Part shown: piece after piece, positions 1 through 64,000 of the stretch
Layout: each line of letters opens with the position of its first letter
Position numbering within the stretch: the stretch's first letter is position 1
IMG/VR virus record: IMGVR_UViG_3300019378_000951
Span: 152,391-216,390 of that record
DNA length: 64,000 bases
Reading direction: 5' to 3' (one strand)
Source of the DNA: a virus
Taxonomy: Duplodnaviria > Caudoviricetes
The notes under the pieces: generated by a model
What the model was told of the DNA's origin: nothing
The model's input: the letters and a program-made list of their open reading frames with translations, nothing else
The model's database searches: none
Made by a program: the position numbers and the translations under genes

Positions 1-1
1 A

Positions 2-1102
2 ATAACTTCACAAACAGATAATATAATTCTATCAGGAGAATTTGGAGATGATAGATTAGATAAAGTTAAAAACAATTTTGGAGATTTATTAAATTCATTT
101 TCAATACAACAACGTACTAATGAACTAATAAAAATCTTCCCAGAAGTTGACAAGTACGAACTTAAAAAGATAGCAGAAAAAGTAATACAAGAAGGAATAA
201 CTGATTATAAACAATTTGCTGCAAGAAAGTTAATGATAGACGCAGAGAATAAAACTTTAAATGCTGCTAAAAAGAAAAGACCTAATAAAAATGACTTTAT
301 AAACAAAGGATTAACTAGTTCATTCTCTAAAGATGAGATAAATGTAGGTTCTGAATCTGATTATAAGCTGCTAAGCGATTCTATAACTAATAAAGAAAAT
401 GAACCTAAAAGACCAGAAGATGATATGCCTATATTATGTGAAGCAGTAACTGATAATCCTGATTATGAAAATCTTTGTGATATATTAGAAAGAGAAACTG
501 AAAACTTAGTAGTTGTAGCGTATCAAGAAGAAGATATGATGGAAATTGCAGTTATAGTAACTAATGATGGAAAAGAAATTAAATTAATAAAAGCAATAAT
601 AGAAAAGAATAAATTAGGAACTTATGATGTAACATTTAGATTAAAAGCATCTGAAGAGATAGAAAATTTAGAAGATGGGGATGCAATTTACGCTCAAGAA
701 GATAAAATGATAATATCTGCTGAATGTTATATGGATGCATTATTATCTGAAAAAGAATCTTTAAACAGTGTAAAATTAACAGAAAGTTTAGTAGAAAAAA
801 CTCCTGATAATCAAATTGTAATAAATGCACCTAAAATGGGAGAAGACTTATTATCATTAGGACAAACTAGATTATCTGAGATATTTGAAGGGATAAGTGA
901 AGGAATAGCAAACCCTAAAAACACTTTACAACAAGATGTTGTATTAAATGGACAAGCATTCTTAGCAGAATGTGAATATACAGTTGGTAAAGACACTTAT
1001 TTAGCAGTAACACTTAATAACGAAATTCCTTTATATATAACTAAAGATAAGAATGCTTGTAAAACAGCATATAGAGAATTATTAAAAGTTTTCAATAGCT
1101 AA
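2..1102 (+). CDS. Hypothetical acidic protein, 5'-partial (reading frame open from the window edge)
   Basis: The frame of ORF 233..1102 is open back to position 2 (ITSQTDNIILSGEFGDD...). A strong hairpin terminator follows. Confidence 0.75.
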   Translation: MTSQTDNIILSGEFGDDRLDKVKNNFGDLLNSFSIQQRTNELIKIFPEVDKYELKKIAEKVIQEGITDYKQFAARKLMIDAENKTLNAAKKKRPNKNDFINKGLTSSFSKDEINVGSESDYKLLSDSITNKENEPKRPEDDMPILCEAVTDNPDYENLCDILERETENLVVVAYQEEDMMEIAVIVTNDGKEIKLIKAIIEKNKLGTYDVTFRLKASEEIENLEDGDAIYAQEDKMIISAECYMDALLSEKESLNSVKLTESLVEKTPDNQIVINAPKMGEDLLSLGQTRLSEIFEGISEGIANPKNTLQQDVVLNGQAFLAECEYTVGKDTYLAVTLNNEIPLYITKDKNACKTAYRELLKVFNS

Positions 1103-1109
1103 AAATTAT

Positions 1110-1152
1110 AAAAGTAAAAAGTACTATTTGTTTAGTACTTTTTACTTTTTTT
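1110..1152 (+). terminator. Rho-independent terminator (possibly bidirectional)
   Basis: aaaagtaaaaagtacta-loop-tagtactttttactttt inverted repeat with a T-tract. Confidence 0.7.
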
Positions 1153-1205
1153 GTTTTAAAAGAACACATTATCATTATTTTAGATAAAATTGGAGGTGCT
1201 AAAAA

Positions 1206-2675
1206 ATGATAGTTAAAAAATGTGCGACGAGAATAATAATCGAAAATGTAGAAAAGGACAGTCAGTTGTACAAAGCTCTTGTTAGGGCGTTGTCAGTGTG
1301 GGATCAAGTATATCATAAGTATGTAATGCCAATATATTACTATGATGAAGATAAGAAAATTTTCTATGTACCGGGCGGATATTCTTTGGATAAATTAAAA
1401 AATTTATTTTATGAATCAAGTATTCCATTTGAATTGATAGATGTTTCAGAAGAAACACGTTTAAAACCTAGAGCAATGCATAAAGTTAATATGACTTTTC
1501 CTCCAAGAGATGATTTACAAAAAGCAGCTATTAGATTTTTATCTAATAAAACAGAATATGCTAAGAATGCTAATCAAAAATTATTATCTCTTAAAACTGG
1601 AGAAGGCAAAACATATTGTGCTATAAATTATTGTGTAAGTAATAGAGTGGTTCCAATGATATTTGTAGATCAAGAAAAATTAGGCAACCAATGGATAGAC
1701 GCAATAAAACAATTTACAGATTGTACAGATAACAATATTTATTATATATCAGGACAATCAAGTATAAATTCTCTTTTATCTAAAAAGAAAAAAGATATAA
1801 AAGAATATAAATTCTTTATAGCTATTCATAGAACTATATCTAATTATATGGAAAAAAATTTTAATCAAATGAATAAATTAATGGAACATCTTGGAATAGG
1901 TGTTAAGATATTTGATGAAGCTCATGTTGAAATTATGTCAATGTTTAACATAGATGAAGCAACAGATGTTAATAGTATATATCTTACTGCAACTCCATCT
2001 AGAAGTAATCCTAAAGAAAATGGAATGTATAAAACTGCTATAAGAGAGACAAAGGTATTTAGTACAGACAAAGGAATATTTAAAAAAGAGCCATATCTTA
2101 ATATCCTTTTAGCCATGACTAACAGTAATCCCAAAACTAATGATACTGTTAAATTTAATAATAAGTATGGATTTAATCTTAATGGTTATTCGTCGTTTAT
2201 GGAAAAAGACAATAATTATGAATTCTTCTTATCAAAGATAACTAGACTAATTGACTTTGCTAATAAAACAACTAATAGAAAAATCGCTATAATTTTACAC
2301 ACATTGAATATGGTTTCAAAAGTTTATGATTCATTAACAAATCAGTATCCAGATTTAATTATAAATCGTTTTGACAGCACTGTAAAAACTGATAGGGAAG
2401 AGATACTGAATAACTCGAATATAATTATCACTACTGACATGACGTTCAATAAAGGAATAGATATAAAAGGTTTAGAAGTGGTTATAAACTTAGTTCCAGT
2501 TGGAAGTGCTACTAAAAACGAACAGATGATAGGAAGATTAAGAGAATTACCAGGAAAAGAAGTATGGTTTTTTGATGTAATAGATGTGGGAGTTCCTGAA
2601 ATGCCAGGTATACTTAATAAGAAAAAAGTAGTATATACTAAACGTGCAAAACGTATTAAAACAATCACATTTTAA
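1206..2675 (+). CDS. Superfamily 2 (DEAH, UvsW-like) helicase
   Basis: Walker A LKTGEGKT, IFDEAH, motif III TAT, motif V KGID, motif VI QMIGRLR; SD ggagg upstream. Confidence 0.9.
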   Translation: MIVKKCATRIIIENVEKDSQLYKALVRALSVWDQVYHKYVMPIYYYDEDKKIFYVPGGYSLDKLKNLFYESSIPFELIDVSEETRLKPRAMHKVNMTFPPRDDLQKAAIRFLSNKTEYAKNANQKLLSLKTGEGKTYCAINYCVSNRVVPMIFVDQEKLGNQWIDAIKQFTDCTDNNIYYISGQSSINSLLSKKKKDIKEYKFFIAIHRTISNYMEKNFNQMNKLMEHLGIGVKIFDEAHVEIMSMFNIDEATDVNSIYLTATPSRSNPKENGMYKTAIRETKVFSTDKGIFKKEPYLNILLAMTNSNPKTNDTVKFNNKYGFNLNGYSSFMEKDNNYEFFLSKITRLIDFANKTTNRKIAIILHTLNMVSKVYDSLTNQYPDLIINRFDSTVKTDREEILNNSNIIITTDMTFNKGIDIKGLEVVINLVPVGSATKNEQMIGRLRELPGKEVWFFDVIDVGVPEMPGILNKKKVVYTKRAKRIKTITF

Positions 2676-2693
2676 GTGAAGAAAGGAAGGAAA

Positions 2694-3128
2694 ATGAACG
2701 ACGTTGAACTAAGAATTAATAAATTTATATATTTATTAGATCTAACAAACAATAAAGAATTAGTTAATATTAAAAAGTATACAATTACTAAATTTAGAGA
2801 GGACTTACTGTTTGATACAGATAGTCCTGTTTTAAAATCTTTAAAGTATACAATAGACCAAATTGAAGATAGATGCGGAAGAATTAATATTTACAGATTT
2901 AATGTAATAGATATTAAAGAAAGAGAAGTAATGTATCAATTAATTAATAATGAAAATCGAAAAGAATTTATTAAAAAATTCAATGAAGAAATGTATGAAG
3001 GCTATTTATATTTCGTAGAATCAACTAAATCTAAAAAACCTTTATTGTTAATATATGCGGATAAATCGGATAATGCACCTTATAGATCTGAAAATTTTAA
3101 TGATGACAGATTTGTCGTATTAATGTAA
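2694..3128 (+). CDS. Hypothetical protein
   Basis: ORF 2676..3128; the ATG at 2694 follows aaggaagg and is the more likely start. Confidence 0.7.
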   Translation: MNDVELRINKFIYLLDLTNNKELVNIKKYTITKFREDLLFDTDSPVLKSLKYTIDQIEDRCGRINIYRFNVIDIKEREVMYQLINNENRKEFIKKFNEEMYEGYLYFVESTKSKKPLLLIYADKSDNAPYRSENFNDDRFVVLM

Positions 3129-3150
3129 AAATCAATTTGTTTTTCAAATA

Positions 3151-3158
3151 TATACTAT
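3151..3158 (+). promoter_or_regulatory. Putative early phage promoter motif TATACTAT upstream of clpC
   Basis: The same AA..TATA(T/C)TAT motif recurs at 8611, 12860, 40370 (+) and 51156, 56332 (-) before non-structural genes; resembles the phiKZ early motif TATATTAC. Confidence 0.55.
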
Positions 3159-3228
3159 AATTTTGACAGTGAAAAGGTGTAGACTCAATATATTAAAAAA
3201 TTAAATTAAATTTAGGAGGTACTGCCAT

Positions 3229-6200
3229 ATGTTAAGTTTAAGTAGAGAAGTTAAAATGAGTATAGAGAAAGCTGCTGAATTATCTAAAGAGTTTAATAAT
3301 GTTGTAAGTGATGATATGATATTATTAGCATTCTTAACTGAAGAAGGTTCTCTAGCTAGAACAGTATTAGAAGACAATGGAATAACTTATGAAAAAGTTG
3401 AAGAAGAAATTAAAGCGATGAAGAGTACAAATCCTGGAATAAGATACACATATAAAGAATCAGCTGAAGAAGGAGAATTAACTCCTAATGCAGTTAAAGT
3501 TATAGAAGCATCAGATGAGATAGCAAGAGTAATGAATGATTCTGAGATAGGAACTCATCATGTATTAATATCTATGTTAATGCATGATACAGTAGGACAT
3601 AAAGTTATAAGTAACTTAACTGATGATAATAAGTTAATAATGAACATGTTAATGGATTTAGGAGTAGATTTAGGAAACTCTGTATTTGCTAGTAAAACAT
3701 CAATAAAAGTAACTGAATTACCTAAGTATGCAACTGACTTATGTAAAGAAGCTAGAGAAGGAAGACTAGATCCACTTATAGGAAGACAAGAAGAATTAGA
3801 TAGAATAACTCAAATCTTATGTAGAAAAACTAAAAACAATCCAGTACTATTAGGAGATTCAGGGGTTGGTAAAACTGTTATCATAGAAGGTTTAGCACAA
3901 AGAATAGTTGACGGAAATGTACCAGTTAAATTAAGAGACAAACAAATTTGGTCTTTAAATGTAGGTGCTTTAATAGCAGGAGCTAAGTACAGAGGTAGAT
4001 AGTTTTAATATCTCAAATCAATAAATGGAAGTGAATATTTATGCCAAAACGTATAGATATACCTTCTGAAACTATGCAAAAGGTAATAAAACTTCTCTCA
4101 GAAAATCCAGAAATGACACTTAATCAAGTGATAAAAGAATTAGACTTAGGTATCAATAGAAGTACACTCTCTAGAAAATTAAGAAGAATGAATTTCACCG
4201 AGCATTCTAAAAAATCACCTAATATATCAAAAACTTATTCAGACGAAGACATTAAAGAATTTTATAATGAATTAATAGAAAATGGTAAATCCTTAACAGA
4301 ATTTTGTGATGAGAATAGTATTTCTCTTAGTACATTATCTCTTAGAATGAAAGAATTAAATTTACCATACACTAGTAAACAAGTTAAAAGTCTGAATCAT
4401 GATTATTTTGATGTATTAACCAATAATAATGCATATTGGTTGGGATTTATATTAGCTGATGGTTATGTATCCAATGAAGATAATAGTATAGAATTAGGTT
4501 TGAAAGATAGAGATCACATTGAGAAATTTAAAGAAAGCCTAGATTCTAAACATGCAATAACTGAAAAGTTAGATGAACGATGGGATACAAAACTATACAA
4601 AATTAAATTTCATTCAGCTAAGATAAAAGAAAGATTTGCTCAATTAGGAATAGAACCATTAAAGACTTATAAACCTTATATAATTCCAGAAGAGATTGTT
4701 AATTCCGGAATGTTAACTGATTTTATAAGAGGTTTCTTTGATGGTGACGGTCATATATCTGAAAGTAGTGATGGTGTATTACAACAAGTAGGATTTACAT
4801 CATATGATAAAACCATATTACTTGAATTAAAAGATATAATTTCTAGAGAACTTGATATCGAGTTTAAAATTTATAATAGAGATGATGGTAATTATCAACT
4901 GTCTAATTATAAAAATGGAGATAAAGAGAAGTTTTTGAGCTGGCTGTACAAAGATTCAGAGTTATATCTGAACAGAAAATTTGAGAGATATTTAAAACAT
5001 TGCCGTCCAGATTAGGAAACTATCTGGATTATAACCGGACAATATCGGTAAAAGCTAAGTCGAAAGATATGCCAATACCGAGATAAGTATATGATCCAAA
5101 AGTCATATACCATCGTAACGCGTAGTAGGTGAACCTATTATACTTGACAAATGTGTAATAGAATATAATCCTACCAAGAGTGTCCGGCACGATATTCTAT
5201 AGGAATATCCGTTTGGAGTTATACACCAAACGCCTAACGTTCTGAACGAGGGTGAAAATGTACGCTAGGCTGGGTTGGAATTGACCAACCGATGCAAATG
5301 AGGGAAACCTCCAGAGGTATGGATAAAAAGCCATACGTTAATAACAATCCGGAGTTTGAAGAAAGAATACAAAAGATAATGAAAGAAATTGCAGCTAACC
5401 CAGGAAGAATAATATTATTCATAGATGAAACTCATACAGTAATGGGATGTGGATCTTCAGGTGATGGAAACTTAGATATGTCTAACATGTTAAAACCAGC
5501 ATTAGCAAGAGGAGAAATGCAAATGGTTGGTGCAACAACAATAAAAGAATATAGACAAAACATAGAACCTGATGCAGCATTCGCAAGAAGACTTCAAACA
5601 GTTAACATTGAAGAACCTTCTAAAGAAGATACAATAAAAATCTTAAAAGGAATAAGAGAAACTTATGAAAAATTCCATAAAGTTTTCATAAGTGACGAAA
5701 TGATAGAAAAAATGGTAGATTTATCTTCTAGATATATAACTGATAGACATTTACCAGATAAAGCAATAGACTTAATGGATGAAGCTGCTGCTAAAGTTAA
5801 TATATTCTCTAGTCATTCTGCATTTGAAAAAGCAATAAAAGAAAAAGAAGAAAAGAAAATGCAATTATTAATGGAAGAGAAGTATGACGAATTATTAGAA
5901 GTAGATGCTGAGATAATAAAATTAGCAGAAGAAAACAAAGACGGAAAATTAATGATAGATGAAGAAGTATTAGCTAACATTATAGAAATGTGGACTAAGA
6001 TACCAGTTGATAAAGTTTTAGAAGATGAAGCTCAACAATTATTACATTTAGAAGATACATTAAGAAAGAAAGTTGTAGGACAAGAAGAAGCATTATTAAA
6101 AGTTTCTGATGCAATAAGAATGAGTAGAGCTGGATTAAACGATCCAACTAAACCATTAGGAAGTTTCTTATTCTGTGGGCCAACAGGAACTGGTAGAGTT

Positions 6201-8211
6201 AATTTTTATACTTGTAATTAGTAAAAGTGGGAGAAAGCAGGATTTAAATTGAGAGGCAAATTTTCAGATGATGATATAATCAAAATGTATAATTATATAA
6301 AAGACAATAATACATCAATAACCAATTATTGTAAAGAAAATCATGTAGATAAATCTAATTTGTGTGAAAGATTTAAAAAATTAAATCTTCCGACATTAAA
6401 TGCTAATAATGCAAAATCTTTTAATGAAAAAGCATTTGATGTTATAAATGATGAAAGCGCATATTGGCTAGGCATATTATTGGCTGATGGTTCAGTACAC
6501 ATTAAAAATGATTCTAAAAAATCACATTATTTAGAATTGTGTATGAAAGATAAAGAACATATTGAAAAGTTTAGAAATTTTCTAAGTTCCAGCCATAAAA
6601 TTTCTAAACGAACTGTAAAATCTAATGGTTCAATTGTTTATAGAATTATAATAGGTTCTAAGTATATGTGTACTAGACTTATAGAATTAGGAATAAAACC
6701 TAATAAAACTTATGAAAAAATTAATTTTAACAATTTTGTAGACAAACAATTTCTGCCATCATTTATTAGAGGTTTCTTTGATGGAGATGGTAGTATCGAT
6801 TTAAATCCATCAAATCATATAAGATATATAGGTTTTACTTCAATGTATGAAGAAAGTTTAAAAAGTCTACAAACTGTTATAAAAGAAAATTGTAATGTTT
6901 ATTTTGATTATCTTGATGTTAGAGAAAGCAAAGCTCCAATGTTAAGGTTGTATAAACAAACTGAAACAATTAAATTTCTAGACTGGATATACGCATCCCC
7001 ACAATGCGTATTAGACAGAAAGTATAACAAGTATAAAAATTGTTGCCGTCCAGATTAGGTAACTATCTGGATGATTACCGGGCAATATCGGTGAAGGCTA
7101 AGTCTCATAAGAGATATGCTAATACCGAGATAAGTATGAGAACTAAAGCACTCATACCATCGTAACGCGTAGTAGGTGAACCTATTATACTTGACAAATG
7201 TATAATAGAATATAATCCTACCAAGAGTGTCCGGCACGATATTCTATAGGAATATCCGTTTAGGAAGTCGTTCCCCTAAACGCCTAACGTTCTGAACGAG
7301 GGTGAAAATGTACGCTAGGCTGGGTTGGAATTGACCAACCGATGCAAATGAGGGAAACCTCCAGAGGTATGGATAAAAAACCATACGTTAATAACAATCC
7401 GAAAACTGCTTTAGCAAAAGCAATAGCTGAGATACAATTTGGTAGTGAAGACAATATGATAAGATTAGATATGGCTGAGTTTAGAGAATCTCATACTATA
7501 TCTAAATTAATAGGTTCGCCTGCTGGTTACATTGGACACCAAGATGGTGGAGGATTAACAGAAGCAGTTAGAAAGAATCCTTACACAGTAGTATTATTTG
7601 ATGAAATTGAAAAAGCGCATCCAGACGTTCTTAATATATTATTAGGAATATTAGATGACGGAAGATTAACAGACAGTAAAGGTGTAACTTGTTCTTTCAA
7701 AAACACAATAGTAATAATGACTTCTAATATAGGATCTAGAACAATAAATCCTAAATCAACAAGTTTAGGATTCAATGCTAAACAAGACAAAAAATCATTA
7801 GAAAATGATAAACATACTAAATTAGATGCTACAATAAGAGAAGAATTAAAGAAAGCATTAAGACCTGAATTGTTAAACAGAATAGATGAGATAGTAACTT
7901 TCAGAGCTTTAACACCAGAAGTATTAAAAGAAATTGTTGTAATAATGACAAAAGATGTAAAAGCAAGATTAAGAGAACAAGAAATTTCTATGTTCCTTGC
8001 TGATGAAACTTTAGCATTCTTAAGTAAAGAAGGTATGGACTTAGAATACGGTGCAAGACCAATAGCAAGAGCTATTAAGAGAGAATTAGAAAAACCGTTA
8101 TCAATAGCAATATTAAAAGGAGAAGTTAAAGCTGGTGAACATATAGAAGCTGTAATGAATGCAGAAGGAACTGCAATAGAGTTTAAAGTTGTCGACAAAG
8201 CTTTAGCATAA
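3229..8211 (+). CDS. clpC: ClpC-type AAA+ unfoldase, three exons: 3229..3996, 5352..6194, 7402..8211 (806 aa spliced)
   Basis: Clp N-repeats, LDPLIGR, GDSGVGKT, GAKYRG|EFEER, ILFIDETH, RHLPDKAIDL, coiled-coil M domain, GPTGTG|KTALAKA, PAGYIG, VLFDEIEKAHP, SLGF ClpP-docking loop, RPELLNRIDE, YGARP. Both junctions restore canonical motifs in phase 0. Confidence 0.93.
3997..5351 (+). mobile_element. Group I intron 1 of clpC (in the NBD1 pore loop), carrying a LAGLIDADG ORF
   Basis: Exon ends in GGT (U) and intron ends ...aacaatccG. IGS-like tgcc at 5001 pairs with ggt|a. P7-like gtaacgcgtag / aatgtacgct. Removal gives AGAKYRG-EFEERI. Confidence 0.88.
4041..5015 (+). CDS. Intron-encoded double-motif LAGLIDADG homing endonuclease with N-terminal HTH repeats
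   Basis: AYWLGFILADG and FIRGFFDGDG motifs; the C-terminus (CRPD*) runs into the ribozyme core. Confidence 0.92.
   Translation: MPKRIDIPSETMQKVIKLLSENPEMTLNQVIKELDLGINRSTLSRKLRRMNFTEHSKKSPNISKTYSDEDIKEFYNELIENGKSLTEFCDENSISLSTLSLRMKELNLPYTSKQVKSLNHDYFDVLTNNNAYWLGFILADGYVSNEDNSIELGLKDRDHIEKFKESLDSKHAITEKLDERWDTKLYKIKFHSAKIKERFAQLGIEPLKTYKPYIIPEEIVNSGMLTDFIRGFFDGDGHISESSDGVLQQVGFTSYDKTILLELKDIISRELDIEFKIYNRDDGNYQLSNYKNGDKEKFLSWLYKDSELYLNRKFERYLKHCRPD
6195..7401 (+). mobile_element. Group I intron 2 of clpC (in the NBD2 Walker A), carrying a LAGLIDADG ORF
   Basis: GGT|aga 5' site and ...aacaatccG 3' end. Core 7044..7401 is nearly identical to 5001..5351. Removal gives GPTGTG-KTALAKA. Confidence 0.88.
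6249..7058 (+). CDS. Intron-encoded double-motif LAGLIDADG homing endonuclease
   Basis: AYWLGILLADG and FIRGFFDGDG; ends CRPD* like its paralogue. Confidence 0.92.
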   Translation: MRGKFSDDDIIKMYNYIKDNNTSITNYCKENHVDKSNLCERFKKLNLPTLNANNAKSFNEKAFDVINDESAYWLGILLADGSVHIKNDSKKSHYLELCMKDKEHIEKFRNFLSSSHKISKRTVKSNGSIVYRIIIGSKYMCTRLIELGIKPNKTYEKINFNNFVDKQFLPSFIRGFFDGDGSIDLNPSNHIRYIGFTSMYEESLKSLQTVIKENCNVYFDYLDVRESKAPMLRLYKQTETIKFLDWIYASPQCVLDRKYNKYKNCCRPD

Positions 8212-8218
8212 TAATTAA

Positions 8219-8250
8219 AACCGGATATGAAATTCATATCCGGTTCTCTC
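8219..8250 (+). terminator. Hairpin after clpC, probable terminator
   Basis: aaccggatatgaa-a-ttcatatccggtt inverted repeat; T-tract is weak. Confidence 0.55.
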
Positions 8251-8312
8251 TCCAAATTTTATAATAAGGAGCGGAAAATGTAATAAAAATTAATTTAAAG
8301 GAGACGAGCCAA

Positions 8313-8552
8313 ATGAAAAAACTTTATACTGATCTAAACAATGATTGCAAGATATTCTGCTGCTACAGCATTAATTTATATAGATACCTTAAGAATAATG
8401 GTTTAAGATATGAAAGAAAGAAAATTGTTGAATGTGAAGATGGCAGTACTAAGACTTGTTGGATGTTTAAAAGAACAGATGCATTTGAATATTTATATAA
8501 ACGATTTGGTGAAGAAAAAGAAAAAGCATTAGGTAGAACAGATGCAAGCTGA
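8313..8552 (+). CDS. Small hypothetical protein (DUF5659-like)
   Basis: FCCYSINLYRYLK...KTCWMFKRT pattern; SD aaggag. Confidence 0.65.
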   Translation: MKKLYTDLNNDCKIFCCYSINLYRYLKNNGLRYERKKIVECEDGSTKTCWMFKRTDAFEYLYKRFGEEKEKALGRTDAS

Positions 8553-8559
8553 TATTAAG

Positions 8560-8596
8560 ATAAGTAACCTTTATATAAAGGTTACTTAATTTTTTT
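8560..8596 (+). terminator. Rho-independent terminator
   Basis: taagtaacctt / aaggttactta stem followed by a T-tract. Confidence 0.7.
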
Positions 8597-8658
8597 GCCG
8601 ATTTTAAATGTATATTATAATATTGGTTAAAGATTAAGTTAAAAAAGGAGGATGTATT

Positions 8659-9999
8659 ATGAATTTAAAGAAAGTTGATAAAACGAAAACTAAATTAATC
8701 GATATACGAAGTTCTGAAATTAAAAAAGATGATTATAATTCTATATTTGTCTTAATAGATGACGAAGATAAAATTGTAGATTCAATATCAGCTTACAATC
8801 ATAGCCCGTTAAGTACTTTGAATATAAATCTTAATTCATTCTGTGGGCATTCAATCGAATTATATGAAGAAAATGATCCTAGAAGATTTGATATTATAGA
8901 CATGATATTACCATATGCCGAAGGCCATAGGAATATATTTACATTAATTTCACATGCTATGGAAAGAAGACTTAATGAAAAAGATGTAATACTTCCATTA
9001 TTGAAAAATGATTGTTACAAACAAGCGATAGAAAGATGGGAAATTATACCAAACTTTTTAGTAAACTTAATAAAGGCTGAAGAAGAATGGTTAGAAGAAA
9101 TTCCAACACCATTTATAAAATTGATTTTTAATATTACTAATAAAAAATCATTCATGGATGGAATTTCAGGTATTATATTTCTTAATGGAGTATTAAGATA
9201 TAATTATATATGGTCTATAGATCGTTCATCAGTCAAAAAAGTTATATATGAAAAATTAAAATCTGAAATGATATTGACGAATATGCATTCAAATTCATCT
9301 GATACAATTATAAATTTATTAAAAGAAACAGGTGATATATTTGATTTTAATGAAATCACTTTTAATAGATCAGATGAAATTAAAATTATTAAAAATTTTA
9401 AAAGTCGTATTTACAGGGGATCAGCAATAGGTAGATGGGAGTTATTATTAAAATCAATGTCTTATAATGATCAATATATTGATATACTAGTTAATAAAAT
9501 TTTACCTAAGATTATTATAAGTGGAAATTTATATGTTACTAAAGTAGAATATTCTGCAATAAATTCAGTTATCCGTTATTTACAAAAACTAGGTAAAACT
9601 AATAATGACGAAGTTATACAAATTTTAAATTCTTATATTTTAGTTCCTAGTTTCTTAGATGCAGGCTACGATGAAGATAGAATAATTGCTATTATAAATT
9701 TAATACCAATTAATGAATTTTATAAGTATGTCAATATAATATTACAGTTTAAAATTTTTAGACACAATATATCTTATATAGATGAAGGCCGTAATATGAT
9801 ATATTTAATACATCAGATATATGATAAAACTAAATGTAAAAAAGTAACAAAGATGATATTAGATAAAATTAACGATTCCAATATTAGAACTAATTATAAA
9901 AAGACATTAAAAATCGAACTTAAAAATGCAATAGAATGGCATAATACTCGTTATCCAGATCAAAAATTTGAAATTGAAATTCCATATGAGGAGGTTTAA
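8659..9999 (+). CDS. Hypothetical protein
   Basis: 446-aa ORF, SD aggagg, early motif at 8611. Confidence 0.8.
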   Translation: MNLKKVDKTKTKLIDIRSSEIKKDDYNSIFVLIDDEDKIVDSISAYNHSPLSTLNINLNSFCGHSIELYEENDPRRFDIIDMILPYAEGHRNIFTLISHAMERRLNEKDVILPLLKNDCYKQAIERWEIIPNFLVNLIKAEEEWLEEIPTPFIKLIFNITNKKSFMDGISGIIFLNGVLRYNYIWSIDRSSVKKVIYEKLKSEMILTNMHSNSSDTIINLLKETGDIFDFNEITFNRSDEIKIIKNFKSRIYRGSAIGRWELLLKSMSYNDQYIDILVNKILPKIIISGNLYVTKVEYSAINSVIRYLQKLGKTNNDEVIQILNSYILVPSFLDAGYDEDRIIAIINLIPINEFYKYVNIILQFKIFRHNISYIDEGRNMIYLIHQIYDKTKCKKVTKMILDKINDSNIRTNYKKTLKIELKNAIEWHNTRYPDQKFEIEIPYEEV

Positions 10000-10002
10000 T
10001 AT

Positions 10003-11646
10003 ATGAAAATTATATTAGTGGCACATTCAATAAGTAGACAGAATCTTCATTTATATGGTCATCCTATAAGATTTATAAAAAAAGATATTAACGATGTATT
10101 ATATAGTATTAAAAAGAGAGTTCAAAAATTACAAAGTCTTAATAAAAAAGATTTAGACATATATAAAGCGATATATCCCGCTAATAAGTACAGAGTAATA
10201 AAAACTTCTAAATTGGATATCTTTACTAGGTTTGTAATGGTTGTAGATGATGAATGTAAAGAAGTATACAAGTATGTATGTATTGATAACAACATTGAAT
10301 TAGAATCTTTTAATGATAAATTTGAAGATATAGGTTTAAAACTTAAAACGGATATGACTAAAAAAGAAGAAATTAGTGCAATAAGAATGCTTATAAATTA
10401 CGAACATTTTAATTTATTTGAGCATACATTTAATTTTTACGGAGCAGTTACAGAAACAACATATAAACAGTTTGTAAGAGATCATTTTGATTTATTAATA
10501 GAACAATATCTTACTCCAAATCAGATTAGAACTTTAACGTCATTTCTATGGTGTTCAATAGACAAAGGATTATTATTTGAGTATATATCTCGTAAATGTA
10601 ATATTATGAGTAAGAACGCAATGATCAACGTAATTACAATATTGTATCATGCTATATTTACTGAACGTATTTCAGTATTTCCCGCTAAGCATACAATTTT
10701 AAGAAGAAGAAATCAAAGGGTCAATTCAGCTATTGCAGGGTTATCATCCTATGGTTTTTATGGTTCTTTTACAAATGGAGTCGATGATGATATTATTTAT
10801 GACGAAATTAGAAAAGAATCAATTAATATAATAAAAACCATATTTAAATTTATAGATAGAAATTTTAGAATAGTAATGGGTTCTAATAATGAGGATATAA
10901 TAGATATTGAAGATTATTTTATAGGTGCATATTATTTATTAGGAAAACCAGATCTTAACGATAAATCATTAGATGGTTATCTTAAGAATATTAGAAGGAA
11001 TTTAGAATTAATGAATCATAGATCTTTAACGAGTTTAATGTATGAAATTCCTTATAAAAATTTTATAGATGATATAATTGAGAATTTAAATGACGAAGAA
11101 TTATCATTCTTACTTGATTATAGCGACTTTAAACCTTTAAGAACTGTAATTCATGTGGAAAAACCAATAAGCGATATACAATGGTTATCAAATGACGAAT
11201 TAACTATAAGTTATTATAATAAAATTATTAGTAAAGGCGAATTTTGTGAACATGTTATGAAGAAACGTTACAGAATTCCAACTAGAAGACAAGCTCTATT
11301 AATATTATCAATGAGTTCATTTGATGTTACAATGTTTTACGTTTATTCATATAGTAATTATAAAGAATTTTTAAATGATAACTTAATAATTAAATCCATA
11401 TTTAAGACACACTCAATAATACGAATAATTAAAAATTTACAATGCGATAAATTTGTAAATGCAAAAGTTAAAGAAAAGTTTCTTTATATGTTATCACTTT
11501 ATATGGAACATGAAATTGAATTAAAAAATTTAAAAGATTATTTTAACATAGCTAAAAAATCAGGAGTTGATAAAGAATTAGTGGAATATATTAAAAATTC
11601 TAATTTTTCTAATTTGAAAGGAGCGATATTATGGAACAAACTGTAA
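10003..11646 (+). CDS. Hypothetical protein
   Basis: 547-aa ORF, SD gaggagg; RFVMVVDDECKEVYKY resembles the small-paralogue family motif. Confidence 0.8.
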   Translation: MKIILVAHSISRQNLHLYGHPIRFIKKDINDVLYSIKKRVQKLQSLNKKDLDIYKAIYPANKYRVIKTSKLDIFTRFVMVVDDECKEVYKYVCIDNNIELESFNDKFEDIGLKLKTDMTKKEEISAIRMLINYEHFNLFEHTFNFYGAVTETTYKQFVRDHFDLLIEQYLTPNQIRTLTSFLWCSIDKGLLFEYISRKCNIMSKNAMINVITILYHAIFTERISVFPAKHTILRRRNQRVNSAIAGLSSYGFYGSFTNGVDDDIIYDEIRKESINIIKTIFKFIDRNFRIVMGSNNEDIIDIEDYFIGAYYLLGKPDLNDKSLDGYLKNIRRNLELMNHRSLTSLMYEIPYKNFIDDIIENLNDEELSFLLDYSDFKPLRTVIHVEKPISDIQWLSNDELTISYYNKIISKGEFCEHVMKKRYRIPTRRQALLILSMSSFDVTMFYVYSYSNYKEFLNDNLIIKSIFKTHSIIRIIKNLQCDKFVNAKVKEKFLYMLSLYMEHEIELKNLKDYFNIAKKSGVDKELVEYIKNSNFSNLKGAILWNKL

Positions 11647-12155
11647 TTATGAAAAATTTAAAGAAATTATATTATAATAACGGTATAATTGAAAAAGAAG
11701 TAAGTCCATTCTACCTTTCAATGCTATTATATGATGATAAAGCACAATTTGAGAAAGATAAAAAAGCTAGAATGGAATTATTATCTAATACACTTACAGG
11801 TATAGATAAATTAAGATTTTTAATAGTTTCAATTAGTTATTATAACGCACATTACATTTCTTCAATTAACATTGATTTATATATTGATTATTGTAAAGAG
11901 ATATTAAAGATAATTGTTGTTGATAAAAAATGGAAAAGAAATGTAGTAATGTCATCTTTAGATGTAATTGTAAATTCCAATCTTTCAAGAAGAATTATGG
12001 ATAATTCTAAGTTGACACTTAATATGGAGCTTCCTGCAGTTAAAGGAACGAAACAGATAGACACTAAAAATTTTAGTTTAGACAAAGAATTAAAAGATTA
12101 TTTAGTAAGTTTAGATTCTAGATATAATAGATATATGGTTGATGATATTATATAA
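11631..12155 (+). CDS. Hypothetical protein with the shared C-terminal tag (YNRYMVDDII)
   Basis: ORF with SD aaggag; C-terminus matches the recurring motif. Confidence 0.75.
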   Translation: MEQTVIMKNLKKLYYNNGIIEKEVSPFYLSMLLYDDKAQFEKDKKARMELLSNTLTGIDKLRFLIVSISYYNAHYISSINIDLYIDYCKEILKIIVVDKKWKRNVVMSSLDVIVNSNLSRRIMDNSKLTLNMELPAVKGTKQIDTKNFSLDKELKDYLVSLDSRYNRYMVDDII

Positions 12156-12177
12156 TTAAATTTAAGGAGGTAATATT

Positions 12178-12837
12178 ATGATAGAATTTATGAAATTAAC
12201 AGGGGATGGAAAATGGATAGTTGTGGACATGCAAAAATTATATGAAACACAAAAAGTTATATTTAATAAATGGAGAGCTGAGTTACCAGATTCTCCAATT
12301 CAGAATATCAATAATTATACGCTTCATACAATTGAAGAATTATATGAATCTGAAAATGCACCTGGTCCAATGGAAAAACTTGAAGAAACAATAGATTCAT
12401 TTATGTATCTAATATCTTCAATATCAGCTTATGAACTAGATCCAAAGTTTAGCAAATCAGTAGAATTAGAAACATTATATTTAGATTCAGATACACTGTA
12501 CAGAGATGTACCAACGGTACAAGATATAATTAATAAATTAATGGATGTAAGAAGAATGTATCCAGAAAGAAAATGGCATAAACCATTTAATCCTGATGAG
12601 ATAGATTATTATATGAGAAGTAAATTAACTATTAAAACATATATGGAAGCTGCCATAATGATTATTAAAAGAATGTATATAAATTTTGACATGAATGACA
12701 CATATTTCATAAATGCTAAACTTAATAAGAAACAAGGATTTATTAAAACGCTTGAAGATGACGAATCAAAAAGTATTGAAGCGAATATTAAACCAGCTAA
12801 ATGTGATGATTTAGATGACTGGGATTTCATAGATTAA
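12178..12837 (+). CDS. All-alpha NTP pyrophosphatase (dimeric dUTPase/MazG-like)
   Basis: LYETQ, TIEELYE, KLEETIDSFMYL (ExxE/EExxD) and KWHK motifs; substrate not determinable. Confidence 0.55.
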   Translation: MIEFMKLTGDGKWIVVDMQKLYETQKVIFNKWRAELPDSPIQNINNYTLHTIEELYESENAPGPMEKLEETIDSFMYLISSISAYELDPKFSKSVELETLYLDSDTLYRDVPTVQDIINKLMDVRRMYPERKWHKPFNPDEIDYYMRSKLTIKTYMEAAIMIIKRMYINFDMNDTYFINAKLNKKQGFIKTLEDDESKSIEANIKPAKCDDLDDWDFID

Positions 12838-12926
12838 AAAACAAAAAAAGATATAAAAGTATATTATATTTGTGGTAATAAAGAATTAATAATAAAAAAT
12901 TTAATTAAATTTAGGAGGTAGTTATT

Positions 12927-13697
12927 ATGGCTATAAAAAAATTAGGAGCTAAAACTTTAAACGGTGGGAATGAAACTAAAAAAAGAAGTGTAATATTTGA
13001 TGAACCAACAATAGAAGATATAGCACCAGAAGAAGCTTATGAAGAAGATGTAGAATTTGACGAAGTAACTGATGAAGAAGTAGAAGAAGTTTATGATGAA
13101 GTAGAAGCTGAAGATTCATATGAAGAAGAAATTGAAGAAGAACCAGTTAAGAAAGTAACTAAATCAGTAACAGCTAAAGGATCAACACCTAAAGCAGTAA
13201 CAAAAACAACACCTAAAGTTGCGCCTAAGCAACAATCACAATCAAAAGTGTCATCTGGTAAAAAACAAATGATGAAGAAAAAAGGAGAATCAAAACCTGT
13301 TAAACAAACAACATCTGAATCTAATGTTTATAAAAGAGATTCATTATTAAAAGATGTAATAAGAGATTTAGACGAAGCTGGATATGAAATGACATTAGAA
13401 GGAATGTCAATAATAATGAGCAGTATAGAAAAGAATATATTATCTGCACTAGAAGAAGGATATAGAATAACATTTATAGGAAATCAAATTAAACCTCAAG
13501 AAAGAAATGCAAGAATAAGTAAAGCTCCAAATTCAGAATACGCAACATTAACTGACAAGTATACAGCATTTGTATGGAGTAGAACACCTAATGATAAGAC
13601 AGTTATAAAAGGAACTAAAAATGAAGATGGCACTTTTACAGACTTAGAAGGAAATGTTTATTATATCGACGAAAACGGAGAAGCCGTACAACAATAA
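12927..13697 (+). CDS. HU/IHF-like DNA-binding protein with long acidic then Lys/Thr-rich N-terminal extension
   Basis: C-terminal ILSALEEGYRITF...ERNARISKAPNS resembles the HU helix-beta-arm; the N-terminal region is Glu/Asp-rich. Confidence 0.6.
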   Translation: MAIKKLGAKTLNGGNETKKRSVIFDEPTIEDIAPEEAYEEDVEFDEVTDEEVEEVYDEVEAEDSYEEEIEEEPVKKVTKSVTAKGSTPKAVTKTTPKVAPKQQSQSKVSSGKKQMMKKKGESKPVKQTTSESNVYKRDSLLKDVIRDLDEAGYEMTLEGMSIIMSSIEKNILSALEEGYRITFIGNQIKPQERNARISKAPNSEYATLTDKYTAFVWSRTPNDKTVIKGTKNEDGTFTDLEGNVYYIDENGEAVQQ

Positions 13698-13700
13698 TAA

Positions 13701-13743
13701 AATTAGAGAATGTGTATTTTCACATTCTCTAATTTATTTTTTT
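13701..13743 (+). terminator. Rho-independent terminator
   Basis: aattagagaatgtg / cacattctctaatt plus T-tract. Confidence 0.7.
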
Positions 13744-13764
13744 AATTTAAAGGAGGGTGTTTAT

Positions 13765-14352
13765 ATGAAAACTAAGATTATAATTTTATTATTAATACTA
13801 TGTTCAATTCAATTTGTTATAATTTCTAAATTTAATGTTAAAGAAATCTTAGATAGAACACATGTATCATATGACACTGAAGAAGAAGACGAATATTTAG
13901 AATACTTAGGATCGAGTCCAGAAACTTGGATGATTGATGATTTGTCTTATCCTGATGATATTATAAATGGAATTAACGTATGGTATAATAATGAAAAAGA
14001 TGAGTCAATTATTGAATGTAATACTTATCCAGCTGAATCACTTTTTAGTTCTATACTAATGTTAGATTCATTTGCAGATTGTTATATGTATTTAACCAAT
14101 CCTTATGAATCAGATCCAATTTTAGTTATGGAATTTGGAGTTAGTCAGTCAAAATTTAATTCATTAAATGAATTTGAACTAAATTTATTAAATTTAGCCG
14201 CTAAAGAATTAACAATATCACGTGGAGTTATTATGGATAATTATGATAAACTTAATATAGATAGATGTATGATAATAGTACGTTCTAAAAATGATAGAAC
14301 TAATGTTAAAGTATTTGTAGCTGATGGGTATAACCTATCAGATAACTCTTAA
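13765..14352 (+). CDS. Hypothetical exported or membrane-anchored protein
   Basis: Start MKTKIIILLLILCS at 13765 after SD aaggaggg; hydrophobic N-terminus. Confidence 0.7.
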   Translation: MKTKIIILLLILCSIQFVIISKFNVKEILDRTHVSYDTEEEDEYLEYLGSSPETWMIDDLSYPDDIINGINVWYNNEKDESIIECNTYPAESLFSSILMLDSFADCYMYLTNPYESDPILVMEFGVSQSKFNSLNEFELNLLNLAAKELTISRGVIMDNYDKLNIDRCMIIVRSKNDRTNVKVFVADGYNLSDNS

Positions 14353-14383
14353 TTGAGTTATCTTTTTTTTGTATGTCCAACCC

Positions 14384-14395
14384 AACAAACTTATA
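14384..14395 (+). promoter_or_regulatory. Putative late promoter AACA-N6-TA upstream of the giant-gene operon
   Basis: AACAaacttaTA. The same motif occurs at 39247, 41047, 43977, 44706, 56377, 62638 (+) and 48009, 55499 (-). It matches the AR9 non-virion RNAP late consensus. Confidence 0.65.
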
Positions 14396-14420
14396 TTACC
14401 TACAAAGGGAGGTGTCAGCA

Positions 14421-17400
14421 TTGAACGGTGACTCAATAAACGTTAACAGTAAATTTAATAAAGCAACAGTTACTAGAGCAATTAAATCTTTTGTATTGAA
14501 AAATGATATTAATAAAAAAGAAAATATTACTAAAAGTAAAATAAAATTCGAAAAACAAGAACTTCGACAATCATTCACTAATGATAAAGTAAATAATATA
14601 GAAATTCCATTGGAATCAAATGATATAATAAAAGATACAAAAAACTTAAATTCATTAAAAATAAATCAATCTAATATAAATCAAGATAAAAAATCAGAAA
14701 TTCCAATTAAAAGAAATATTAATGGTTTAAATATTAATATTATTAAAACTGATGCTATGGTTAAGTCTACTATTATAGTTACTAGGGTTTTAATGGGGCA
14801 TATTCATAATGTTACATTATTTAACCTAAATGCTACAACTAATGTTATTTCTAAATTAAATCAGTTTGACAGAGAAATCAATAATACTTTTTATAATAAT
14901 ACTCAAAATAATTTAACTGTAATTAACGATAATTTAATTAATTTAAATAAAGCCTTTAGTAAGCATATTAATTTAACATTAACTGATTTAAAAAGCAATA
15001 TATTTAAAGAAAAATTTCAATCATTAATATATGTAGAAAACATGTTTAAAATGGAATCATTAAAAGATAAAATTAGTGATATTGCAAAATCAATAACAAT
15101 GGGAATGAAATATGATATGATAAAATCTATGATAAAAGTAGGAGTTTCTTCCCCCATTTCAATGTTAATAACAGCTTCAATTAAACGTCTAATCCCTGAT
15201 GAAATAAAAGACGCATTTAAAAGCATAGATTCCATACCGACAATGGTAAGCACGGCTTTAGGGCTTGAATTTAATAAAATGAAAAATTCGGATAATCCAT
15301 TAATTGCATGGATTGGTAATAAACTTATGCCTGGCAGCGAAAATAGTAAAAAATTATCGTATAAAAAAGGTATAGTTAATTTTGATTTATTTACAAAAAA
15401 TGCAATTACTAAAAACATACCTACACTTCTTACGTATTGGTTACAAGCAGCTGATCCTGATAAATATAAAGATGGATTAGTGTATGATTATGAAACTGGT
15501 AGATTTGTAACAGGAAGTGGAGTTAGACAATATTTTGATCAATTTAAATATGATAAAAGAATAACTAATTTAAAAGAAGCAAATAAACGAACTAAACTTT
15601 TAAAAGAACAATCCAAAAATTTTGATAGATTTTCAATAAATGACATAAAATTTACAAAAAAATTAATAGATGAATATTCACATATTTATAATGGTAAAGA
15701 AGATCAAAATAAATATTTTGAAAATGTTGCATCTCAATTATCATATAATATTACAGAAAAATCTAAAAATAAATATAAATTAAAAAAAGGTGGAATTGCT
15801 AAAAAAGCTATTGATAAATTGAATAAAGGATTAAATGTAATAGACGCATATTTATTTGGAAGTATGGATATAGAGGATGCAGTAAAAAATTCCGCTGATA
15901 AGTTCTTTAAATTAAAAGATACATATCTGGTAAAACGTGGAAAAATTATAGCTAAATCAGCTTTTAATAAAATAATGGATAATATATTTTTACCATTAAT
16001 TGAAGGTGCTGCAAAACTTATAAAAAAAGGTAGAACTGTTATAGGAAACTTATTTAATAGAGCCATAGGCTTACTAGACGAACAGATATATCCAATCGTT
16101 GGTACACATTTAGGAAAAGGTTTTGTATCTGATATGATTGAAAAAGTTAAAAATTTTTTCCATGATAAATTTATACAACCTATTAAAGATAAATATAAAG
16201 AAATAGAAAAACACGCGTTGCAAAAATTTAGTAAATATGTCAAAAATGTAACTAAATGGGTAAATGAGGAAACTAATAAAATCCGAGCAAATAAAAATAT
16301 GGTAAATAACTTTAATAATGTTGTGCATAATACAGCGAAATTGGCCAATACAAGTCCGCAAAACCTTTCTTTTTTTGGAATAGGTCACTCTCAAAATCAA
16401 AATTTATATGCTCCTAAATCTGTTAATTTTAAAATCAATTTAGGACTAACAACACCTGAGAAAAATACAATTGTTACTTTACCAATAAAAAGATATAGCA
16501 AGGCTACTTTATTAGCTAAAGATTTTATTGATAGAACTATAACTGATATTAACAAATTTAGAAATATTCATAGTGCATATATAGAACTTATGACTAATAT
16601 TGCTAAATATAATTTTTCTGAAGAATTTACAGATACTAAATGGAAAGGATTAACTCCTGAAGAAGAACTTAAAAGACAAACAACTTTAGAAAATTTAAAA
16701 CTTATAATTGAAAGATATAAAGTTGTAAATGCATATGATGTTTCATTAATTAAATCTCATGCAGACGATATTTATTTATGGAATATGACTCAACTTATAA
16801 ATAATATTACGGTTAATAGATTTTTAGGTGCAACCGGTTTAGTACTTGGGAAATACGGATTAAAAGGCGCTATTTCTAAAGGACTTAAATTTATAGCAAA
16901 AGAAACCGCAAAAGGTATTGCAGTTGCTGGTATAAATACAGTTAGACACATTGTTGGAGTTGCAGGGTTTGCCGTAAAAACATTTAATTTCATTAAAACA
17001 TTTAAAACTAGAGCAACTTTAAAAATGTTAGAACTTGGAACTAAATACTTGTTACCAATGATGAATACCATTGTTAATAAATTTGGTCCAAGCGTAATAC
17101 ATTTTATAGGAAATATTACCTCAAAATTAATAAAAACTGCCGGTTCTTTAGCTAAATTTGCAAGTAAAGCTTTATTTAAGACCGTCAGTTTTACAGTAAA
17201 TGTTGCAGGTTCTTTAATTACTAAAATGACCGGTTTTGGATTTAACCTTATAAATAAAATTTTTCATAGAACTGGTTCTTTATTAAATAATTCGCCTAGA
17301 TATATTGGTCACGTTATAGGTGGATATCTAGATTACATAGAAGATCCAATTCAAATGGCAGAAATTAAGTCTAAAATAAAATATGACGATGATGAAGATG

Positions 17401-20036
17401 AAATAGAACAAAACGAAGAAACTGCAAAAAAATCAAAAAGAAATATATTTAATCGTATTAGCAAAAGATTAAATATTGTTAATAAATTTATTAATAAATT
17501 TATTGATAAAGCAATAGATACTTCGTTAGATGTTTTTACTGAAGGTTTTACAAATGTAATGTCGTTAATTTTAGGAGGGACTATTGGTACTTTCATAGCT
17601 GAAAAAGGCGGAAAAGCTACACAAGATGCTGAAAGCTTTGGTTATGAAAATATATTTATCACTGGTGGTACTGTTAACGGCGGTACAATGGGTAATATTG
17701 TAAATGGTGTTTTACAAGTTGATGTAGGTAATAGTGGAAGTTCAACAAGTAAAACTAAAAAGAAAGGCATTGTATCTAGATTATTTTCATTTATTGGAAA
17801 ACATAAAAAATCGGTTGCAGCAGGAACCGCTGCGTTAGCGACAATACACATAGGATCAAAAATAATTAAAGATGATAATAAAGAAAAACTTGATATGCAT
17901 AAATTAAAAAAATCAACAATCGAATTGGCAAATACAGGTAGTGGACAAACTACAGGTAATAAAAACAGTGAAAATAGTAATGATACGCAAAATAATAATA
18001 TCAATACCAATACTAGTAATAATAATACAACTCGAGAAGATAGTAAAATAATTGAAAATGATATTGACAAAACTAATACTGACTCGTATAAAAATGATTT
18101 ATTAAATGTAAACTTAGTTCATCATACAAATTCTAGTAACAATTTAGCGGGTTCAGATAATTATACCGTGGCTAATACATCCGCTAATAATATTAATACT
18201 GTTAATTTAAATAATACTAATCAATTACAACAGAAAAAAGATGCTAAACAGAAAAAAGATGCTAACAAAATACAACATTTACATAAATTAGATAAACAAG
18301 AGGGAACGACATCAATAGGTATAAATACAAAATTAGTAGAACCTAAAAAGAATACAATAGTTATTGAAGACATGCTTGCATCTTATCGTAACTATATAAT
18401 TAAAGATACTGTTGCAGAAAAAGAATTGTATAACTCAATGAATAAAAAAGAACGAAGCATGTATGATTCTCAAAAAAGTATAAGTCCTTTTGTAAATCCA
18501 TTATTCTCTAACAATGCCGTTAAATATGCTAATAAACGAAAAGGTATTTTAGGAACAATTGGTAATTTTCTTTTAAATGTAGGTAAAGGTATTATTGGTG
18601 CTATAAAAAATGGATTTAAATTTTTAAAAAATATAGTAGTTGGTGGATTTAAGCTAATAAAAAATATAGCATCAGGTATAGGTAAAGGTATAACAGTCGC
18701 TTCAAGATTCTTATCAAAAGCAGTTACCAATATATTTGGATTTATAAGTAAGCCATTCACTGGAATGCTAAACGGAATTTTAAACTTTTTTAATAAGAGT
18801 AAAAATATTGACGTAGATGGTAGTTTATGTGGTATTGATGAGACTAATATTTACATAGGTGGTAACAATGGTGGTAGCTCTAATGGCGGTACATCATCTG
18901 ACGGTAGTACATCTCCTGGAACTAGCAATGGTGGTAGTAATGGCGGTAGCAATGGTGGTGGCGGTGGTAATATAAATTCAAACATCTCAGTAACCGGATT
19001 TGCCTGGCCAGTTCCTGGTAGTTCAAAAATATCTTCAAAATTTGGTCCTAGAAATATAAGTGTACCAGGAGCTTCTAAAAATCATAAAGGTATAGATATA
19101 TCCGGTGGAGGTAAAAAAGATGCAAGCGGTTATCCTATAGTTGCATCAAAAGCAGGTACTGTAACATATGCGGGGCCTGGTAGCGGATATGGAAATTATA
19201 TAATAATTGATCATGGTAATGGATACACTACACGATATGCACATATGAATTCAAAATATATGTATGTTAAAAAAGGAGATAAAGTTACACAGGGACAACA
19301 TATAGCAAATATAGGTAATGAGGGTGTTAGTGGTGGACCACATCTTCATTTCGAAGTTAGAATAAACGGTACAGCATATGATCCGTCCCAATTTATAGCT
19401 TTTGGAGGAAACGCCGATAGAACTTTAAAAAATGAAAACGGAAGTTCTATACAATTAATAGTACCCCCACAAATGGGAAAAACACAAGAATCATACAATA
19501 ATTTACCTACTGTAATTGACCCTGAAGGTGATGATATTAGAAGAACTGAATTTAATAACGTAATGGAAAATGCATTTAATATTAAAAAAGAAATTGATAA
19601 GGATAGAACTAACGCTGAAAATGCCACACAACCGACTACAAATAGTAAATCTGTAAGTAACAAACCTAGCAATTCAATTATAAGTAATAATTTAAGTAGT
19701 ATGCCGTCAACTATTAATTCTGTAAGATCTAATATTACAGATCTTAACGAATATAAACAACAAAAATTAATTCGAAGTAAAAAAGCCGTAAGTAATATGA
19801 AATATCATAATATAAAGCATAATACCGATGAAAATAAATATAATGAAATTATAGAACTTTTACGAAAATTTAATGAATTAATGGAAATTTATGCAGATAA
19901 AGATAAAAAACTTAGTATAATTAATGATCAACCATCTCAATCTATACAAAATATACCATTAGATGAAAATGATATTCTAACTGATAAACTAAGAATGATA
20001 GATCCAAATTTAATTAATATATTACAGGGAATATAG
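14421..20036 (+). CDS. Giant tape-measure-like virion protein with C-terminal M23 peptidase domain
   Basis: FAWPVPG...HKGID...YGNYIIIDH...YAHM...GPHLHFEVR (HxxxD, HxH) after a Gly-rich linker. The TTG at 14421 follows SD gggaggtg (ORF track start 14373). Confidence 0.85.
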   Translation: MNGDSINVNSKFNKATVTRAIKSFVLKNDINKKENITKSKIKFEKQELRQSFTNDKVNNIEIPLESNDIIKDTKNLNSLKINQSNINQDKKSEIPIKRNINGLNINIIKTDAMVKSTIIVTRVLMGHIHNVTLFNLNATTNVISKLNQFDREINNTFYNNTQNNLTVINDNLINLNKAFSKHINLTLTDLKSNIFKEKFQSLIYVENMFKMESLKDKISDIAKSITMGMKYDMIKSMIKVGVSSPISMLITASIKRLIPDEIKDAFKSIDSIPTMVSTALGLEFNKMKNSDNPLIAWIGNKLMPGSENSKKLSYKKGIVNFDLFTKNAITKNIPTLLTYWLQAADPDKYKDGLVYDYETGRFVTGSGVRQYFDQFKYDKRITNLKEANKRTKLLKEQSKNFDRFSINDIKFTKKLIDEYSHIYNGKEDQNKYFENVASQLSYNITEKSKNKYKLKKGGIAKKAIDKLNKGLNVIDAYLFGSMDIEDAVKNSADKFFKLKDTYLVKRGKIIAKSAFNKIMDNIFLPLIEGAAKLIKKGRTVIGNLFNRAIGLLDEQIYPIVGTHLGKGFVSDMIEKVKNFFHDKFIQPIKDKYKEIEKHALQKFSKYVKNVTKWVNEETNKIRANKNMVNNFNNVVHNTAKLANTSPQNLSFFGIGHSQNQNLYAPKSVNFKINLGLTTPEKNTIVTLPIKRYSKATLLAKDFIDRTITDINKFRNIHSAYIELMTNIAKYNFSEEFTDTKWKGLTPEEELKRQTTLENLKLIIERYKVVNAYDVSLIKSHADDIYLWNMTQLINNITVNRFLGATGLVLGKYGLKGAISKGLKFIAKETAKGIAVAGINTVRHIVGVAGFAVKTFNFIKTFKTRATLKMLELGTKYLLPMMNTIVNKFGPSVIHFIGNITSKLIKTAGSLAKFASKALFKTVSFTVNVAGSLITKMTGFGFNLINKIFHRTGSLLNNSPRYIGHVIGGYLDYIEDPIQMAEIKSKIKYDDDEDEIEQNEETAKKSKRNIFNRISKRLNIVNKFINKFIDKAIDTSLDVFTEGFTNVMSLILGGTIGTFIAEKGGKATQDAESFGYENIFITGGTVNGGTMGNIVNGVLQVDVGNSGSSTSKTKKKGIVSRLFSFIGKHKKSVAAGTAALATIHIGSKIIKDDNKEKLDMHKLKKSTIELANTGSGQTTGNKNSENSNDTQNNNINTNTSNNNTTREDSKIIENDIDKTNTDSYKNDLLNVNLVHHTNSSNNLAGSDNYTVANTSANNINTVNLNNTNQLQQKKDAKQKKDANKIQHLHKLDKQEGTTSIGINTKLVEPKKNTIVIEDMLASYRNYIIKDTVAEKELYNSMNKKERSMYDSQKSISPFVNPLFSNNAVKYANKRKGILGTIGNFLLNVGKGIIGAIKNGFKFLKNIVVGGFKLIKNIASGIGKGITVASRFLSKAVTNIFGFISKPFTGMLNGILNFFNKSKNIDVDGSLCGIDETNIYIGGNNGGSSNGGTSSDGSTSPGTSNGGSNGGSNGGGGGNINSNISVTGFAWPVPGSSKISSKFGPRNISVPGASKNHKGIDISGGGKKDASGYPIVASKAGTVTYAGPGSGYGNYIIIDHGNGYTTRYAHMNSKYMYVKKGDKVTQGQHIANIGNEGVSGGPHLHFEVRINGTAYDPSQFIAFGGNADRTLKNENGSSIQLIVPPQMGKTQESYNNLPTVIDPEGDDIRRTEFNNVMENAFNIKKEIDKDRTNAENATQPTTNSKSVSNKPSNSIISNNLSSMPSTINSVRSNITDLNEYKQQKLIRSKKAVSNMKYHNIKHNTDENKYNEIIELLRKFNELMEIYADKDKKLSIINDQPSQSIQNIPLDENDILTDKLRMIDPNLINILQGI

Positions 20037-20051
20037 GAGGTGACAAATAAA

Positions 20052-23000
20052 TTGAATGTTAATACTAATAGAAAATTAAATGGCCCATATATACGAAATG
20101 TTATAAATTCGTTTGCAAAATCGGGAAGGGATGTAATGAAGGATACACTCCTTCCTTCTACATCCTCGTTGGTATATGACAAATACAATAAACTCAATGA
20201 AATTAAAGATTTTAAATATACATTCAAACAATTAAAAGACAAACTTACAACACCTAAATATTATGATGATAAGAGTCTTGATAATATCGAAGAATCTTTT
20301 AAAAGTGAACACTATTCATTTAGTAAAGACGTTAAAGACGTTACAGATAATAATATTAAATATTTTGAAAAAACTAATATAAATTTAAAAGTTGTAAAAG
20401 CAGATCTTATATCAAGCGATGTTGTGAAATCTGTTAAACATGCATTTTTAAATTCTAATAATATTCTTATTAAATCATTAGGTATAATATCAGCAAATGC
20501 AAATTTATTAGTTAAATTTCAAAATAACGTTCAAGTAAATTTTTATACTAATGTTACAGCTAACACCGGAACTATACTGCAATTAATAGCTGATAGTAAC
20601 AATAGTTTTGCGGAATTTTCTAGACAGAAATTATCAGTGCTTAAAAGTGATAATACAGAAAATCGTATAGAATCGTTAATACGAGTTGAAAAAATGTTTT
20701 CACTAGAAGAAATAGGACATGTAGTTAAAAAATCTTTAAAAAAATTAGGTATTGATGAAGATGAAATTGAAGATTTAATAAAATTAGCTTTAAAAAAACC
20801 GGCTTTTGGTTTACTAAATTTATTAACTACGATTACTGTTGACAAAAATAAAAGTAATCTTTTTAATGATGTAATTTCAGTTCCTAAAAATATTAATAAC
20901 TATATTGCAATGTTATTAAATTCTTTTAAAGACAGTGATGACCCTCTTATTAAATTTTTAGGAAAAAAATTTGCTCCTGAAAAAAGAGACACTAAAATTA
21001 TATACCGCGATAATTATAATAAAGAAAGTGCTAAATTTGATACATATAGTAAACGCGCAATTACACATGTAATACCCTCTTTATTATCACAAATATTAAA
21101 TAAGTTACAAAACAAGAACGGCGGTGATGAACTTATATATGACTATGATAATGGAGGATTTACCACACAGAATGCCGTTGAGAAACTTGAATCAAAAGAT
21201 ACAAAAAAAATTCAAATACGTATAAATAATTTGGACGATGCAAACAAAAAACGTAAATCTGTTAGAAATTTATTATCATATCAAGATAGGTTTAATAAAG
21301 TAAATACAGTTGATTATAAAAAACGAGAATATAATGAAAATACCAATAATATTAATAATATAGGAAATGCGCCACGAAATATACTTACAAAGTCTATTTT
21401 AAAAATAGATAACGCAGTATTAAATATTGAAAATCCAGATTCTAAATTGTCAAAAGTTATTAGTAAAACGTTAGGTTTTGTAGATAGCTTATTTGATAGT
21501 ACGACTGGCATGCCTAGCGTTGAAAATATAAAAAGAGCAATTATAGTTCCTATTAAGAAAAAATTTGGTGATTATATCACGTCTGTAAAAACTTATGTAA
21601 AAGAGACGTATCAAATTGCAGTAAATAGTATAGTTACTGCATTTAAAAAACCAGATAATAATCAATCTGTTAGATTTAACGAAAAACTTAAAAAATTTTT
21701 AACTGAAAAGATAATTATCCCATTAGGTACTAAATTAAATGATATAAAAACTAATCTTCTTTTAAAAATAAAAGAAAAATCACGTATAGTAGTTAAATCT
21801 ATTAAAAAAAGAATAGAAGCTAAAAAAGGTTCAGCATATATATCAAATGCAAATATTAAAAATGAAAAAACTATTGATATTGATTTAACTAATGATCCTT
21901 ATAGTTTTAATTTTGTTAAGTTCAATATGTTAACAATTGATAAAGAATTACTTCCATCTAATAATATAATAGAAACTATTTCAAATAAGATATATGATCT
22001 TATGCATATAATAGATAGTTATATTAAAAAATATAATAAAATTGAAAAACTTGAAAATAGACTTAAAATTCCAACATATGGATGGCTTGAAGCGACTATT
22101 AAATATTCGACATTATTAAAAATGTTTGTTAAAGACGTTATTAAATCAATAGAACCTATGACTATATTATTTAAAGGTTTTCAAACATTAAAAAGAATGG
22201 CACTTAATATATTAGGTAATATAACAGATGCTTTTGTTGGCGTATTTAAAGAAGCAACTAAATTTGTGCGTAATATAATTAGTATCTTTACAGAAAAAAT
22301 ACCAGCTGCTTTAAAATTTATTGATAGATTCACAGGCACAATATCTACTTTATTAAAATCTAAATTATCAAAAATCCCAACAATAGCTGTGGGTGCTATA
22401 GTATCAACGACTACGGTTATTATACATAAGGTTAATTCAATTTTAATAGATGGTGTAGGTTCTGCAATTCAATTTGTGGGAAAAGCAATAAGAAGTGTTT
22501 TATTAACAGCTAGATTATTAGGCAATTCGCTTAATAAATTAATGACTCAAGGTAAATATTATATTAAACAAGTATTACGAATTGGAAGTAGAATATTGGG
22601 AAATGTTTCGAGCGGACGTGATCCTTTTATAAATCGACTAGAATATGCTAATATTATTAAAGGACATTTAGACTATGTAGTTAAAAATGTTACTGCTGAA
22701 ATTGTTGAAAAAGATTCAAGACATGAAGATGAGAAAAAGGATGATGAAAAAGATATTGCAAAAGTGCAAGCAACTGCAAATAAGATTACCGGAACTATAT
22801 CGTCAAGAATAGAAAACCGTTCTAATATAGTAAATAACTTAGTTCAAAAATTATTAACTAAGCCCATCAATATTTTAAAAGGAATTTTTTATAATGTTAT
22901 TGGATTTATTATGGGAGGGACTATTACTTCTGGTATAGCCAATGTAGCAAGCAAAGCATGGCACACTGTAGGAAATAGTAAAATTGGTAAATTTTTAGGT

Positions 23001-24896
23001 CTCGATAAAGCTAATAAAATAAATGTTAAAAAAGTATATATTGATGGCGGTAGTCTAGATGATGGTGATAGCGGATTAATTAACAGTATTACTAACGGTA
23101 GTAAAAACTCAAAAAAATCTAAATCAATATTTAAAAAAATTGGCGGGTTTCTTTCAAAACATAAAAAAGAAGCAGCGATAATGGGAACAGCTGCAGTGGC
23201 TAGTGGAATTTTATATAAGACAAATAAAGATGACGAAAACAAAGAAAATAACGTTGATAATACAGAAACTGAATTAAAAGAATCGCCTTCAGATCAAGCC
23301 GAATCTACCGTTCAAACAGAATCTTCGGCTAAACCAATATCTACTACTTTAAATCGTACTACAGTTCAGCCTAATCAAATATCTGATGTCAATAATAACG
23401 ACACAGCTAAAGCTGAGATAATTATTAAAAATAATTTTAATGATAATTCAGTTGACAGTAATATTGAAAAATTATCATATACTAATGCTACTCCAAACAG
23501 TACTAAAACATTTAAAAATGTTGATACATCGACTGATAAACTTAAAAGAATATACAAAGAAAATATAGATTCTGAAATACATAATAAATCGTTATTATAT
23601 AATCGATTAAAAAAATCAGATAAAGAAATAATGTTAGCTCAAGAAGGGATTCAAGGTATTTATCGTAAAACTGAAGATCCATCTGAATACCATAAATTAA
23701 ATGCTGAAAGATTTAATTATAAAGGAATGCTTAATGATTTTCAAAAAGGATTTATGCAAGGAGGTATAATATTTGGAGTTATTAACGTTTTAGCTAAAAA
23801 TATTCAGCTTAGTAAGTTTAGAAGTTTAATTAAAGATAAACAGACACTTATTGATGCTGAAATGGTTGTTAGACGTAATTTAACTGGAAGAGACGTATTT
23901 AATGGTAGTTCATATGGCGAAGACGATTATAATGATGACTATGATAATCCAGGTGGAGGAAGTCCAGGTGGAGGAATGTTACCAGGAGGTAAAATAGATT
24001 GGCCATCAGGTAATATGCGTCTTGGAGAAAAAATAGTTAGATATGCGTTAGCATTTTTACCTCAAGGTAAAATAAATTACTCACAACCATTAAGAGACAA
24101 AATAGATAAACAGGGAGACAGAGCTGACTGTTCTTCATTCGTAAGACACGTTTATAAAGTTACTACAGGCATAAATCCAGGTAATACTTCAAGAGAACAA
24201 GATGATGCTGGTACTAAGGTGTCTAGAGTTGAAGATTTAAGAGAAGGGGATATTTTATGGAAATCTGGTCACGTTGGTTTATATGCTGGTGCAAACAACT
24301 ATATCGATGTTGGTGGACCAACTAATGGTAAAAATGACCCTAAATTTAAAAATATAGTAAAATTTAATTATTTTACCATGGGTCGAAGAGTTATAGATCC
24401 AGATCAAATGGTAGATAATACTCTTAATGATCCGAACACTGCACTTACTGGCCTTACAAGTGCAGGACTACCAGCAAGTGAAGTAAACAATGTAGATCCT
24501 AATGCCGCACTTAAAAATAATGCACAAAATGCCGATGAGGATATGGGAGATCCTGCTATACTTGATTTTAAAAATACTAATAATACAAAACTTAAACCAA
24601 TTCCATCATCATTAATTACTACTGAAAACGATAATAATATGTCAAGTATGCTAACAAGAATAAGCAATGCATCACCAGTTAAAAATATAACTGAAGGAAA
24701 AATTCAAGATATGTCGTTGGAAAAATTGACTAACCAACAAAGACAAGATACAACTTTATATGGAAGAGAAGGTACAATATATAAATTACAATCTGAAATT
24801 GTGAATTTATTGAAAAATATTGATGTGAATATAGAAACTATATTAAAACTTGAAGATCATTTAATACTACATCTACAACAAGTAGAGGGGCTATAG
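20052..24896 (+). CDS. Giant tape-measure-like virion protein with C-terminal NlpC/P60 peptidase domain
   Basis: ADCSSFV...EGDILW..GHVGLY. The TTG at 20052 follows SD ggaggtg (ORF track start 20040). Confidence 0.85.
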   Translation: MNVNTNRKLNGPYIRNVINSFAKSGRDVMKDTLLPSTSSLVYDKYNKLNEIKDFKYTFKQLKDKLTTPKYYDDKSLDNIEESFKSEHYSFSKDVKDVTDNNIKYFEKTNINLKVVKADLISSDVVKSVKHAFLNSNNILIKSLGIISANANLLVKFQNNVQVNFYTNVTANTGTILQLIADSNNSFAEFSRQKLSVLKSDNTENRIESLIRVEKMFSLEEIGHVVKKSLKKLGIDEDEIEDLIKLALKKPAFGLLNLLTTITVDKNKSNLFNDVISVPKNINNYIAMLLNSFKDSDDPLIKFLGKKFAPEKRDTKIIYRDNYNKESAKFDTYSKRAITHVIPSLLSQILNKLQNKNGGDELIYDYDNGGFTTQNAVEKLESKDTKKIQIRINNLDDANKKRKSVRNLLSYQDRFNKVNTVDYKKREYNENTNNINNIGNAPRNILTKSILKIDNAVLNIENPDSKLSKVISKTLGFVDSLFDSTTGMPSVENIKRAIIVPIKKKFGDYITSVKTYVKETYQIAVNSIVTAFKKPDNNQSVRFNEKLKKFLTEKIIIPLGTKLNDIKTNLLLKIKEKSRIVVKSIKKRIEAKKGSAYISNANIKNEKTIDIDLTNDPYSFNFVKFNMLTIDKELLPSNNIIETISNKIYDLMHIIDSYIKKYNKIEKLENRLKIPTYGWLEATIKYSTLLKMFVKDVIKSIEPMTILFKGFQTLKRMALNILGNITDAFVGVFKEATKFVRNIISIFTEKIPAALKFIDRFTGTISTLLKSKLSKIPTIAVGAIVSTTTVIIHKVNSILIDGVGSAIQFVGKAIRSVLLTARLLGNSLNKLMTQGKYYIKQVLRIGSRILGNVSSGRDPFINRLEYANIIKGHLDYVVKNVTAEIVEKDSRHEDEKKDDEKDIAKVQATANKITGTISSRIENRSNIVNNLVQKLLTKPINILKGIFYNVIGFIMGGTITSGIANVASKAWHTVGNSKIGKFLGLDKANKINVKKVYIDGGSLDDGDSGLINSITNGSKNSKKSKSIFKKIGGFLSKHKKEAAIMGTAAVASGILYKTNKDDENKENNVDNTETELKESPSDQAESTVQTESSAKPISTTLNRTTVQPNQISDVNNNDTAKAEIIIKNNFNDNSVDSNIEKLSYTNATPNSTKTFKNVDTSTDKLKRIYKENIDSEIHNKSLLYNRLKKSDKEIMLAQEGIQGIYRKTEDPSEYHKLNAERFNYKGMLNDFQKGFMQGGIIFGVINVLAKNIQLSKFRSLIKDKQTLIDAEMVVRRNLTGRDVFNGSSYGEDDYNDDYDNPGGGSPGGGMLPGGKIDWPSGNMRLGEKIVRYALAFLPQGKINYSQPLRDKIDKQGDRADCSSFVRHVYKVTTGINPGNTSREQDDAGTKVSRVEDLREGDILWKSGHVGLYAGANNYIDVGGPTNGKNDPKFKNIVKFNYFTMGRRVIDPDQMVDNTLNDPNTALTGLTSAGLPASEVNNVDPNAALKNNAQNADEDMGDPAILDFKNTNNTKLKPIPSSLITTENDNNMSSMLTRISNASPVKNITEGKIQDMSLEKLTNQQRQDTTLYGREGTIYKLQSEIVNLLKNIDVNIETILKLEDHLILHLQQVEGL

Positions 24897-24920
24897 TAGC
24901 CCCTCAGAAAGGAGAGCGCT

Positions 24921-27900
24921 ATGGCTGTAAACCTTACTCCGAATAATAATTTCAGTAAACCTAAATTTGTTAAAAATTTAGTACGAACAGTTTCTACTAT
25001 GGGCAAAGAAATATTTAGTGAATATATGCCTGAAACTGTAAAAATTTACGACACTAATAAAGATTTTGCAAAAAAGATAAAAGCTAATAATAATATGAAA
25101 ATTTCCTTAAAAGATATTACATCAAATGATGTATATAAATCTGGAAAGCAATTAATAGCTAATGCAGTTGAAGATCTTAAAACAGGTAATTTTTATAATG
25201 AAGATCGTATTAATAAAAACATGGAAGCTGCAGCTAGTGAAATGTTTGGTATAGATTTTAGTTTTTTAAATAGTCTAGATTCAGATAAAGATAGTATAAA
25301 CAATGATATTAAAACTGAAACTAGAGAAATAAATGGCAATAAAGTTACTGTAACTACTAATAGAAGTACATTAGTTATAAATGATAATATGAATGCAATA
25401 AATATGTCATTTAAAAGTATAGCAAAAGTAATTTCAAAAAATCAAAATATTGCATTTAATAATCTTAACAGAAATTTTAATGAAATGCTATTATTTAAAA
25501 CTGAAACTACTTTAAAGTTTTATAATAGTATGTCAAATCAATTTATGCAAATTAATAATACAATTAATACATTTTATCGAAATGCGGAAAAATTAACAAA
25601 AATAGAATTAGGCGGACTTAAAGAGAGCAATACGTTTAATCAGCTTAATATACTTTTAGGGTCTTCAGAGCTATTATCATTAGGTTATTATATAGACAAA
25701 TTAAAACCGACCGGTTTTAATAAAAGTGCATTATCACCTATAATGAATGGTATTAAACATGCTTTAATGTTTGCGATGCCTCCAGTGGTTAAAGATACAC
25801 TAGCTGAAACTAATAAGATAATTAAAAATTTACCAATAATGTTAAATCAAAAATTCGGAGATATGAAAAATAGTGATAATTCGTTAAGCCAGTTAATTGG
25901 TGGCACTTTTCATAAAGATTTAAATGATGGTAAGTCTAATTATAAAATAAAAAATCAAGCCGTAGGCTTTGACGGTATTACGCGACGAGCAATAGTTAAT
26001 GTTATACCATCGTTAATATCAAAAATCATAAATGCTATGCGAAAAGGAAACGATAGTGATGAACTAGTTTATGATTATCAAGCAGGCGCATATAGAACTA
26101 AAGGAGATATTAAAAAAGCCAGCGAAATGCAATTCCAGCAACAAATAAGAGGGACTGCAGGGTTTGAAAGTGATATTGAAAAATATAAAAATAAGGTAAT
26201 GAGTAATGTAGCTGCGAGTCTAGGTGTTGATAAAAATAGTAAGAAAACTCGTAGAGAAATTGATAAATCAATTTATAAAATGTTAAAAAATAAAGAGCTA
26301 CCTATAAAAGGCGGAAAATATAGTAAAAATGATAAAATAAACGAAGCAATTATTGAAACTTTTTTAAAAATGACTCCTCTTGAAAAGGTTGATTTTGTTA
26401 ATGCAGTAACACGTCTTACAACACCTCAAGAATGGTTAGAGCAAAATGAATCTTATCATAATATATTTGATCCTCTTGGATATGACGATATTAAAAAGAA
26501 ATATGATAAAGATCACCGAGAAGAATTATATCTTTATTTTAAATCAAAAGGAATGGATACATTAGCAGATCATGTTAGAGAGGGAGATGCATATAATAGA
26601 AGTGAAAATAAATTAAGTAAATTAAATCCATTTTATTATATAGTAGAAGGCTTAAGAGCTGGTAATGACCTTATCACAAAAACATTATTGTCAGATCCTG
26701 ATGATAATATTGACAAGAATTCATTTATAGGTAAGCTAAATCAAAAAATAAACTACATACTATCAAAGCCTTTATCTGAACACATACAAGATTTATCTAA
26801 AAAATTTAAACAACGAATTGGAAAAAATCCTTTTATCGAAGAAATTAAAAATGCCGGTTTAGTAACTGGTATAAAAGGGCTTTTTAAAGAAGCTTCACAA
26901 TATATTAAAGGTGGAAATTTAAATAATAATGGTTCTAATAAAAGTAAATTAGTTGATAAATTAAAAGAAGATTTTATAGATCCGATAATTAAAATATTCA
27001 AACATGCAGTAACTGATCCTATTAAAAAACAAGCAAGCCAAATAGGAGATTTCGCTAAAAATGTATTTTCGACAATTACTGAACCTGTAAAAAGAGTTTT
27101 TAATGAATATAAAACTAAATATAATACACTAAAAGTACAAAATACTGTAGCAAATTCATATGTCTCACGTGCTAAAACTGAAAATGAATTAAAAACTAAT
27201 GAAAATCAAGCAAGTAAAGAAATTACAGATGAATTTAAGAAAAATGAGGAAAAATATACGGAATTAGACAAATCTGTATCTAGGGGAATTTTAGATATGG
27301 TTAAATCTATAAGAACTGATTTAGTTAGTCCTATAGATGCTTTTACTACATCCATAGCTTTAGTATTAAAAGACGGAGATGCATTTGTTTCAAAAATGAA
27401 TGATTTTAAATTTAAATTAGATACTGATCATGAAAATCTTAAGGCTCATGTAATGGATATTGATGACCAAAATTCAGCTGAAAATATTAATAATAGACTT
27501 ATTGAATATCAAAAATTATCTACTGAAATTCAAGATTTAATATTTAATATAGAATCTGCGTTAAATCAAGCTAAATCTGGGGAAGATGATGATGAAGATG
27601 ACGATGATGATACTAAGAATCCAACAATTGAAAAAGTAACTGGTGTACTAAAAAAAGGAATAACTAAAGGTAAAAATGTATTAGAAAAAATTAAAGATAA
27701 ACTTACGGATCAAGGTTCTAAAACACCGATTATTGACTCTTTTAAAAAATTAGGAAATAAAACTGTATCTACAATAACAGGAGTCATAGGCGACATGATG
27801 AATAATATAAGCAGAACATCTGGAGCAGTTTCAAATATTTTAGCAAATGTACTTTCAGTAAGCCAAGATTTTTTTGCAAATACATTTCCTAATTTATTAA

Positions 27901-30845
27901 AAACTGCGGGGGCTGAAATAAAAAATGTTGCTACTACTGCATTAGAAGAACTTAAAAACACAGGTTCAGATGTTTGGGAGGAACTTAAAAATACAGGATC
28001 TAAAATATGGACTAATGCTAAAAATATTTTCAGCACTATTGGAAATCAAATATTTGATTTTCTAGGTAAGGTGAGACAACAAGAATTTGATGTTTATATT
28101 GAAGGCGGTACATTAACGGGTATACATAACACTGTATATTATATTAAACCTAAAAAATCTGGATACCAATACATGAAAAATAAATTTAAACAAGAAGATG
28201 CAGATGACGCAGAAGATACAGATGAAAGTAATGAAAATTCTAAAGAAGCTAAAGAAACTATAACTCAACGTATTAAAAATAGATTTAAATTTATGGGTGA
28301 CATTATTAAATCTGTAGCTTCTACAGCATTAAATGCCGTTGTGAGTGGAGTTAAAAATTTAGCAAGCTCACTTTTAAGTACAATAGGCACTACTATATTA
28401 TCAGTAATCGGTCCTAAGTTAGGCAGTGTTTTGAAAAAATATGGTGGAAAAACTATAAATTGGGCTAGGAACACAATAGGTAAAGCTAAAAATAGGACTA
28501 AAAAAGGTAAAAAGAATTTAAGCAAAATTTTAGGAAAAGCCGGTAGTGCTGCATCAGTTGCAAATGGTTTATTATCTGATTCAACACCAGTATATGTTGT
28601 TGGTGGTATTCTGGACGGCGTTGGAAATGGAATTGTTGACGATGTAGTAGATGATGTAGTAGATGATATAATTGATGATGTTGATGATAAACTAAAAAAA
28701 GAAGCGGCTGAAGAAGTATCTGAAGAAGCTTTAGAAAAAATGGCTAGAGAAGCAGCTGAACACTCGGACGATGCAGGTAAAGGTCTAGGTAAAATATCTA
28801 AGTGGTTCGGTGATACTAAATTAGGAAAATTAATAGGCGGAACAGCTCTTGGAAAAAAAATAAAATCATTAACTTCAAAATCAGGTAAAAAAACAGGTTG
28901 GATTAGTAAATTAAAAAAATCGTTAGGTGTTTCCGATGATATTGCGGATGCTACTAAATCTAGTAAGTTTTTACAAAAATTACTTGGAATGACTACTAAA
29001 TCCGGTGGAAGTATAATGGATATTATGAAATCAATCGGTGCGGGTAAATTAGCGGGATTACTGGATGGATTTTCTTTATTAAAATCTGGTAAGCTTGTTA
29101 AAGCCGGGGGAAAATTATTACCAATAGTTGGTGATATAGCATCAATTATAGATATAGGTTCAGATATATGGAAAGCTTTTACATCTGAAACTTTTGGTAA
29201 AAAAGTAGGTTCAGCAATATCTGCAATATTAAAAGTAGGAGTAGAAGCTCTGGATATAGTTACTGGAGACACAGGATTAGTTTCAATAGTTGGTGGATTA
29301 TTAGCTGAATGGTTAACTGATAAAATCGCTAACGGTATTGATAAATTATTATCAAAATTTGGATTTGGCAAAAAGAAAAAAGATAAAGATAAGGAAGAAG
29401 AATCTAAAATTTCACAAAATAATGTTTCTATGAATCCAGATGAAAATTCAGCATTTATTGATACAACTAGTAACCCAGTAAATGCATTATCTCAAAATGC
29501 AGCACCGGACACTCAAATAGCTGTAAAAACTAGTAGTGCAAAAGAATATAGAGATTTCAAACAAGATGAAGCCGATAAAGAAGCAAAATTCCTTGCTAGA
29601 TTAAGTCAATCTGAACGTGATGAATACTTAAGCAATAAAAATGCATCAGTATATTCGTCAATATTAAGATCACAAGATGGTGGAAAAATGGTTCGTACAT
29701 TAATGAACACCGCTATATTGGCTAGTTCTATGAACGCTGGAATGACTGAAGGGGATATAATGGCGTTATTAAATAATTCATTAGTTAAAGCTATTAAAAC
29801 TAATGTTGTCGATGATGGTGTTCATGGTGACGGTATTTACGGAACTTTATGGGGTACTTATGGTAATAATGGCAATGACGGAGGAGGCGGCTCTGGTGGC
29901 GGAGGAGGCGGCTCTGACGGCGGAGGAGGCGGTGGAGGTGGAACTTCACCTACACCTGGCGAAGATGTTTCCAAAGAAACAAATGTAACTTCAGCTGTAT
30001 GGAAATTCTTTACAAGTAGAGGTTATTCGCCAGCAGCTACAGCTGGTATAATGGGGAACTTGCAACAAGAATCTGGAATGAACCCTTCTAGATACCAATC
30101 TGGTGGCGGACCTGGTCGTGGTATAGCTCAATGGACTGTAAGCGAAGAAAGATTTAAAGGATTAAAAGCACACGCGGCAAGTAAAGGAAAAGATTGGACT
30201 GATTTACAATCTCAATTAGAATGGTTAGAAATGGAATTAAATGGTAAAGACCCTACAACGTCGTCCATACTTAAAAAACAATTTGGCGGGTTAGAAAATT
30301 TTAAAAAGGCTACTGACTACAAATGGGCAGTTCAAGCTTTTGAGAAATCATTTGAAAGAGCAGGTAAACCGATGTGGGAAAAACGTTATAATTACGCACA
30401 ATCGTTTTATGATAAATTTTCATCATCTGCAGTGTCTATGGATAATACATCTAATTCAATTCTCAATTTATTAGGAAATATGCCAATTCCTGAAGGTGCT
30501 TTATCAACTAGCGATGCAACTTTAACTGGAAGATTTGCTACATCAATGGATACGTCACTTGCAAATGTAAATACAATATCTGAGAACATTAACGTTATAA
30601 ATAATACTCCATTAAATAATCCAGTAACATTAAAAAGTTCGCTAGACGAAGCAATATATCTTCTTAACAATATTAATAACAATATGGAGAAAAGTATTAA
30701 TAAAGAAGTAGTAGTAGAAAAAACTCAAAATGATACAAAATTAGATAACAGTAAAAATCCTTTTGTAGATTTTACTGATAATAATATAGATTTAAGTTTA
30801 AGAAGCTTCAGTATAGATATAAAGGCAATATTAGAGGGGATATAA
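24921..30845 (+). CDS. Giant tape-measure-like virion protein with C-terminal phage-tail lysozyme domain
   Basis: AATAGIMGNLQQESG...GRGIAQWT...QLEWL..EL...FER; 11-aa repeat EELKNTGSxxW; hydrophobic Gly-rich helices. Confidence 0.85.
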   Translation: MAVNLTPNNNFSKPKFVKNLVRTVSTMGKEIFSEYMPETVKIYDTNKDFAKKIKANNNMKISLKDITSNDVYKSGKQLIANAVEDLKTGNFYNEDRINKNMEAAASEMFGIDFSFLNSLDSDKDSINNDIKTETREINGNKVTVTTNRSTLVINDNMNAINMSFKSIAKVISKNQNIAFNNLNRNFNEMLLFKTETTLKFYNSMSNQFMQINNTINTFYRNAEKLTKIELGGLKESNTFNQLNILLGSSELLSLGYYIDKLKPTGFNKSALSPIMNGIKHALMFAMPPVVKDTLAETNKIIKNLPIMLNQKFGDMKNSDNSLSQLIGGTFHKDLNDGKSNYKIKNQAVGFDGITRRAIVNVIPSLISKIINAMRKGNDSDELVYDYQAGAYRTKGDIKKASEMQFQQQIRGTAGFESDIEKYKNKVMSNVAASLGVDKNSKKTRREIDKSIYKMLKNKELPIKGGKYSKNDKINEAIIETFLKMTPLEKVDFVNAVTRLTTPQEWLEQNESYHNIFDPLGYDDIKKKYDKDHREELYLYFKSKGMDTLADHVREGDAYNRSENKLSKLNPFYYIVEGLRAGNDLITKTLLSDPDDNIDKNSFIGKLNQKINYILSKPLSEHIQDLSKKFKQRIGKNPFIEEIKNAGLVTGIKGLFKEASQYIKGGNLNNNGSNKSKLVDKLKEDFIDPIIKIFKHAVTDPIKKQASQIGDFAKNVFSTITEPVKRVFNEYKTKYNTLKVQNTVANSYVSRAKTENELKTNENQASKEITDEFKKNEEKYTELDKSVSRGILDMVKSIRTDLVSPIDAFTTSIALVLKDGDAFVSKMNDFKFKLDTDHENLKAHVMDIDDQNSAENINNRLIEYQKLSTEIQDLIFNIESALNQAKSGEDDDEDDDDDTKNPTIEKVTGVLKKGITKGKNVLEKIKDKLTDQGSKTPIIDSFKKLGNKTVSTITGVIGDMMNNISRTSGAVSNILANVLSVSQDFFANTFPNLLKTAGAEIKNVATTALEELKNTGSDVWEELKNTGSKIWTNAKNIFSTIGNQIFDFLGKVRQQEFDVYIEGGTLTGIHNTVYYIKPKKSGYQYMKNKFKQEDADDAEDTDESNENSKEAKETITQRIKNRFKFMGDIIKSVASTALNAVVSGVKNLASSLLSTIGTTILSVIGPKLGSVLKKYGGKTINWARNTIGKAKNRTKKGKKNLSKILGKAGSAASVANGLLSDSTPVYVVGGILDGVGNGIVDDVVDDVVDDIIDDVDDKLKKEAAEEVSEEALEKMAREAAEHSDDAGKGLGKISKWFGDTKLGKLIGGTALGKKIKSLTSKSGKKTGWISKLKKSLGVSDDIADATKSSKFLQKLLGMTTKSGGSIMDIMKSIGAGKLAGLLDGFSLLKSGKLVKAGGKLLPIVGDIASIIDIGSDIWKAFTSETFGKKVGSAISAILKVGVEALDIVTGDTGLVSIVGGLLAEWLTDKIANGIDKLLSKFGFGKKKKDKDKEEESKISQNNVSMNPDENSAFIDTTSNPVNALSQNAAPDTQIAVKTSSAKEYRDFKQDEADKEAKFLARLSQSERDEYLSNKNASVYSSILRSQDGGKMVRTLMNTAILASSMNAGMTEGDIMALLNNSLVKAIKTNVVDDGVHGDGIYGTLWGTYGNNGNDGGGGSGGGGGGSDGGGGGGGGTSPTPGEDVSKETNVTSAVWKFFTSRGYSPAATAGIMGNLQQESGMNPSRYQSGGGPGRGIAQWTVSEERFKGLKAHAASKGKDWTDLQSQLEWLEMELNGKDPTTSSILKKQFGGLENFKKATDYKWAVQAFEKSFERAGKPMWEKRYNYAQSFYDKFSSSAVSMDNTSNSILNLLGNMPIPEGALSTSDATLTGRFATSMDTSLANVNTISENINVINNTPLNNPVTLKSSLDEAIYLLNNINNNMEKSINKEVVVEKTQNDTKLDNSKNPFVDFTDNNIDLSLRSFSIDIKAILEGI

Positions 30846-30888
30846 TATTTATCCCCTTTATTACTAAATGAAAGGGGGATAAAAATTT

Positions 30889-33800
30889 GTGTCATCATTA
30901 AGCTTCATTAAAAATAAAAATTATATCATAACCACATTACGAGCTACAACACAATTAAGCGATGAAGTTATAAAATCTGCAGCCCCAATAACTGCAGATA
31001 TTATATCTAAAAATACAAAATATGTAAATAATAAATTATCTAATATTGCTGGTCTTAATAAAAATAATGAATATTATAAAAGCTCTAAAGAATTAATTGA
31101 GGATAGTATTAATGCACTCAAAAATGATCCATATACAAAAGACCAATTTAACAAAACAATGACTAAAATTAAAAATTTTTCCACAAATAATAATTCTATT
31201 ATGGATTATATTACTGATACTGAAACAGCAACCGATATACGTAATATTCAAAATGAATCTAATGTATTTATGAAAAGTGATATAAAAACCACTTTATCAA
31301 TTATACATATCATTAATAATAATATATCAACAATACAAATTGAAAGACTATCTAAATCTGAAAACTACATATCTTATATTAACAAATTTAATCAAGATAA
31401 ATCAATTTATTATTATAATATGATAAATGAAGGTTTTAAAACTGCAATAGAGACTCTTACGAAATTAAAAGGCAGATTGTCGATAATATCAAAATTTGAA
31501 CAAGGTGTGTTTCAAGTAAATAATAAATATAATCAATTAAAAACTATTGTAAACACAATTGATATGTTTGGTAGTGATTATTATAAATCAAAAATGTTAG
31601 ATACTGAAGCTACTGAAGTTGCAAAAAACTTTATTACAGATAATGTACCTCCATTAATATCTAATATAGCAAATGTTATAAGTCAAATATTACCAGCTCC
31701 TATTAAAGAAGCATTGAATGAAACTGAATCATTATTAAAAATAACACCAGTTATATTAAATAAAAAATATGAATCAATGTTGGATAGTGATAATCATTTG
31801 CAATCAGCAATAGGTACTATGTTTCATAAAAAAATTAATTCTCAGTTATATGATAAAGGAAACATGAATTATGACGGTATAACTAGAAGGTCAATTTTAA
31901 ATGCAATACCTTCTGGCTTAGCTAAAATTTTAAATATTGTAAACGGTTTTAAAGACCCTTTAAAAGAAAAAGTTTTCGATTATGAGAAAAATATTTTTAT
32001 GACTGGAGAAACTATATATCAGCATGCCAAAGATGAATATGAATTTAATAGAAACAGATTAGATTCACCTATAAATGGATATAAAAATTTAGTAATATCT
32101 AAATTAAAAAAAGAAAAGCTTTTTAATACATCAATTAGTTCTGAAGTGGAAACTGCTATAGACAAAATTGTTAATGATAAATTGCTTCCATCAAAATTGG
32201 TTAAATTGTCTAACAACGATAAATTAAATGAAATAATGAGAGAATCATATATGGATTTATCTCCATATGAAAAAACTAGATTTATGCATTATGTATTTAA
32301 TATTGTAAAAACACCTGAAGAAATCATAGGTGAAAATGAATCATATCATAACGTGTTAGATACAATAGGGTTACAAGATATTATTCCTGAAAGAAAAATT
32401 GATTTTAAAAATGAATTATCTAATTATTTAATTGGTAAAAATTATAATGGTCTGGCTGCATATATAAATCAAAAACCCGATAGCGAAAATCCTTATGAGC
32501 CAGGAACAGCGTTGTATAGTGTTGTGTCAGGAATAAGATCTATTAACGTATTAATAACTGAATTACTTTTTGGAGTTCCTGACGGTAAAAAATCTGAATT
32601 GAGTATTATTGGTGAAAAAAGTTTAATGTTTGTAGGAAAGATTGCTGACAAGGCCGTAGATTCATATAGAACCTATATAAGCAGCGATAAGCGAGGGGCT
32701 AAATTATTAAAAGATATTAAAAACACAGGTATTGTTAAAGCAACTGCTGATTATTTAAAATTAGTATGGACAGAATTAAAAGAAAATGGCATTGGTAAAT
32801 GGACATATGAAACATTAATAACACCTATTGCTAATTTTGCTAAAACCCATGTTTTTGACAAGATGGCTGATGGGTATAAAACTTTAGTTGCAAATTTAAA
32901 ATCTAAAGCATCTAAACTTGACGATTCATCCCAACAAAATAAACATGTAATAAAGAAAAAAATAACACTAGAAAAAGTATATCAGATTAAAATTAAAAAA
33001 AGTATCAAAACGGTAGGAAAGTCTATTAAAGAAAATTTAGTAGATAATATTTTAAATCTTAATAATGACATAAAAAGTCTTAATCCTGCATTAAGTAATG
33101 AAGAATATGAAAAAAAATTACTAGATGTATTTGATACCAGTCTTTATATAAAATTAAAAGAAAAACAAAGAGAATATGATGAAAAACATAAGCATGATAA
33201 TAAAACTTTATTAACATTAACATCAGGTATAGTAAAAATTATGGGAATTGTAAAAAGTGTATATCGAGGTATAAAAGCTGCAAAAAATATGAGACCTGAT
33301 ATAGAAAAAAGAACTTTTTTTGAAAAAATGAAAGATATTATCGATCATGGTCGAGAAGAAAAAAGAAAACGTACTACAACTAAAACGCATATACTTAAAA
33401 ACGCAGCTACAATTGCATATAATATTGTAGACTTAAGATTGATTACTCCATTTAAAACTTTTATAAAAGTAATGAAAGAAAATAAAGAATCAATATGGAA
33501 TATTATAAAAAATACAATATCAATTGTTATTAATTTTTATACCAAATTTATGATTCCTATAAAGATGTTTAATTTTTATAAAAATCATGTATTAGGCGTG
33601 CAGTTATTCTTAGAAACTAAAAGATTTGCAATAAGTGTAAGAAAAAATATCATAAAAGAAGCGATAACTACTATTAAGGAAGCTGCTCGAATTAATAAGA
33701 ACTTTAAAAAAGTATATATGATAAATCCTGAATACGACCAAGTTGGTTTTGTTACTAAAAATTTTAATATAATTGGTGGATATTTAGACAATATATATGA

Positions 33801-36120
33801 AAAAATAGAAATCGATAAATACCTATCAGGATATGAAAAAGGTAAATTACATGCATTAAATGAAAAAGATGATGATGAAAAAGATACTAAAAAAGCTGAA
33901 ACAGTTATAGAAAAACACAAAAAAACAATAAAAGAGAGAATTAAGAAAAGACTTGATACAGTTACAGATTTTCTTAAAGATAAAGCATTAGGATCAGTGA
34001 AAAACGTATTTTCAGGAGTTGGAAGTTTTGCAAAAGGTATAACTGGAACATTATTTATGAAATTATTTAAAAATTCTAAAACAGAAGCAATTGTAAATAA
34101 AGTTAAAAATATATTTAAAGGTACAAAAACGGATATTAATGCTAGAATAGAACATGTATATGTAATTGGCGGTAATTTAACTGGAGGAGGAATAACTGGG
34201 ATATCGAATATCGGAACAGGTAAAATTGGAGACGCAGTTGAAAATAATACAAAAAATCTTGCCAATGGAAAAAAAGGAAAAATTAAATATATTGCCCTTA
34301 TAGGGGCTTACATTGCAGGAAGTGCATACGCCATGAAAACCTTAAATAAAAATGAAGATGAAAATGAAGATATTAAAGATGAAAAACAAGAGAGTATAGC
34401 TGAACCTGCGCCTACTAAACAACAAACAAACTCAAACGATCAATTAAATGAACAACCCACAGATCCGAATAAGTCTATTGAAATACCGTATAATAATACA
34501 ACATCAACTATCTCTTTAGAAAATAATGTAAATCTGAAATCTTCAATAATTGTTGACGAAGAAATTACTACAGATCAATTAAATCAATATATTGCTAATG
34601 GAAAAATAAAAATTCCTAATAATGAACAAGGAGCACAGTTAAAAGAAAAATCTGTTGCAAATGAAAATAGTATTAGCGCAACACAATTACAATTGAATTC
34701 ATCATTTTTTACATCATCAATGGTAAGTGTTAATAAATTAGTTAATATTGATGCTAGAGAGATGCGAAATTATTATGATGATAAGAGTTATAATGAAAAA
34801 ATCGAAAAAGAATTTACTAATAAATTAACTGCATCTGAACTCGAAGAATATAATGCAAATAAAAATGCAAGTTTACTTGCTGCAAAACTTCGTATGGGAG
34901 ATAAAAGCGTAATAGATACCTTAATGGGTAAAGAGTCATTAGGAGCATTAGCTAGAGGTGGATTATCACTAAAACAAGCTCAACGTTTAGTCGATGAGTA
35001 TGTTATGCAAAGTGGATTTACTAAAATAAAATATAATAATCATGCAGGTGATGGAGGTTATGCAAACTATGATTATTCAGATCCTAATGATGATGGTAAT
35101 TATGACGATGCACCCGGCGGTGGAATAGAACTAGGAGAAAACGACTTATTTGGTAGAGTATCTCAAAAATATGAAACCGGTACATCAGATTATACAGGGG
35201 CTGCAAAAATATCAAGTGGTAAAGGAGATTACGGTGGAGTATCCTATGGTATTCCTCAATTTTCTACTACGATGGGTTCAGCAAAATCATTTGCAAATTG
35301 GTTACAAACGACATATCCTAAATTTGGGCAACATCTTGCTGGATTATCCCCTGGAACAGAAGCATTTAATAGAGGATGGCGTAATGCATATAATACAGAC
35401 CCTCAAGGTTTTGCAAATGCACAAATTGCATATATAGTAAAAAACGAAACATTACCATTTATATCAAAAATATATAAAACAATGGGTGTAAATCTTAATT
35501 TAAATAGAGGTTTACAAGAATTAGCTCATTCAGTAGTAATTCAACATGGTTCAGGCGGAGGTCCAAGATTAATGAAAAATGCAGGAATTACTAGTGCTGA
35601 TGACCCTGCAACTATTATTAATAAATTATATGCCGAAAGAAGTAAAGTCCATATTTATTTTAAAAGTAGTAGTGGGGCCGTACAGAATAGTGTTAAGGAT
35701 CGTTTTGTAGATGAAAGAAGACATTGTTTAGAACTAGTAAATTCCCCAGCAATAGATTTACATGCATTAGTAAACGGAATGACCTCATCAATAAGTTCTG
35801 CTGACATGGATAAAACAAATTCAACAATGGAAAATTCAATTAATATGTTGAATAGCACACTTGAAAACGCAGTAGTTAATAAAGATAATATAAGAAATAT
35901 AATTAAAAATATTAAATCTATGCAAATATTGAAAGATGATCCGGAAGTTAAGCAATTAATAGAAATTATAGTTTTATTAGATAAAATGTCTAATAATTCA
36001 TCTAAATTAGCAAATGATGATAATATTATATTGAAATACTCTAACGAAATTTCAAATAATTCTAACAAAAAAATATTAAAAAATGTATTTATAGGAGGTT
36101 ATGAGGGGAAATTAGCTTAA
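30889..36120 (+). CDS. Giant tape-measure-like virion protein with C-terminal lysozyme-like (VgrG3-C-like) muramidase domain
   Basis: GRVSQKYETG...ISSGKGDYGGVSYGIPQF...VIQHG...LYAER...RF.DE; N-terminal motifs shared with the three upstream genes. Confidence 0.8.
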   Translation: MSSLSFIKNKNYIITTLRATTQLSDEVIKSAAPITADIISKNTKYVNNKLSNIAGLNKNNEYYKSSKELIEDSINALKNDPYTKDQFNKTMTKIKNFSTNNNSIMDYITDTETATDIRNIQNESNVFMKSDIKTTLSIIHIINNNISTIQIERLSKSENYISYINKFNQDKSIYYYNMINEGFKTAIETLTKLKGRLSIISKFEQGVFQVNNKYNQLKTIVNTIDMFGSDYYKSKMLDTEATEVAKNFITDNVPPLISNIANVISQILPAPIKEALNETESLLKITPVILNKKYESMLDSDNHLQSAIGTMFHKKINSQLYDKGNMNYDGITRRSILNAIPSGLAKILNIVNGFKDPLKEKVFDYEKNIFMTGETIYQHAKDEYEFNRNRLDSPINGYKNLVISKLKKEKLFNTSISSEVETAIDKIVNDKLLPSKLVKLSNNDKLNEIMRESYMDLSPYEKTRFMHYVFNIVKTPEEIIGENESYHNVLDTIGLQDIIPERKIDFKNELSNYLIGKNYNGLAAYINQKPDSENPYEPGTALYSVVSGIRSINVLITELLFGVPDGKKSELSIIGEKSLMFVGKIADKAVDSYRTYISSDKRGAKLLKDIKNTGIVKATADYLKLVWTELKENGIGKWTYETLITPIANFAKTHVFDKMADGYKTLVANLKSKASKLDDSSQQNKHVIKKKITLEKVYQIKIKKSIKTVGKSIKENLVDNILNLNNDIKSLNPALSNEEYEKKLLDVFDTSLYIKLKEKQREYDEKHKHDNKTLLTLTSGIVKIMGIVKSVYRGIKAAKNMRPDIEKRTFFEKMKDIIDHGREEKRKRTTTKTHILKNAATIAYNIVDLRLITPFKTFIKVMKENKESIWNIIKNTISIVINFYTKFMIPIKMFNFYKNHVLGVQLFLETKRFAISVRKNIIKEAITTIKEAARINKNFKKVYMINPEYDQVGFVTKNFNIIGGYLDNIYEKIEIDKYLSGYEKGKLHALNEKDDDEKDTKKAETVIEKHKKTIKERIKKRLDTVTDFLKDKALGSVKNVFSGVGSFAKGITGTLFMKLFKNSKTEAIVNKVKNIFKGTKTDINARIEHVYVIGGNLTGGGITGISNIGTGKIGDAVENNTKNLANGKKGKIKYIALIGAYIAGSAYAMKTLNKNEDENEDIKDEKQESIAEPAPTKQQTNSNDQLNEQPTDPNKSIEIPYNNTTSTISLENNVNLKSSIIVDEEITTDQLNQYIANGKIKIPNNEQGAQLKEKSVANENSISATQLQLNSSFFTSSMVSVNKLVNIDAREMRNYYDDKSYNEKIEKEFTNKLTASELEEYNANKNASLLAAKLRMGDKSVIDTLMGKESLGALARGGLSLKQAQRLVDEYVMQSGFTKIKYNNHAGDGGYANYDYSDPNDDGNYDDAPGGGIELGENDLFGRVSQKYETGTSDYTGAAKISSGKGDYGGVSYGIPQFSTTMGSAKSFANWLQTTYPKFGQHLAGLSPGTEAFNRGWRNAYNTDPQGFANAQIAYIVKNETLPFISKIYKTMGVNLNLNRGLQELAHSVVIQHGSGGGPRLMKNAGITSADDPATIINKLYAERSKVHIYFKSSSGAVQNSVKDRFVDERRHCLELVNSPAIDLHALVNGMTSSISSADMDKTNSTMENSINMLNSTLENAVVNKDNIRNIIKNIKSMQILKDDPEVKQLIEIIVLLDKMSNNSSKLANDDNIILKYSNEISNNSNKKILKNVFIGGYEGKLA

Positions 36121-36150
36121 TATTTCCCCTTAACTTCAGAAAGGGGAAAT

Positions 36151-39100
36151 ATGTCAAGAGCTGATAGAAATTCGAATGGATTTGGCTGTAAATTTGGAAA
36201 TAATTGTACTAAGTTTAATCCAAATAATATAGATGATGCTAGTCGTCTAAGACGAATTTTAGTAAATCTAACAGATCGCGAATTATTTTCGTGGGAATTA
36301 ATTCCAGAGCTATTCAGATTATTTAAATTGGAACACAATAAAATTGCAAGAATTTCAAATTACAATCAATTAACAAACGAATGGAAAAAACATTTTAAAG
36401 ACTATGTCATTATAAGAACATCCTGTAATAATGGAAGTTTATATAAAGACGCATATGATTATTATAATACTTTAAACTTACAAAAAAATAAAATTGCAAA
36501 TTATGACAATATAAAAATAGATGATAACACATTCTATTATAATTATGAAAATAAAGAAAATTTTATAGAAGAAGATAACAGTGAACCAATTAAATCATAT
36601 TTATCAAAAATGTATGCTGATGAAGTTAAAAATAATTTATCAGCTGTTCGAAAAGTATCTAACAGAGATAATGTAATAGATGATGACGGAGCGGGAACAA
36701 CTACTAAATCTAAATATATAGTTATGAGAGCTAAATCATCATATGAGCCTGGAGCTTTTACGTTTAATGCGGCACAATTTGAAACTGTTGCTAAACGAAT
36801 TAGAGATGGTTCTCTTACATCGACATGTACTACTAAAGATACTAAAATTACTGCAACAGAACCTAAAGCTAACACGAACTATTTAATGAATACTACATTT
36901 GACAATAAATGTAAATGTGGTAAATACCATATAAATACAGAAGCACATAAACTTTGGAATAGTGCAGCCGCTGGTAGTAAACCTAGATATAGTGTTGATG
37001 GCGAATGGATAAAATACAGATACACTGCTGAAGAAGAAGCAGATAATCAGCGTCATTTTTTAGCCAGCGATAGTTCTGGAACTAAGCTTAATGGACAAAA
37101 TACAGGTAAACAACCATCCGGTGGTGTTCCAAATGGATCGACACCCGAAACTCAAACAGGCGATGTTCCAAATGGATCGACACCCGAAACTCAAACAGGC
37201 GATGTTACTACTCAAATATCAAATTCGTCAGCCAGTGGGGCTGGTCCTGGTATGTACGGAATGCCGTCATCTGATGGGGGGAAAGATTTAGCTGTATTCG
37301 TTAATGCTGGTGGTAGTAGTGCTATTGACACTAATATTAATAACGGCTCAAATCAAATAGACGATTCAACAAATGCTGATATTGTTGATGGTGGTATACC
37401 TACCGGAGAGAACGGAACGGTTTCTGCTACTGTCGAGCCTACTATCGGTTTAGTCGGGAATTACGATAATAATAGTAATGCACCCGGTTCCGCAGCTGTA
37501 AGTCAAGGAAATAATACTAATAATAGTAATGCACCCGGTTCCGCAGCTGTAAGTCAAGGAAATAATGTTAACAACCAAAATCAAAATAGTACAATTCCTA
37601 ATGCCGCAGCTGTAAGTCAAAATAATGGAGGAGGAGGTGGTGGCGGTACCTCATCAGCAAGTAGCCATACTACAAAAACACTTACTCTTGCAGATGTAGA
37701 TAATGCGGCTGGTAAAAATGGTAAAACAATTTATGGTGATGATATAGGATCATTACCTAAAATTGAAATTCTACCAGGTTTTAGTGAGGCTGGCCACAAA
37801 CCTCCAATATTTGGAGTTCCGTTAATGTATAATCCAGTTTGCGACCCTAATGGAAGAATATATGCCGAAACAACAATGATGGATCTGCCTATTATTTATA
37901 TAGAACCAGGTAGAGGTAAATTAAATAATACGGTCGACGACCAAGAAACAATGGAAGCCTTACAAGATGCATATAAAGATCCTAGCGGAGGAGGAATTCA
38001 GACAGCTCGTACATCAGAAGACCTTAGAGCGTTATCTTTTGAAAATGCATTTTCTGAATTTATGGAATATTTTCAAAATATTTGTAGTATTGTATATGGT
38101 AATATGGGACTTGGTATATTTGACTGGAAAGATGGAGTATCTAGTAGCGGTGGTGCCTTAGATACAGTTAAAAGATTATTTTTAGATAGAAGTTTATTAT
38201 TCTTTGCAGACACTGCAACTTCCGTATCTGACGCTTTTAGTAACGAATTTTCAGATGCACCTCTTACTTCATCTATTAACAACTTTGGAGTATTGGTTAG
38301 AAATCTTAAAATGATGACAATCCAAAATGCAGTTGATGTTGCAAAAGATGACCTTGGAGACGGTATAGTTGGTAACTTCCAATCTAAAGGTGATACTGGT
38401 AAAAATAGATCTAATCTTGTGTCTATTCTAAATGATATAGTTAGTAAAGGCGCGACCATATTCAACGGATCTCAATTATTATTCCCTCAAGTATGGAATG
38501 ATTCAAGACATGATAGATCGTATAGTTTATCGTTTAAGTTCTTTTCTCCTTATGGAAATAAAGAAGCAATATTTCAAAAAGTCTATCTTCCAGTATTAGC
38601 TTTAATTACTTTAACATTACCTAGAATGGATGGTATTTCAGGTTATGCACAGCCATTTTATGTAAGAACTAATGCACCGGGTTACTCAGATTAGCTCGGT
38701 ATAAACTTCTTTAATTGCTGGGAAATCTCTATGAGACAATCAGCAGCCAATATCAGAGATGATAAGGTTCAACGACTATCGAAACCGATAATAAGGGAGT
38801 AGAGTACCGAAAGGGAAATGGGAAGCACTAGAAATAGTGAAGATATAGTCTGAACTATATAGCGATATATAGATTAACATTATTGTGGTTTGAATCTTCT
38901 ATAGGTGTTATTCAATCTCTTACAATAGAACGTGGAGGAGACGATCGTTTATGGAGTGTTGATAATATGCCGTTAGAAATAAATTGTACAGTAACCATAC
39001 AAGACATGTATTCTACAACTGCCTTAACTAAAAGCTCAAGATTAGTAGCATTTAATGCAGGACTTACTAGTTATTTGGATAATATGGCTGGTATACGTAC

Positions 39101-39236
39101 AGATAGATTAATTGACATGAGAAGAGTTACTGGTTGGTGGTCAAGTAAAGTATCGAGATTGCATTATAATCTTACTAGATTTCCGTTACTTTTAGCCGAT
39201 GGGTTTTATAGTATGATTGGTAATTTTCTAAATTAA
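36151..39236 (+). CDS. Virion structural (tail/baseplate-type) protein, two exons 36151..38682 and 38886..39236 (960 aa spliced)
   Basis: Splicing joins PFYVRTNAPG to WFESSIGVIQSLTIERG in frame. C-terminal FPQVWNDS...YSLSFKFFSPYG is typical of jumbo-phage tail/baseplate proteins. Confidence 0.78.
37126..37206 (+). repeat. 39-bp tandem direct repeat x2 (VPNGSTPETQTGD)
   Basis: gttccaaatggatcgacacccgaaactcaaacaggcgat duplicated exactly. Confidence 0.95.
37467..37566 (+). repeat. 51-bp-period direct repeat x2 (NNSNAPGSAAVSQGNN)
   Basis: taataatagtaatgcacccggttccgcagctgtaagtcaaggaaataat duplicated; partial third copy near 37603. Confidence 0.92.
38683..38885 (+). ncRNA. ORF-less group I intron, 203 nt
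   Basis: P1 accgggT| pairs with gctcggt (U-G at the splice site); P aattgctgggaa, Q aatcagcagcc, R gttcaacgactat, S gaagatatagtct; terminal G at 38885. Confidence 0.9.
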
Positions 39237-39275
39237 AATTATTTGTAACAATTTGATAATGGAGGAGGTAATTGT

Positions 39276-39875
39276 ATGAATGATTTAGATAAAAGAAAAT
39301 ATAATAAATTAGTAAATGCTGAATTAGTTGTAACAGTTACTGAAAATTCGGATACACGATTAATAATTGATATATACGTATCTGAAAACATAGAACCTTA
39401 TGTTAGACATAGAGACAGAAGAGGGCATAAAGGTAAATATGATCCATTATCAGAATATAAAATATATTTAGGAAATACTGTTAAAAAACAATTAAACGAT
39501 TTAGGAATACTTACACCATTAAACGGAGAATTATCATTACAAGTTAAATATTATAAGACTTTTAATAAAGACCATAGTCAAGTTTTTCGTTTGATGGCAT
39601 TGGCAAATGAAATAAGACCTACCGTTAAACCCGATAGTGATAATATATTAAAAACTATACAAGATGCATTTAACGAAAAAGTCTTTATTGATGATATTCA
39701 GATTAATAGCGTTAGCCTAGAAAAGTATTATTACAATGATCCACGAACTTATATAAGAATAATACAAAATAAAGTTAATAATTCTAATAGAAATTTATCT
39801 AAAGGCAAAAGATTAAACAAAAAATTACAAGAAGAATATGAAAACAAAATAAAAAATATTAACATAGGATTCTAG
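39276..39875 (+). CDS. rusA: RusA-family Holliday junction resolvase
   Basis: KPDSDNILKTIQDAFN...DDIQI catalytic pattern. Confidence 0.85.
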   Translation: MNDLDKRKYNKLVNAELVVTVTENSDTRLIIDIYVSENIEPYVRHRDRRGHKGKYDPLSEYKIYLGNTVKKQLNDLGILTPLNGELSLQVKYYKTFNKDHSQVFRLMALANEIRPTVKPDSDNILKTIQDAFNEKVFIDDIQINSVSLEKYYYNDPRTYIRIIQNKVNNSNRNLSKGKRLNKKLQEEYENKIKNINIGF

Positions 39876-39890
39876 GAGGTGTCCATTATT

Positions 39891-40349
39891 ATGGATTTAA
39901 CAGGAGATCAAGAAAAAAGATTAGATGAGTATATGACTATTAAAAAACATATTAAAGCATGTTTTAATATGGAAAAATTTGTAGAGATAATGAAAGAGGG
40001 AATAGATGCTGCAGAAGATTTTGATTTTAACAACCCTTATAACCGTAAATTTATAGATCCCAAGAGACCGATATTTATATTAAAAACACCGCTACTTGCA
40101 GGTATAGATATGAAAAAATTAGATCCAAAACAACAAGATGCTATAATAAACAAAGTTACAGCAGCATTAACTGAGCAAGTTGTTGGAAATATAGAAGAAA
40201 AAATGATGAAATGTTTATGTGATAAAGAAACCTATCATGAATTATGTGAAGTAGACAGAGACTTAGTTAATTTATGTATAACTAATGTATATAAAGTAAA
40301 AATAGATAATACTAAAGGGTTTGTTACTTTAGAATATTTCGACTTTTAA
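39891..40349 (+). CDS. Hypothetical protein
   Basis: ORF 39879..40349; the ATG at 39891 is correctly spaced from SD ggaggtg. Confidence 0.7.
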   Translation: MDLTGDQEKRLDEYMTIKKHIKACFNMEKFVEIMKEGIDAAEDFDFNNPYNRKFIDPKRPIFILKTPLLAGIDMKKLDPKQQDAIINKVTAALTEQVVGNIEEKMMKCLCDKETYHELCEVDRDLVNLCITNVYKVKIDNTKGFVTLEYFDF

Positions 40350-40382
40350 AACAAAAAAATTTATAAATGTATACTATAATTT

Positions 40383-40416
40383 TGAGAATGAGATAATAAT
40401 TATTATCTCATTCTCA
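40383..40416. repeat. Perfect 34-bp palindrome
   Basis: tgagaatgagataataa|ttattatctcattctca. Confidence 0.9.
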
Positions 40417-40445
40417 CATTTTAGTTAAATTCAGGAGGTACTAAA

Positions 40446-40646
40446 ATGAAAAAGAATAGCAATGAATGCATTTATAGAAACGTATGTTTTGGTTTTGGAA
40501 GCATATGTGCTGGATGCAAACATAAACATGATAATGTCATAAATGATGAGCTGTACAAAGCTTTAAAAGAAGAATATAATAAAGACAAAGAAGAAATTGA
40601 CGAAGACTTAAAAAATGACATTATAAAATCTAAACGTGAAAGATAA
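40446..40646 (+). CDS. Small Cys-containing hypothetical protein
   Basis: SD aggaggt; C-x5-C-x6-CxxC. Confidence 0.65.
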   Translation: MKKNSNECIYRNVCFGFGSICAGCKHKHDNVINDELYKALKEEYNKDKEEIDEDLKNDIIKSKRER

Positions 40647-40714
40647 ATTAAATTGCTATTCTAAAGATAAAACTCAAGTTAGAGTAAAAAATTAAATTAA
40701 ATGGAGATGACATA

Positions 40715-41023
40715 GTGATATTACAATTATTACAAAATTTAAATGACAGAGAAGAATTAGCTTTAATATTAATAAAAAAACTTCCTAATGAAACAGCAAT
40801 GAATATACCTCATGGAAAATTATGGATGGTAAGAAAAGATAAAAAACAATCATTCATAACAATAGTACAAGATCAAGTTGAAAAGACAATAGGTGTAGTT
40901 GTTAGAATTAACGATGGAAGTTCAACAACATTCAACCATACAGCTTCTTATACATTTAACGAAGATGATGACCAATTCTTTAACTTATTTGTATTAATAA
41001 ACAAAAACTGTTTGCTAAGATAA
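40715..41023 (+). CDS. Hypothetical protein
   Basis: 102-aa ORF, SD ggag. Confidence 0.65.
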   Translation: MILQLLQNLNDREELALILIKKLPNETAMNIPHGKLWMVRKDKKQSFITIVQDQVEKTIGVVVRINDGSSTTFNHTASYTFNEDDDQFFNLFVLINKNCLLR

Positions 41024-41100
41024 TTTTACAATTTTAAAATGCCATTAACAAATCAATACCAAGTATATAAAAAAATTATAATTAAATTGGAGGTAATTTT

Positions 41101-41775
41101 ATGAATAGAATAATGAGTTTAGTAAATGGAGAAAAAATGAGCATGACTAACGGTGGAGACATAATGGCAAGTAACTTAGTTCCAACAGTATTACAAAAAG
41201 ATCATAATGGAGAACGTGCATTTGACTTATATTCAAGAATGCTTAATGATAGAATAATATTTGTAGACGGAGAAGTTAATACAACAATGGCAAGTTTAGT
41301 AACAGCTCAATTATTATATCTTGACGCATTAGATTCAGAAGCTCCAATACAAATGTATATAAACAGTCCTGGTGGATCTGTAACATCAGGAATGGCAATA
41401 CATGATACAATGCAATATATATCTGCTCCAGTATCAACTATAGTAACTGGTATGGCAGCTTCAATGGGATGCTTCCTATTATCAGCAGGTGAACCAGGAA
41501 TGAGATATGCGTTACCAAATGCTGAGATAATGTGTCATCAACCATTAATAAGTGGTGGTGTAGGAGGTCAACAAACTGATATACAAATTACTGCAGATAA
41601 CTTATTAAAAACAAGAAACAAACTTGAAAAATTAATGGCTGAATATACAGGAGTAACACAAGAATTTATGAATATAGCTTGTGAAAGAGATAACTGGATG
41701 TCAGCTGAAGAAGCCGCTGCATTCGGAGGAAAAGGATTTGTAGATGAAGTTATTAAAAAGAAACCAAGATTTTAA
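41101..41775 (+). CDS. clpP: ATP-dependent Clp protease proteolytic subunit
   Basis: ERAFDLYSRML, YINSPGGSV, AASMG (Ser), MCHQP (His), ERDNWMSAEEA (Asp); alternative start at 41164. Confidence 0.97.
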   Translation: MNRIMSLVNGEKMSMTNGGDIMASNLVPTVLQKDHNGERAFDLYSRMLNDRIIFVDGEVNTTMASLVTAQLLYLDALDSEAPIQMYINSPGGSVTSGMAIHDTMQYISAPVSTIVTGMAASMGCFLLSAGEPGMRYALPNAEIMCHQPLISGGVGGQQTDIQITADNLLKTRNKLEKLMAEYTGVTQEFMNIACERDNWMSAEEAAAFGGKGFVDEVIKKKPRF

Positions 41776-41783
41776 TAAAATGA

Positions 41784-41817
41784 ATAAAGGATAACGAAAG
41801 TTATCCTTTATTTTTTT
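41784..41817 (+). terminator. Rho-independent terminator
   Basis: ataaaggataac-gaaa-gttatcctttat plus T-tract. Confidence 0.8.
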
Positions 41818-41852
41818 CTGTGTTCCGTAAAATTAAATTAGGAGGATATAAT

Positions 41853-42206
41853 ATGTATAAGTTAAAAATTATTGAAAATTGTACGAGCGAATATGGATAC
41901 CCCATTTCAGTAATATCTGATTCATTTGATTTTTGTGTCGCAGTTGATAATGAACTTAATTTATTAGGTTTTACTACGTGTCTTACAAAAAAAGATTTAT
42001 TATGTGAAGGTATTGGTGAGGATAGCCTTAATGTTTTTATATCAGACGTAGGCGATGAATTTGCTATTAAACCTGGAACCTACAATGAGTTTTTATCAAG
42101 TTATTACTATCAATATGATGCATATAATGAATGGTGGGAAACTATTGATCATAAAGAATTTACAAAAAAAATTAGTGGATGTAATCCTATAGAGGTGATT
42201 AACTAA
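41853..42206 (+). CDS. Hypothetical protein
   Basis: ATG at 41853 after SD aggagg (ORF track start 41820). Confidence 0.7.
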   Translation: MYKLKIIENCTSEYGYPISVISDSFDFCVAVDNELNLLGFTTCLTKKDLLCEGIGEDSLNVFISDVGDEFAIKPGTYNEFLSSYYYQYDAYNEWWETIDHKEFTKKISGCNPIEVIN

Positions 42207-42628
42207 TGAGAGGAAAGATAAAATCATTAACTAAAATTTCAAAACTAGAATTATTGTCTGATAAAAGATTTGCAAAAGTAGAATTTCTATTTGATGTTAT
42301 TCAGGTTAATAGCCCTTTAGATGGAAGACCAACTGTATTTAGTAGTTATGAAAATTTAGTATGGGACTATGTTGATAGAAAATTATTATTTTTCACAACT
42401 TTAAGTAGTACAGGTGGAAAAATTCCAGATAAAGTTCATATAATACGAAGTGATGACTCAATGCCAATTATTGTATATGAAAAATTATCAGACCTTATTA
42501 GTAATCCAATCATGTATTTTGATGGGTATTTAAACAATGAGAAAAGACCGGGTGCGGTTAAATTAATGAAGTATATAAAAGATAATAATATTAATGTGGA
42601 AAGAATGATTATCGATTTAGATATATAG
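42206..42628 (+). CDS. Small-paralogue family protein with C-terminal tag (VERMIIDLDI)
   Basis: KRFAKV...LVWDYVDRKLLFF motif plus tail. Confidence 0.75.
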   Translation: MRGKIKSLTKISKLELLSDKRFAKVEFLFDVIQVNSPLDGRPTVFSSYENLVWDYVDRKLLFFTTLSSTGGKIPDKVHIIRSDDSMPIIVYEKLSDLISNPIMYFDGYLNNEKRPGAVKLMKYIKDNNINVERMIIDLDI

Positions 42629-42641
42629 CAGGAGGAAACTA

Positions 42642-42983
42642 ATGATAACAATAGGTAATGCAGAAAATGTAGATTATAACGGAGATACAGAAAGATATAT
42701 GTTTATACTATTCTTACTTACAAATGAAAATGGAGAGATATATAATGCTGTATGGAACGGGTGGGATACAATAGAAAAAAGATTATTATATTTTAACAGT
42801 TCAATACACCCAAGTAAAGATGCAATTAATTTAACTGATACTAGAGGTATTACATTTAGTATGGTGTATGATATTATTCCAGATGACAAAGAAGCATATA
42901 CTGTATCGGCAACTGAAATTTATGAAGCATTTTCCAGTGGAGAATTAGATGTAGAACGTATGTTAGTTGAATTTTTATTATAG
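42642..42983 (+). CDS. Small-paralogue family protein with C-terminal tag (VERMLVEFLL)
   Basis: ERYMFI...GWDTIEKRLLYF motif plus tail; SD aggagg. Confidence 0.75.
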   Translation: MITIGNAENVDYNGDTERYMFILFLLTNENGEIYNAVWNGWDTIEKRLLYFNSSIHPSKDAINLTDTRGITFSMVYDIIPDDKEAYTVSATEIYEAFSSGELDVERMLVEFLL

Positions 42984-42993
42984 GAGGTAGTAC

Positions 42994-43515
42994 ATGTTTA
43001 ATAATTCAGAAGATAAATGGGATATTACTTACATCAATATTGCTAACGAATATGCTAAACATAGTAAATGTGCTGCAAAAAAAGTAGCTTGTATATTGGT
43101 AAAAGATAATAATATAATAGGCGTAGGAGTTAATGGAACCCTTCCAGGTAAGACTAATTGTTGCGATAAATTTTATAAAGACTGGACACTTAATAGTGAT
43201 GGTAATTGGGTAGCTCAATGGCATGAAAAAGTAAATGGTAAATGGGAAATTTGTGATAATAAAGCTCATCATCGCTGGAGCAACCTTAATGAAACACATG
43301 CCGAAGTTAATGCTTTATCAAAAGCAAATCATAATGGAGTATCGGTTGAAGGGGCAACGGCTTATATTACACTTTCTCCGTGTTACAACTGTGCTAAGAT
43401 ACTTACCACATTTGGTGTAAAGCGTATAGTATTTACTAATAGATATGACGATGCTGACGAAGTTATAGATTATTTAGTTGAAAATGGTATATGGGTTACT
43501 GAATATAAAGAATAA
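42994..43515 (+). CDS. dCMP deaminase (ComEB-like)
   Basis: SKCAAKKVAC, GVNG, HAEVNAL, TLSPCYNCAK zinc-deaminase motifs. Confidence 0.92.
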   Translation: MFNNSEDKWDITYINIANEYAKHSKCAAKKVACILVKDNNIIGVGVNGTLPGKTNCCDKFYKDWTLNSDGNWVAQWHEKVNGKWEICDNKAHHRWSNLNETHAEVNALSKANHNGVSVEGATAYITLSPCYNCAKILTTFGVKRIVFTNRYDDADEVIDYLVENGIWVTEYKE

Positions 43516-43536
43516 AATTAAATTGGAGGTATATTT

Positions 43537-43938
43537 ATGATATATACACATACTGTAGAATTTGAATTAAAATGCAAGTTAGATTTAGTATATTCTTATT
43601 GTGACTACTATGCTAACGACATAGATGACGTTAAAAACGATCCAGAATGTTATTTAGGTGAATATGACGGTGCTGAAATTCTTATGGACTTGGGAGGTTG
43701 GGTATTTGTAAATGGAGATCCTTTTAGATGGGTTTCATTATATATAGAAGATAGAAACCAATTTACATTAGAAACAATGTTAGAAAGACTTGATAAACAT
43801 TTAACATTTGTAGTAATAATTTGCGATTACGACGATAGTAGATTATATGACTATTGTAACGTAAATGAAGCCGATGAAGAACTACAAGAATATATAAAGA
43901 AAGAGTTTAAAAGAAATTTAGTAGAACTATTTTTATAG
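43537..43938 (+). CDS. Hypothetical acidic protein with the C-terminal tag (FKRNLVELFL)
   Basis: SD ggaggt; body unlike the paralogue family, but the tail matches. Confidence 0.75.
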   Translation: MIYTHTVEFELKCKLDLVYSYCDYYANDIDDVKNDPECYLGEYDGAEILMDLGGWVFVNGDPFRWVSLYIEDRNQFTLETMLERLDKHLTFVVIICDYDDSRLYDYCNVNEADEELQEYIKKEFKRNLVELFL

Positions 43939-43963
43939 AATACTCATATGAGTATTCTTTTTT
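43937..43963 (+). terminator. Rho-independent terminator
   Basis: agaatactc-atat-gagtattct plus T-tract. Confidence 0.7.
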
Positions 43964-44014
43964 TGTTTATCGCTAAAACAATAAGCTATTACAGATATAT
44001 TGGAGGTGTGATAA

Positions 44015-44704
44015 ATGGCGATGAAAAAAATTATACGTACTGAAGAAAATTCATTACTAAATATTAAATCTATTAAAAATACTACAAATATAACTATTGA
44101 AAATGAAGAAGATATGTTTGAATGTGAAGAATTTTATTTCACTGACGTTTATGATGATAAAGCTGTAAAATCATTTATAAAAGCATGTGAAAAGAATATA
44201 CGTAGATCAACCTATTATTCTCAATATATAGGAACTCTTAAAGAAACATACAATGTTACAAATTGTGCTGTAATGGGTAATATAAGTTGTGATATCGCAG
44301 ATGTTGAAATGCATCATTATCCTTTCTCGTTATATGATATAGTTATGCTAAATATATTGAGATGTAACGATAAAGATATTAAAATGACTACATTTTCAGT
44401 AGCTTATGACGTTTTAAAGGATCATTTTAACAATATCATACCTTTAGTTCCATTAAGCAAAACTGCCCATGAACTAGCTCACGATGGTGAAGTATCAATA
44501 TCACTAAAACAGATTTTTGGAAATATTGAGTTATTTATTGAAAAATATAAGGACTACATGTCAGATTCAATGAAAATTAAATTCAATAAAATAGTCGAGT
44601 ATACCGAAAATGCAGATGCAATGTATAGTTCTAATAGTGAAACTTTAGCTGTAAAGAAAATGAATGACTTTGGAGACAATTTTTTTACAGACGTATCTTT
44701 CTAA
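44015..44704 (+). CDS. Jumbo-phage protein with HNH-like His pattern
   Basis: CAV...EMHHYPF...LVPLSKTAHELAH; late motif at 43977. Confidence 0.6.
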   Translation: MAMKKIIRTEENSLLNIKSIKNTTNITIENEEDMFECEEFYFTDVYDDKAVKSFIKACEKNIRRSTYYSQYIGTLKETYNVTNCAVMGNISCDIADVEMHHYPFSLYDIVMLNILRCNDKDIKMTTFSVAYDVLKDHFNNIIPLVPLSKTAHELAHDGEVSISLKQIFGNIELFIEKYKDYMSDSMKIKFNKIVEYTENADAMYSSNSETLAVKKMNDFGDNFFTDVSF

Positions 44705-44754
44705 AAACAAAATATTAGATTATAAAATATAAAATTTGAAAGGAGACTTTAATT

Positions 44755-45051
44755 ATGGCAAATATATCATGTTCAGGTGGATTTATACCATCTGTAGTTA
44801 ACACAGCATTAGATGCAAGAACTGTAATAGAAAATATAGAGGAAATGGCTAATATAAGTTATCCATTTGTAGGGATGGTAGTATATGTTAAAAACGAAAA
44901 TAAACTTTATTTAGTAACATCTTTAAAAGCTAAAAATGTTATGGGTATTTCGACACCAGATTCACAAGTCGATGGTTACGAATCTTTGGCTATAGAATTT
45001 GCAACGACAGATGAAGTAAATGCAATGATGGAAGAGTTAGGTTTAAATTAG
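44755..45051 (+). CDS. Probable small virion/tail-fibre-associated protein
   Basis: ALDART...PFVGMVVYVKNENKLY pattern; late motif at 44706. Confidence 0.55.
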   Translation: MANISCSGGFIPSVVNTALDARTVIENIEEMANISYPFVGMVVYVKNENKLYLVTSLKAKNVMGISTPDSQVDGYESLAIEFATTDEVNAMMEELGLN

Positions 45052-45069
45052 TAAAGAGGTGGTATATAA

Positions 45070-45804
45070 ATGGCAAATAAAACTGTATCAGAGTTAGATG
45101 TAAAAACTAATGCCAGATCTGAAGACGTAATGCTTATTGAAGACCAACTAAAAACATATCAAATATCTATATCAAATTTATTCAAAGATTATGTTACTAG
45201 AGATGAATTTGAACGTCGATTACAAGAACTAATGGATAAAATAAATGATTTATTAAATAGAATCAACGAATTAGAATCTTTATTTGAATCCCTACAAGAT
45301 AAGATCAAGCAGTTAGAAGATAAAATTAAAGAATTAGAAGGAAATAAACCACCAACTGAAGATCCTGAAGATCCTGAAGATCCACCAGTTGATGATACGT
45401 TTGATTTCGCAAATAACATTATATATGGTTATTATGTAACAGCAGGTGAAAACGCAGACCCTACTAATATTACTTTAAATGAATTAAAATTAGAAACTAC
45501 TAAAATTTTAAAAGCTCCATTAGAACCATCTGAGAAACCTATTCTAATGTGTGGAGAACATACTGACGCATGTCCTGAACCTTGTACATACTTCGCTATA
45601 GTACCAAAAGCTTCCGATTTAGTAGTGTATAATGATGATGGAAACGGTGGTAAAGTTCCATTTGATGATAGTAAAATACCTGGAACAGAATTACATTTTG
45701 GATGTAATGCTGTAGAAAAAGTTTTTAATGACGTTCCAGTATTAGTATGGGGTAAAATAATACAATCTGATAGTCTTAATTACATGCATATTGTTAAAAA
45801 GTAA
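45070..45804 (+). CDS. Probable virion protein with coiled coil and PED linker
   Basis: KTVSEL..., heptad LQELMDKINDLLNRINELE, PPTEDPEDPEDPP. Confidence 0.6.
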   Translation: MANKTVSELDVKTNARSEDVMLIEDQLKTYQISISNLFKDYVTRDEFERRLQELMDKINDLLNRINELESLFESLQDKIKQLEDKIKELEGNKPPTEDPEDPEDPPVDDTFDFANNIIYGYYVTAGENADPTNITLNELKLETTKILKAPLEPSEKPILMCGEHTDACPEPCTYFAIVPKASDLVVYNDDGNGGKVPFDDSKIPGTELHFGCNAVEKVFNDVPVLVWGKIIQSDSLNYMHIVKK

Positions 45805-45832
45805 TGGATCATTTAGATCCATTACTTTTTAA
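45794..45832. terminator. Bidirectional terminator at convergent genes
   Basis: 17-bp perfect stem ttaaaaagtaatggatc-attta-gatccattactttttaa that contains both stop codons. Confidence 0.75.
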
Positions 45833-46680
45833 TATTTTCTTCCGCTACCAATTAATATTTGTACTACCGTATCGGCAACATCTTTTACAAATCTTTCATA
45901 ACTTTTATTAAACAAATAATCTAATTCTTCTTTTTTTATATAATCTTGTAAAATTGAATCTACATCTCTATACGTTAATACTAAGTTATCATTTTCTTTT
46001 ATTAAATATTTACGCCCTTTAATATAACTAAAATCAACATCATAAACTTTACTATCAGGATGCCATCCATTCGCACATGATTCAACTAACAGTTTAAGTC
46101 CTAGTAAGTCTTCACCCATTTCAGCTGATTGATTTATATATTGAACTTTCATACATTGATAGATTGCGGTATCCATACGTTCTCTTAATAAGCCTATATA
46201 ATTATTATATGCAACCCTTACAGCTGCATTAGTTAAATCAGGTTCATTGTCGATATAATTTACATGATCATCCATTATAATTTTTATTGCTTTAATTTTT
46301 TTAATTTCTTTAAATTTAACATGTATAATCATAGGGTTTACAAATGAATGAACATGCCCTTCACTATCATCAATTACATCTTCTAATTTTTTTGTAGACA
46401 GTGATGGTTCTAATTTAAAATCACTAGTTATTTCTTCTATATCATCTTTAACTAGTTGCACATCATTTTCATCAAATATTAATATAGATCTAAGAGATGC
46501 ATATCTTAATATAAGTTCATTACCTATAGTTACTATTATTTCATTAGTCTCTATAATATCAGTATTAGTAGGTATTATGACTAAATTATTTTCAATTTCG
46601 TTCATGATATATTCATTTTGTATTTCAATCATTTCAACTCTATTACTCATATCATTTAAATATCTATAAATAGTTGCCAC
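45829..46680 (-). CDS. Hypothetical protein (late operon)
   Basis: 283-aa ORF, SD aaggggtg. Confidence 0.75.
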   Translation of the reverse strand: MATIYRYLNDMSNRVEMIEIQNEYIMNEIENNLVIIPTNTDIIETNEIIVTIGNELILRYASLRSILIFDENDVQLVKDDIEEITSDFKLEPSLSTKKLEDVIDDSEGHVHSFVNPMIIHVKFKEIKKIKAIKIIMDDHVNYIDNEPDLTNAAVRVAYNNYIGLLRERMDTAIYQCMKVQYINQSAEMGEDLLGLKLLVESCANGWHPDSKVYDVDFSYIKGRKYLIKENDNLVLTYRDVDSILQDYIKKEELDYLFNKSYERFVKDVADTVVQILIGSGRKY

Positions 46681-46691
46681 ATTATCACCCC

Positions 46692-47990
46692 TTATATATC
46701 AGTGTCTCTTATTATAGTCTTAGCATAATTTGTGTACTTAGATAGTAATCCTGCATCGTCAGGATGTAATTGTTGTTCAATTTCATTAATCTTAGATAAG
46801 TCTCCATAAATTATTATTCTATATGTAGTATTTACCATTGGGTCATTAGTTTTTAATTCAAATTTATCCCAATCAACTTTATACTCTTCAGGCATAAGTA
46901 ATCTTGCGTTTGCAGATACTAATACTTCCATTATATTATCAATTCTATATCCTTGTTTTCTTAAAGTTTGTATTACTTCTACTAAATTATAGTCTAGTAT
47001 AGATTTGAAATTAAGGACATCATACTCGACATTAACATCTGGGAAAAATTCTTCTGTTCTTATTAAGTGTTTTCCATCTTTCATAGCACGTACATAATCC
47101 ATAGGTAAATATAATGTAAACATAAGTGTATTGTTATCTATAGCTTCAATTTCGTTAAATGGTCTCGTTTCTTTTTCAGTAAGCTTGTCAGCTTCAAATA
47201 AAAAGTTAGCAGGAGTCCAAAATTCTGCAGAAAAACTAAAATCAACATATGTGTCTCCAACACTAAGGTCTTCTGGATTTCTTGTAACATCTGGATAGTC
47301 CTGAACATTTATTAATACATTACATCTATAATTATATGCATACATTCTATTTCCTGTACTCATATTTCTTTTAGCATGAATACCATTATATGAGTATTCG
47401 CTAAGATAAGTTGCAACTTGGTCTTTACCTTCATCAGTACTCCAATCATATCCTTGTTTTAAACATATAGGTTTAACTAACATTGGAGGCAACTCTGTCT
47501 GTAGCCTTACATTATTAAGATATCTATATCCGCCTATATCAAATATATTAGTTAACATATGTGCAACATCGACACCTTGCATATACGTTTTCAATTTTAT
47601 ACGACATTGAAAGTTAACTTTAAGTCTATTAGGAACTGAATAAATAAAAGTCTTATTATCCCAATCTTCTAATACTGGTGAGTAATTTCTTCTTCTATTA
47701 CTTAATACAAATTCATTCGTTTTATGCCATCTAGGAAGATCATACGAAAAATTGCTTGGGTCCCAAGTAGGTTGAATGTACAATGTTTGATTTCCATATT
47801 TATGATAAGTTGGGTGGTTATCATCTGACATTGTTGTCATAGGAATAAAAAAATCAGCAACGTGTAAATTACGAATATAACCTTTTGGAAATTGATTTAT
47901 AAGCCAATTACCCATAACAGATGTTATACTACTGATTACCGAACTTGTGTTTGTCATAGTTCTACAAGACATTATCATATTATTTTTCAC
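46692..47990 (-). CDS. Probable virion structural protein
   Basis: 432-aa ORF preceded by late motif AACAtacccaTA (48009..48020, minus) and SD gggggtg. Confidence 0.65.
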   Translation of the reverse strand: MKNNMIMSCRTMTNTSSVISSITSVMGNWLINQFPKGYIRNLHVADFFIPMTTMSDDNHPTYHKYGNQTLYIQPTWDPSNFSYDLPRWHKTNEFVLSNRRRNYSPVLEDWDNKTFIYSVPNRLKVNFQCRIKLKTYMQGVDVAHMLTNIFDIGGYRYLNNVRLQTELPPMLVKPICLKQGYDWSTDEGKDQVATYLSEYSYNGIHAKRNMSTGNRMYAYNYRCNVLINVQDYPDVTRNPEDLSVGDTYVDFSFSAEFWTPANFLFEADKLTEKETRPFNEIEAIDNNTLMFTLYLPMDYVRAMKDGKHLIRTEEFFPDVNVEYDVLNFKSILDYNLVEVIQTLRKQGYRIDNIMEVLVSANARLLMPEEYKVDWDKFELKTNDPMVNTTYRIIIYGDLSKINEIEQQLHPDDAGLLSKYTNYAKTIIRDTDI

Positions 47991-48039
47991 ATTAACACCC
48001 CCGTTTTATATGGGTATGTTCACATCGTCGGAACATACA

Positions 48040-48070
48040 AAAAAAGAGAAGCTTAATGGCTTCTCTTTTC
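48040..48070 (-). terminator. Rho-independent terminator
   Basis: aaaagagaagc / gcttctctttt stem with an A-tract on the plus strand. Confidence 0.7.
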
Positions 48071-48073
48071 ATT

Positions 48074-49339
48074 TTATTCAAATTTACTTTCATAGAATAC
48101 TTTGTATAATTTATAAGTTTCATGTAAATCTGTTTTAGATATAACTTCTTGTGGAGAGTGCATCGCTAATACTGGCACTCCTATATCTATAACATGACAT
48201 CCTTTAATTGCAAAGAATGAAGATACAGTACCTCCTCCACCTTCTCCAAGTTTATTAGTTTCTATTGAATACTTAATTTCATTATCAACTGCTAACTTTT
48301 TAATCCAATGTTTAAATGCAAATTCAGTATCATTACCTCTTTTACATCCTAAATAAGGCACTATTCCAGCACCTTTACCACATACAGCCATTGCACTCTT
48401 TTCAAAATGGCTTCCAAAATTGCTATCATATCCAGCACATACATCAGCTGATATTACACAAGAATTTCTTATAGCAGCTCTAGCAAATACTTCATTATTA
48501 AATTCTGATGTTGCAAATAGTATAAGTCTAAATATATCATCTATATATTCACTTTCGCAACCTGTAGTTTGCCCACTACCTGTTTCTTCATAAGATGCAA
48601 ATAAAGCCATTTGTGTTCTTTCTGTATCTTTACTATCAAAGAAAGCTTTTAATTCAGCAAAAGCGCAACAACTATCATCGTGTCCATAACCTGTAATTAA
48701 ATCTTTGTCAAATCCAAGTTCTCTAACTCCGTCAGCAGGTACAAAACTTAAATCTGCAAATTCTAGATCTTTATCTTCTATTCCATACTTTTCTTTAATA
48801 AATTCTAAAACATTTTCTTTTTTATTATTGCCTATTCTTACTATTAAGTCTTTACATTTTAAATCTTGCATTTCATCTCGTCCATTTAAATGTGGTAATA
48901 AACTTGTAACTACAAATTCAAATTCACCTTTAGTGTTTATATCTATAACACCTTTTTCTGTAGTAACTCTACCTACTAATATAAGTGGTCTATCTAACCA
49001 ACTTTGTGCTATTATTCCTCCATAAGGTATTGTCTTTAAAAATACTCCGTCATCTTCTTCTATAAATGGGTCTCCTGTTATAACGTCTAATCTAGGGCTA
49101 TCTAAATGGCTAACTATTACATTTGCACCTTCAACTAGGTTTTTACCAACTTTAACCAATGCTATAAATTTATCTCTGAATTTAAATATTAGTCTATCAC
49201 CTTGTTTTATCTCTGAATCTTCAAGTTGTAACTTTTTAAAACCTTTTTCTTTAGCTTGCCCCTCTATATAGTCTACTAATAGTCTTTCATGGAATCCATG
49301 GTTTTCTATCATATACTTGTATTCATCAAAAAACATCAT
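48074..49339 (-). CDS. M18-family aminopeptidase
   Basis: SHLDSPRL, YGGI..SWLDRPL, GHDD, YEETGS, ISADV, GGGGTV, DIGVPVLAMHSP. Confidence 0.93.
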   Translation of the reverse strand: MMFFDEYKYMIENHGFHERLLVDYIEGQAKEKGFKKLQLEDSEIKQGDRLIFKFRDKFIALVKVGKNLVEGANVIVSHLDSPRLDVITGDPFIEEDDGVFLKTIPYGGIIAQSWLDRPLILVGRVTTEKGVIDINTKGEFEFVVTSLLPHLNGRDEMQDLKCKDLIVRIGNNKKENVLEFIKEKYGIEDKDLEFADLSFVPADGVRELGFDKDLITGYGHDDSCCAFAELKAFFDSKDTERTQMALFASYEETGSGQTTGCESEYIDDIFRLILFATSEFNNEVFARAAIRNSCVISADVCAGYDSNFGSHFEKSAMAVCGKGAGIVPYLGCKRGNDTEFAFKHWIKKLAVDNEIKYSIETNKLGEGGGGTVSSFFAIKGCHVIDIGVPVLAMHSPQEVISKTDLHETYKLYKVFYESKFE

Positions 49340-49377
49340 AAGCAGTACCTCCCAAAATATAAATTTTTATATTATAA

Positions 49378-49686
49378 TTATAATATGCTATCGATTATTA
49401 GTTTGTCCATCATGACTCTTTTTTCTTCTTCTGTAAATTTATCCCACCAATTACTAATTTCTGGATTCTTCAATTCTATTAAAAATATGTTAGTACCTAA
49501 TTTATTTGTGTAATTTACAGTGCAAGTTTCTCTAAAATAAATTCCTCTAAAAGAATATAGCTTATTATTTTCTTTATCATATACTACTACATCTGAAACA
49601 TCAACATTTTTATTATCAATTACATATGTTAACCAAAAGCGTCCATCTTCTGAATCTTGTAACATACGTGCTATCTTTAATTCCAA
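49378..49686 (-). CDS. Small-paralogue family protein with C-terminal tag (MDKLIIDSIL)
   Basis: GRFWL...VVYDKENNKLYSF plus tail. Confidence 0.75.
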   Translation of the reverse strand: MELKIARMLQDSEDGRFWLTYVIDNKNVDVSDVVVYDKENNKLYSFRGIYFRETCTVNYTNKLGTNIFLIELKNPEISNWWDKFTEEEKRVMMDKLIIDSIL

Positions 49687-49727
49687 AATTTATACCTCCT
49701 CAAAAAAAATAAATCCCATTAAGGGAT

Positions 49728-50657
49728 TTATCTTAAAAATGTAAATATTATATATCCAATATATAATACTACAAAAATTATTCCTTCTTTTCTATTAATA
49801 ATTTTTTCTTTGTCTTTTACAAATATAAAAAGTAATATAGTTATTAGAGTCATAAATATTACGTCATAAAGAGCTACCATACTAAATGTTAATGGATTGA
49901 TAAAACTTGATAGACCTAATATAAATAATATATTAAATATATTACTTCCAACAACGTTACCTACTGCTAACTCTTTTTCACCTTTTCTTATTGCTATTAA
50001 GCTAGTTACTAATTCAGGTAAACTTGTTCCTAGAGCTACTATTGTTAATCCTATAAAGTTCTCGCTTAATCCTAATGATCTAGCTATATCAGACGCTGAA
50101 AGTACTACTAAATCTCCACCTTTAACTATTAAACCAATACCTATAACGCCTAATATTAATTTTATTATAAACTTTTTAGTTGTTTCTTTTTCTTCAACAC
50201 TGTCATTATCCATGTTTTTAGCTTTTAATATATTACTTACTATATAGAATATAAATGCTATTACCAATATTCCTGCTTCAATTCTAGTTATACTTAAATC
50301 TATAGCACAAGCAAATAATAGTATACATATTGATATTAGTAATTTTATACTGATATAGTTTTCTTTATCGACTGGTAAACTATTAGTCATTATACTGGAA
50401 AATCCAAGTATTACTAATATATTGAAGAAATTACTTCCAACTACATTAGCCATACACATTTCATTAACTCCGTGTAATCCAGCTGCTATATTAACACTCG
50501 CTTCTGGTAAACTTGTTCCCATTGCGACTAATGTCAACCCTATTATTACTGTTGGTATATTAAATTTTCTTGCGATAGCAGATGCTCCGTCTACAAAGAA
50601 ATCAGCACCTTTTATTAAACATACAAAACCTAATACTAATAAGAATAATGACATCAT
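49728..50657 (-). CDS. yrbG: Ca2+/cation (Na+/Ca2+) antiporter, YrbG/CaCA family
   Basis: Two alpha-repeats GLTLVAMGTSLPE / GLTIVALGTSLPE and NVVGSNxFN twice; about 10 TM segments. Confidence 0.93.
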   Translation of the reverse strand: MMSLFLLVLGFVCLIKGADFFVDGASAIARKFNIPTVIIGLTLVAMGTSLPEASVNIAAGLHGVNEMCMANVVGSNFFNILVILGFSSIMTNSLPVDKENYISIKLLISICILLFACAIDLSITRIEAGILVIAFIFYIVSNILKAKNMDNDSVEEKETTKKFIIKLILGVIGIGLIVKGGDLVVLSASDIARSLGLSENFIGLTIVALGTSLPELVTSLIAIRKGEKELAVGNVVGSNIFNILFILGLSSFINPLTFSMVALYDVIFMTLITILLFIFVKDKEKIINRKEGIIFVVLYIGYIIFTFLR

Positions 50658-50726
50658 AAAATAACCCCTCCCAAAATTTAATTTTATTCAAAAAATTAAG
50701 ATAGGACTATGAAGTCCTATCTTTCT

Positions 50727-51110
50727 TTAATCTATTGCTACTTCACATTGAACTAATAGTTCATTAATAACATTTATTACTTTTTCTTTATTAGTGTTAT
50801 AGAATTTATGAAGATCATCGAATTTTTCAAGTTCATCATTATTATATGATGCTATAAATTCTTTGACATCCTGTTCTGTTAATAGATATAAAGACATTTT
50901 ACCATAGTAAATTTCAGGTGGTAATTCCATACTTATTAAATTATTATAGTATTCTATTCCTGTTCGTTCTATCATATAATCATAGATATCGTTTGTTTCT
51001 CTATCAAATAATACAACTCTGTTTTTATCATTATTATCTTTAAATGTTACTTTTACATATCTAGATTCTAAACCTTCTATAAACATTACATCGTTTACTA
51101 AATATATCAT
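50727..51110 (-). CDS. Small-paralogue family protein (degenerate tail)
   Basis: SRYVKV...VVLFDRETNDIYDY; ends INELLVQCEVAID. Confidence 0.75.
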   Translation of the reverse strand: MIYLVNDVMFIEGLESRYVKVTFKDNNDKNRVVLFDRETNDIYDYMIERTGIEYYNNLISMELPPEIYYGKMSLYLLTEQDVKEFIASYNNDELEKFDDLHKFYNTNKEKVINVINELLVQCEVAID

Positions 51111-51176
51111 ATAAATACCTCCTAATTTGATCTAATAATTTTTATTACCATAGAAATAATATATAATTGAAATTTA

Positions 51177-51527
51177 TTATAATACGCCTTCTACTATTCG
51201 TTTAGTAATTTCTTTATCAAATTCTTCATGTTTATCTTTATTAAATTTAATAAAATTTAAAAATCTGCAAAGTACAGGATGGAATTGTCTACTAATGTTT
51301 TTATAAACATAAACTTTTAGTTCTTTACCTGTCGTATCTCTGTATGTGAATGTATCATTGTATCCACTAAGCGGAGCTAGTGAATAAAGATAAAACTGTT
51401 TATCAACAGTATCGTATACAATCCATAATTGGTCTTCTTCGTAATTAATATCTATCATTATAAAATAATATCTACCTTCTATATCACTGGCTACTGTATC
51501 AACAAATCTAATAGAATATTGATCCAT
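51177..51527 (-). CDS. Small-paralogue family protein with C-terminal tag (ITKRIVEGVL)
   Basis: GRYYFI...WIVYDTVDKQFYLY plus tail. Confidence 0.78.
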   Translation of the reverse strand: MDQYSIRFVDTVASDIEGRYYFIMIDINYEEDQLWIVYDTVDKQFYLYSLAPLSGYNDTFTYRDTTGKELKVYVYKNISRQFHPVLCRFLNFIKFNKDKHEEFDKEITKRIVEGVL

Positions 51528-51539
51528 AATTTTATCCTC

Positions 51540-51917
51540 CTATATCATAGATTCTATTACTTCTTTTTTACAAGATTCTATTAATGTATTATCATTGACG
51601 ATATATTCTTCTAAATACATAAACTTATCATCAACTAATTTTCCATATTCTGGTGTTTTGTAAATATATACATTAGCCATTACAGTAGTACAATCATCTA
51701 AATATAATGAATAACGATCGTTGTAAGACAATCCTTTAACATTATCAGTAATATATTCATAGCCGTAAATTTTTTCGTCAATACTATCGAATATCACCCA
51801 CCACGCATCTTCAGTATCAAATTCATCTTCTCTTATTCCTCTAAGTAGAATATTGTAATATCTTTCCGTTGATTCTGACAAATCAAGATCAATGACTTCT
51901 ATAAATTTATAATACAT
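51540..51917 (-). CDS. Small-paralogue family protein with C-terminal tag (CKKEVIESMI)
   Basis: ERYYNI...WVIFDSIDEKIYGY plus tail. Confidence 0.78.
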   Translation of the reverse strand: MYYKFIEVIDLDLSESTERYYNILLRGIREDEFDTEDAWWVIFDSIDEKIYGYEYITDNVKGLSYNDRYSLYLDDCTTVMANVYIYKTPEYGKLVDDKFMYLEEYIVNDNTLIESCKKEVIESMI

Positions 51918-51935
51918 AGAAACCTCCTAATTTAA

Positions 51936-62610: not shown

Positions 62611-62685
62611 ATATAGTATGTTTGGGTTTTCATCCCAAACATACTATTATAATATAATAAGATATTAAATAAAGGGGGGTTTTTA

Positions 62686-64000
62686 ATGGCGGATAGTATT
62701 TTTGATTTACCTGAAAACCGAGACGGTAAACTTGAAAATTTAGGAATTCCTTCAAATAAAACTAGAAATAATCAAACTACGGCTGCTGATTTTGATGTAT
62801 ATTATGATTTATCTAAATCCATGTATACTAAAAATGCAGTTAATAAAACTTTCGCTTATAGATCACAAAGAGATAGTTTTGAATTTCAAAATATGTTTAG
62901 CGGTCTAGTTCAATCTATGTTATCTAAAGAAATGATGTTAAGTTTAGCTAATAACAATAAAATAGAAGAAGTAATAGAAAAAGCTCACGATCAAAATACA
63001 GATTTATTAATATGCGGTAAATTAGGTATTGAACCACCTATGATAGTTACAGCATGTGATAATATGTCTACAGCTGAAGGAGTTTTAGTAAGATTTTGTA
63101 CTCCAAAAGGCGATAATTTTATTACATTTAACAGAGAATATGTTGGCGGCATTATGCGAAGTGTTGCTAAAGGCCTATATATTGATGGTGAATATATTAT
63201 TAACTTTGATGGAAGATTGCGAAAATCGCCACTAATAGATGATATTTTGAATAATATGGTAAGAAAAAAAGAAATATTTGATATTAATGATAATATTTTA
63301 AATAAACATATAAAATATATTATGTATAAACCTGGAACTCGTTTAGATAATCATATTAAAAATATTATAACTGAAGATGATAAATTTATTCATGTAACAG
63401 AAGAAGAAAAAAAAATTTGGAATAGTAAATATTATAAACCAGCAAACGGCATTCCTAAAGAAGATTTAGAAAAAAATCTTAGTAATGAAATCGATGTTGC
63501 ATATAAACATGCTTTAACTTCTTCATTACATGTAAGTGTTCAAGATAGACGCTCATGGGACAATAAATTTGATTTGCCACCAACAGGAATTGATCAATAC
63601 CATTTATCATTAAAATTACAAGATAAAATAAATAATATGGTAATATGGAATCAACTAATAGATATTGAAGAAGGAAAAATAAAAAAAGATCTTTTACCAG
63701 ATATGGATCTTGATATAGATTTTGATAAATATCTAGAACGAGAAATATATGAAAAATTTTTAGAAGAAGAATGGAAACCACATTCAAACCCAGCTAATAT
63801 AAGACATGTTTTAGATGGAGAAAGAGATGTATGGAATGGTAAATACCATAAACCTGATGATGGCATACCTGAAACTGATTTACAAAAAGAATTAGCTGAT
63901 AAAATAAATAAAGCTGTTCAATCAGATTATCTTTTTAATTATTATTATAATGGTGATATTAAAATAAAAGATAAATTTTTACCTGTTGAGCTAGGTTCAA
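62686..64000 (+). CDS. Tail fibre/baseplate-type protein, 3'-partial
   Basis: ATG after SD aaagggggg; frame open to the window end (MADSIFDLPENRDG...); three HVxxxEKxxWNxK-YxKPxxGIP-type repeats. Confidence 0.7.
   Translation, partial: MADSIFDLPENRDGKLENLGIPSNKTRNNQTTAADFDVYYDLSKSMYTKNAVNKTFAYRSQRDSFEFQNMFSGLVQSMLSKEMMLSLANNNKIEEVIEKAHDQNTDLLICGKLGIEPPMIVTACDNMSTAEGVLVRFCTPKGDNFITFNREYVGGIMRSVAKGLYIDGEYIINFDGRLRKSPLIDDILNNMVRKKEIFDINDNILNKHIKYIMYKPGTRLDNHIKNIITEDDKFIHVTEEEKKIWNSKYYKPANGIPKEDLEKNLSNEIDVAYKHALTSSLHVSVQDRRSWDNKFDLPPTGIDQYHLSLKLQDKINNMVIWNQLIDIEEGKIKKDLLPDMDLDIDFDKYLEREIYEKFLEEEWKPHSNPANIRHVLDGERDVWNGKYHKPDDGIPETDLQKELADKINKAVQSDYLFNYYYNGDIKIKDKFLPVELGS

What the first reader, a model, noticed from the sequence alone, without database searches (positions are those of the whole stretch)
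14421..36120. Four giant paralogues on one scaffold, each with a different cell-wall hydrolase domain
Seen: shared motifs in the same order. First FD/YD..[TS]..[AS]I...IP..L plus [LK][VI][YF]DY; then IGGYLD/KGHLD/EGGTLT/IGGYLD followed by an acidic DDDE patch; then a second [YF][IV].GG.[LV]; hydrophobic helices; an Asn-rich spacer; a Gly-rich linker. The catalytic domain follows: M23 (about 19000), NlpC/P60 (about 24050), tail lysozyme (about 30000) or VgrG3-C-like muramidase (about 35150). Similar ends: ILQGI, QVEGL, ILEGI, YEGKLA. This gives two peptidases and two glycosidases with motif residues apparently intact. Inference: a hetero-oligomeric tape-measure/ejection complex cutting several peptidoglycan bonds, built like polymorphic toxins with swappable C-domains.
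Basis: partly seen in the sequence, partly recalled or inferred. Interest (0 to 1): 0.78.

Follow-up and report, generated by a model that had tools for sequence, protein, structure and literature searches.

The report
Four tandem tape-measure/tail-lysin paralogues
An uncultured giant phage related to Bacillus phage AR9 has four old, diverged copies in a row of the giant tail protein its relatives encode once, and each copy carries a different cell-wall-cutting enzyme; this is the largest such set I found here, and it raises the untested idea that one phage tail holds a mixed bundle of these proteins.

Summary
Four adjacent + strand genes (14421-20036, 20052-24896, 24921-30845, 30889-36120; 1614-1974 aa) are true paralogues. 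Pairwise BLASTP of the non-catalytic parts gives 1e-4 to 2e-48. Each carries one hydrolase with its motifs kept: M23, NlpC/P60, phage tail lysozyme (PF18013) and VgrG3-C-like muramidase (PF21277).

The window is the end of a 216-kb AR9/PBS1-like jumbo myophage record. The locus is syntenic with AR9 g200-g209, where one gene, g204 ('tail tape measure protein', VgrG3-C-like domain), stands in place of the four. All 51 related IMG/VR loci, and 10 of 10 near-complete relatives searched whole, have one copy.

A tree puts the four copies and three orthologues from a sister 96-kb contig in one clade, so the duplications are old and maintained. Across the family the enzyme slot is freely swapped, and close relatives string two or three of these same enzymes on one chain.

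The hetero-oligomer reading is not tested. The four lengths are unequal, which argues against a simple in-register bundle.

Published Staphylococcus jumbo phages have two such copies. Earlier notes of this scan report two- and three-copy cases on other DNA. I rate this a new variant of a known kind.

The parts
14340..14363 (+). Terminator-like hairpin with a T8 run just upstream of the four-gene block
   Evidence: 9-pair stem, T-run; sequence read.
14421..20036 (+). Paralogue 1 (1871 aa from TTG 14421; 1887 aa if ATG 14373): N-terminal family domain, helical middle, Asn-rich spacer, Gly-rich linker, M23 endopeptidase, C-terminal tail ending ILQGI
   Evidence: The sister orthologue P0013 is 54% identical overall.
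14820..15572 (+). N-terminal family domain of paralogue 1
19080..19385 (+). Peptidase M23 domain; HxxxD (HKGID), YAH and HLH motifs present
   Evidence: 1e-29; alignment to PDB 9GY1, 3e-20.
20052..24896 (+). Paralogue 2 (1614 aa from TTG 20052; 1618 aa if GTG 20040): same layout, NlpC/P60 domain, ends QVEGL
20472..21239 (+). N-terminal family domain of paralogue 2
24117..24311 (+). NlpC/P60 domain; Cys (DCSSF) and His (HVGLY) aligned to those of E. coli Spr/MepS; the third residue is Asp where Spr has His
   Evidence: 1.4e-8.
24885..24905 (+). Hairpin spanning the stop codon of gene 2 (GAGGGGC...GCCCCTC), followed by the ribosome-binding site of gene 3
   Evidence: -17.4 kcal/mol, z -2.7.
24921..30845 (+). 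Paralogue 3 (1974 aa): same layout, phage tail lysozyme domain, ends ILEGI; its middle part also hits a tape-measure PHROG
   Evidence: phrog_26249 1.7e-57; phrog_1272 'tail length tape measure protein' 1e-12 over aa 938-1516.
25428..26150 (+). N-terminal family domain of paralogue 3; predicted as long helices plus one hairpin
   Evidence: pLDDT 74.7, pTM 0.31.
29991..30419 (+). Phage_lysozyme2 (PF18013) domain; GNLQQESG aligned to the phi29 gp13 N-terminal lysozyme-like domain
   Evidence: 3e-33; PDB 3CSR 1e-6, 9M7N 1e-7.
30834..30857 (+). Hairpin spanning the stop codon of gene 3; its 3' arm can also pair with the ribosome-binding site of gene 4
30889..36120 (+). Paralogue 4 (1743 aa): same layout, VgrG3-C-like muramidase; orthologue of AR9 g204 by position and by domain; ends GGYEGKLA
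31336..32073 (+). N-terminal family domain of paralogue 4 (the most diverged, long branch)
35152..35718 (+). T6SS_VgrG3-like_C domain; KYE...GDYGG aligned to V. cholerae VgrG3 C-domain
   Evidence: 4e-33; PDB 4NOO 5e-13.
36103..36130 (+). Hairpin spanning the stop codon of gene 4; its 3' arm is complementary to the next ribosome-binding site
   Evidence: -19.3 kcal/mol, z -3.2.
36151..38694 (+). Conserved downstream partner gene: homologue of AR9 g205 'virion protein', BpSp gp264 and DC4_00258. It marks the locus in all relatives.

Best explanation
The four genes are old, lineage-specific tandem duplicates of the single giant 'tape-measure / tail-lysin' gene of AR9/PBS1-like jumbo myophages (AR9 g204 family, PHROG 26249).

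Each copy has kept the parts that define the family:
- a helical N-terminal domain of about 300 residues with the FDG-TRRAI-VIPS...YDY motif;
- a long helical middle;
- a Gly-rich linker;
- a conserved C-terminal tail ending in a short [IL]xxG-x peptide.

Each copy holds one different peptidoglycan hydrolase in the enzyme slot before that tail.

Inferred mechanism: the proteins are made together late in infection from one tightly packed gene block and are built into the tail, most likely in the tube lumen, docked by their shared ends. On sheath contraction they are expelled into the thick wall of a low-GC host. There two glycan-cutting and two peptide-cutting enzymes open a local hole for the tube.

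Close relatives reach the same end by stringing two or three of these enzymes on one chain. This lineage spread them over four chains.

Shown: paralogy, family membership, synteny, kept catalytic motifs, conservation in a sister phage, and single copy in relatives. Inferred: location in the virion, co-assembly, and bond specificities.
For: Paralogy.

Family and synteny: tblastn finds only AR9/PBS1/BpSp-type phages. AR9 has one gene, g204 (1925 aa, 'tail tape measure protein'), between g202/g203 and g205/RusA. The window has homologues of g200, g202, g205, g208 and g209 in the same order around the four genes. AR9 g204 and BpSp gp263 carry PF21277, like paralogue 4.

Copy number: one copy in each of 51 IMG/VR loci and in 10 of 10 records that are at least 92% complete. 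There are four in this genome and nowhere else in it.

Age and maintenance: a sister contig of 96,232 bp appears to carry orthologues of copies 1, 2 and 3 with the same enzymes. That these lie on one contig is inferred from equal contig length. The N-terminal domain and the enzyme domains are among the best-kept windows (66-81% and 73-79% identity), and spacers fall to 23-37%. The four copies plus three orthologues form one clade next to the AR9-like clade (SH-aLRT 96).

Catalytic motifs.

Swappable slot, and the same enzymes fused in relatives: (P0007 NlpC + lysozyme2; P0008 NlpC + VgrG3C; P0009 VgrG3C + NlpC + M23).

Shared C-terminal docking peptide family-wide.

Tape-measure character: PHROG tape-measure hit in the non-enzymatic middle of copy 3; an all-helical, non-globular model of the N-terminal domain; the only other ORFs over 1200 aa in the record are the tail sheath, an Ig-repeat protein and a homologue of AR9 virion protein g279.
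Against: No direct evidence that any family member sits in the tail lumen or sets tail length. The AR9 label is an annotation, and I could not read the AR9 virion proteome paper. The shallow virion proteomes of BpSp (23 proteins) and DC4 (15 proteins) do not list their homologues.

Most family members are 3000-5300 aa. That is longer than a helical ruler for a tail of a few hundred nm would need (about 0.15 nm per residue, background knowledge), so much of the protein is not ruler.

The four copies differ in length (1871, 1614, 1974, 1743 aa), and each length is kept in the sister phage. That is awkward for a parallel in-register bundle.

Known tape measures are reported at 3-6 copies per tail (PMC8570332). 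Four different chains do not fit a trimer evenly.

No strong transmembrane helix is predicted.

The record is only 84% complete, so another tape-measure candidate could lie in the missing part.
Confidence: 0.62

Rival explanations
1. Only one copy is the working tape measure. Paralogue 4, the positional and domain orthologue of AR9 g204, is the likeliest. The other three are accessory virion lysins or ejection proteins that reuse the family's docking ends but sit elsewhere, for example at the baseplate or in the head as ejected proteins, or are present in fewer copies.
For: Paralogue 4 is next to the g205 homologue and has the AR9 enzyme type. The lengths are unequal, and each is conserved in the sister phage for copies 1-3. 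Hairpins at the ends of genes 2-4 could grade expression along the block.
Against: All four keep the N-terminal domain and the C-terminal peptide. Paralogue 4 is the most diverged in the N-terminal domain (branch 1.39). The PHROG tape-measure match is in copy 3, not copy 4.
Confidence: 0.2
2. The four are alternative tape measures. Each virion takes a homotrimer or a random mix, so a burst yields a mixed population of particles armed against different wall chemistries. This would be host-range bet-hedging.
For: All four have the same docking ends. Four kinds do not divide evenly into a three-chain bundle. The enzyme slot varies with lineage across the family, as if tracking host walls.
Against: Different lengths would give tails of different length if each acted alone as the ruler. 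The gene block is tight, with 3-43 nt gaps and no sign of separate regulation. The same three enzyme assignments seen in the sister phage argue for a fixed set.
Confidence: 0.1
3. The family is not a tape measure or tail-lumen protein at all. It would be a giant soluble or membrane-anchored lysis or superinfection protein, and the 'tape measure' label in AR9 would be a misannotation carried forward.
For: No experimental localisation was found. PBS1 records call it 'lysis domain protein'. Typical members of 3000-5300 aa look too long to be pure rulers.
Against: No other tape-measure candidate was found among the large ORFs (over 700 aa) of a sheath-encoding genome. The gene is always followed by a gene annotated as a virion protein in AR9. 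The architecture is long and helical with an enzyme near the C-terminus, as in known lytic tape measures (T5 pb2, phiIPLA35, cited in PMC4870245 and PMC8570332). There is a PHROG tape-measure hit.
Confidence: 0.08

Closest known systems
Bacillus phage AR9 g204 / PBS1 gene 95 / BpSp gp263 (single giant 'tail tape measure' or 'lysis domain' protein, PHROG 26249)
   Same: Same N-terminal domain, 26-29% identity over about 570 residues. Same collinear layout and terminal [IL]xxG-x end. Same genomic slot between the g202-like and g205-like/RusA genes. Same VgrG3-C-like enzyme as paralogue 4.
   Different: One gene there, four here. Three of the four carry other enzymes. AR9 has no hairpin over the stop codon.
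Staphylococcus jumbo phages MarsHill/Madawaska/Machias, DC4 (UFVDC4_00260 + 00259) and PALS_2: 'two potential tape measure proteins' (bioRxiv 10.1101/2020.12.14.422802; PMC10638138)
   Same: Two adjacent proteins of about 2000 aa that I confirmed as paralogues (three collinear matches, 6e-10 to 2e-40). One has M23 and the other PF18013 + PF00877. They are followed by the same g205-type gene.
   Different: Two copies, not four. One copy carries two enzymes. Their N-terminal domain is too diverged for my family profile and gives only a weak match to paralogue 3 (1e-7 in a tiny database). The papers do not discuss paralogy or co-assembly.
Single-chain multi-enzyme relatives in metagenomes (P0009: VgrG3C + NlpC/P60 + M23; L008: M23 + VgrG3C; P0007: lysozyme2 + NlpC/P60; P0008: VgrG3C + NlpC/P60)
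   Same: Same family and the sister clade in the tree. Their M23, lysozyme2 and VgrG3C domains are the nearest family matches to those of paralogues 1, 3 and 4, at 38-49% identity.
   Different: Enzymes in series on one chain, against one enzyme per chain on four chains.
Tape-measure proteins with built-in muralytic domains (T5 pb2, phiIPLA35 TMP, phage G gp183 with glucosaminidase + M23; cited in PMC4870245 and PMC8570332)
   Same: A long helical protein with a wall-cutting enzyme towards the C-terminus, thought to leave the tail first and open the wall.
   Different: These are single genes. I found no detectable sequence relation outside the enzyme domains. The function is shown experimentally for some of them and for none of this family.
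phi29 gp13 tail-tip protein (PDB 3CSQ/3CSR) and V. cholerae VgrG3 C-domain (PDB 4NOO)
   Same: Direct sequence relatives of the enzyme domains of paralogues 3 and 4. Both are enzymes carried on a puncturing device.
   Different: Only the enzyme domains are related. The carriers are unrelated.

Membership tests
AR9 g204-type giant tail protein family (PHROG 26249) | N-terminal helical domain with the FDG-TRRAI-VIPS...YDY motif about 170-490 residues from the start | tested here: met
   All four hit my family profile at 1e-80 to 1e-89, but that profile was built partly from them. Independent support: phrog_26249 hits for copies 2, 3 and 4; copy 1 is linked through copy 2 (4e-27); invariant motif columns.
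AR9 g204-type giant tail protein family (PHROG 26249) | Genomic slot: after g200/g202-like genes, before the g205-like virion protein and RusA | tested here: met
AR9 g204-type giant tail protein family (PHROG 26249) | Peptidoglycan hydrolase(s) after a Gly-rich linker, followed by a C-terminal tail ending [IL][A/x]xG-x | tested here: met
   Copy 4 has a looser ending (GGYEGKLA).
Tail tape measure protein (functional class) | Lies in the tail-tube lumen and sets tail length | not testable with these tools
   No isolate and no virion data. The published proteomes of relatives do not list the homologues.
Tail tape measure protein (functional class) | Very long, mostly alpha-helical, among the longest genes of a tailed phage, with no other candidate in the genome | tested here: inconclusive
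   The N-terminal domain is modelled as long helices. Copy 3's middle hits a tape-measure PHROG. The other ORFs over 1200 aa are the sheath, an Ig-repeat protein and an AR9 g279-like virion protein. However, the record is 84% complete, and only one 281-residue part was modelled.
Tail tape measure protein (functional class) | Upstream tail-assembly chaperone pair with a programmed frameshift | not tested
   The upstream ORFs (12178-14352) have no informative matches. I did not search for frameshift sites.
Peptidase M23 (PF01551) | Zinc ligands and catalytic residues: HxxxD, and H...HxH | tested here: met
   HKGID, YAH and HLH aligned to solved M23 enzymes.
NlpC/P60 (PF00877) | Cys-His-polar catalytic triad | tested here: inconclusive
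   Cys and His align with those of Spr/MepS. The third position is Asp where Spr has His. Whether Asp serves there is not shown.
Phage tail lysozyme (PF18013; phi29 gp13 N-domain type) | Conserved Glu in the GNxQxES motif | tested here: met
   GNLQQESG aligned to GNMQSES of phi29 gp13. That this Glu is the catalytic one is from my background knowledge.
VgrG3-like C-terminal muramidase (PF21277) | Acidic pair in KYE...GDYGG | tested here: met
   Both residues are kept in the alignment to 4NOO, with a 3-residue insertion between them. Their identification as the catalytic Glu/Asp pair is from memory.
Polymorphic toxin systems | Variable C-terminal toxin domain on a conserved delivery part, with a cognate immunity gene next to it | tested here: not met
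   The slot is variable across the family. But the domain is internal and followed by a conserved tail, and the gaps of 3-43 nt leave no room for immunity genes. This is an analogy only.

The most novel reading that the evidence does not exclude
All four paralogues are built into every tail as one heteromeric lumen bundle that delivers four different wall-cutting activities at once. Their ratio would be set by the hairpins over the stop codons, whose 3' arms can also mask the next gene's ribosome-binding site. That would be a heteromeric tape measure, which as far as I know has not been shown for any phage, plus a dedicated translational device to balance its subunits.
Probability: 0.25. Interest if true: 0.75.

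Novelty: new variant of a known kind. Interest (0 to 1): 0.5.

Why it matters
Tape-measure proteins are usually described as one gene forming a homo-oligomer. Here a phage lineage has kept four diverged copies, each with its own enzyme and its own conserved length, through enough evolution for orthologues to fall to 54-65% identity.

If they share one tail, the lumen holds a mixed bundle. Tail-length control and genome delivery would then be more elaborate than in current models.

Comparison with relatives that fuse the same enzymes on one chain gives a natural experiment on how virion-borne wall-cutting enzymes are packaged.

The cultured two-copy Staphylococcus jumbo phages offer a way to test this. 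The four enzyme domains are also candidate lysins against low-GC Gram-positive bacteria.

Tried and rejected
I could not fetch the sister 96,232-bp contig or the contigs of P0006-P0012. That three sister orthologues share one contig is inferred only from equal contig length.
- Two scans of JGI metagenome contigs (P0003 alone, then an alignment with its orthologues) found no relatives. A single-protein scan of IMG/VR also found none.
- Megablast of gene 1 against phage records gave no match.
- My N-terminal profile did not hit the Staphylococcus DC4 pair. Their link rests on synteny and a weak BLASTP match.
- The profile of the N-terminal domain against PDB sequences gave nothing significant. 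Foldseek of its model against PDB gave nothing below E = 1. The model has pTM 0.31, so fold matches would mean little anyway.
- A hydropathy scan gave no confident transmembrane helix.
- Sigma-70-type promoter matches are no more frequent than in shuffles. The AR9 late-promoter-like motif AACA-N6-TA occurs at 14384-14395, but the related search pattern (AACA-N6-TAR) is not enriched in the window. I make no promoter claim.
- The fifth giant ORF (56932-62610) was considered as a fifth paralogue and rejected. It matches the AR9 virion protein g279 only.
- Gene fission of one longer ancestor was rejected, because each copy has its own complete N-terminal domain and C-terminal end.
- An assembly artefact was rejected: the copies are only 20-30% identical, and three have separate orthologues elsewhere.
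Full report
**What is there**

Four long + strand ORFs fill 14373-36120 with gaps of only 3, 24, 43 and 30 nt. Translations are P0001-P0004.

Pfam finds exactly one family in each:

| Protein | Domain | Residues | E-value |
|---|---|---|---|
| P0001 | Peptidase_M23 | 1570-1671 | 1e-29 |
| P0002 | NlpC/P60 | 1360-1424 | 1.4e-8 |
| P0003 | Phage_lysozyme2 | 1691-1833 | 3e-33 |
| P0004 | T6SS_VgrG3-like_C | 1422-1610 | 4e-33 |

The likely true starts are:
- TTG 14421 for gene 1. It has a strong ribosome-binding site at 14404-14414 and agrees with the sister orthologue's N-terminus.
- TTG 20052 for gene 2.

**Are they paralogues?**

Yes. Composition-adjusted BLASTP of whole proteins gives collinear matches outside the enzyme domains:
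- P1-P2: 4e-27 (aa 119-430) and 4e-15 (aa 908-1257)
- P3-P4: 2e-48 (aa 16-605) and 8e-9 (the stretch before the enzyme)
- P1-P3: 2e-10
- P1-P4: 4e-11
- P2-P3: 2e-13
- P2-P4: 1e-4

Copies 2, 3 and 4 also hit one independent profile, phrog_26249.

The 'hydrophobic helices' are only mildly hydrophobic.

**What genome is this?**

The window is the last 64 kb of a 216,390-bp IMG/VR virus record, estimated 84% complete. The four copies are the only ones in it. GC is about 27%.

Neighbours include a helicase, a split ATP-dependent protease, a prohead protease, RusA and homing endonucleases. The record also encodes a tail sheath.

tblastn of the N-terminal 660 residues of copy 3 finds only the AR9/PBS1/BpSp group of Bacillus jumbo phages. 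Earlier notes of this scan also call this genome AR9-like.

**Synteny**

In AR9 a single gene, g204 (1925 aa, annotated 'tail tape measure protein'), lies between g200-g203 and g205 (virion protein), g208 (RusA) and g209. The window has homologues of g200, g202, g205, g208 and g209 in the same order around the four genes.

AR9 g204 and BpSp gp263 carry the VgrG3-like domain. Copy 4 is therefore the orthologue by position and by enzyme, and copies 1-3 are additions.

**Is four unusual?**

A pattern scan of IMG/VR with a family alignment gave 51 loci, mostly on contigs of 200-265 kb. A profile of the N-terminal domain finds exactly one giant ORF in each. Lengths run from about 1,900 to over 3,900 aa within the loci, and up to 4,421 aa in whole records. 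The same profile finds four in the window.

Whole-record searches of ten relatives that are at least 92% complete gave one copy each.

The family is large. There are 2,190 clusters at 50% identity with E up to 1e-3. Most members are 3,000-5,300 aa, and the domain always lies at about residues 170-490.

**Age and maintenance**

Protein searches found orthologues of copy 1 (P0013, M23), copy 2 (P0019, NlpC/P60) and copy 3 (P0015/P0006, lysozyme2). Each is recorded on a contig of 96,232 bp, most likely the same contig.

Overall identities are 54%, 56% and 65%. The N-terminal domain (66-81%) and the enzyme domains (73-79%) are among the best-kept windows. The Asn-rich and other spacers fall to 23-37%. 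The terminal peptides are nearly unchanged.

A maximum-likelihood tree of the N-terminal domain puts the four copies and the three orthologues in one clade (SH-aLRT 96) beside the AR9-like clade. Copies 1 and 2 are sisters (98), and each copy pairs with its orthologue (99-100).

The duplications therefore followed the split from the AR9 lineage and preceded the split from the sister phage. This is a quick tree, and copy 4 sits on a long branch.

**The enzyme slot**

In the last 1,100 residues of 23 complete homologues, Pfam finds:

| Pfam family | Homologues |
|---|---|
| lysozyme2 | 8 |
| C39-like peptidase | 7 |
| M23 | 6 |
| NlpC/P60 | 4 |
| VgrG3-C | 3 |
| VanY | 2 |
| Phage_lysozyme, ELLD, CHAP, SLT, Amidase_5 | 1 each |

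Two further families in that tally, Apolipoprotein and Peptidase_C39, bring the total to 13. Apolipoprotein is not a hydrolase.

Relatives in the sister clade carry several of the same enzymes on one chain:
- P0009: VgrG3C + NlpC/P60 + M23
- L008: M23 + VgrG3C
- P0007: lysozyme2 + NlpC/P60
- P0008: VgrG3C + NlpC/P60

The M23, lysozyme2 and VgrG3C domains of copies 1, 3 and 4 find their best family matches there, at 38-49% identity. The NlpC/P60 domain of copy 2 does not.

This fits an ancestor with several enzymes whose duplicates each kept one. Domain order differs between relatives, however, so shuffling by recombination is not excluded.

**Catalytic motifs**

- M23: HKGID, YAH and HLH align with solved enzymes.
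- NlpC/P60: the Cys and His align with those of Spr/MepS. The third residue is Asp where Spr has His.
- Lysozyme2: GNLQQESG aligns with phi29 gp13.
- VgrG3-like: KYE and GDYGG align with V. cholerae VgrG3. Calling these the catalytic Glu/Asp pair rests on my memory of that literature.

**Tape measure or not?**

For:
- the AR9 annotation;
- a tape-measure PHROG match in the non-enzymatic middle of copy 3;
- an all-helical, non-globular model of the N-terminal domain (pLDDT 74.7, pTM 0.31);
- no other candidate among the large ORFs of the record. The other ORFs over 1200 aa are the sheath, an Ig-repeat protein and an AR9 g279-like virion protein;
- a C-terminal peptide conserved family-wide, as expected of a docking end.

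Against:
- I found no experimental localisation;
- the BpSp and DC4 virion proteomes do not list the homologues, though both are shallow;
- most family members look too long to be pure rulers.

**Co-assembly**

This is not tested. All four share both ends, so they could dock at the same sites.

Their lengths differ, at 1871, 1614, 1974 and 1743 aa. Each length is kept in the sister phage for copies 1-3 (1859, 1651, 2035 aa). Tape measures are described as 3-6 copies per tail (PMC8570332). A strict in-register four-part bundle therefore looks unlikely. A looser mixed bundle, one ruler plus three passengers, or mixed particle populations all remain possible.

**What is known**

Lytic tape measures are well known: T5 pb2, phiIPLA35 and phage G gp183, as cited in PMC4870245 and PMC8570332.

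For Staphylococcus jumbo phages, 'two potential tape measure proteins' are published (10.1101/2020.12.14.422802; PMC10638138). I confirmed that DC4_00260 (M23) and DC4_00259 (lysozyme2 + NlpC/P60) are paralogues of each other, and that they sit before the same g205-type gene.

Earlier notes of this scan report tandem tape-measure paralogues with different hydrolases on other DNA: two copies in Staphylococcus jumbo and T4-like phages, and three in phage-G-like and other phages. Apart from the Staphylococcus pair, I did not test those.

**A feature not in the finding**

The pattern GAGGGG-N5-20-CCCCT occurs three times on the + strand of the window, with none expected by chance. Each occurrence spans the stop codon of gene 2, 3 or 4. 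The 5' arm is made of the Glu-Gly codons of the terminal motif.

The hairpins are stable, at -17 to -19 kcal/mol for the gene 2 and gene 4 junctions; the gene 3/4 junction's best fold (-15.9 kcal/mol) instead pairs the 3' arm with the next ribosome-binding site. AR9 has no such hairpin. These may tune the ratio of the gene products, but this is a lead only.

**Verdict**

This is a four-copy, one-enzyme-per-chain variant of a known kind of giant tail protein, maintained by selection in a small lineage. Whether the copies assemble together is unresolved.

Noticed in passing
window 24885-24905, 30834-30857, 36103-36130: G/C-rich hairpins span the stop codons of paralogues 2, 3 and 4. They are the only three + strand matches to GAGGGG-N5-20-CCCCT in 64 kb, with none expected by chance. 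The 5' arm is the Glu-Gly codons of the terminal protein motif. The 3' arm is also complementary to the next gene's ribosome-binding site, which could give translational coupling or attenuation. There is no hairpin at junction 1/2 or after AR9 g204.
   Followed up: partly
window 5292-6221 and 7342-8211 (ORF 6249-7058 between): An ATP-dependent protease gene appears split. The two ORFs hit consecutive halves of phrog_4871 (profile positions 268-509 and 509-758), with an ORF-bearing insertion of about 1.1 kb between them. This is probably another intron or homing element in this intron-rich genome.
   Followed up: no
window 36151-38694 and 38883-39236: The homologue of AR9 g205 (virion protein, joined from three pieces in AR9) is also in at least two pieces here. 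The second ORF matches AR9's last exon, so an intron probably lies at about 38.7-38.9 kb.
   Followed up: partly
window 56932-62610: A fifth giant ORF (1892 aa) has no Pfam or PHROG hit. Its middle (aa 874-1297) matches AR9 virion protein g279, in a block of Ig/PKD-repeat virion proteins. It is not a paralogue of the four.
   Followed up: partly
window 13700-13735 and 14340-14363: There are two terminator-like hairpins just upstream of the four-gene block. One has a 15-pair stem and is readable on both strands; the other has a 9-pair stem with a T8 run. An AR9-late-promoter-like AACA-N6-TA lies at 14384-14395, but the related search pattern is not enriched in the window.
   Followed up: partly
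loci L007-L057; proteins P0020-P0169: The N-terminal domain defines a very large family of giant proteins: 2,190 clusters at 50% identity, mostly 3,000-5,300 aa, single copy per jumbo-phage genome where checked. Yersinia phage phiR1-37 g083 is a member. A C39-like cysteine peptidase is one of the commonest domains in the enzyme slot, in 7 of 23 homologues.
   Followed up: partly
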